Source: Saccostrea cucullata (Eukaryota). Taken from it: DNA of 64,000 nt. The notes under the pieces were generated by a model that worked only from the letters and a program-made list of their open reading frames with translations, was not told the origin of the DNA and searched no databases. Positions 1-64,000 of the stretch are shown in pieces (the first letter of the stretch is position 1; every line of letters begins with the position of its first letter). The stretch spans positions 1 through 64,000 of the forward strand of contig NW_026941175.1 of NCBI RefSeq assembly GCF_032062105.1. Direction: 5' to 3'. A program made the position numbers and the translations under genes.

Positions 1-635
1 CTTCTTGAAAGGAATTTAAATTGCTGTTTTTCAATGGGTATAGTTTGATTAGCATTGTAAGATCTAAATTCAAGGTTAAACCTTTAAACATGATGCAGGA
101 TGTAAGAAATTTATGTCCAGACCAAAATCGACGCAAAAGCATAGGATCGAACGTCCTTAACTTGAAAGGTTTCAATTTCAAGGATAAGAACAAGCGATGA
201 TGAATAGCAGTTAAGTTATTAACTTACTTATTTTGACTATTACATTTGAAACTTTTTTGTTTTCAACCGCTCTATTGATTTTGTGGAATCTGTTAAAAAC
301 AATTAGAAATAGAAAACAGCAAATTGATTTAACTTTCAATGGAAAGCCAGTTGAAAGAGTTCAATATTAAATGCCATTCATGTGTAATAATTAATTTCTT
401 TGTAAGTATGAGGTCTGAAAAATTTAATGCGATCAAAAGAATAAAGAGAAGTAGAATAAGCGAAGAATTAAGAGCAATAAAGTTATTCTATGAACATTTC
501 TCAGGTATAAAAAAATTAAAACCTTCATAAAAAAACTAACATTATTAAATTATTTAAAACTTACTCTGCAAAACCATTTTGCGTGTGAGCTGTAAAGATT
601 TTATTTGATGATTTGATGATATTTCTAATCTTCAG

Positions 636-3600
636 GAGGTTCTGCATTCGCTGGACCTTTCCAATCCAGTTATGTTCAAGGTGAAGTAAGGGTCATAGTT
701 TGGGGATTGTGTGATCTACCCCCGGCAAATTTTACACTATCTGGTGGTACTAGCATATCAGGAAGTAAGGATATTTTTAACATATTCACTTTTGTATTTT
801 ATATCTATTTTTCAAAAAAAAAAAATGTCAATCAAACTTCTTAATACCCATGATGCATTTCTATTAATTGTTGTAAAGGTAAACAAATTCGTTAAACTTT
901 TAATATCCAGTGATTATCGTATTAAGAACCATACTCTATTCAAAATATAATGGTCAAGGGTCAACTAATATTTTACCTTAAAAATGAGAACAATGGGTTG
1001 CATTTTCATACATGTGAACGATGGTGCCCGTGAGATAAACCTATGCTTTATCCATGGGTAGATGCTTTATCAATAGCACTTCCGATTTTGACACGGTCCT
1101 GTGCTTCAAAATTTTATTTGATTGAAACTTTTATTTGTAAAAAAAATTTTTTTTATTAAACGATAATGATAAAGAGCAATAACGTCATTAAAATCAATAT
1201 ATAGATTTATGTCAAAAAAGTGTATTATTTTTTCAAGGTACTTGTATTGGCGATTTGAAGCCAACTGGTAAACCCCGCCCCCATTTTTTAAATCATTTTC
1301 GGATAAAATAAAGCCTAGCAATTATTTTGCTGTCATAAGATACTAGTACTTTGAGCATCTTCAACAAAGCTTCCTTATATTATATTACGCATGCCTATCT
1401 AGTATTTTAGGTCAAACTTACCGTGGATCAACATTAAATTAGAAATCATTCATGTAGTTTCATAAGAGAAGTCTCATTTTTTTTAAAAAAAAAATCGAAA
1501 GTCGTGTCAGATAAATAAAACATCTATAAATGTGTGATTTGACATCGATAAGCTTTATCCAACTAGATGAAATTCTGTATCTTTGCTCGGCAAGATAGCG
1601 AATATATATATCATTTCAATTCTTTGGATAAAGCCAATATCAAATGACACAATAAAGATAACCTCTACTTAGTGGATAACCAAACCAAATGATTGACGTT
1701 AATAAACTGGAATCTAATGTTTCAAATATTTTATTTCTCTTATTTAGCGGATAACCATAAAACCATCACACACGGCCTTGGTAAATATCCTGACCTAGTT
1801 ATTGTCCAGTTGAAAATGACCAACGGCTACATCTCGGAGGCAGGAGGTGAATATTTAAATCTTTTTGAAGAAATTCTCTGGTAGTACATGTAAAAAAAAA
1901 AAATTGGCAGATTCGAATTATCTTTGCTTTTTGTAAAGTTTTAGGACATAATAATTGTTTCTTTTTATGCTTCCTATATTTGAATTCCTCTTATCTCACA
2001 TAATAGTTAAGTTGTTACATTAAGATACAAAATGATCCAAGAACAAAATGTTTTGATCATTTGATGAGAGGTAAAAATACTTGTTTACGGATTATTAGCT
2101 CCAATCTGTATTTAAGTTAGAAGCTTTTAAATGCTAATAGTGTTCTAGTTTGTTTGAAAAATCATATTTATTTGATATATTTTGAAGCTTTAGTCTATTA
2201 TAACTAATATCAATTTCATTCAAAAATTTCATCAAGTCTTTGATTTTGTAAAAATTTTAACTAAATTCATTGTTTTATAATAGTTTTGAGAGGCAGAAAA
2301 GAATTTTTTTTTTTCATACACCACCATTCCCCAAAAAGTGTGTAGTCCCTGCTAGTTTTCAATACCAGTTTACGATATCTATTCAAAGCTGTACAACTGT
2401 GTTTTAATGAATGAAAATACGGTCTTTTAAATCCTAATATAAAAGACATGAAAGCAAATATACTTTGCATGTTTCTAACAGTTAGAAACCAGATGAGAAT
2501 CTTACCTTAAATATCACAAATATGTGTCAAACGAGTGTCTTTTTTCAAGTTCAATGTTATACGTCAGAAAAACATTATATTGAAAATAATGATTGTTCAT
2601 CGATTAAAATATATTGATTTCATTCTAAACAAAAATAATTAGCATGCGACTAAGTCCATTTTAAACAAGATGTGTTTGTGGAACACTATGCGCCCGGCGG
2701 CAACAAAGTTCGAAAAAGCTATTTTAAGCAGATAGGTCACAGTCATGGTCAGAAGGTCGCTGACCTTGGTGCCATTTGAAAGAACTTAATTTGTGGAGTC
2801 TACATACCATACCAAATATGACGTCTCCATCTTTCATGGTTCAAAAGTTATGGTGAAAGTTCAAAAAAACTATTTTTAGCATATAGGTTACAGTCCAGGT
2901 AAAAATGTCATTAACCTTGGTGTCCATACCAAATATGAAGTCTCTATCTCTCATGGCTCAAAAGTTATGCTGAAGGTTAAAGTTGACAGACAAGCAGACA
3001 AACAGATAAACAGACAAACAGACAGGACAAAAACAACAAATGCCTTAGATCTATCGATCCGGGTGCATAAAAAGAATTCTTTGCATTATTTGCTTTCATA
3101 TTAATACGAATCTTAAATAGGCTGATGGCTAGGGGCACACTTACTACGAGTAAGAATTCCTTTGATCAATGTTTTGTTACACATGTTGCTGTTCCAATAA
3201 TGATGTAGCAGGAATAAAGATTTGTCGAAAACACAACAGAGTATATTTCCATAATCACACGTATAAGTCAATTTTTATACATATGACATACTCAATTTTA
3301 AAACAGATACAAAATACACAAAAAAGAATGATAAGGAAAACATTTAATGGGTAACATGCCTTCCACTGACATTAAAAAACTAAATATTTAGATTGGACAA
3401 ATATAATCATATATAAATTTATATGTTATCTTGCAGTTCTGAAAATCAAATTTTATTTTACTGTAAGCTACTTACAGAGGAACACTGCGAAAAATATAAA
3501 ATACAATAGTTTAATAAAATCATTCTCATATGATACAAAACGTAAAACAAAGAACATATTTGGTTAAATATATGTATTTTGGTGCTTATCACTTTTAATA

Positions 3601-6600
3601 TATAAATGTTAATTAATAGAAAATAGTACTGAACCACTTTTTTATATCTGAGAATATTGCAGAAAACATATAATGATGACTTTTATCCCAGGTTTACCCC
3701 TTTATCCCGTCGATATAGTCAATGTACCGTGATGTCGTTTTTGTATCTAACAGTTAAGTGCAGTTATGATGTCACAATGGTTTTTGTGAAAGCCTGAGGA
3801 AGTAAAATAAAGTGGAGGTCTCCATGTTCATGCAAAACGTGTAAAAGATCGTTTGTGAAGACATTAATAAAAAAAAATAGATTAAAAGAATTGTAATGAG
3901 TTGTAGTAGACTCGGGGATAAACAATTACACAACCCGTTGGATAAAAATCATATACTACTAGAAATCAGGCTGAGTTTTACAATGCTTGACAATGACACC
4001 CTTTATATAATATATATTATGCACAGTAATATTATTTTTCACTCTTCAGGTGTGACATTCAATTCGGTTTCCGAATCTTATCAGTCCATTTGTGGAACAG
4101 TATTCGCATTCAACGACCAAAACATTCGTCTCTGGTCGATAACTGGATCAGGTTTGATGCAATCTATTTTATTTTAAATCTATATACTTACATATATGTA
4201 ACTTACAATGGATTTTTCTAATAAGTTATTTTTTATTGGATTAATGAAATTTATATTTTGTACTTTATATATATTACAATGGCTTTACTATCTCTCCTAT
4301 GATAGTAAATTATCAATGTATCTTGTTTACGTTTAAATGTTTAAAATGTTTTAATATTTGATTTAAATTTATAAATGGAAGGATATGGAGATAACGAACA
4401 GTATTCAGACTCGTATTATACAGAATAAGACAGCATACCGGTACATGTCTACAGCTGTCACTGCTTACATATATGTCATGTGCAAAAGATCAATTTATCT
4501 CCTGGGTTAAATAAAACAAGAAGTTACATGTATCTAGGTACATATATCATGGCGTTTGAAAAAAAAAATTCTGTTTGAATTTTAATTCTTATTTTAAAAA
4601 CAACAGTATTGAAAAATACTTAAGTAGTCTCAAGATTTTGTGTTAATGACGCAATACAAAACCAATACTTTTGAATCTTTAAATGTTCCTATTCAATGAT
4701 AAATAGCCCATGAAAAGGTTAGTTAATTGACCTTATTGAAAATAATAATTGATATAGCTGAGACATTATTTAGCCCAGTTCTTCAAAAATTATACTCTGA
4801 TACGCGGTTGTCCTGTATTTATTTTACCCCAAGAACTGCTCCTTAGTATGCTTAGTGCGTCACAAAAAAAAATCTTATACCTTAATTATTCATTTTTCCC
4901 TTTAACTAGAATTGCAAAATATCAAAACAAATACATAATATTAAATACTGAAATGTTTGTTTCAAAGACATTTTTTATATAAAGATAATAGGTGTATGAT
5001 CTTCAAAGATGCTGTAAGTTTCAAACCACTGAACAGAGTTGTGGCAAAAGAGTAATAGATAACAGTTTTTTGTTAATAAAACCCTAAAAGAATGTAGGGA
5101 AAACAAAATTTATTTACATCTAGTCACATGTTATAATAAGATTTTTTTTTTACAGAAAACTACTTATATAATAGTGTTTTGTTTTGCGTGCACTATGTCT
5201 AAATAGTAGTCAGGGTTTGACGCATGAGCCGAAGGCAAAAATACACCACTATTGTTATTACTATGCTGACTGTTGTATAAAAATGACAACATTTTCTCCA
5301 TTTCCAATATTAATGTTACATCACCTCTCATATTCATATAAGTAAAGCCCTATTATGACGTCATATTTTTTTTTTTTACAATATAACACCAATTTTTCTT
5401 CAAAGTAAGAATAGTTTCTTTATGACGTTTCACAAACCTTGATGTCCAATGTATAAAAGATCATCTGAAGGAAATATTCAATAAAACAAAAACAACTATC
5501 AAGACAGGACACTAATGATAACAGTAATTAACCATTTAAAATCAAGATTTAAAAAAAAAAAGAAACAACGTCTCGCCTAAGACGAATATTTTAATTATAT
5601 AAATGAACATATTTTGAATCAAGAAGCTCCTGGATTCTCTGTCTCATTTGCTGTAAGTTCTTTGTAAAAAGCAGCATTCTTTCCGACAACTTGAACAATT
5701 TCAATTTGCAATTTGCAATGAAGCGCCTTTTAAAAAATGATGTAAATTTGATAATATGAAAGGCCTAGGCTCTCGTCGGGATTCGGTGAAGAATTGGTAT
5801 AAATATTATGGTAATTTTCAATGTTTTCTTCTCAGGAATCACTTAATGAGTAAAAAATTTGTAAATAATGTACGTCATACATTTAGGCTTGTTAAGATTT
5901 AATGACTGGAATGGATTCGATGGTTCAAAAACATGTACATAGGAATATCGAAAGATTCTTTTAAAATGTTCTCAAATTTAGCAGATGAGTAATTTCCGAC
6001 CATTTATATACTTAAATTGTATAATTTACTTTTTATTTTAGCCTTTACCGACATCGAACAGTAGGCACTATATAGTTCTTGTCCGTCCGTCTGCCTAGCC
6101 GATTTTATTTATGTCTGTTTTTTCTCCTTTTTTTGTCCGCAAAAAAAGATTTCCTTAAAGATTCAGGTGCCTGGAACTATGTTTCAGAACTGTTTTAATT
6201 GTGACAAAACCTTAACATAACATTTGCCCTCTTAGCTACGACTTGGTGTTTGACCCATTTCATGTTTAGCAAGGAGTAATTTTATCAAGTTTGAAGTGCT
6301 CACTGAAAGGCTATTACAACTAAACAACTATTGAAAATTAGCGATATGAGTACCGTCACAGATAATGCCAAAATTGAATCCTCGCTACAAAAACTGTTTA
6401 TACGGTATTCCAAGGTATACCTGATGACAAAGCCCTTTTTTGATCAAATGGCAACAATTTTGACCTTTCAAACTTAACCAAAAAGTTTGATGCACGTTTG
6501 GCATAATTATTTCAGCGGAAGGCTCTAGAGCTTTCATGTTTCACCAATGTATCCCTTGTGATAAGAGCTTTCTTTGGATATCATCAATTTTGAACTTTAT

Positions 6601-9600
6601 ACTCTGATTTTCATTTGAGAAATTTTCAACCTTTTCATTATCTGCTATATTGGGGCATCAGTTTTATCAAACACATCGTTAATATTAATTTTATATTTTC
6701 TTTTCCCTGACAAATGCCAAAGCGCTCAGGTGAGCCATTGAAGCTAAAGTGGTCCTATCTATTAAATTATCTGCATTCAGTACGTTTGTCCAACATAATT
6801 TTTAAATCAAAAACATCCATTTTTTAGCAAATATTCCAGTGAATTGCATAAAATAAGAGTGTTTATTTTAAGGAAACTATGTTGCCTGTGCACGAGATGG
6901 ATGGGGATCAGAAGAATTACAAAGTTCGTCCGCTGACCTTTTCATACAAGTCTGGATACTAGATTCCTGTAATAAACATTTTTCTTCCTCCTTCCAACTG
7001 GATAAAAACAATGCAGATCCTACGTCACCAACAGTGGACCGCGTGACACTGGGTTCTAGTTATAGCCTTAACACAACATTAGTATCTGTTCAGGTCAGTT
7101 GATGACGTCATTATTTGTCAAGTTGATTTTCAACACTATAACGCTTAGAGTTGTGCAATGACTTTTAGGTCTGTTGGAAAATGAAACACTTTCATTGGGA
7201 TGGATGAAAAAAAAAACAAGAATTTTCACTACTTCAACTTTTTTTCTTTAATGCATAGTCAAAATACAAGTCAAGAACATTTCTAAATGAAATTTTTATA
7301 AATTCTTTAAATGGGATTACATCTTAAAGATAAGAACATCCTTTAAAATCCTCATACTATTTATACTATATACGGTTTAAAGAGTTATCTTTGGTGTACT
7401 GCATGTATTATATTAAAGTCTTTACATTCTAACATTTGTTTTTTAGAGTACCATGGTTACAAAAGTACTCTTTATGATTTTACTTTTTGAAAAAAAAGAA
7501 TTTACCATGAAACTAAAGCCATAATACTGAATTTCTTCAAAATTTCAATTAAGTGCATTAAAATGAACTATTTCATAGATATTGAGTAATCAGAAAAGAA
7601 GGAAATCCATGTCAAAAATACCAATTATTGCACTAGTTCTCCGTAAGATTTATGGATAATGCTTAATCAAGTGATAGTAAATTTCAAAGATATCATCTTT
7701 TATCAATGTAAAAATCAAGGAATCAAAGCAAAGTTTTTGGAATCTTTTTTTTACATGAATGAATGATTCTTTTTTAAACAGGGCACATACATGTACCATA
7801 GTATATACAGCTTTTTTTTATTTTACTTGTCTAGAGAGAAAAGTTGTTTTTTTCTGAGAATATCTGTGCACAAAACATTCGCATTTGTTTTGTTTTTGAA
7901 CAGTTTAATGCCCATTTCCAACCTTGTTCTTTTATCACTCACAATTGTGATTAAAATGATAAAAAAACATACATTATCAATGAATTCTATTCAGATGAAG
8001 GTTTTTACGTCAAACAATGCCGGATACGTGTTTTATGCTGGGGGCAGCGCTATGATTGATACGTCTACTGATCCATTCGGCGCCATTATATATGGATACA
8101 CTGAAACGGAAGTGTTGCTATGGAGACCGGATATTGCCACTACTCACGGTTACCTGGTTTATGTCGGTGGGCAATGGGGAGCGGGAAATAATAATCAGCA
8201 AGATACCAGTGTTGAAGTGACTGTTAAAGTTATCGAATTAACAGGTGTAGTTTTTTAACAACCGAAGCTCTTTAGATATTTATTTTAAAAGACAAAAATT
8301 ATTATCAATAATTTTTTCCGTATTTTTTTGAAAAAAAGCATTTGTCCTTTATGGCATGTCGTGAGAATAATAAGAAAGAACCATTTGACGAGAACAATAT
8401 ACGGTTTTCGTTCTTACAATTTTTTTACTACTGGAAGTTCAACGACCTATTTCTTAAAACCTGTATAGATTTTCTTTAAAGGATCTCCGTGCACTGGAAC
8501 TAATGAATGCTCAGCGGACTGGACGACTCTGAAAACTATCTGTACTCCTACTGGTATTCTATTGATCTCTTTTTAAAAAGAAAATTAGTGTTCAAATATT
8601 TATATAAAATGAGCATTAGATAATTTCAAATAAACAAATTATTTATCATTGGCCGTATGAGTAACTCCACAGACTATTCGCAAATTAAAATAAAAAAAAA
8701 TAGATCCTTAGAATGCGTTCAAATATTTGCTTTCATGATAGTCGTCGAGATATTGAACTTTAAGACATTAGTTGTATATATCTGTAGGGACAGATATGGA
8801 TATAAAAGAATATATAATATACTCATTTTTTTTCCCTAATAGATGCTAAGAAATCCAATTAATTATCTTCAGTTGTTATTTGAATATTTGCAAATAAATA
8901 AAATAATTTTTCTCCAAAGATTGCCCTGATCCGCCCGATTTAGCCAATGCTTATAAAGTCTACAATGGAGTAAGCAATGGAAGTACTGCGATGTACTCGT
9001 GCATGCCTGGTTACGCTCAAAGCTCACATGACGTCATAATAACATGTACTGACGGATCCTGGTCCTCAAGCACCGTGTTTTGTGAAGGTTTGTTTTTTAT
9101 TAGCTATTTCTGTAAAGTGCATTTCTTGCACTTTGTGATTTCATACCTAAAATTGTAACTTACAAATAAACAAGCAATAAATTTCAGATAAGAAATTTTA
9201 TTGCAACTGAATTTACATGAAAGAATATGAAGTAAACAACCTTTTTTCAAATCGATAATTACAGGGATATCTTTAGATTGGTCTAATTGAACTATTGCAT
9301 TTAATGGGTATATCTAAGAAAACAATAATGTCTTTTTTTGATTATCTGATCTTTCTTTAAGGAATAAATATTATATTCTGAGATTCTAAAATCTCAGTTT
9401 GTTAAAAAAAAGTAAATTGAAAATATCGAGAAACTCGGTGTCTACGAACACTGACATAGTTATCTTGGATCCCCAGTAATATAAATTTAGCAAATTTCTT
9501 GTACGGATATAACGAATTACGGATATAGCGAGGTAATTTCAGAAGTCCCCGTGACTTCATTATAACCGAGTCTTATTGTAAAAGAAAATTAAAAATTCTT

Positions 9601-11204
9601 TAACAGTCTGAAAAAAAGAAACCTATGCACAAGATGTGAAAAAAATAATATTGATTTCTCCTTGTTTTGGAGAATGAAAACGTGTTGTTTATTTCAAACA
9701 GCGATATGTGCAGCTCCTCCTTCCATTCCAAATGCTGATGTTCAAGTTTTTGATTTTATGGCTATATATTCCTGTCAAGAGGGTTATCTGTCTCAAACGG
9801 GAAGTAGTTTGATCAGCTGTTCCCAGTCAGTGTGGCAAACAACAACGTTTTCGTGCACTGGTAAGAAATCAGAATCTGTTTTTGACAAATATTTTGATTT
9901 CCGGAATATTTTTTTCTGATAAATAATTTTTTTTCTTAGTGACCTATACTCTTTGTCAATATATTTGATTTTTTGAAAGAAATATATTTTGATTTTATAT
10001 TCTAATCAGATTAACTTTCATCAAACAACTCTGGTTTTTTTTCTACGTGTCATTTATGAAAAAATAAACCCAGTTTCCCATCCCTCAGCCTTGTAGTGTC
10101 TTTAGTATAATTAAGATATGACAACCGCGCGCTTCAGTGTGCTGTTTTAGGTATATGTGCAGTCATGATAACATTTTCTGTAATGCAATGTAGAGAAATA
10201 TGATGATTGCTTAACAAAAGTTCACCTGAAATTTAATTTCAATGAACTTATGTTCGAGGCACGATTTCAGCCTATATATTTAATTTTGTATTACGTTTCT
10301 CTCACAGATATAATGAGATTAATCAGTGTTCATTTTCATTCAACTTAAGTTTTCATTTCTTCGCACTTTCAGCATCCTGTGGCCCGGCACCAAACATCAC
10401 TGGTGCTGATGTCTTGGTGAATGGTGACGTAGCTATGTACGCTTGTCACTATGGTTTTAGTGCAACAAATGCTGACAATGAAATTAATTGCGTGTCTGGA
10501 ACATGGCCTTCCACTACTTTCCAGTGTACAGGTATTTTTACATGTAATGTTAATTACCATTTTTTTTTTATTAAAAAAATCTTAAATATCCAGATACTGT
10601 CAAAGCTCACAGAAAATATTATACCAGCAGTTCGGTCTTTATAAGTCACGATGTATCTCTATAAATTTACTGTATCAAAATTTTAATTTTACTTGCAACT
10701 AAATTCATCCATAATTCAACCAAAAGTTCAGCCCATCATCAACTTCTATTCAAAGTGCAGAATTGACATCGAAACAATGTGGATGACTCAATGCTGCCTC
10801 AGCTTTCATAAGCAACCAAAATTCCACGTTGATTGAACCTTAGGTTCAACGTTGATCAAACTCTGAATCAACCTTGAAATGTCTGCTGGGATATATCTCA
10901 TTTCATTTTTTCTAATTGCTTTCAAGATTCTTCAAACAACGGGGTCAGTAGAATCAACAACCAAACTCTTAACGAATGGATTGCTCGAATCAGGAGAGAA
11001 CTTATTATCAACAGAAAGAGAACAAATGCCTATCTGAGAAGTTTGACAAGTGTATACGATCCGCGCCCGAGCGCCATTGCAATAGGTAGTTCCGGAGTGT
11101 TCATCTTCAGTTTTGCTTTTCTATTAATAATGATACCAGATATCATAACTGTGATCAGGTACATACAAGAACGTTATTTTACTAACGGTAAAAGTGATGA
11201 TTAA
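636..11204 (+). CDS. Multi-exon type I membrane protein (5' end outside window): Gly/Trp-rich repeats + 3 sushi (CCP/SCR) domains + C-terminal TM anchor
   Basis: Exons 636-764, 1748-1846, 4050-4151, 6873-7093, 7995-8244, 8482-8553, 8920-9087, 9702-9860, 10373-10531, 10927-11204. All have AG/GT borders and compatible phases, giving an open frame of ~544 aa. Three phase-1 sushi exons: DCPDPPDLANA..YSCMPGY..ITCTDGSWSSSTVFCE; ICAAPPSIPNA..YSCQEGY..SCSQSVWQTTTFSC; SCGPAPNITGA..YACHYGF..NCVSGTWPSTTFQC. Last exon ..LRSLTSVYDPRPSAIAIGSSGVFIFSFAFLLIMIPD..* is hydrophobic. AATAAA at 11259-11264. Confidence 0.85.
2663..3073 (-). mobile_element. Non-autonomous Helentron/HINE (CvA/pearl-like) element in intron
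   Basis: Starts AAACAAGATGTGTTTGTG, has two internal repeats (GGTCA..ACCTTGGTG..CATACCAAATATGA..CAAAAGTTATG), a (GACA)n microsatellite at ~2987-3030 and an A-rich end. This is the typical bivalve HINE architecture. Confidence 0.65.
6035..6680 (+). mobile_element. Degenerate HINE-like element in intron
   Basis: T-rich start, GTCCGTCCGTCTG microsatellite, TTTGACCTT core motifs, and an end TGGGGCATCAGTTTTATCAAACACATC that resembles the reverse complement of the 2663 terminus. Confidence 0.45.
9426..9580. mobile_element. Short degenerate MITE (Tc1/mariner/pogo-type)
   Basis: AAACTCGGT..ACGAA at left and TTCATTATAACCGAGTCTTATTGTA at right form imperfect TIRs; internal ACGGATATA repeats. Confidence 0.4.
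10732..10890. mobile_element. Degenerate MITE remnant ending TGTCTGCTGGG
   Basis: Repeated CAACGTTGA/CAACCTT subterminal motifs and a CCCAGCAGACA-type terminus on the reverse strand. Confidence 0.35.
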
Positions 11205-11377
11205 ATGTATATATGTCATTGTCTGAAATTGGTGATAAAGGCGTGGGTGTTGATTTATAATAAAACACGAATACATAATTTCAAACACCCTCTAAGTGTA
11301 TTTTTTTTATAATTTCAAATAGAGATGAAGAGTTCATACACTGAGGTTTATTTTAATAATAAAAATATTGTAATCGA

Positions 11378-11522
11378 TTAGCAAAAAAAATATTCCTATA
11401 TCTTACAAATATTTTAGTTATTCCACAGAAGAACTGATCGTTAAATCGTGATATTTTCGATTTTTTTTAGCAAAAAAAATATTCCTACATTTTACAAATA
11501 TTTTAGTTATTCCATAGAAGAA
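11378..11522. repeat. Local direct duplication (~55 bp, period ~89)
   Basis: TTAGCAAAAAAAA-TATTCCTA..TTACAAATATTTTAGTTATTCCA.AGAAGAA occurs twice. Confidence 0.7.
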
Positions 11523-12698
11523 AAAAATCTTGCTTTATTGTTTGAAATTGATCGTCAATAAAATACAAAGTGATATTTTACAAAAATTGGGTTTTTTTTC
11601 AAAGAACTAAATGCGAAACGCCAATTTTGAAAACTAAATTCCTAAAAAATGAATTAACCACAGTGTTTAATACTATTTTTGTTTCTTGACGTCACAAACT
11701 CGTCCGATTTTATAACATTTTTAGAAAAGGGACTTGGTCGAAATTTCAATTTTAAGATTTGTATAAACCAAGATATTTGCTTTATTGTTTGATTTTTCAT
11801 TTACACATTATATCGTTTTCCTTAACACACATACTGTTTTGATAAATGATAATATAAAGTGATAACTTAATACAAAAATCTGTTGTTCTTAATTTGTCCA
11901 ATAAAAAGCATTACCTATTTAATGTTGCAAATTTGTATTTTTCTGAATTGTGTGTGTTTTTTCTATAAGAAAGCAACTCTTTTCTTTTCATTTAACAAAA
12001 TCATACCACTAAAATTTTGAAAACTTAAGGGATTCAATAGAAATTCTGGGTACGTTCATAAATTTTTAACATTGATCAATAAAAAAGTATTACGCAAATC
12101 TTTTGATGGGCTGAGTGAATTTTTGCATAGAATTAATGAAATGCTTTAGAAAAATGGAAATATTCACAGTGGGTAATATTCTTCAAAAATAAATGACATG
12201 TAGACCTCCGTAAGGTGAATTTAATTTAATTCGAAAACCCGCAAAACGCTATTTTTTCTCGGATTGTCAGGGGAATTTTAACAATAAATAAATTTCTTTT
12301 ATTTAATTCAAGTACTGAGAAAAATAGAAGTCATCGTCTAGTGCGTAGACAAATTAGGCATAAATTTTAAATTTAGAGACTTGAAATGATACACTGTATT
12401 TTGAAAGAGCCTTTGTAAAACCCACGGGAGATCGCAAAAAACAGCTTCAGAAGTATCTGACTATCTGTAAATTAATATGAGTTTCAACTTAATATTGAAC
12501 ATTGGCTGTCAAAATGTTTATTTATCATCAAACCTATCGTTTCAGGTATTGATTTATATAAATGAGATCTTTAGATTAATACTTTATAAGAAAAATACAC
12601 TGGAGGTTTTCTTATGTAACAAAAGCACATGATCAAACCAAATGAGAACTTAAAATTATTTTAATAACTTAAGTACAGAATTCTGTTTTTTTTTTCTA

Positions 12699-25471: not shown

Positions 25472-26171
25472 TTAGACATGGGGCTTCATGGATTTATGGA
25501 AAGCAGCCGTCGTTGTGGTTTCTGGTATGTCAGTGCTGGAATTCCCTTGACATTTACCATAAACAGACGTAAAAGTTGGTAAATTAATGTTTGGTACGCA
25601 TGTTAGGTTACTTGCACATGCGCATTCTGATTCGGAGACCACGGTCATGCAGTGATGGGTGTTCGTTGGAATCCGTTTGCAGTAGACGTAGGAGGCTAAG
25701 AACTGGTCTCTGACACAACAGAATCCTGCATCGCATGACCCATAACGGTCACTCATATCACAGCGTATGTTGTCCTACAACAATAAAAAAAACTATTTTA
25801 TTATCTTTGTGAACATTACAGTAAAGCAGCTGCTTAATTTTCTCTAATAAATGTACAAATAGTTTTTGACTTGGTTGTATCTTATTGCTAATAGTACATA
25901 AAGCAAAATAAGGGAAATTTATCGTAGAAGAAAGCGATTTATGATTTACAGCTACTAACAATACCTTTTTCAACTACTGTGTTAATTTATTTTAAAAAAA
26001 TCAAAATAACAACTATTCAAGAGAAATTATCCATATAAATACATCCGGGTGTTAAGAGGAAGAACATTTAAAGCAATATTTTCTAATAGATAATGAACTT
26101 ACCTGTGCATCAAGATGGATAACATTAACAAGCAGAGAAATGACAATGAGATTTATTGTTTTGGCGGCCAT
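25472..26171 (-). CDS. Secreted 10-Cys prokineticin/astakine (colipase-fold)-like protein, 123 aa
   Basis: Exon 1 26171-26103 is a signal peptide (MAAKTINLIVISLLVNVIHLDAQ|gtaagt). Exon 2 25774-25472 reads DNIRCDMSDRYGSCDAGFCCVRD..YCKRIP..HCM..ECACASNLTCVP..YGKCQ plus a Thr-rich tail. The Cys pattern C-C-CC-C-C-CxC-C-C fits the prokineticin/MIT/astakine fold. Confidence 0.82.
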
Positions 26172-27322
26172 TGTTCATTCAATAGATCTGTAAGGTAGCG
26201 CCACCTGTTCATTCACAGAATACGAAATCTAATTCAATTTCTTTATCTTGTATGATATATTCATGTATAAAATGTTTTTAAAATTATTCTGGTTAACATG
26301 TATAAATGCTCATTAATCATGGATTAATTTTAAAAAGTTAATAAAATTTTTGCCCAAATAATGAATCCGAAAGATAGCGGTAGGACTTATACAACTCACT
26401 TTGAACAATTCCGCAATTTAAAACAAAATAGAATGCTCTCAATTCGAGACAAATTCAAGTTAACGAACTTATATGAAATAGTATTTCATTCCAAAATATG
26501 CGTTAACATTGTCCATATTAACGCACCTTGAAAAAAAAACATGCACAGCTTTTTTAATATTCTTGCAAATTTAAAAATATTCTTAAATAATTATCTGAGC
26601 CAAGTTGGTTTACATTTTGGTGTTGATGTCACTGCGATCAGGATCTGAGATATGTTTAACATATGATCATTAAGAGTACGAGAAATGTGATAAAATGCAC
26701 ATTGGATCCAAGATAGTGTGCTCATTATGTATAATATATAATGCAGGGGAAAATGTTTGTTTTTTTTATCAATATTCTTATTTGTGTTGTATTTTATATT
26801 GTAAAATTACTTTGGCAAAAGCATAGTTGATTTTTTCAGAAGAGAGAAAAAGCGTCATCAAGCTTTAATTTGTGACGATGCAGACAGTGAGTGTCTAAGA
26901 AGAGATTATTCTAAATCGAAATATGTTACGTTTTCAAAAGTCTAGCGTTTTTCGTAGTTCTTGAACATTGAAATATTGATTAATTTTCATTTATATTATA
27001 TTTAGTTCTGAATTTTCACCTCTTGATCTTCTAATCAACTGGTATTGATTCAAATATCATTCTGTTCGAGACCTGTTTCTTAGCTAAATTTAGCTATATC
27101 GCTTTATACGTCTCTGATCTATACTTTTTCTACAAGTATTTTGAAGAATAAGATAAAGTGATTTTCTGATTAATTGAATATGGATGAAAGAATGTAATTT
27201 TGATATAATACAGGCAAAATTTAACTCACGTGTTACATGTAGACACTGGAATTTTATCAAAGTTTTGCAGAGGAAATAGTTTCACTGTGTAACATCCGCC
27301 CCCTAAACCACCAACTTCTTAT

Positions 27323-27462
27323 CGGTCGACAGGTGATGCTCACTCCTCCATGGCACCTGATCCAACCTCCTGTTTTGGAGGTCAGTGTTCACTCTGCTCC
27401 TTTTTTGATTTGTTTTATTGACTTTATGGACCTTGAAAACTATTTGTTAGCTCCATGTTTCA
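27323..27462 (+). mobile_element. Solo 3' terminal fragment of the Penelope-like element
   Basis: CGGTCGACAGGTGATGCTCACTCCTCCATGGCACCTGATCCAACCTC..GGAGGTC is the reverse complement of the motif at 51905-51975. Confidence 0.7.
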
Positions 27463-28429
27463 AACAAATTATTTTTTGTAACAAAAAAATCCGTTTGTCA
27501 TAAATGGCCAAATCTTGGCAAACCTATGGGTGGAAAACGATATCCTTATCCAGAATGAGCTTGGTGACCATCATACATGTATACCGGACCTTTTGACTTG
27601 GGAGCGTCGTTTAATCAATGTTGACAAAGTATTGGCGCTTCTTTTTTATGATATCTGATATGTTTAAAGTCTAAAGTAAACGATATTTAAGTGATTTTAA
27701 AATTGTATTATTGCTATGATTTTCAACATATTTTCTAAGTGTAAGATGGCGATCTTCAACATCAAATTCCAAAAAAGTAAGATCACATTTCATCCACAGG
27801 TTGTTTTCACTGGGCAACAGAACGAACATCTCTCTTCATTCACTAAAACAAGTCATTCAATTAATGACTAAGCTTCCTTCAAGTCTTTGTCTCAATGAAC
27901 CGTGTATTCAACCATTCATTGTGGTCTATTATGATTTTTCTTTGTCATGCTAAATCAAATTGTGAAAAATTTGAAGGAAAAATTAAAACTTATTCGGTTC
28001 AATTAATTCATTTTCTTAACTTATATTGATGTACGTTTTTTAGCTTTTTGAAAAAAAAAATCTTCTAAATATCTGTCCTTAAATGTTGTCGAAGCACAAC
28101 AATAACCCACGGAATAGACTGTGCAAGAGAACGTTATTTGCTGTAATCATGGTTTACATGTAATGCTGAAGTTAGCGATAATTGTTTTAAAAGAGTATAT
28201 GCAATGTTATTCAAGTGCATATTATTTCAGTGTACATTCCAGGACATACTTTAAGGACAATTCTGGTGCCATTGATTGTTTCTCTTTTTACAAGTGATGA
28301 AAGCTGATAGATTATTGATCTCAAACTACCACAACAAAAATATGTAAACTATTTAATAAAAAACTGAGCCTTTATGGTAATACAAAAGAAATAAACTTGC
28401 ATTTAATTCCAATCCCTAACTTCTGATAT

Positions 28430-28850
28430 ACATATGAAGATAACAAACAGTATTCAAGATCAGAAGTCCATAAAGCAATACAAAATAGGAGCAGAGCAAA
28501 CACGGACCTCCAAAACATCAGAAGTGTGATCAGGTGCCATGGAGGAGTGATCATCCTCTGTCGACCGGTCACACAAGCCATGTGCTCATATTGTCATGAT
28601 CGGGAAATAACGGGAAAATCGTCAATTCAGTGTATAAATAATGGACTAAAATTAGTATGAAAACCATCAGTCAGAATTTGACTCAACGATAAATTGTATT
28701 TGCTGACAAAGTCATTCTATCGACAATGAAACCTACGAAAAAAAAGTTTGTTTTTTTTAAATGAGCCTGCTATACAGTTGATGAAGGTATATTGCTACAT
28801 AAGTAAGGGACGTTGACGATAGAAAAGTTAAAGTCATCACGTTAGAAATT
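28430..28850 (-). mobile_element. Internally deleted Penelope-like retroelement fragment
   Basis: Colinear with 51835-52340, including GGACCTCCAAAACATCAGA..GATCAGGTGCCATGGAGGAG and GATGAAGG.ATATTGCTAC..GTTGA.GATAGAAAAGTT.AAGTCAT (the NFSI.N.P..SNIPSS remnant). Confidence 0.75.
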
Positions 28851-29029
28851 ACCACACTTATAAAATTCTAATGAGAGAAGACTGTCCTTGGCCGTCGAGA
28901 TTTGGTCAAAATGCTACACATTATAAAACCAAAGACTTGTAAGTTTTTAATATGATATTTATCGATATAAAAGCAAATCACATATTTATCAAACAACAAA
29001 ACCGAATTGTCAACAACTTTAGACAAATT

Positions 29030-30941
29030 TCATTTTCCAATTACGCCTGGGTTCCCTGCATTGATACGTGAATATATGTAAAGTGCTGGGTTGTGACCTT
29101 CAGGTAGTGTGTAGTAATTCTGACCGTCAGCACTCCAACAAATTGCCTCACCAAGTCCTGCATTATGATAGGGAACTTCAACGGGTGTCTTAGTCAGCGA
29201 GTTCATCACGTCACCGCCATCAATCTTCCAGTAAAAGATGTTGGATTTTGTTTTGATGAGGAGTTCGCTACCGTCCATGGAAATATCGCCAGAGACTGGG
29301 TCGTGGTGGTGGGTATGAATAGGAAGAAACTGGGTTGTATCAATATTGACTATGTTAGGACTTCCCCACGCACTCTTTGGGAGATGGGAGACCATTCCAC
29401 GTCCGCTGTATATATTTCCTACCAGGTAGACCTCCCCTTGAGGATCGACCATCAGCGTCTGCGATTCGTCCTCTGACCATCTTATGGAGAAAGTTTACTT
29501 GTAGATATTTAATTTTTCAACTGAGGATTGGGGTTTATAAATTAATTTTATTGGTATGAGCATAATTAACAAAAATACATAAAAGTAAATAATTTAGCGT
29601 TAAATTATACCATGCTTTGCTTTACTTCCTTATGTATCTTTCTACATTTAAATCATTTACTTGTACATTGTATCTGTAAGCTTTACAGTCAAAAGAAAAG
29701 ATAACTCTGTTTTACTTTATATGTCTTTTGAATGACTTTTGAAAAGCAAAAATAAAAATATGCAAACATAGGTCATGCTTTATTCTTACGTGTATCGGGC
29801 GGTGGAATCGAGGGGTAGAACTTGATCCATGTTCATATTCATAACATCGGGCTCGAGCACTCTATAGATTGTGTTGGCGGATGTGGAATGTCTGTTACCA
29901 GAGTCGGCAATGTAAATGCAACTAGAATCTCCACACGGACCTACTGCAATGTCCTCCCAGTCATGATTCGTGGCATTAGCAATCCTCAATGTCGCGATCA
30001 GAGCCCCGGATGTTGCGTTTATAGCGTAGATATTAGGGCCACCTGCTCCGTCGTTGTGGGTGTATAGGACATTTTTGAATGTTCGGCTGGCTGCTAGCCC
30101 GGATGCATCGCTTAGGTTTCGGAAGATGACATGAGCCACAAGTTTACCAGCAGCAAATGCTGGAACTAAAAAATTTCATCGGACATCTTTTTGATATCAC
30201 TTGGAGGAATCTAACATTATTATAATGTAATCTTTACATGCCACACTAGTAATAAACTAATGTCGAACATTCAAGGAATTTAAATACTGAATGAAAATTT
30301 AAAATTCAGAAAAGGGAAACATGTGCTCTTGAATTTCTTATTTAATCATTTCTTGCAATTCATGTTAGGTTAATGTAACAGCGTAATTTTATGCTGAATG
30401 CCTATCTTTATTTTTTTTTTTCAATATTGTGTAAACAACGTTAAGTCTTTGAGATTTGAAATCTGGCCTAATTTTTGACTTCTATTGTCAAGCTCAAATC
30501 CGTCAGAGCACATCTGAGTTTATGCATTTCAACAATGTTTAAAACAAGGGTAAAACTTTCCAACCTCTTGAATTTTGAATAAAATCTAAATTTAGGCTTA
30601 ATTGTTCATATATTGAACAAAATGAAGAATAAGTTTCTCTTACAGTCATTTTACTTTTACAAAAAAATATGATTTTTACACAATACAAATTTTCTCTTAA
30701 GAACGAAAGTAATACGCGAGGGCCTGAATTGTAGACACTTTATTAAGATTTCTTTTGATGAGAAGAAGAAAAAGAACAATTCATGTCAAAACATGTTTAA
30801 AAAATACATATTTTTAAAGAATATGATGAAAACAACAATTACATTAATCAATAGTTTACCTTCTAATTGGTCTATGGCCTGTCGTTTCAGTGCCAGTGAC
30901 GCTGTAATGCTCAGCAACAGACAAAGAAACACGCCGGCCAT
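29030..30941 (-). CDS. Secreted DWEDIA-motif (bacterial-like, predicted beta-propeller) protein, copy 1, 300 aa
   Basis: Exons 30941-30860 (signal MAGVFLCLLLSITASLALKRQAIDQLE), 30159-29790 (..DASGLAASRTFKNVLYTHNDG..DWEDIAVGPCGDSSCIYIADSG..) and 29480-29030 (WSEDESQTLMVDPQG..VSGDISMDG..GEAICWSADGQNYYTLPEG..GVIGK*). Phase 1 and 2 introns, open frame. Confidence 0.9.
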
Positions 30942-31179
30942 GTTTGTGTCGGTAGAATCGTGCAAAGATAACGGGGACCTTGACCTTGTCAGAGATTTGT
31001 ATATCATAACGGTCACGATGGAATATACTGTTATAAAGTTATCAACTTGAAGCTAGTCAGGCAAGAGAGCTAGACGTTTTGTTGTTTAAAACAATAATAT
31101 GTGTTGTGTTTTTACTAAACCACATCTTTCAAATATTGTATGTTTGTCCTCTCCCGATTTAAGGTAAAAATGAAATTTA

Positions 31180-31585
31180 AAACAAGAGGCCCAGGGGCAA
31201 AATCGCTCACATGAGCACTGGCTACGAAAAAAAAAACACAAAACTTAGATCGACCATTGTTGCCCCACCCTACTAATAATGTTCAGGTTTCGGACAATCT
31301 TAAATACACTCCACCTGAGGATGCTTCGATATAAAAAAAAACAATCATAGCTTTGCTATTCTTGTGACGAAGATTTTAAGAGATTATCCCAATACATCCC
31401 TATGTGAAAATTAGATCGCCCATTGTGGTCCCCGACCTACTCCCGGAGTAAATGATTTGAAGAAACTTGAATCTACACCTCATATAAAAATGACAAATCA
31501 TGACTTTGTTGTTTTGATCAGACGATTTTTAAAGATTATCCCTACACATTTCTATGTAAAAGCCTAAAGATCAGGTGAGCTAAAA
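31180..31585 (-). mobile_element. Degenerate HINE with Cg170-like monomers upstream of copy 1
   Basis: AACAAGAGGCCCAGGGGC..CGCTCAC.TGAGC start, ~2 eroded monomers (CTTGAATCTACAC, ACCTGAGGATG) and TCAGGTGAGCTAAAA end. Same family as 43104-44570. Confidence 0.75.
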
Positions 31586-31791
31586 TAGATGATCGAAAGG
31601 TAGGAAGGTTTAATTCTTTAACAAATAGATTAATGATGGGATAATAGAGGACAAAATATATTCATCGTTTTCTGATGATCAACAAAGATTTGAAAAGGAC
31701 CATCAATCTGGATAGGGCAAACGATCATTTTTTAAGATGGCCCAAACTTCAACAACGCGTTTTCATGTAAAGTCTAGCATAAAAAAATAAG

Positions 31792-32539
31792 TACTGTAAA
31801 ACGAGAATATTTGGCGCACTACTTATTTTAGCCCCTTTGGTGCAAGAGCCCCTGAGCGCTAAAATTTATTCTGGGCTAAAGGATTTCTTAATATCATTTT
31901 TTGTGTGTGTTGAAAGCTTTTACATAAGAACATGTAAACCGGAACACGCGATTACGTAATGTCGAAGGGTCACTAGTACTGCACATGTTCGGAAGACAGA
32001 AAGTTCTGTCAAATTATAATTTAATTAAATTATTGTTACCCCAGTAGTTGTTACACGATTATTATCATTAGCAACTTCATAGTTTGGATTCTCGGCGTGT
32101 CAATCATCTATCGCCTCGAGGTAAACAATACAATCAAGCATGGCGATTGAGCTTGCTGACAATACCTGATTAGGATTACCGTTTTATCAAAGTAATTTTC
32201 TGTCGATGCATGCATTGTTTTAATATGCTTTTAAATGAGTAAATACTCCATTTCTTTAAATAGAAAATGGAAATGAAATTAATATTTAATATTGTGCCAC
32301 GTCCTTGTGATAGCAACAGGTACAGCGGTAAAGTTAACGAATGTTTACTGATATACAGAAGTACTAATGTGTTTCCGTGCTTGACTAACCAAAAGGTCAA
32401 ATACGGGTGTGGATAAAAAAAATATCAAATTCATATATTTTACTGACAAGTGCAAGCGCTAAAATTTATTTGCGCTAATGCATTCCCACTTGCGTTTGCG
32501 CTAAAATATGTATGCGGCAAATTTTCTCGTTTTACAGTA
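31792..32539. mobile_element. TA-flanked non-autonomous DNA transposon (MITE), ~750 bp
   Basis: Near-perfect TIRs TACTGTAAAACGAGAATATTTG / CAAATTTTCTCGTTTTACAGTA and subterminal GCGCTAAAAT repeats. Confidence 0.85.
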
Positions 32540-32559
32540 TTTCGATAAGGTCCCAGAAA

Positions 32560-34660
32560 CTACAGTTTAAGTGCAGGGAAATAAAAAAGCGACAAAATCT
32601 TGAGTATTTTGTAAGATTCCCTGAAGTTGCAGAAGATACAACTCATTGAAGCATGGGGAGATCTGATCACTCTCCTTACTATAATTTGTTTTTGTTCAAA
32701 GCTCTCTTTCTCTTTCTTTTAGTTCCAAGCTCTTTCTCTCTCTCTCCTTCTCTCTCTATCTCTCTCTCAAATTAGGTCTAAATCTTTAAGGGTATTAAGT
32801 CATTGTCATGAAAGAGCCAATACAAAGAGAAACTAGACATACACTGAATAGAATACCGGCGTAAAAATAGATTTATGTTCACTTGACAAATGGTCAATAA
32901 AGGGTCTATGATTGACAACAATAAATATTTGCATATCAGCAGATTGTTGGATTAATCTACATTTGTCCCATAATAGAAAATTGTGGATGTTTACGGTATG
33001 ACATGCATATGTAGGCCAAATTAATAAACTTATTGAACTGATAAAATCAATATAATTATGAAGTCAACTGGATAGATCACTTTTCCCCCACTTTCTCACA
33101 AAGTAGAAGTAAAACGTATAAAAGGATCCATTAGGTTTATTTTTCAGGAACAGGAATTTTACTAATTTTTGTCCCACTCCAGGGGTAAGGGGTATATGTA
33201 ATCATTCGAAAAAAAAAATAAGGTGAATGTGCACAATGAAATGATAAGAAGAATTATGCTTGCGGAAAACAAGTATTGATAAGTTTGATAAATTAATGTC
33301 AAATTGAATCAATGTCAATTGCACATATTTAAACAGACGAGTGTTCCTAATATGAACAACACTTGAGATTTTAAACTAACGCGTACTTGTGCATCTACTT
33401 TGACGTACACGTACACGCTTTTAGTAATTTGTTTGTTGATATTTTTATAATGTATATCATGTACGAGTACACCGTAATCGGAGTCTCAGTAACAACATTT
33501 CAATTTTGTTACGTCATGCTGATTTTATGCATTCAACGAAACACGATTAAAATAAGTGCTCATGAAACTAAACGTCTTAAATAATATACAACAACTACAT
33601 TTCACATAAATTGACCTATTTAATTATCAAAGCTACACGTTTTTCTTACGTTTAGATGCCATTCTACAGGTTCTAAAGACGTATAGAAAACTTGTCATCA
33701 CTAAAATTGATGACGTTATACGCGAGGAATTTAGGTAATTCAATTATAAGACGTATCTGTACACGTACACTTATGAAATTTCAACCTCTCAATTCTACTC
33801 AAGAGATTTTGATAATATTTTTTACAATATCTACTGTTATATTTATTGTTTTAAGATTTAAAAAAAACGAATGTGCACCATCCTGATTTCTTAGGGGCAT
33901 CTCAAAAGTTATCAAATTTAAGAATTGGACCCTATGGGAATTTTTTTGTCAAAAAGCGTCAGCGTTTCACATTTTCCCAATATTTTTTGGTATTTCTGAC
34001 TAAGGAATTTCTTTTGCAATCAAGTAAAAGAAAATTACAATAAAAAAGTGACCAATTGGTAAAAGTTTATCACCTAGGTTGGTCTAGGAATTCATAATTA
34101 ACTTTTCATTTTATAAAGGCTAATACCTCTAAAATTGCCATATTACGGTATAAATACATATCAGTGCAGATAAATTATCGGTGCATACGATTTTTTCGAA
34201 AAAAAATAGCAATGTTTAGATTTCTAATGCGTTTATTTGGATGTTCTGTCATCAGTTTTAAGAACAAAATCCATCTTGAACATACAAGCAAGCCATGCGT
34301 CATTCTTTAGCGACATACATTGTTTAGAAAATTGGAAAATTGTGGAGTTGTTAGAGCCGTTTTAGCGGGGTTTTTTTTACAATCATATTGTCGTGAAATC
34401 ACATTTGCAAACCAGTAGGAATTCCAGATAATGTTATTTTTGTATTAAAATCAAAACATTCAGCAAAGGTGTTCTCTTTGCACAAAGGACAACATGAATT
34501 TAAAAAAAAAAAAAAAAAAAAAAGCTGCGCATAGTTATGCACACTCAAATTAGACTGGGCCTAGTTAATATCTTTAATTCGTAATATTTTCATTTTGAAG
34601 AATAAAGACTGCTATGTACATGTGCTTAAGTTGAATAAATGGAAAGCAATAGGAACATAA
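32560..34660. repeat. 3' flanking block of the tandem duplication unit (homologous to ~42470-45990 and ~55670-56840)
   Basis: Shared anchors TTATGTTCAC.TG.CA, ACTAATTTTT..CCCAC, GAATGTGCACA.TGAAATGATA, AATTGG.CCCT.TGGGAA.TTT and CATCTTGAACA occur in all three blocks in the same order. Confidence 0.8.
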
Positions 34661-34663
34661 CTG

Positions 34664-37600
34664 TCACTTTCCGATAAGATTTCCAACTATATCCGGACTT
34701 CTAGTATTATTCCGGGTATATATGTAAAGTGGTGGATTGTGACCTTCGGGCAGTGTGTAGTAATTCTGACCGTCAGCACTCCAACAAACTGCCTGTGAGT
34801 CACCATTTCCTTCATAATGATAGGGAACTTCAACGGGTGTCGTAGTCAATGATCCCAATACGTCACTGCCCTCAATTCTCCAGTAAAAGATGTGGTATTT
34901 TGATTTGATAAGGAGTTTGCTACCGTCCATGGAAATATCGCCAGAGACTGGGTCATGGTGGTCGGTATTAATGGGAAGAAACTGTGATGAATCAATATTG
35001 ACTGGGTTAGGGCTTCCCCACGCGCTTTTTGGGAGATGGGAGACCATTCCACGCCCGCTGCATACATACCCTATAAGGTAGACCTCCCCTTTGGGATCGA
35101 CCATCAACGTCTCTGATTGCTCCTCCGACCATCTTAAGTAAAAAAAAATAATTATCATTATTTGAATTCTATTTTAAGATTTACGTTTAGAAATTAAATA
35201 ACCTGATTAAAAACACGTACACTTAAATAAAGAAACCATATATATGTAATACCATTGTATGCTTAACTTTCTAATATCTCTTGCTATATCATTTACATTT
35301 AAGATGTAATGTCTTTGATTTATACTGAATATTATCAGCAATGCATCTTACTTCAAACAAGCGTATCTTTTGACTCTTTTTGAATCTTTTAGTTTTACAG
35401 CTGTATTGTCAAAATGGAATCATTTTTTGTTGAAAATGACTTATTTTGCTTTTAATTGCCTCATTTCTGAATGAGATAAGGTTAAAAGATAACTTTAACT
35501 GAATATACGCCTTTTTCTGGAATAACTTTATAAAAGAAATAGGTAATTGAAATATACAAACAGATGTCAATCTTTTTTCTCACGTGTATTGAGCAATAGA
35601 ATCGAGGGGTAGATCTTGATCCATGCTCCTGATAATGAAATCGGGCTCAAGCACTCTGTAAATTGTGTTGGCTGATGATTTGGAATGATAATTCTGGCCA
35701 GAGTCAGCAATGTAAATACAGGTAGAGTTTCCACACGGACCAACAGCAATATCCTCCCAATCATGGTTCTTGGCATTTGCAATCCTAAATGTCGCGATCA
35801 GAGACCCAGATGTTTCGTTTATTGCGTAGATATAGGGGCCCCCGCCTCCATCACTGTGGGTGTAAAGGACATTTTTGAATTTTCGACTGGCTGCTAGTCC
35901 GGATGCATCGTCAAGGTCTTTGAAGATGACATGACCCACAAGTTTACCAGCAGCAAAATCTAGGAGTTATCAAAATCCTACTTTAATAATTTATGGCAAA
36001 GTATTTTTCACCGTTCTGACAATAAACTTTTCCAACAAATGTTAATTCATTTTTTTTATTTTTATGTTCCCCAAACGAAGTTGGGGAACATATTGTTTTT
36101 ACTCTGTTTTTTATTATTATTATTCTTATTTTTCTTCCTGGGAAAATTTTGTCCGCGAGTGATCTTGTAAACTACACATCAGACTAAGGTGAAATGTTTT
36201 TAGGGTCAGTAGACATGTAATGTAGATTTGCGGAACGAAGGTCATTTTCGGCGCACGTGCTTGCAAGAGCGCGCACGTGCAACATGATAAATGACCGATT
36301 ACATTGATATAGATGTAACTTTTTAAATTTTTGATGAAATGCTTTAGAACTCATAATATAAGGATACATTAGAAGTATAGACAATACGACATGGTCAAAA
36401 TAGCAAGATCTCACGCGCATGCACGTGCGCTGCACTCTGATTGGCTGAAACAAAAATCTCAATATCTTTTTTGTCTTTTGACGAAATGCTTTGAAATTTT
36501 GATTATAGCCATGCATTAGGATATCCTACAATATGATATATGGCAATTATCATGAAAACACGTGCATGCACGTGCGCTGCAATCTGATTGGCTTAAACTT
36601 TAAATAGCTATAACTCATTTGGATTTCAACCAAAGACGATGGGATTTGAAATATAGATAGAAATTATGAACTACTACAAGAAGGTATGGTAACCATGCAC
36701 ATGGATACACGTGCATGTACGTGCGCTGCAATCTGATTGGCTGAAACTTTAAACAGCTATAACTCCCTTGGTTTCCAACCAAACAGGATGTGATTTGGAA
36801 CATAGATAGATATAATGGACTACTACAAGAAAGGTATGGTCACCATGCACATGCGCACGTGCGTGTACGTGCGCTGCAATCTAATTGGCTGAAACTTTTA
36901 ACAGGTATAACGCCCTTGGTTTTCAACTATATGGGGTGGGATTTAGAACATAGATAGATGTAATGATCTTCTACAAGAAGGTATGGTCACCGTGCTCATG
37001 TATGCACGTGCGTGCACGTGAAATGAACAAAATCAAAAATACACTTGAATGAACGTAGTTTTATTACTTTTGGATTAAATACTTTAATTTTTAGTTTATT
37101 AAAATATATGGATTGTGTAGACAAAATGATATGGTCATTACGCACAGGCATTCGCATGCCCACGCATGCAATGCTAAAATTTGAATGAACTTCGTACACT
37201 TCCAGGTAAATGTTAAAGTCTCAAAAACATAGAGTTTGTCTTATTTAATGAAGCTTACAGGTAATATGGCACAAAAAGAGAGTTGGGGAGCGTTTGGGGA
37301 ACATCTGTAACGGTTCCCGTTACGATTAGCACTAGTTAGAATTGTTTTGTATAGTTAACATTTAGTCTTTGAGACTGAACACCTTGCCTAGTTTCTAAAC
37401 TTTTATTGTACACATAAGTATTTATACCTAAGCGCAAATCTGAAGCCATGCATAATAACAATGTATCTCTAAAAGGTTAATCTAACCAACCTTTTGCTTT
37501 TTTAAAAATGTTATCTTAGGTTTAATGTTCATATATAGAAGATTTTTTTTATTTACTTTTATACTAGTTTAATAAAAAAAAAACACAAAAAACCCCCCAA

Positions 37601-37867
37601 AATATTATTTTTGCACATTAGAAAATAACTCTTAATAGCGAATATTGAGATGATGGCAAACCCTTTTTAAAGATTGTATAGCTGAGAGAAAAAGGAATTA
37701 TTCATATTAAAATATGTAAAAAGTACACAATTCCAAAGATTATGAAATAAAAACATTCTTTCAATTAATTCAATGAATTATTTACCCTCTGAATTGTCTA
37801 TTGCCTGACACCTCAGCGCCAATGAGACTGCGATGCTCAGTAGCAGACAAAGATACACGTCGGCCAT
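34664..37867 (-). CDS. Secreted DWEDIA-motif protein, copy 2, 308 aa
   Basis: Exons 37867-37786 (MADVYLCLLLSIAVSLALRCQAIDNSE), 35959-35584 and 35132-34664 (..PDIVGNLIGK*). Same intron positions and phases as copy 1, open frame. Confidence 0.9.
36061..37337 (+). mobile_element. Non-autonomous Helentron/Helitron-type element with internal ~148-bp tandem repeats, in intron 1 of copy 2
   Basis: 5' hairpin ATGTTCCCCAAACGAAGTTGGGGAACAT, 3' sub-TIR GGGGAACAT plus hairpin GTAACGGTTCCCGTTAC and CTAGTT end. ACGTGCGCTGCA.TCT.ATTGGCT repeats near 36421, 36568, 36718 and 36866. Absent from the same T-tract in copies 3 and 4. Confidence 0.85.
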
Positions 37868-38099
37868 GTTTGTGTCGGTAGAACCGTTCACAGATAACGG
37901 GGACCTTGATCCTTGTCAGAAGTTGGAATTACGTAATGGTCAAGATGGAATATATTGATATGAAGATATCAAGCTAGTCAGGCAAGAGTGATGTTTTTGT
38001 TGTGAAACATCATTAATTTTTGTGATATTTTATTAACCATAGTATCTTAAAAATAATATGTGTTTTCCCCTTCCCGATTCAGAGTAAAAAGATTTTTTT

Positions 38100-38290
38100 A
38101 AAGAAGAGGCCCAGTGGCCACATCGCTCACCCGAGCACTAAAAAAACCTTGATCGACCATAGTGGCCCCATCCAACCCCTACGGTTCATCCTGTGGTATA
38201 TATGAAAAGACGAATCATAGCTTTGCTGTTCTTGAGAAGTGCATTTTCCGAGTATATCATCTTCCTGTGTAACATTTTCATCGACGACAA
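38100..38290 (-). mobile_element. Truncated HINE upstream of copy 2
   Basis: AAGAGGCCCAGTGGCCACATCGCTCACCCGAGCAC terminus at the same position relative to the gene as 31180, 48100 and 62812. Confidence 0.65.
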
Positions 38291-38457
38291 CACTTTAAGC
38301 AGGGGAAAAAACTAAAAAAAAATGTTAAGAATTTTGACGAAGTTGCAGAAGATACATTTTAAGTGTGGGGAAAAAGAGCTACAAAATGTTAGGTATTTTT
38401 ACAAAGTCCCAGAAGTTACAGTAGATACAAATCATTGAAGAATAAGAAGGAGGTCTG

Positions 38458-41400
38458 GCTTCGAGGCCACCAACCTATAAAAATCTCAGCTCAAAACTCA
38501 GCCTCTAATCTCAGAATTCTGCCTCACCTGAGATTTTCCAAAAAACCGCCGTGCCACCAACATTTCTGAGATTGGTCGCACGTAAACTGAGATTTGAGAA
38601 AAATCTTAGATATATTTCCATATTCTGCCTTTTTTCGAAAAATGCAAGGATTTGTTGAATCAATGATTGAATATACCTTTTTTACAGTTGTTTATCCATT
38701 ATTTAGGTTTAGATTGTGGAAAAAAAACAAATCTCTCAGTTCCTTCGTCTTTTATTTGCTGTTTTGCGTGATTCAACAGAGAGGATTCCAATATGACATC
38801 CGAGATAATACATGTTTAATTAACCCTCTTAAATATATTTCTACAGAAGTAAAACATAAAAACATATCAAAACTTTGTAGTCGTGCCTCGTTTGTCGACA
38901 TAAACACACAAAAACATACACAAGGCGTCACTTCCGCTATTGTGACGTTACGTGAAGCAGGTATTCGGATCAAGATTAAATTTTCATGACTTATCGATAA
39001 TCAATATTTTTCTTGCTTTTGTTTTTGTTTTTCTTTTTTTGTTAAATATTAATTCTCCATAGCAAAAAAGTGTTTGAGTTATAGGACCTTTATGTATTTA
39101 GAATAAAAGTAAGTGATATTTTTCTAGCAGATAGGAAATAAAAATATTGATTTTTTCATATAAATAATTTATATTTAAAAAAATCAACCTGATATATAGC
39201 TTAATTTCTCACAGGCCGAATAAATTTTGGGTGTGTTCCAAAGTTGTGGGTTAGTGCGATAAGATGAACAGCAAACATATCCAGTGACGGGTAAGAAGTG
39301 CATGCTTGGTTTTAAAGGTTTTTTTTCAAAAATTGTTTAATATATAATAGGGTTATATCTATTTTCTAACCCTCTTTCCTTGTCAGTTGAAATAAGAAAA
39401 TCGGCTAAATTTTGTCATGTTTGTCGAAGAAGCAAACTAACACATTCTATTTTTTATGATCCTCTGTGCCGATTTAAATATTGATCTCTGAAAGTATTTT
39501 TTTTTATCATTTTATAAATGATTAACAAAGAATATTGCACAACTTGACCAATAATCATTGTTACACTGAAAACCCAAGTCAATCTGGCGTAATTGAGTGG
39601 ACTAACGATCATAAAAAACTGATTAATATCTTATACAAGTTTCACTGCGTAATGAATTTGTAACATTTTTAAAAACCATGCGATGGATAATTTTTTATTT
39701 CAAAAACTTTCCATCCGTGCATTTCATTGTGATTTATACATATGTATCTCGGAATGGTCACAAGTCAAGTTTATTCTTACACATGTATATATAAATAAAA
39801 TAAACGCGAACAATCAAAGATTTACAATATAAGCACAAGGCATTGCTATTATCAGGCACATAGCAACTGGGGGAGTGGGGTCAGACATAACTTTTACTAT
39901 TGAACATGTTCAGTGAAAGACCATTCCCCCCAACTTTTAGCAACAGTAAAGTAAAATAAGGGTAATATAGCATTGTGTTGTGGAAAAATGGGTACTGGAA
40001 AATTCGACCCTAAAAAAGAAGACCCCCCCCCCCCGAAATATGATTTTCGAGTTAAGGCTATTTCCTTTTCAAGTTTTTTTTAGGTAATTTAAAATTCTTT
40101 TCTGTAGCTGCCCCCCCTTTCAAAAACGATGCTACATGTACGTCACTGCATATAGTTGTCATGAAGTCGTAAAACCATATAAGAAAATGTTATTATCCAT
40201 GAAGGTTATATACATATTATCTTGAAGGAAAATAAATATTTGTAAATATAAATTTAATCAGATTACATCTTATATTTTATAAATTTACATTTAGACTAAT
40301 AAATACTTGTAGTAAAATATAGCTACCGAAAAAAAAAATAAAAGACGTGGCTTGAAATCTTAGTCTAGTCATATTTCCTTTCCTTACAAGAACATTGTGA
40401 ATTGCATCTAATTTTGACATATGTCACAAATAGCACATTAAATATGAATTTGATAAATTAATTCTTATATACTGAAAGGAAAAAAGAAACGCATATCAAA
40501 CTTTTGACTAATATTAAAACTTTTTTACAATACTTTTTCCAGTATTGTTATCAAACATTTTAATTCAACTTTAAACAACAAGTAACCGAAATCTTGTGTG
40601 CCTTTTACTGATAATTCCTAAGATATTGAAATTGACATGTCGATACCCCCAAAATTAAAATAATAATTCTCATGATCTCCCTTGCGCAACAGTAACAGTC
40701 TTGATTTTCTTGTGCAATGAGTTCACCAGAGGATTTTACTTTCTCAAGGATTATCATTCAAGCCTTCCGACGGTAGTCTTAATGATTTCGAGTAGCTGTA
40801 TTATTCCAACGCCAACAAATCCCCCCGCCCAATGAATCCCACGAATTTTCGATTTAGAATAGAATTCACAGAATCTAGCTGATTTGATACACGTGAATGT
40901 TTGTAAGGAAGTCTCGACAAACACTTGCTTCATTTTCTTAGCATGAACATGCTAAAAACATTACGCATATGGCGTGTACTTGCGCGCGTGAGAGTAAAAC
41001 CGACGTAAAGTTGCTAAGTTTGCGTACCAAATTAGAGCAGAGAGTTTCGATCAGTATTAGGGTGAAAATATGAGTATAATTGTCCGCTGTAAAAATATCG
41101 GTTTCAGTAATAATGACTTGACAATAACCGAGGTAGCATGATGAAAAGCCCCAACCATGACGGTGACGTTGTTACGCGCCAACGTCACCGTCAAGTTACT
41201 CTCTGACAACCTTAAAAACTTTTTAGGTTGAAAATTTAAAAACAAACTGCACAGCAACATGTTGATGCCTTTTTATTCACTTTTATTCACTTATGCAACT
41301 CAATTACTTGACCAAAGGTAACTTCCGTCAGCCATACCATGATTGCAAGAAATTTATACTGACTGCAAATATCGGAAAACGATGTCTATAACTCTAATGC

Positions 41401-42468
41401 ATCTCTTGGCACTACAAAATGTGATCACAAAATTGTCATCATCAGCATGCACATGTATTTGGCTTTTTAACACTTCCCCTACGTGACGCCTTACATTTCA
41501 TGGTTGAGTAATTTTGACCAGCTATTTTAGTGCACAAAAATACGCATCATACCAATTTTCAAAATTTTCGGGCACGCAGTTAAATATTTTTCGCTATTAT
41601 GCTATTATGCGTTTCTTTTCCTTTCAGTATATTAATGAATATACTTGTTTTATATAGTTTGCCACCAGAATACCGATAATACTTTTCTTTTTTAAGGTAG
41701 GACGATACGTTTCCTAAGTATATGTTTTGTATATCTTCGTAATCTATGAAAGATATATAAAATTGTAATTACTCTCTGGTTTCTAAACCGGTTTCTAATT
41801 GTATTTAAAAATTTGAAACACTAAAATTGTGATTTTAACAAACTAAGAATTTTTCCACAAAGGATTGTATAAGAAATGCCACCGTGTGGTATTTCGCACA
41901 AATTCCAAATAAGGTACCTCAATTTTTTTGTGAGTAAACATTTTAAAAGTAATAGTTCTTCAATAACAAAATCTTTAGGAAAAAATTTATAGATTATTGA
42001 GGAACGTCTCGTCTGTCCTTAATGGCTTGATATCATGTATGGTGATATTAACATGCGAGTATAATTAAGACACCCCCCCTTTCACAAATTGGAAATTAAC
42101 TTTCTTTTTGAACTTGTACGTTAATTTCGTGTATTTATGGGTTTAACTGTGAACTGTCCTAACATTTGCGATCATTTTAGAATAAAATAATTTTTTGAGA
42201 TTTCATTTGAGACTGGTATCCAACAATCTCAGGATTTTCTGAGAAAACTCAGATTTTTTTCTCAGCTGAGTCGGAAGAAACGTTAATGGCACGCATATTT
42301 GAAAAAAATCTCAGACTTGAGAAAAAATCTCAGATTTGAGAAAAAAAACTCAAAAGATAAGTCTGATTTTTAGCAAACATTTATTTGGTGGCAAAGTTCA
42401 TTGACAAAAAATCAGATTTTCTGACAAATCTCAGACTGAGAAAATATCAGGGTTGGTGGCCCAGAAGC
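38458..42468. mobile_element. ~4.0-kb non-autonomous DNA transposon with 3-bp TSD (PIF/Harbinger-like)
   Basis: TIRs GCTTCGAGGCCACCAACC / GGTTGGTGGCCCAGAAGC, flanked by CTG on both sides (38455-38457, 42469-42471). Dense subterminal CTCAG/CTGAG repeats. The empty site GGAG.TCTGAT is seen in the paralogous units (~32657, ~51695). No transposase ORF seen. Confidence 0.8.
39852..40150. mobile_element. Possible nested MITE (hAT-like)
   Basis: CAGGCACATAGCAACTGGGGG.. at left and ..CCCCCCCTTTCAAAAACGATGCTAC..CACTG at right. Confidence 0.4.
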
Positions 42469-43103
42469 CTGATCACACTCCTTATTTTGAGTTTTTTTTT
42501 TCAAAGTTCCTTCCTTTTCTCTCCCTCTTTCTGTATTTCTCTCTTTCTCTTTCTTAAAAAAGACCTATATCTTTATAGGAATTAAGCCAATGTCATGAAG
42601 GATAAGGTCTGATAACTCTCTTAACTTTGAATTATTTTTTAAGTTTAAAGCTCTCTCTGTCTCTCTCTGTGTCAATTAGATCAATATCTTTAAGGGTATT
42701 TATTGTGTCGTTTTCATGAAGGAGCCAATAAGAAGGACATTAAATATACACTTCATAAGGTATTAAAATAAATTTATGTTCACCTGGCAAAAGGTCACTA
42801 AGGGTCTATGACAACGACAACAATCAATATCTGCATATCAGAAGATTGTTGGATGAATTTACGATTGTCCCATAATACAAAATTATGGATGTTTACAGTA
42901 TGACATGCATATGTAGGCCAAATTTATAGATTATTGAACTGATGAAATAAATACAATTTTGAGGTCAACTGGATAGATTATTATTTACCCATGTTCTCAC
43001 AAAAAAGAAGTAAAAGCGTATAAACGATGTAATAATTCTACTTTTCAGGCAGAAGAATTTTACTAATTTTTGTCCCACTCTAGGATTAACGGGTAATCAA
43101 TAA

Positions 43104-44351
43104 AAACAAGAGGCGCAGGGGCCACAGCGCTCACCTGAGCACATCAGCTAAGAAAAAACACATATCAGATCAGAACTGAATTTTAATTTAAGTTGGGGGG
43201 TTGAATTTTAACCCCCAAGGGGATCATAATTTGAACGAACTAGAATCTACACTACCTGATGATGATTCCATACAAATATTACTAATCCTGGCTTTGAAGT
43301 ACTTGAAAAGAAGATTTAAAAAGGTTTCCCTATATTTTTCAATGTAAAACTTTGGTCGTCCATTTTGGCCACACCCTTACCCCGGGGTCAAGACTTGAAC
43401 AAACTTGAATCTACACTACCTGAGGATGATACCACATGAGTTTCAATTTTCCTGGCCCAGTGGTTCTTGAGAAGAAGATTTTTAAAGATTTTTCCAATAT
43501 ATTCCTATGTAAAACTTTAATCGGCCAATTTGGCCCCGCCCTACCCGCGGGGGTCATGACTTGAACAAACTTGAATCTACACTACATGAGGATGATTCCA
43601 CATGAGTTTCATCTTTCATGGCCAAGTGGTTCTTGAGAAGAAGATTTTAAAAGATTTTTCCTATATATTCCTATGTAAAACTTGATCGGCCATTTTGGCC
43701 CCGCCCTACCCCCGGGGGTCATGACTCGAACAAACTTGAATCTACATACCTGAGGATAATTTCACATGAGTTTCATCTTTCCTGTTTCAATGGTTCCTGA
43801 GAAGAAGATTTTTAAAGATTTTTCCTATATATTCCTATGTAAAACTTTGATCGGCCATTTTGGCCCCGCCCTACCCCCGGGGGTCATGACTTGAACAAAC
43901 TTGAATCTACACTACCTGAGGATGATACCACATGAGTTTCAATTTTCCTGGCCCAGTGGTTCTTGAGGAGAAGATTTTTAAAGATTTTTCCTATATTTTC
44001 CTATGTAAAACTTTAATCGGCCAATTTGGCCCCGCCCTACCCGCGGGGGTCATGACTTGAACAAACTTGAATCTACACTACATGAGGATGATTCCACATG
44101 AGTTTCATCTTTCCTGGCCCAGTGGCTCTTGAGAAGAAGATTTTAAAAGATTTTTCCTATATATTCCTATGTAAAACTTTGATCGGCCATTTTGGCCCCG
44201 CCCTACCCCCGGGGGTCATGACTTGAACAAACTTGAATCTACTCTACCTGAGGATGATACCACATGAGTTTCATCTTTCCTGGCCCAGTGGTTCTTTAGG
44301 AGAAGATTTTTTAAAAATGCCAATAATTTTTCTCTAAATCATGATTATCTA

Positions 44352-44387
<36 letters not shown>

Positions 44388-44397
44388 ATTAAATCTC

Positions 44398-44449
<52 letters not shown>

Positions 44450-44511
44450 TTTGAGAAGAAGATGAAAATGTAAAAAGTTTACGACAACAACGACGACGAC
44501 GACAACGACAG

Positions 44512-44567
<56 letters not shown>

Positions 44568-44570
44568 CAA
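43104..44570 (-). mobile_element. Young HINE/Helentron carrying a Cg170/HindIII-like 166-bp satellite array
   Basis: Termini AAACAAGAGGCGCAGGGGCCACAGCGCTCACCTGAG and AGCTCACTTGAGCCTTCGGCTCAGGTGAGCT, a (GAC/AAC)n microsatellite at ~44482-44520, and monomer anchors T(T/C)GAACAAACTTGAATCTAC at 43395, 43561, 43726, 43891, 44057 and 44223 (period 165-166). Inserted in an A-tract that is uninterrupted in paralogous units. Confidence 0.9.
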
Positions 44571-45994
44571 AAAGAAATATGAGAATGTGCACAGTGAAAT
44601 GATATGGACAATTATGCTTAAAGAAACAAGTTTTCTGTTTGATTATTTAATGTCAAACGGAATCGATGTCAAATGCACATATTTGAACAGTGAACCTAAT
44701 ATGAGCAATACTTTCAATTTATGGAGATTTTAAACTTGAACACGCGTACTTGTTCATCTACTTTGACGTACACGCTTTTTGTAATTTGTTTGCTGAGATT
44801 TTTATGACATGTAACATGTACGTGTACACTGCAATCGGAGTCTCTATAACAACATTTCAGAAATTCCGTTACGTCAGTTTGATTTTATGTATTTAACAAA
44901 ACGCGATTAAAAATAAGTGCTCATCAAACTAAACATTTTAAATAATCTATAACAATTCATTTTAACACATAAATTGATCGAATTTGATTATTCAAGCTAC
45001 ACATGTTTTTTTTACATGTAGATGACATTCTACAAGACGTGTAGAAAACTCATCATCACTATAATTGATGACGTATGACGCGAGGAATATAGATAATCTC
45101 ATTATAAGACGTACCCGTACACATACATGAGTTCTCAACCGCTTTATTTTGCTGAGGGGATTTGATAACTTTTTTTCAATGAAATTTTAATGTTATATTT
45201 ATTGTCTTAAGATTAAAAAGTCGATATGCCCCATACTGATTTCTAAGAAGGCATCCCAACAGTCATCAAATTTAACAATTGGTCCCTATGGGAAATTTTC
45301 ATTAAGAGCCAAAGTATCATATTTTTTCCATAAGTTTGGTATTTCTGCTTTAGGAATTTCTTTTTCAATCAAGTTAATGAAAGTTACTGTAAAAAGTGAC
45401 CAGGTTGTAAAAAGTTAATCATCTAGGATGGTCTAGGAATTAATTACTTACTTTATTTTTTCAAAGCCTAATACTTGTAAAATTGTCATATTATGGCATA
45501 AATACATATCAGTGCAGATAAATTATCGGTGCATATGACTTTTTTTGGTATACATGTAATAGCAGTGTTTAGATTCCTTAAGTGTTTATTTGGATGTTTT
45601 GTCATCAGTATTAAGCATAACATCCATTGACATCTTGAACATACAAGCAAGCCATGTGTCATTCTTTATAGCGACATACATTAATTACAAAATCAAAATG
45701 GTGACGTCAGTAGAGCATTTTCAGCGTTTTTTTTTATATCATTGAAATCACATTTGCAGACCTAGGAGTTCCGGATATTCTTATTTTAGTATCAAAATTA
45801 AGCATTCAGCAAAGATGTACTGTTGCACATATGACTGAATGAATTTAAAAAAAAAAAAAAAAAAAGCTGCGCAGAGTTATGCACACTCGAATTAAACTGA
45901 GCCTGGTTAATATCTTTAATACATTTTATGGAGTAGAGACTGCTATGTACATGTGTTTAATTTAAATAAATGGAAAGCGAAATGAACATTACTG

Positions 45995-47874
45995 TCAGAT
46001 TTCCAACTAAATCCGGACTCCCCGTATCATTCCGGGTATAGATGTAAACTGGTGGGTTGTGACCCAACAGACAGAGTGTAGTAATTCTGACCGTCAGCAC
46101 TCCAACAAACTGTCTGTGAGTCACCAGTTCCTTCATAATGATATGGAACTTAAGCGGGTGCCGTAGTCAGTGACCCCAAGACGTCACCGCCCTCAATCTT
46201 CCAGTAAAAGATGTGGTATTTTATTTGATAAGGAGTTCACCACCGTCCATTGAAATATCACCAGAGGTTGGGTCGTGATGATCAGTAAGAATGGGAAGAA
46301 ACTGTTATGAATCAATATTGAATGGGTAAGGGCTTCCCCACGCACTCTTTTGGAGGTGGGAGACCATTCCATGCCCACTGCCTACATACCCTATAAGGTA
46401 AACTTCCCCTTTGGGATCGACCATCAACGTCTCTGATTGCTCCTTCGACCATCTTTAAAAAATAATTATCATCATTTGAATTCTATTTGAAAATTTACGT
46501 TTAGAAATTAAATAAACTTATTCAAAACACGTAAACTTAAATAAATAAACCCTATATATGTAATATCATGGTATACTCAACTTTCTTATATCTCATTTAG
46601 GATGTAATATCTATGATTTATACTGAATATTATCAGCGTTCCATCTTACTTCAAAGAAAAGTCACTTTTGACTCTTTTTGAATCCTTTAGCTTTACAGCT
46701 GCATTGTCAAAATGAAATCATTTTATGTTGAAAATTACTATTTCTGCTTTAAATTGGGTCATTCTGAATGAAATAAGGTTAAAAGATAACTCTGACTGAA
46801 TATACATCTTTTTCTGGAAAAACCTTTTACAAGAAATTATGAAAATAATACAAGCAGAAGTCAATCTTTATTCTCACATGTATCAAGCAGTAGAATCGAG
46901 GGGTAGAACTTGATCCATGTGCCTGATAATGAAATCGGGCTTGAGCACTCTGTAAATTGTGTTGGCTGGTTTGGAACCTCTGGCGCCAGAGTCAGCAATG
47001 TAAATACAGCTAGAGTTTCCACACGGACCGACGGCAATATCCTCCCAATCATGGTTCTTGGCATTCATAATCTTAAAGTCGCGATTATAGACCCGGATGT
47101 TTCGTTTATTGCGTAGATATGGGGGCCCCTGTCTCCATCGTTGTGGGTGTATAGGACATTTATGAATGTCCGGATGGCTGCGAGTTCTGATTAGTCGGTA
47201 AGTTCTCGGAAGTTTATATAAGCCACAAGCTTACCAGCAGCAAAATCTGGGTGTAAAAAATTCTATTTTAAATTTCCTGCAATGTATTTTACATAGTTCT
47301 ATCAGTACACTTTTCTGACAAATACTAATTCATATTTTTTTTTTCAAATTCCAAGAATTGTTGTGTCGTTAAAGTTAATTATTTGAGACTGGAAATCTGC
47401 CTACCGGTAGTTTCCAGACTATTGTTGTCCAGCTCAAATCCCTAAGAGCACATCTTCATTTATGCATTCCAACAATGTTTTTTTAAGTGGTTAATCTAAC
47501 CAACCTTTTGCTTTTTTTATAAATGTTAACTTCGGCTAAATGGTTCATATATATTTTTGAAGTCTTTCTTACACTATTTTTTTTTAAACAAAATGTTATT
47601 TATAAAATGTTATATAGAAATTTTCTCTTAATAGCGAAAAGTCTTAGGTAATGGCCTCAATTACAAACAACTTTGAAAGATTTCTATTGCTGAGCAAAAA
47701 AGGAAACATTCCTATCAAAATATGTAAACGTGCATAATTCCATAGATTATGAAAAAAAAACATTCTTTCAATTTATTTATTCAGTTATTTACCCCCTAAA
47801 TTGTCTTTTGCCTGTCGTCTAAGTGCCAGTGACGCTGTAATGCTCAGTAGCAGACAAAGACAAAAGCTTGATAT
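45995..47874 (-). pseudogene. DWEDIA-motif protein copy 3, pseudogene
   Basis: Exons 47874-47793, 47246-46878 and 46452-~45995 align with the other copies. Lesions: start ATG>ATA, TAA at 47193-47191, a 1-nt frameshift near 47070, TGA at 46885-46883 and TAA at 46307-46305. Confidence 0.9.
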
Positions 47875-48096
47875 GTTTGTGTTAATAGAACCGTGCACAG
47901 ATAACGGTAACCTGATCTTTGTCAGATATTGGAATTACGTAATGGTCACGATGGAATATATTGATATGAAGTTATCAAGTTAGTCAGAAAAGAGCGATAC
48001 TTTGTTGTGAAAAAAAAACTATTAACATTTGTTATATTTTACTTAACCATGACATCTTTAAAATAATTGAGTAAAGAAAGAGTAAACAGAAAATTA

Positions 48097-49352
48097 ACAA
48101 AAGAGGCCCAGGGGCCACATCTCTCACCTGAACACTTTATAGAGATAAAACAAAAAAAGAATTTGGTTGACAATTGTGACCCCATCCTACTCCTAGGTTT
48201 CATGATTTAAGCAATCTTGAATATACACCACCTGAGGATACTCAGATATAAAAAAAGACCCATTATAGATTTGCTATTTCTGGGAAGACGAATTTTAAAA
48301 GATTATCCCAATACATCATATGTAAAAAAAATTCGACCATTCATCGTGTTCCCCATCCTACCCCCAGGGTTATTGATTTGAAGAAACTTAAATCTAAATG
48401 ACCTGAGGATGTTTTTATATAAATATTACTAATCATGGCTTTGTTGTTCTTGAGAAGAGTACTTGTAAAGATTTCCACGAAACATTCTTATGTAACACTT
48501 AAACCTTCCATTGTGGCCCCACCATACTCCTGGGGTTATTGATTTTAACATGCTTGAATCAACACCATCTCAGGATGCTTCCAAAAAAGTTTCATTAGCC
48601 GGGCTTATTGCTCAAAGAGCAATTGCCGGCTTATGTGATCCTGTTCAAGGCAGGATGTTGACCCCATAGTCGCCATTTTAAAGTTACGTGCAAAAATATA
48701 GTTCTTACTTTCAACCGCTTTTGAGATAATACAAACGCTAAATAAAGCAACAAAAATAAAACGAAGTTTTATCTATATAAAATAAACATTAGTAGTAATG
48801 ACTTTGAAAACTTCATAAGTCAAAGAACATGGTTCATCAGCGTAAGGATTTTTGATAATCAGTGTTACCGTAGTTCTCTACACATACGAGGTAAAGCAGC
48901 AGAGGGAACCAGACTGCCCTGTTTGTTTACATTCAGCTGCGGTACCAGATTAATTCTGATTCTGACAAAATCGGACCATGGTATTAGGATTGAAAAACTC
49001 ACTGTCAGTGTCTTATCATTTATATTGATAGTTTTAAAATAATTTTTTCATCAGAATATAAACGTTATTCATGTAAGAAATCAATTCTACTCTGTAAATG
49101 AGCCCGGCTCTCTGTACTTCTGAGTACTTTGATTTTTCTTGGTCCAATGGTTCTTGAAAAAAAGAAATCTGACCTTTCGTTTGAAGACAGATGAATCCGC
49201 TACACCTTGTTGCAAGTTTGGTTGAAATTAATCCAGTGGTTCTTAAGAAGAAGATGAAAATATAAAAAGTTTACGACGACGAAAACAACGATAAACAACG
49301 GACAGAATTTGATCAGAGAAGCTTATTTGAGCCTTCAGCTCAGAGGACTTAA
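48097..49352 (-). mobile_element. Degenerate Cg170-like HINE upstream of copy 3
   Basis: AAGAGGCCCAGGGGCCACAT.TCTCACCTGA start, ~3 eroded monomers, ACGACGACG microsatellite and GCTTATTTGAGCCTTCAGCTCAG end. Confidence 0.8.
48595..49133 (+). mobile_element. Second HINE-like family nested in the Cg170-like element
   Basis: Sub-TIRs AGCCGGGCTTAT / ATGAGCCCGGCT and a 3' hairpin GTACTTCTGAGTAC. It splits a monomer at AGTTTCA|TTTTTCTTGGTCCAATGGTTCTTGA. Confidence 0.7.
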
Positions 49353-51726
49353 ATAATGGGTCGGTAGGAAGGCAGGGAGGTTTAATTCTTTGAAAAAAAA
49401 AAGTGCAATGATGCTGGCAGGATAAAAGAAAACGATACATATTTATCGTTTTCTGAAGCTCAACAAAGACTTTATTAGAACACTCCCAAGCCTGTCAATC
49501 TAGATAGGGCAAACAATTATTTTTTTTTAAATAGCCCCTAACTATAAAAACACCGTCACGCATATAAAATTCCACGAGAAACTCTCAATAAAGTCACAAA
49601 AAGTCTGTCAAAAATGTAGAAAAAATATGCTAAAATAAGTCAGCAATATGCAATTTTTGAAGTTTTTTTTTTTACTTTGAAATGTTCACAAAAGTTCGCA
49701 AAAAAAAATTCCTATGTAAAATATTTTATACATCTTGTGTTTGCTGTTTAAAATGGTCAAAAGGCGATCTTGGCTATCTTCAACAATAACATGAAATGAA
49801 TGTAAAAATACTAAATTGCTTTTCTTTTTATTAAACCGAATTTAAAGAATAGATAGAGAAAGTTAAAAGCTAGAATACAAGTGATCATTAGCTAAGCCTT
49901 ATAAGATTGGATTATGCAGCTTACGATACCTGTAACAGCGAAAACCTTCAATGATACAAATAGAAATGAACAAGTAAATTTGACTCGACATTATAGTTAA
50001 AAATTCATTTCCAATGAAACTTATGCCAATTTACTTCCCCTAATACGGGTGTTTTTTTTCTTCAGATATATGTAGTCTTAAAGAACGAGGTTTACTTTTG
50101 TTTGTTTGTTTGTTTTGTTTTGTTTGTTACTCTTTTTTTTTTGTTCTGTTGTTTTTTTTTCCCCGGTGAATCTCAGAAAAACTGAAACTGCTTAGTTTTA
50201 ACAATTCATTGAATATCACTACGACCTTCGGTGATTGCATATATTTAATCAAAAGTGACGTGATTTGCTGGCTCAAATGTATGCATCATGACGTCCAAAA
50301 TGCGTCAATTTCCTCATACTCTAAAAAGTCCAATTTTCAAAGCTATTTTTCGATAAATAATATGGAGCGCAAGCTCTGATCTAAACAAGAATGCGGCTTT
50401 AAATGATGGAGCTGTTTCTGAGAATTATAAGACATTTTTTTATTTTTTTTAAATCAGAGAGTGCGTTCATTTTATTTATCGTCATTGAAAGTACTTAAGT
50501 ATACGTGTTTATCTTAAAATCCATGAGCATTGCAATTTTAAAAGGCTAGTTCTCTAAGATATGGACATTAAGGAGAAAAAAAAATCAGTAGGGATTGAAA
50601 GCACTAGGTCTCTTTATAATTTTGATGCCTCAAATGGAACATCAAGTGTTGATTAATAAATGTGTATTTTCACATAGCCATTTTATGCATAAAGTGAACC
50701 GAGCTCATTTTCTATACTATAAATTCCTAATTAAAAGCGAGAAAAAAATATCCGTGTAAAAACGCGAGCAGATTAAATCGCAGATTTTAAAACATCGCTT
50801 TCATTTGCTCCGATATTGATGTGTTCACTGGAATTATTAAGCTCGAGACGTGTGGTTCATTGAAGCATTACAAATAGATCGACCAAGCATAAAAGTATAT
50901 TTTAATTATACATGTATATAATTTTATGAAAATAATTATAATCTATTAAATGTTTAATCATGGTTACATAATAAATATAAGTTTTAATGTTGACTAAAAA
51001 TTCGTTCGACCTTTCACAGTGTCAAGAGAGATAACTCCCGATTTAAAAGACGACAGATTTACCGTAAAGAAAACAACTTTTTTTTTTATTTTTTAAAACG
51101 ATTCAGTGATTTTATATCTGTTTTTTCACCATGTTCACAATTATTAAAATGGGTGCCTTAGTCACTTAATACTGTACCACACATAGCTGATCAGTTAATT
51201 GATGCCGTTCATTGCCCAAGCCTTTCTGATAAGGTCTGGATTTCTGGCAATTTCATGGGCGGCCTTTGTAATCCATTTTGTGTGTAGGGGTTTTACAACC
51301 GAAAGTCTAAGGTTAATTTTAACATTCTCCACTGATACACTTTTTTTGATCTGTTATGCCACCCATTATCGTAAAGGTTTGCAAACGTTATATTTAGAAG
51401 ATGATTATCTGTCGAATGTTTCTATTAGTGTCCTTGTGCTTAAGAGTGTAGCTAAGATGATTTCAAACAGAATTTTTAATTTTTATATTATGAAAATTCA
51501 AACTTTCCTCGAAACTCTGTAATGATTTGACTAACCAATTCGAATGGACATCATCAAATATTTTGATTGATTACATATGGTCATTTTTACGATAATTTAT
51601 TCTTTACGTGTAGGGAAATAAAAAAGTTTTTAAAATGTTTAGTTTTTTGACAAAGTCATAGAAGTCACAATAGATACAACTCATTGAAGAATTAGGAGGT
51701 CTGATATTTTCCTTCCTTTGAATTCA

Positions 51727-51729
<3 letters not shown>

Positions 51730-51789
<60 letters not shown>
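51730..51789. repeat. (CT)n(CA)n microsatellite
   Basis: Read directly. Shorter or eroded CT tracts occur at ~52623, ~32735 and ~42651. Confidence 0.95.
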
Positions 51790-51834
51790 TTAGGCCTATA
51801 TCTTTAAAGAAATTTAGCCATTATCATGGAGAAG

Positions 51835-52565
51835 GATATGAATATAGCGAACAGTAATTAATATCAAAGTCCATAAAACAATACAAAATAGAAGCAGAGC
51901 AAGAACGGACCTCCGAAACATCAGAGGTTGGATCAGGTGCCATGGAGGAGTGAGCATCCCCTGCTGACCGGTCACACCCGCCGTGTGCTCATTGTCATGA
52001 TCGTGAAATAACGGAAAAATCCGTCGTTAATTCAGTATATAAATAATGGACTAACAATTGGTATGAAAATCGTCAGTCAGCATTTGACTCAATGATAAAT
52101 TGTATTTGCTGACAAGGTCATAGAACTTAAGAAATGATGACTTTAAACGAGACTGCTGATATTCTTGTTTCATCAACTTGATTGTCAATAATTTACCTCG
52201 TTTTAGAAATTGTTCACACCTAGAGCATGCTCTTGCGTATCGAATCAACTAAATAATATATATACTCCGTATGCAGGTGATGAAGGAATATTGCTGCAAA
52301 AGAAGGGGAAGTTGAAGATAGAAAAGTTCAAGTCATTACGTTTATTATAAAACTTGATTGTTAGGTAACCATTAACTTCTTTTTCAAGTAAAATATCAAA
52401 GTATGAAACAGATGTGTCAGACTCTGTAGTATCTTTTATCTCAGGCTCTCCTGGATATATCATATCGACGTAGGAATGGAAATTACCATTTCTAATTAGC
52501 AATACGTTGTCGATATATCTGAAGGTCGAGTTGAAGGCCAAAGTAAGTTTTTTTCTTCTTTTCAC
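51835..52565 (-). mobile_element. 5'-truncated Penelope-like retroelement (RT C-terminus + 3' end), frameshifted
   Basis: ORFs 52565-52245 and 52248-52051 give FNSTFRYIDNVL..KDTTES..FYNKRNDLNFSIFNFPFFCSNIPSSPAYGVYI / LIRYARACS..KLMKQEYQQSRLKSSF. This is the YIDD motif region and thumb of PLE RTs with no downstream endonuclease (Naiad-like arrangement). Absent from the paralogous site at ~42595. Confidence 0.85.
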
Positions 52566-53949
52566 GCATTAGATAAGGATAAGGCTTGATAACTTTGCTT
52601 ACTTTGAGTTTTTTATTTCAAACTCTCTCTCTCTCTCTCTCTCTCCGCAGAATTGTTAAGGCTTGAAAAAGGGAGCGGGACCTAATTTATACGGGAAATG
52701 TTTACTGTGATTTTACATTGTTTACATTGGATTTAATGTATTACTCATAAAACCAGAAAATGAAATAATTTGCAACTTTAAACAGTATTACCATAATACA
52801 CAACATTAAAACGTATAAAAAATGCATTAAAAAAGTTGGTGGTTAAATCTCATACAGCTGGTTATAAACAAATCACTGATCTCGATGAACTTGTCGACAT
52901 GACGTCATTTTGGTAGAAATGACGTATTTCATGTGCTGTGAGAGGCAGATTGAGGTATTTTTTTAACAATAAAAAATGCGTTTTATTATTAGACCGAATA
53001 TTATTTACGGGTTATAAATAAGCTATTAATGCAAATGTATAGCCTCTGTTTAGTGTTTTTTTTTTCATTAAAGCTATATATGCCGTATTAGTGTTTTATT
53101 TTAAAAGTAATAAATATATGTGGTGTCTTATCAAGTTATATAAGTTATATACCTTCTGCAAATAAGACAATTTCCCTCCATCACTTTTAAAAGTTATGAA
53201 ATATTATTTGGTAAAAATTACTTTCTTTCCGTGTCGGATAAAAAACCGCCTCTTATTGAAATATTCATGATCACGTTGTCTCGCATGTTTACAGCAAACA
53301 ATGGTCCAATCTCGTGAATGAACCGAAAAGCATGATGGTCTACTACGATATTACTACAAACACGTGAGTTAGGGATTGTCAATATTGAGAGCACCTCAGA
53401 GTTGGTTACTTTTTGTACGGAGGAATAATCACGTGCAATTGTCTTTTCAATGGACATTTTCGGTTGGGTGAACTTCTACAGATGTCAGCGACTATGGATA
53501 AAGAAGTGTGGAAACCATGTTGTGCCAAAATGAAATAACTAATACAAACAAATGATATTATTTGATCAATCAAAATGGTTATTAGATACATTCGATTCTG
53601 CATTTCTTAATGGTTCAAAACAACAAAAAGTATTCCATAGAATATCATGTATAAATCTGCACAATATACCGAATGCCAAAACCAGAATACTACTAAATAA
53701 TATAAATATATTCTTTACATATGAACCACAGTATTTCTGACCCCTCGAAAATAATATAAAAAATCTTGCAAGTAGGTTATCAGCATTGGCTCGGGCTAAT
53801 TCGAAAGTGAAATTTGAAGTTTGGCAGTAAATTGTAGTGAATGAATAAAATTTAGTCATATTTAGTAGTGAAAGATATTGGAACCTATTTTACTTGTCAG
53901 ATTTCTTCGAGCTAGTTGATTTTTATTCTAACTGTTTTATCCCCCACCC

Positions 53950-54135
53950 CTCGGATGAGACCGTATAAACCAAGGCCCCGTGTCGCAGTAGGTGCTGGCA
54001 CGAAAAAGATCCCTCCCTGCTCAATGGCCCTAAGTGCCGAGTTTAGGACAAAATTTGCAGCTCTCCACCGGCAAATGGTGGCGTCTCCATATGAGTAAAA
54101 AATTCTCGAGAGGGACGTTAAACAATAAATCAATC
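53950..54135 (+). mobile_element. 5'-truncated SINE (Meta-domain type)
   Basis: GGCCCCGTGTCGCAGTAGGTGCTGGCACGAAAAAGATCCCTCCCTGCTCAATGGCC core and GGGACGTTAAACAATAAATCAATC tail. Confidence 0.7.
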
Positions 54136-55127
54136 TATTCCCCCACCCACTTTAAAAAAAGCCCGATGCTACCTACCTGAATTAATTTTTCTTAAAGGTG
54201 TTAATCGTATTGCTTGGTTGTGCCCTCAAACTGGAATAGTTTTTAGAGGCCTGGAATTCCTTGACCAATTTTATTTTATTAGCCCAACTATATTTCTAAG
54301 AAGGCAAGATGTATGGTATGTAAGTTTCATCTACATATGTTATGTAGTTCATATTAGAAAACCAAATGGGATAATTGACGATATCCCATTCACGGTGTAA
54401 ACATAGCAATTTAAATTACTTTCCATACATTGTACTTGACATAAAATATTTTTTTGCGCATAATGCGCTCCATACTGAAGATCTGTAAATGTTCACCCAT
54501 CCACTAGCAGTACAGCACGGGGAAACTCTAAACAAACGGACCTGTACAATGGAGTGGGGAAAACTTTAATTTTCATCATTGTTAATCATTTGTATGCAAA
54601 TATGAGCATGGGATTAGTAGATAAAAATGTACATAATGCATCAAGTCTTTCTGAGAGCGATTTAAAAAACTAGCCTTTTTGAAAAACACATGTAGTATTT
54701 TATGTAGTAACCCATAAATGCATTAAATGCAACTCATTGAGCTGATTGGTCTACTTGTGTCCCTCACTGAACAGACGTCACAAAATATATTTTCCTCGAC
54801 CTGGCTATGATTCTCTCGATGCTTTTCCCGCGTACATGCGCAGATCCAGGATAAACGTCGATCCTTTATAAATATGCATGAGAATATCGTGTTCTTTTCC
54901 TGACCAGTACTTTGTTAATACCGAATAAAATTTCGTCGAATTTGCAAGAATGCTTCATTTTTGGTAGTTTATCACACTCCAGAAATTTTTGTTCGGTTTC
55001 AGCTGTGCACAAATACTATTTAACACGGCATACATATCTTTAACTATCGAAAGAATGTATTTAATTAATTTTGTCGTGTTTCTATGCACAGGTTAGGAAT
55101 ATTTTACATCAAGATGCCTCATTAAAT

Positions 55128-55172
<45 letters not shown>

Positions 55173-56844
55173 ATGGGCATACACTAAATTCATCTTAACA
55201 ATTTTTTGTATTCAATTAAAGGATATTTTCCTTAACTTGAAAAGTGCTGCTGCTTTTTTTAAATCGAGAGCTCGACTTAATAAGTACACACAATATTTGG
55301 TAAAAGTCAGACATATTTCGACATGGTCCTATTTACTTGAAATTTTAATTATAAAAACGTGAATTCTATTCAAAGCATCAGCACTTGCAAGAAAGTATAA
55401 AGTATGCAAAAATATTTAATAGCATGAATTTTTAATTTCAACTAGGGTATGCCCTAGCGATATTGAAATTTGTTATTGACCTACAATTAGTACACGTAGT
55501 ATGTATTCACCACGTGACTGTCCATCGATGGGACCAAACTTCATACAGTACAGAGTAGGTTATACTAGGCTATTTCCATAAGTGTTTGACTTCTGTGACG
55601 ATAAAACAGCTTAAGAAAAATAAATTCAGTTTAAATTAAAACACTTCACATACACTCCATAACATATTAAAACGGATTTATGTTCACCTGACAGCAATTA
55701 ATATTTGTATATCAGAAGAGTATTGAATTAATTTAAGTTTGTCCTATAATAAAGATTGTGGATGTATAATTATTAAGTTAACTAAATGGATCACTTTTCC
55801 CCCACTTTTCACAAAGATGAAGCAAAACGTATAAAACAATACGTTAGTTTTATTTTTGAGGCATTCTACTAATTTTTTCCCACATTAGGAGTAAGGGGTA
55901 ACCATTGGAAGAAAATTTCTGTGAATGTGCACAATGAAATGATATGGACAATTATGCTTGAGGATAACAAGTATTCTGTGATGTCAATGTCAATTGCACA
56001 TACATTGTATTTAGACAGTGTTCCTAATATGAGCAACACTTTCAATTTAACGAGGCGCAGTCCAATTATTTCTGCACAAGGGATTTTTATAATTTTTTTT
56101 ACAATTATTTTTTCTGTTATATTCATTGTTTTAAGATTAAAAAATCAAAAGTATACATTCCTATTTTTGGAGACATCTCAAAAGGTATCAAATTTAACAA
56201 TTGGACCCTGTGGGAATTTTTCAAAAAGCTCCAAAGTATCACATTTTCACCAAATTTTTGGTGTTTCTGCCTTAGGAATTTTGTTATTCATTCAAGTAGA
56301 TAAAATTAATAGTATAAAGTGACCAAAGTTTAAAATTTTTCATCTAGGTTGGTCTGTGAATTAATTACTAAGATTATCTTTTCAAAGCCCAATATCTCTA
56401 AAATTGCGATATAATATATTAAAACATATTAGAGCAGAACAAATTATCAGCGCATGTGATTTTTTTTTTTTAAATAGCAATGTTTACATTTCGAATATCT
56501 TTATTTTGATGGTTTTTCATCAGTTTAAAGCATAATATCCATTGACATCTTGAACAAAGCGTCATATATTGTTTACAAAATCGGAAAATTGTGACGTCTA
56601 TAGAGCCATTTCAGCCTTTTTTTTTCTTTTTTCTTTTTTTTTATACATTTTTTGTCACGAAATCACATTTTCAGACAAGAGGGGTTACAGATAATGTTAT
56701 TTTTGTATCAAAATCAAAACATCCAGCAAAAGTATATTGTAATAGTTGATATTTTTAATTCGTAAAATTTTTATATTAAGGAGTAAACACTGCTATATAC
56801 AAGTGATAAACTAAAATAGATGAAAAGCAATGTGGAAATTACTG

Positions 56845-59800
56845 TCACTTTCCAATAAGATTTCCAACTATATCCGGACTCCCAGTATCATTCCGGGTAT
56901 AAATGTAAAGTGGTGGGTTGTGACCTTCAGGCAGTGTATAGTAATTCTGACCGTCAACACTCCAACAAATTGCCTCTCCAAGTCCTTCATCATGATATGG
57001 AACTTCAATAGGTGTCGCAGTCATTGACGTCAAGACGTCACCGCCCTTAATTTTCCAGTAAAAGATGTGGTATTTTGATTTGATAAGGAGTTCGCTACCG
57101 TCCATGGAAATATCGCCAGAGACTGGGTCGTTGTGATCAGTATGAATAGGAAGAAACTGGGATGAATCAATATTGACTGGGTTAGGGCTTCCCCACGCAC
57201 TCTTTGGGAGATTGGAAATCATTCCACGCCCGCTGCATATATATCCTATAAGGTATACCTCCCCTTTGGGATCGACCATCAACGTTCCTGATTCCTTCTC
57301 TGACCATCTGAAGGAGAAATGGCAATTATAATTTTTTTATTTTCATGTGGAGATTGACCATAAAAATTAAGGATTTAAATGTGTAATAAGCCACTTCCGG
57401 TTAAAATGCCGAGGTATTTGACATCGGCAGTTCTCGTAACATCTATCTTCGTAAACAAAATGGCGCGTCGTCAAGACGGCATAGGACGCTATCATAAAAC
57501 TTACACCAAAGGAACAGATTATAACTAATCAAAGGAAAGAATTGATATGATATTAAATAGAAAACACCTTACTATAATTTGGTTTTCAAAATATGCAGTC
57601 AAAACGATGTAATCTTCATATACACACTACACGGGGTTTTCCAACTTCTAAAATTAGCACCGATTTCGAAAAAAACAAACGAAGTAATTTTTCATTGTAA
57701 TTTTGTGATTCTCTTAACACCAGCTAACAGTTTGAGAAAATAATGTATGTAACAATATCAATAGCATTGCGTTTATTGTGGAATCTGCAATAAATCGACA
57801 GATGTTGCGTACATATAATCCCTACATAATGTAATATGCTGGAATTGTGCAAACCTGTGGCCGTGCTAAATGATTCTCAGGATTTGTGAAATATCAATGA
57901 TTTCTAGAAAAATAATTGACAAAACAGACTTAAGGTGGCTCATTACATCCACAGTTTATTTTAGATTTCAGTACAGCACCACTTATAATGTAGATGTCAA
58001 ATATCCAGATGGGGGTATTGTATCATAATTATTTTTTTATAGAATTTTTTAGTTTTTGTTTTATTTTTGTGAAATGTTTTATTTCAGGTTTATTATTCAC
58101 AGAATTTCAGAACTTTCAGTGTCAAATGATGGGCATCTTCTTCAGACAAGTACACACAGTTAAAATACCTCATTATACCAAAAATAATTTTATTAGAAAA
58201 AAAAATTTTCTCCTAGAAAACAGTTAATGTCATTATCTTTTTAATCTATGCATAGAACATTTAAAAAATGTGTTCTGAAGAGACAAGGAATGTATTTCAA
58301 TGAATTACATGTGTCAAATTGAATGAAGAAAGTTTAAACGAAATGAAAAATCGTATTTAAAAAATATTTGGTATAAAAAGTCCACTTTCAAGAGTTATCT
58401 TTCCTAATTAGCCAAGACTCAAAACACTATGGAACGTTTGACATTACATCTAAAATTCAGAATAAAGCTTTAAATTGCCAGAGTATACATTTAAATCAAT
58501 AAAACAAATATTTAAATCAATAAAACAAATATATAAATTAACACCAACACAGTAAATAGCGCAATTAAATAAAATTTTAATTTCAACAAGGTTGTAGATT
58601 TTAACTCGAATTTCCTCCATACATACATGTTAGTGATTGATAGAGTTCACTGCATGCATGGCTATGAAATTGACATTACTTGTTTGGCGAAGATTTGACT
58701 GTTGCCTTCTTTTGTTTCTGCCTAAAAGCAATTCTTCTTGGTCTATGCATAATGAATCCGTTACTTTGTTTTCACTGTTTACAACACCGCATGTTTCATC
58801 TATTTTTAAAGCGTTTTAAAGGTCAGGGTCATATTATAGAGGTACCTATACAACTCGTCCCCTGAGCAAACCGGTCGACACAATGGAGGTTTATTTTTTT
58901 GTGTAGTACGTCATCAAAAAGTGGTGTAATGAGCCTCCTTAAGATATCTAGATACTCATGCAACATACATTAATGTCACGTTCAATTGTCCATGTTATCA
59001 TACATGAAACATGTTGCGTGAAATATCTGAGATGATCAAATAGATAGATCAGTAAATAAATGTAAAAATATGTTTAGAACTTTAACAAAAAAATAATATC
59101 AGTTATGAGAACAAAAAAAATTCAGGGTGAATTTTATCTGTGTGGGTTTTTATTTACTTATTTTTTGCAAAAGTTTAGCCGCGTCGGAAAGAGGGGGGGG
59201 GGTAACATATTTATTTATACATATTTTATTAATTTATAATATATGTGAGGCACAATATCGTTTTTAAAACCCTTTGATCAGTGTTTTGCTATCAGTCAGA
59301 TATGTTTTAGCCTTCATTGTAAAGTAAATATAAACTATGAAGAACTTTTTACTTATGGGAACTGCAAAAATATAGTTTATTTTGTAAACTCTCGTCTGGG
59401 TTAAGGTCAATGTGAGAAGAGGTCAATTTTCTGAACAAATAAATCTAAAGTGAATTGAGTTGAGTATGACAATCATCTTTTGTTTATATATGCTCAAGCT
59501 CATTAGTTCATTCATTACAACCTATGTACCCTATACCACGAACAAAAAAAAAAATAATGGCTTACATTTCAGAGGGTACATCACTCTGATGTAGAATATA
59601 GATAAATATTGTGGATAGAATAATTCTTTTTTGTGGTTATATTATCACAAATACATGTCACACAAAATTTACTATGTTTTCTTGAACATCCCAACAATAT
59701 TTTTCTTTGGCAGAATAATGTAAACGGTTTTATAACAACATATTGCTAAAATTGTCAAAGAAATCAGACAGGTTCTCTCGATTACAAGTATTCATTTATC

Positions 59801-62593
59801 ATAATTAATGACTTCGAACTAAAAAAAATTGAATGTCTACAATCCTAGGGCTTATTTTTACAGTTAAATACATGAAACGTTAAACTGTTCTCTGGCTAAC
59901 TAGAAAAATTACAACTCTACCCTTTGTTCATTAAGTGTGCACCACTGGCGAGAGGGTACAGTTATATAAATGAGCACATAAGAAATATGTATGGACAAAA
60001 TTGCATGAAACTAAGGGAAATATTACCGAAAGTGCTGTTCATTATAACTATGCTTAATTAAGTCATATTCAAGGTCATGGCTATTACACCCCTAATACCT
60101 TAAATGAACTAATTAAAAACACGTTAACTCTATACGTAATTTCCACATGGTAATAATTCTGCGGAATCACATCAATTTGATCAGCGGGTAAAAATTACGC
60201 GGATTCTTTCAGTGCCAAAAATTATATATTGTACACTACACTGTATAAATAAGAAGAAAATGGTATTATCTACCTAAAATTTGTCTGCCTTAGGAACATA
60301 GGTTTTTTTCAAAGAACAGCATTCAAATGACTCGGGTCAACATACATGTACGTATGCGGTACCTTCCCGCCAGCTCATAAATTTCGACTTATGAAATAAT
60401 TCTTGAGGTTTACATACATCAAATTCAAATAAACTTTTTAAAAAAGAATGAATTCCATAAACACATACTTTAGACGTACATCTACAATTATCAGCACTGA
60501 GGTCAAGTCATGTGAGGTGGCTGATCAACGCACACCTGTTCATTCAAACAGAAGCTTGGGAAAATCGGTGAATCTTACACGAGTAAAAAAGCCAAACAAT
60601 TTTCTCTTTGGCCTGAAAGTGTGCTGCCATGTGTAAATGTAATTTTTCAGAAGTTAATGTAAATGATTTTTATGACATGTTATATGCGTGCCTTTAGTTT
60701 TTTAAATGAAATATTTAAAGCAAATGAATATTTTAAACTTGATTTCGAGCTAACATGTCATTAACAATTCAATTAATTATACCAGTTAAAACATAAGGGG
60801 ATCTGGAAAAACTGCAGCAAAACACGGGTCTTGGCGATTCTATAATTGGATGATTGACACATATCCTCTTAAGGACAAGTCCTTGTGGCACGTGCCGTTA
60901 TCTCTAACTAGGAGTTGAAGATCAAATTTGAGGCAAGGATATTTATAAATGTATGCCGGAGAAATTATTTTTCAAAGAATCGAAATTATTATTTTGTGAA
61001 TTCTTAAAACTTCTTTGCATTATTTACGGTGTGTGGATATCAAAAATATATATGCATAGAAGATATATTTAACATGCATGTAGACCTATACCTACACAAG
61101 TCGTATCTAATAACGTATTACTTTTTTCTTATATTCTCATTCATTTAGTGCAATGTCATTCCTAAATGCACTTTAAGTACGTTGTGATAAGTTTCCGCGG
61201 AAAAATGATGTTCACGTTCATAGCGTAAATTAATCCCACACAGATAAAAGTACATGAACACTATATAAACCCTATATGTGTAATGCACTGATCTGCTTAA
61301 CTTTCTCATATCTCTTGCTATATCATTTACATATAGGATGTAATGTCAATGATTTATACTAAATACAATCAACATTGGATCTTACTTCAAAAAAAGGTGT
61401 CTTATGAATCTTTGGAATCTTTTTGCTGTACTGCTGAATAGTCAAAATGAAATCTTTTTTAGTTGAAGATGGCTATTTTGCTTTTAATTAAATCATTTAT
61501 GAATGAAATAAAGTTAAAAGGTAAATCTGACTGACTACACGTCTTTCTCTAGAATATCGCTTTAAAAGATATAATGAAAATTTACCAAAATAAGTCATGT
61601 TTTTTCTTACGTGTATCGAGCAGTGGAATCGAGGGGTAAAACTTGATCCATATTCCTAATAATGAAATCGGGCTCTAGCACTCTGTATATTGTGTTTTTT
61701 GGAGTTGAATGTTTTTTGCCAGAATCAGCAATGTAAATACAACTGGAATTTCCACACGGACCGACAGCAATATCCTCCCAATCATGATTCTTGGCATTTG
61801 CAATTCTTAATGAAGCGATCAGAGCCCCGGATGTTGCGTTTATTGCGTAGATATAGGGACCCCCGTTTCCATCGTTGTGGGTGTATAGGACATTCTTGAA
61901 TTTTCGGCTGGCTGCTAGTCCGGATGCATCCGTTAGGTCTTCGAAGATGACACGAGCCACAAGTTTTCCAGCAACAAAATCTAGATGTAAAAAAAATTCC
62001 AATTTTAATAATGTCTTGCAATGTATTTTACTCCGTTCTAACAATAAACTTTTCTTACAAATGCTAATTCATATTTTTTTATTTCAATTCCAAGAATTGT
62101 TGTGTCGTTATCTTTAAATATTTGAGAATGGAAATCTTGCCAAGTTTCTAAACTACTATTGTCCAGCACAAATCCCTAAGAGCAAATCTGATTTTTTGCA
62201 TCAAAACAATGTTTTTAATGTTTTTTTTTTATTTAAATATTAAGTTAATCTTAATTGTTCATATATTGAAGATTTAAAAAAAAATCTAGTTTAGTTAAAA
62301 AAAGAACAAAATATAATTTTTACACTGTAGAAATTTTCTTTTAATAGCAAATGTTTTAGGTGAGGGCCTTAATTGCAAACACTTTTTAATGATTTCTATT
62401 TCTGAGAGAAAAAGAAACATTCAGCTGCATCTCAAAATACGTAAAAAGTACATAATTCCAAAGATTATGAAAATAAAAACATTCTTTCAATTAATTAAAT
62501 CAGTTAATTACCTTCCGAATTGTCTATTGTCTGACGTTTCAGTGCCAGTGACGCTGTAATGCTCAGTAGCAGACAAAGATACACGCCGGCCAT
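56845..62593 (-). CDS. Secreted DWEDIA-motif protein, copy 4, 304 aa
   Basis: Exons 62593-62512 (MAGVYLCLLLSITASLALKRQTIDNSE), 61980-61611 and 57307-56845 (WSEKESGTLMVDPKG..PDIVGNLIGK*). Open frame; intron 2 is expanded to 4.3 kb by insertions. Confidence 0.88.
57371..60099. mobile_element. TTAA-flanked non-autonomous DNA transposon (Kolobok-like) in intron 2 of copy 4
   Basis: TTAA at 57367-57370 and 60100-60103, imperfect TIRs GGATTTAAATGTGTAATAAGCCA / TGGCTATTACACCCCTAATACC. Flanks rejoin to the uninterrupted AAATTAAAT..ATT.AAAACACGT of copies 2 and 3. Confidence 0.75.
57934..58938. mobile_element. Nested TTAA-flanked Kolobok-like MITE (~1 kb)
   Basis: TTAA|GGTGGCTCATTACATCCAC ... GTGGTGTAATGAGCCTCC|TTAA. 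Confidence 0.8.
60130..61265. mobile_element. Further ~1.1-kb insertion in intron 2 of copy 4 (degenerate MITE-like)
   Basis: Lies between AAAACACGTTAACT and TAAACCCTATAT, which are only ~10 bp apart in copy 3. Subterminal CGCGGA/CCGCGG motifs at both ends. Confidence 0.5.
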
Positions 62594-62809
62594 GTTTGTG
62601 TCGGTAGAACTGCGCAAAAGATATCGGGGACCTTGATCCTTGTTAGAAATTGGGAAATACGTAATGGTCACGATGGAATATATTGATATGAAGTTATTTA
62701 GCTATTCAGGCAAGAACGATATTTTCTTGTAATCCACCATTAACATTTTTTATTTTTTTTAATAAACTATTGTTTCCTTTTTCCCGATTTCCAGAGTAAA
62801 ATGAAATTT

Positions 62810-62915
62810 AAAACAAGGGGCCATATCGCTCGCCTGAGCACTGGTTAGGAAAAAAAACTATGATCGAACATTTTGGCCTCATCCTTCCCCTAGGGTTCAT
62901 GCTTTGAACAATTTT
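62810..62915 (-). mobile_element. Truncated HINE upstream of copy 4
   Basis: AAACAAGGGGCCATATCGCTCGCCTGAGCAC terminus plus a partial monomer. Confidence 0.6.
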
Positions 62916-63052
62916 AGGCAAACCATCATTTGTAACAAGATGGACCCAACTTATAAAACACCGTTTTTATTGATAGTTTGGTGAATAAAAGTTCACCGTG
63001 AAACTCTCACAAGTTAAGTCACAATATGGCTGTCAAGATGGATAAGAAAATA

Positions 63053-63273
63053 TACCTTATAGCAGGTTATTCTAGAGGGGTGCTAATTTTAAATGTGTGG
63101 AGTTTTTTGCGTTTTGACATAAGCCCGCTAAATTTTAATCTCTGAAATATTCATGGATCAGTACGTTTTAGTGTTCATCTGCTAAGAGCTGACACTCTAA
63201 AATAAATCAAGCCAAAATTTGTTGCAGACAAAAACCAAAATTTAGACATGCCAAGAAAACCCGTTATACGGTA
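63053..63273. mobile_element. TA-flanked MITE
   Basis: Imperfect TIRs TACCTTATAGCAGGTTATTCT / AGAAAACCCGTTATACGGTA. Confidence 0.5.
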
Positions 63274-63551
63274 TCGAAATAATTCCACAATATGGGTTTT
63301 GTATTTTTTTTTTATCTGTTGAAAAATTCATTAAAGTTCATTAATTTTCTTTTATAACAGTATACTAGTATAATTGGTTAATGCTGTGTACAAAAGGTCA
63401 AAAGGCAAAAGAAAGGTCAAAATAAAGAGGCTGTATCTGAAAACGTAGGAATATCAAACTACCTTTCCTCATATAGAACATATTTAAACATTAAATCCGT
63501 TAGAACATCTACAGAAAGTAAAAAGCTATAATTCTAGGGATCATTAGCTTA

Positions 63552-64000
63552 CCCCCGTTCACACAGAGCTGCGACTCTATGGCGATCATCCCGATCAAGC
63601 CACGATCTGATTTTTTTCTTTTTGGATCGGGGCAGATCGCAGCCGAAAGGCGTCTAAATAGAGCAATTTGGCAAATTATGGTCTTCGTTACGACCGTACT
63701 ACGATGTCCCTACGTCAAACGCGCTGCTAACACGCTTCTACTACGATGTTACGCAGATCGTTGCCGACAAGCGGCCGTGTTTACTGCGTTTCCGCTACGC
63801 TGCCACTAAGACATTGAAGACCATACTACGACGCTACACAGACCTAGATGACTATACTGCGATGTCGCTACGGTGGTGCCGATCATATTACGTTTGCATT
63901 ACGCTTCTAGTACGATCTTGGCGATGATGTAAATATATCTTGCAACCGCATATTTTTGTAGTACGATTTTAGCGATGATGCATATCATACGACCGCAGTT
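63552..64000. mobile_element. Left end of a PIF/Harbinger-like element, running off the window
   Basis: Abrupt shift to GC/CpG-rich sequence after TTA, terminus CCCCCGTTCACAC and many subterminal TACGA/GCGAT repeats. Confidence 0.55.

What the first reader, a model, noticed from the sequence alone, without database searches (positions are those of the whole stretch)
29030..62593. Tandem array of four secreted bacterial-like DWEDIA proteins: candidate horizontally acquired, intron-bearing, expanding family
Seen: four paralogues with identical 3-exon structure (82-nt signal-peptide exon, phase 1 and 2 introns), three with open frames. From recall: the motif series SGLAAS / THND.G / DWEDIAVGPC / IYIAD.G / TLMVDP / GDIS.DG / GEAI.W matches an uncharacterised secreted protein family that I know mainly from bacteria (Actinobacteria, Bacteroidetes). 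It is predicted to be a beta-propeller with acidic, possibly Ca-binding or catalytic residues. Inference: an ancient bacteria-to-animal transfer, or patchy retention, domesticated as a secreted mollusc protein and now in birth-and-death expansion. Spliceosomal introns and bivalve-type TEs argue against contamination. The function is unknown. This is the best candidate for an undescribed system in the window.
Basis: partly seen in the sequence, partly recalled or inferred. Interest (0 to 1): 0.8.

Follow-up and report, generated by a model that had tools for sequence, protein, structure and literature searches.

The report
Bacterial-type secreted propeller genes in oyster
The window holds part of a tandem array of real, intron-bearing oyster genes for a secreted five-bladed propeller protein of unknown function, found so far only in bivalves, gastropods and thousands of bacteria, so an ancient bacteria-to-mollusc gene transfer is the most likely origin.

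Summary
There are four minus-strand paralogues: three are intact and one is a pseudogene. Each has an 82-nt signal-peptide exon and GT-AG introns of phase 1 and phase 2. The genome is Saccostrea cucullata. The intact copies are NCBI models LOC134257347, LOC134257345 and LOC134257346, all named "uncharacterized protein". The array continues beyond the window to at least eight copies.

No Pfam, NCBIfam or PDB sequence match exists. An AlphaFold model (pLDDT 81) is a five-bladed propeller. It is closest to the E. coli YjiK C-terminal domain, an SdiA-regulated family protein (Z 19.9), and to bacterial glutaminyl cyclases (Z 19.2 and 17.6).

An exhaustive HMMER search finds 9,566 representative clusters. 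Every named eukaryotic hit is a bivalve or a gastropod. The rest are bacteria, mainly Bacteroidota/Cytophagales, at about 30-37% identity. A careful ML tree separates 40 mollusc-side rows from 69 bacterial-side rows by one branch (96/84). No donor is resolved.

dN/dS is 0.17-0.30 and dS is 0.3-1.0, so the duplicates are old and under constraint.

The oyster array has lost several residues that are near-invariant in bacteria and kept in slower mollusc paralogues. This suggests a shift in function.

Ancient transfer is well supported but not proven, because other animal phyla could not be searched exhaustively. The function is unknown.

The parts
29030..30941 (-). Copy A, intact gene (NCBI LOC134257347, 302 aa). 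Exon 1 is 30860-30941, exon 2 is 29790-30165 and exon 3 is 29030-29480 including the stop.
   Evidence: The protein P0007 maps exactly onto the three exons with GT-AG introns. tblastn hits.
34664..37867 (-). Copy B, intact gene (LOC134257345, 308 aa). Exon 1 is 37786-37867, exon 2 is 35584-35959 and exon 3 is 34664-35132.
   Evidence: P0009 maps exactly. An RNA-run contig joins 35132 to 35584, skipping 451 nt with GT..AG ends on the minus strand.
36062..37338 (.). A dispersed repeat or insertion of about 1.28 kb inside intron 1 of copy B. It includes a 149-bp tandem repeat at 36559-37020. Copies A, C and D lack it.
   Evidence: The homology between copies breaks here. TRF row. RNA-run depth is very high, with loose ends at 36062 and 37337/8.
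45996..47874 (-). Copy C, a pseudogene. The exon 1 remnant is about 47800-47874 and its start codon is now ATA. The exon 2 remnant (46880-47226) has a frameshift plus TGA and TAA stops. The exon 3 remnant (45996-46472) has several stops.
56845..62593 (-). Copy D, intact gene (LOC134257346, 304 aa). Exon 1 is 62512-62593, exon 2 is 61611-61980 and exon 3 is 56845-57307.
   Evidence: P0008 maps exactly. Exon 1 was read directly.
57371..61266 (.). An insertion of about 3.9 kb that enlarges intron 2 of copy D. The ends of the intron are still homologous to copy B's 451-nt intron.
   Evidence: blastn of copy B against the window: B 36061-35233 matches D 62084-61267, and B 35197-34562 matches D 57370-56743. 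There is no ORF of 80 aa or more inside it.

Best explanation
These are bona fide Saccostrea cucullata genes.

SHOWN:
- They form a head-to-tail array of at least eight paralogues. Four lie in the window: three intact and one dead.
- Each encodes a protein of about 300 aa, with a cleavable-looking signal peptide on its own 82-nt exon followed by a single domain.
- AlphaFold models that domain as a five-bladed beta-propeller.
- The family has no Pfam or NCBIfam model.
- Its nearest solved folds are the E. coli YjiK C-terminal (SdiA-regulated) domain and bacterial glutaminyl cyclases. Its only recurrent weak Pfam signal is Phytase-like (PF13449).

INFERRED, about 0.7: the gene entered a shelled-mollusc (bivalve + gastropod) ancestor, or an earlier one, from a bacterium. 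It then gained a eukaryotic signal-peptide exon, spliceosomal introns, a mollusc-specific cysteine pair (GPCG..SC) and N-glycosylation sequons, and it duplicated repeatedly.

INFERRED, low confidence, on how it works: in the model's secondary structure, the strand that begins each blade carries one conserved acidic motif. These are EASGL, DWEDIA, D.ETL.VDP, GDIS and GEAI.W. If those strands face the central channel, as is usual in propellers, they would form an acidic, probably Ca2+-binding pocket that binds or hydrolyses an extracellular ligand. I favour a glycan or a phospho-ester.

The oyster array copies have replaced several residues that are near-invariant in bacteria and kept in slower mollusc paralogues. 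These are the GDIGDN loop, K175, Q262 and E45. I therefore think the array copies are more likely ligand binders than enzymes, for example recognition proteins in mucus or haemolymph.
For: Gene reality:
- Exact exon maps with GT-AG introns of phase 1 and phase 2.
- A spliced RNA contig.
- Full-length ORFs of the Magallana gigas orthologue on 1-1.8 kb Logan contigs, which are transcript-like.
- dN/dS of 0.17-0.30.

Array.

Fold:
- pLDDT 80.7 and pTM 0.81.
- 3qqz Z 19.9, 3mbr Z 19.2 and 3nok Z 17.6, against 14.8 for the next entry.
- ESM Atlas neighbours carry SdiA-regulated or Phytase-like families.
- Sub-threshold PF13449 hits in 4 of 29 mollusc and 5 of 60 bacterial members, and in Haliotis P0184.

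Origin:
- 9,566 clusters at E <= 1e-3.
- All named eukaryotic hits are Mollusca, from 10 bivalve and 3 gastropod genera.
- At least 586 loci in GTDB species genomes across Bacteroidota, Ignavibacteriota, Calditrichota, Gemmatimonadota, Planctomycetota, Myxococcota, Actinomycetota and others.
- Full-length collinear alignment at 29-33% identity.
- A single mollusc/bacteria branch with UFBoot 96 and SH-aLRT 84, present in 94% of bootstrap trees.
- Gastropod and bivalve sequences interleave in several subclades, so duplication predates their split.

Function leads:
- The table of conserved acidic residues.
- Extracellular fusion partners. Haliotis has WSC and Sushi. Bacteria have T9SS tails, dockerin, LTD, VWA, Calx-beta, Laminin_G_3 and PKD.
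Against: - The tree is only a bipartition. Molluscs are not nested inside a bacterial clade, so neither donor nor direction is shown phylogenetically.
- Absence from other animals and eukaryotes rests on the best 120-150 rows of two searches. Five sequences on the mollusc side come from unidentified samples (P0048, P0049, P0051, P0053, P0066). P0048 is a polyadenylation-signal-bearing transcript that lacks the mollusc cysteine pair.
- Some sequences on the bacterial side sit on eukaryote-like contigs. One has a MAM33 neighbour and one is a transcript-like contig.
- Expression of the window's own copies is barely seen. Exon 3 of copy B has 1-3x depth in two oligo-dT runs, and the spliced contig differs from the window at about 3-4% of sites.
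- There is no functional evidence. Bacterial gene neighbourhoods are not conserved, with at most 4 of 70 neighbours sharing a family. No paper was found.
- The geometry of the acidic ring is inferred from sequence and predicted strands, not measured on coordinates.
Confidence: 0.65

Rival explanations
1. Vertical descent with patchy retention. The family was present in early eukaryotes or animals and was lost almost everywhere except molluscs. Alternatively it persists in other phyla in forms too diverged, or in taxa too poorly sampled, to appear in the lists I could see.
For: - The tree shows only a mollusc/bacteria split and no nesting.
- Unidentified eukaryote-like transcripts lie at the base of the mollusc side (P0048, P0053).
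- A few eukaryote-like contigs carry members on the bacterial side.
- The family is old in molluscs and predates the bivalve/gastropod split.
Against: - No named non-mollusc eukaryote appears among the best 150 representatives of 1.84 billion proteins or the best 120 rows of the word search. Thirteen mollusc genera do appear.
- Bacterial diversity is enormous and spans many phyla.
- This explanation requires many independent losses.
Confidence: 0.17
2. Same origin, but the oyster proteins are still enzymes. They would be secreted Ca2+-dependent hydrolases, such as a phytase-like phosphoesterase or a glycoside-active five-bladed propeller, used in digestion or in processing microbial polymers.
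For: - The core acidic motifs are retained: DWED, ND, D.G, EP, DP, GDIS, EA and T.E.
- There are weak Phytase-like hits.
- Five-bladed GH43/GH62-type hydrolases share the fold at Z of about 14.
- Bacterial members are fused to dockerin, and one to Metallophos.
- The genes are under purifying selection.
Against: - The array clade has lost D116 and N117 (94-95% conserved in bacteria), K175 (94%), Q262 (79%) and E45 (97%). Slower mollusc paralogues from Dreissena, Mya and Sinanodonta keep them.
- No catalytic residues are defined for the family.
- The GH43-type similarity is fold-level only.
Confidence: 0.25
3. Contamination or assembly artefact. The bacterial-like ORFs would come from bacterial DNA co-assembled with the oyster.
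For: Only the bacterial-like sequence similarity.
Against: - Three-exon genes with GT-AG introns and a separate signal-peptide exon.
- A spliced RNA contig.
- GC content like that of host coding sequence.
- A 130-kb contig with host repeats.
- Homologues on chromosome-scale records of many molluscs.
Confidence: 0.01

Closest known systems
E. coli YjiK C-terminal domain (PDB 3qqz), Pfam PF06977 SdiA-regulated. This includes Pseudomonas aeruginosa CarP (PA0327), a Ca2+-regulated beta-propeller protein.
   Same: - It is the best structural match: Z 19.9, 227 residues aligned, rmsd 3.4.
- Both are five-bladed propellers of about 250 aa and both are exported.
- hhalign aligns blades 1-2 motif on motif, EASGL with EVSGL and N.DWEDI with NMDVEDV.
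- The nearest ESM Atlas clusters that carry a Pfam family are SdiA-regulated.
- According to the review PMC10574481, CarP homologues are annotated as SdiA-regulated domain proteins and affect Ca2+ homeostasis.
   Different: - Pfam membership fails. The best E-value is 0.15-0.2, far below the 21-bit cut-off.
- hhalign probability is only 12-14%.
- An Echinicola genome carries both a DWEDIA-family gene and a separate SdiA-regulated-like gene that the family HMM does not detect.
- Sequence identity is 15%.
Pfam PF13449 Phytase-like ('esterase-like activity of phytase')
   Same: It is the only Pfam family that recurs among weak hits. It appears in 4 of 29 mollusc members, 5 of 60 bacterial members and Haliotis P0184. 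The best hit is E 7.7e-5 at 23.2 bits. Both are propeller repeats rich in conserved Asp and Glu.
   Different: Every hit is below the 27.6-bit gathering score and covers only the first blade or two. The enzymatic activity of PF13449 is itself a prediction (my knowledge of the Pfam entry), not something tested here.
Bacterial/plant-type glutaminyl cyclases (PDB 3mbr, 3nok; Pfam PF05096)
   Same: Five-bladed propellers of the same size. Z is 19.2 and 17.6 over 219 residues.
   Different: No sequence signal to PF05096 appears in any scan. Identity is 8-12%. Cyclase catalytic residues were not compared.
Documented bacterium-to-animal gene transfers that became secreted, intron-bearing, duplicated animal genes, for example the centipede venom families in PMC7864903
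   Same: The gene is integrated in the host genome with introns and a eukaryotic signal peptide. It is under purifying selection and tandemly duplicated. Its eukaryotic range is restricted against a broad bacterial range.
   Different: This transfer would be much older, before the bivalve/gastropod split. No donor clade is resolved, and the function of both the donor and the recipient protein is unknown.

Membership tests
Pfam PF06977 SdiA-regulated (YjiK/CarP type) | HMM score at or above the gathering cut-off of 21 bits | tested here: not met
   The window's exons and full-length proteins give no hit. The best hit in the family is E 0.15-0.2 at about 12 bits.
Pfam PF06977 SdiA-regulated (YjiK/CarP type) | Five-bladed propeller fold like the YjiK C-terminal domain | tested here: met
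   3qqz_A gives Z 19.9 over 227 of 243 residues and is the top of 48,161 chains.
Pfam PF06977 SdiA-regulated (YjiK/CarP type) | Significant profile-profile homology | tested here: inconclusive
   hhalign against one SdiA-regulated-like ORF from Echinicola gives probability 12-14% and E 0.002, with only blades 1-2 aligned. No family alignment of PF06977 was available.
Pfam PF13449 Phytase-like | HMM score at or above the gathering cut-off of 27.6 bits | tested here: not met
   The best hit is 23.2 bits. Hits are recurrent but sub-threshold in 9 of 89 members plus P0184.
Plant/bacterial-type glutaminyl cyclase (PF05096) | Sequence match to the family, and the catalytic Glu | tested here: not met
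   No hmmscan hit at E <= 1. There is fold similarity only. The catalytic residue was not examined.
Bacterium-to-animal horizontally transferred gene | The gene is integrated in the host genome, shown by introns, host flanks and spliced RNA | tested here: met
Bacterium-to-animal horizontally transferred gene | Present in several related host species on large host scaffolds | tested here: met
   Thirteen mollusc genera, with records up to 281 Mb.
Bacterium-to-animal horizontally transferred gene | Absent from other animals and eukaryotes | tested here: inconclusive
   No named non-mollusc eukaryote appears in the best 150 and best 120 rows. Deeper rows could not be seen. Five rows on the mollusc side come from unidentified samples, and a few eukaryote-like contigs are on the bacterial side.
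Bacterium-to-animal horizontally transferred gene | The recipient clade is nested within donor diversity in a supported tree | tested here: inconclusive
   Molluscs form one side of a single branch (96/84). The tree is unrooted and no bacterial sister group is resolved.
Tandem gene array under birth-and-death evolution | Same-strand adjacent paralogues with both intact and decayed members | tested here: met
   Eight minus-strand copies lie on one contig. Copy C is decayed, and so is a copy at contig position 86.6-87.6 kb. dS is 0.3-1.0.

The most novel reading that the evidence does not exclude
A bacterial secreted five-bladed propeller was captured once by the ancestor of shelled molluscs. 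It became a mollusc-specific family of extracellular calcium- or glycan-binding proteins. In oysters, one branch lost the ancestral enzyme-like residues and expanded as a tandem array of recognition or matrix proteins, acting for example in mucosal immunity or in calcium handling at the shell-forming surface. This would make it a horizontally acquired contributor to a phylum-defining biology.
Probability: 0.15. Interest if true: 0.8.

Novelty: new variant of a known kind. Interest (0 to 1): 0.58.

Why it matters
If the transfer holds, this is one of the older and more widely retained bacterium-to-animal acquisitions. It would predate the bivalve/gastropod split, and it has been kept, duplicated and fused to animal domains (WSC, Sushi) in many lineages. 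It would also give an entry point to a very large bacterial protein family that has no Pfam model and no known function, with about 9,500 representative clusters. The oyster array sits next to slower paralogues that keep the full bacterial residue set. That offers a natural experiment on how an acquired protein changes function.

Tried and rejected
- Pfam and NCBIfam scans of single exons and full-length proteins found nothing above chance.
- Searching PDB by sequence and by profile gave only chance hits.
- Foldseek against PDB gave only generic WD40 propellers at TM of about 0.45, which is uninformative. The exhaustive VIA search was needed to find the close folds.
- The word search with a bare exon finds only ORF fragments, because of its length window. 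I got round this by using a longer fragment with a region setting.
- I looked for conserved neighbours of the bacterial genes. Seventy flanking ORFs from 35 loci share no family in more than 4 cases, and those reflect lineage synteny (DDAH, adenylosuccinate lyase, ClpB). So there is no operon clue. A first attempt with 138 ORFs exceeded the size limit.
- Literature searches for mollusc HGT reports, for the Magallana accessions, for the SRA run ids, for PE_PGRS propellers and for CarP found nothing on this family.
- UniProt's automatic names for members are 'Fucose-specific lectin', 'Dipeptidylpeptidase IV N-terminal domain' and 'PE-PGRS family protein'. None is supported by the fold ranking or by Pfam, so I treat them as generic propeller labels.
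- Midpoint rooting falls among the long Haliotis branches and is not meaningful.
I used NCBI's own protein models, which the protein search returned and which map exactly onto the exons. dN/dS was counted exon by exon.


Full report
**What is in the window**

tblastn with the two large exons of one copy finds four copies, all on the minus strand. Aligning the regions upstream of exon 2 shows a conserved 82-nt first exon. It reads ATG...GAAG followed by GTAA and encodes MAGVYLCLLLSITASLALKRQTIDNSE, which looks like a signal peptide.

The protein word search returned NCBI's own models from a 129,669-bp contig of Saccostrea cucullata. That length matches the contig holding the window. The models are:
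- P0007 = LOC134257347 = copy A
- P0009 = LOC134257345 = copy B
- P0008 = LOC134257346 = copy D

All three are called "uncharacterized protein". They map residue for residue onto three exons each, with GT-AG introns of phase 1 and phase 2.

Copy C has ATA in place of the start codon, a frameshift and several stops.

Copy D's second intron is 4.3 kb because of an insertion of about 3.9 kb. The ends of that intron still match copy B's 451-nt intron. Copy B's first intron carries a repeat of about 1.28 kb.

I did not build a joined spliced sequence for any search. The stored NCBI models served instead.

**The array is larger than reported**

Six-frame searches of the whole assembly show four more copies downstream on the same contig. 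Their exon 2 lies at 68.0, 77.3, 87.3 and 93.9 kb, and all are on the minus strand. The copy at 86.6-87.6 kb has a broken exon 3.

More divergent paralogues (39-61% identity) lie on contigs C16040/C11788, C21725 (two copies), C19422 and C19209. Some of these have extra introns but share the exon 2/exon 3 boundary.

Pairwise Nei-Gojobori counts were made exon by exon and summed. They give dN/dS of 0.17-0.30 and dS of 0.32-0.97 among five intact copies. The duplicates are therefore old and constrained. This is not a recent burst.

**Expression**

One call of read laying on copy B gave two results.
- A metatranscriptomic run carrying the same species label holds a 526-nt contig. It covers 35058-35132 and 35584-35961, skips exactly 451 nt, and the skipped stretch has GT..AG ends on the minus strand. 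It differs from the window at about 3-4% of sites, so it may be an allele or a close lineage.
- Two of three oligo-dT raw-read runs put only 1-3x depth on exon 3.

The Magallana gigas orthologue (LOC105320257, K1Q2A2) occurs as complete 300-aa ORFs on 1-1.8 kb Logan contigs, which look like transcripts.

The splicing model is therefore supported. Expression of the window's own copies is weakly documented.

**What the protein is**

Neither the exons nor the full-length proteins match any Pfam or NCBIfam model or any PDB sequence. The same is true of the bacterial homologues.

An AlphaFold2 model of copy B, built with an 11-row alignment, has pLDDT 80.7 and pTM 0.81. Its roughly 22 strands are arranged as five four-stranded blades after an N-terminal helix, which is the signal peptide.

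Foldseek gave only generic WD40 hits. The exhaustive aligner ranked these first:
- the E. coli YjiK C-terminal domain (3qqz, SdiA-regulated family) at Z 19.9
- bacterial glutaminyl cyclases at Z 19.2 (3mbr) and 17.6 (3nok)

These stand clearly above the next entry at 14.8. After that come five- and six-bladed propellers such as GH43 hydrolases, NHL domains and phage receptor-binding proteins.

ESM Atlas neighbours without a Pfam family are bacterial. The nearest neighbours that have a family carry SdiA-regulated or Phytase-like.

Relaxed scans show Phytase-like (PF13449) as the only recurrent weak hit, always below its cut-off. hhalign against an SdiA-regulated-like ORF from Echinicola aligns the first two blades motif on motif, but at only 12-14% probability.

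So this is a distinct, unmodelled family at the edge of the YjiK/Phytase-like propellers. Membership of those Pfam families was tested and not met.

**Who else has it**

The exhaustive HMMER search with a seven-sequence mollusc profile found the following numbers of representative clusters:
- 9,566 at E <= 1e-3
- 5,381 at E <= 1e-10
- 549 at E <= 1e-30

Cluster look-ups and the last word search named every eukaryotic hit as a mollusc.
- Bivalves: Saccostrea cucullata and S. echinata, Magallana, Pinctada, Mercenaria, Sinanodonta, Dreissena, Mya, Mactra, Ylistrum and Tegillarca.
- Gastropods: Haliotis, Gigantopelta and Biomphalaria.

In the profile word search, scores fall from 278-443 bits for the mollusc proteins with full-length domains to about 235-244 bits for the first unnamed rows, which look bacterial, and 222 bits for the first named bacterium. 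The named bacteria are mostly Cyclobacteriaceae such as Aquiflexum, Echinicola, Cecembia and Rhodonellum.

The best 80 are mainly Bacteroidota/Cytophagales. Ignavibacteriota, Calditrichota, Gemmatimonadota, Planctomycetota, Myxococcota, Actinomycetota, Fidelibacterota and Pseudomonadota also appear.

Oyster and bacterial proteins align end to end at 29-33% identity, and all motifs are shared.

**Phylogeny**

A FastTree of 165 domains gave a first view. A quick and then a completed careful IQ-TREE run followed, with 109 rows under LG+C20 PMSF. Both put all 40 mollusc-side rows on one side of a single branch and all 69 bacterial-side rows on the other. Support is UFBoot 96 and SH-aLRT 84, and 94% of bootstrap trees need only one change.

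Bivalve and gastropod sequences interleave in several subclades. The family had therefore already duplicated before those classes split.

The tree is unrooted and resolves no bacterial sister group. It is compatible with a single ancient transfer but does not prove it, and no donor can be named.

Caveats:
- Five rows on the mollusc side come from unidentified samples (P0048, P0049, P0051, P0053, P0066). P0048 is a 5'-truncated transcript with a polyadenylation signal that lacks the mollusc cysteine pair.
- A few rows on the bacterial side sit on eukaryote-like contigs.
- I could see only the best 120-150 hits.

**Clues to mechanism**

Across 172 bacterial and 35 mollusc domains the conserved residues fall in one motif per blade. 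In the model's secondary structure each motif lies on the strand that begins its blade.

| Blade | Motif |
|---|---|
| 1 | E-A-S-G-L, plus H-N-D-S-G on the next strand |
| 2 | D-W-E-D-I-A, plus Y..D-I-G-D-N |
| 3 | D.E-T-L..D-P |
| 4 | G-D-I-S..G |
| 5 | Q-G-E-A..W, plus T.S-E |

A ring of acids at the channel mouth is what metal-dependent propellers show. I infer this from sequence and predicted strands, not from coordinates.

Fusion partners are all extracellular.
- In Haliotis: WSC and Sushi.
- In bacteria: T9SS sorting tails, dockerin, PKD, LTD, VWA, Calx-beta, Laminin_G_3 and, in one protein, Metallophos.

Bacterial neighbourhoods are not conserved.

Molluscs add a Cys pair (C103 and C108, 89-91% conserved), W191 and P214.

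Slow mollusc paralogues (Dreissena, Mya, Sinanodonta, Mactra) keep almost the whole bacterial residue set. The oyster array clade has replaced E45, S65, D116, N117, K175 and Q262, and it varies at D158, E160 and E260. The replaced GDIGDN loop is also the low-confidence stretch of the model, at residues 117-122.

I read this as a shift in the array from an enzyme-like or metal-dependent ancestor toward a binding role. That reading is a hypothesis.

**Verdict**

- The bacterial-family recall is correct.
- Contamination is excluded.
- Ancient bacterium-to-mollusc transfer is the best explanation, at about 0.7.
- Patchy vertical retention is not excluded.
- The function is unknown. I favour an extracellular ligand- or Ca2+-binding propeller.
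- No paper on the family was found.

Noticed in passing
window:36062-37338: A repeat of about 1.28 kb in intron 1 of copy B has very high depth in RNA runs. Many reads join 37335/37338 back to 36062 ('goes back 1274-1277'). This suggests the element also exists as head-to-tail tandem or circular copies elsewhere. It contains a 149-bp tandem repeat at 36559-37020.
   Followed up: partly
window:43219-44311: A tandem array with a 166-bp unit and 6.6 copies at 88% match (it also reads as a 330-bp period) lies between copies B and C.
   Followed up: no
window:22762-23196 (-): A 144-aa ORF gives a sub-threshold C-type lectin hit (PF00059, E 0.0019, 19.4 bits against a cut-off of 22.6). It may be an exon of a lectin gene on the low-coordinate side of the array, about 6 kb below copy A.
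   Followed up: partly
G000:C23312:64001-100000 (loci L001-L004): Four more array copies lie beyond the window. NCBI's model P0011 joins an exon 1 at about 84.1 kb to an exon 2 at about 77.6 kb, which makes intron 1 roughly 6.4 kb. The copy at 86.6-87.6 kb has a frameshifted exon 3 with a TGA.
   Followed up: partly
L095 (ENA contig k119_3327) and L094 (Logan contig): The family members P0085 and P0056 fall on the bacterial side of the tree but sit on eukaryote-like sequence. P0085 has a MAM33-family neighbour, and its cluster relative P0096 has a weak, sub-threshold PAN-domain hit. P0056 is on a 2-kb transcript-like contig with GC3 of 0.74. They may be separate acquisitions by microbial eukaryotes.
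   Followed up: partly
L093 (Echinicola arenosa genome, G002:C14:503238-506426): The same bacterium carries a DWEDIA-family gene (L083) and a separate 288-aa SdiA-regulated-like lipoprotein with the motifs EVSGL and NMDVEDV. The family HMM does not detect the second gene. The two families are therefore distinct but share motifs.
   Followed up: yes
P0184, P0046, P0063 (Haliotis proteins): Abalones have fused the propeller to animal modules. One form has a WSC domain followed by two propellers in tandem, and another has Sushi repeats followed by one propeller. Double-propeller forms also occur in bacteria.
   Followed up: partly
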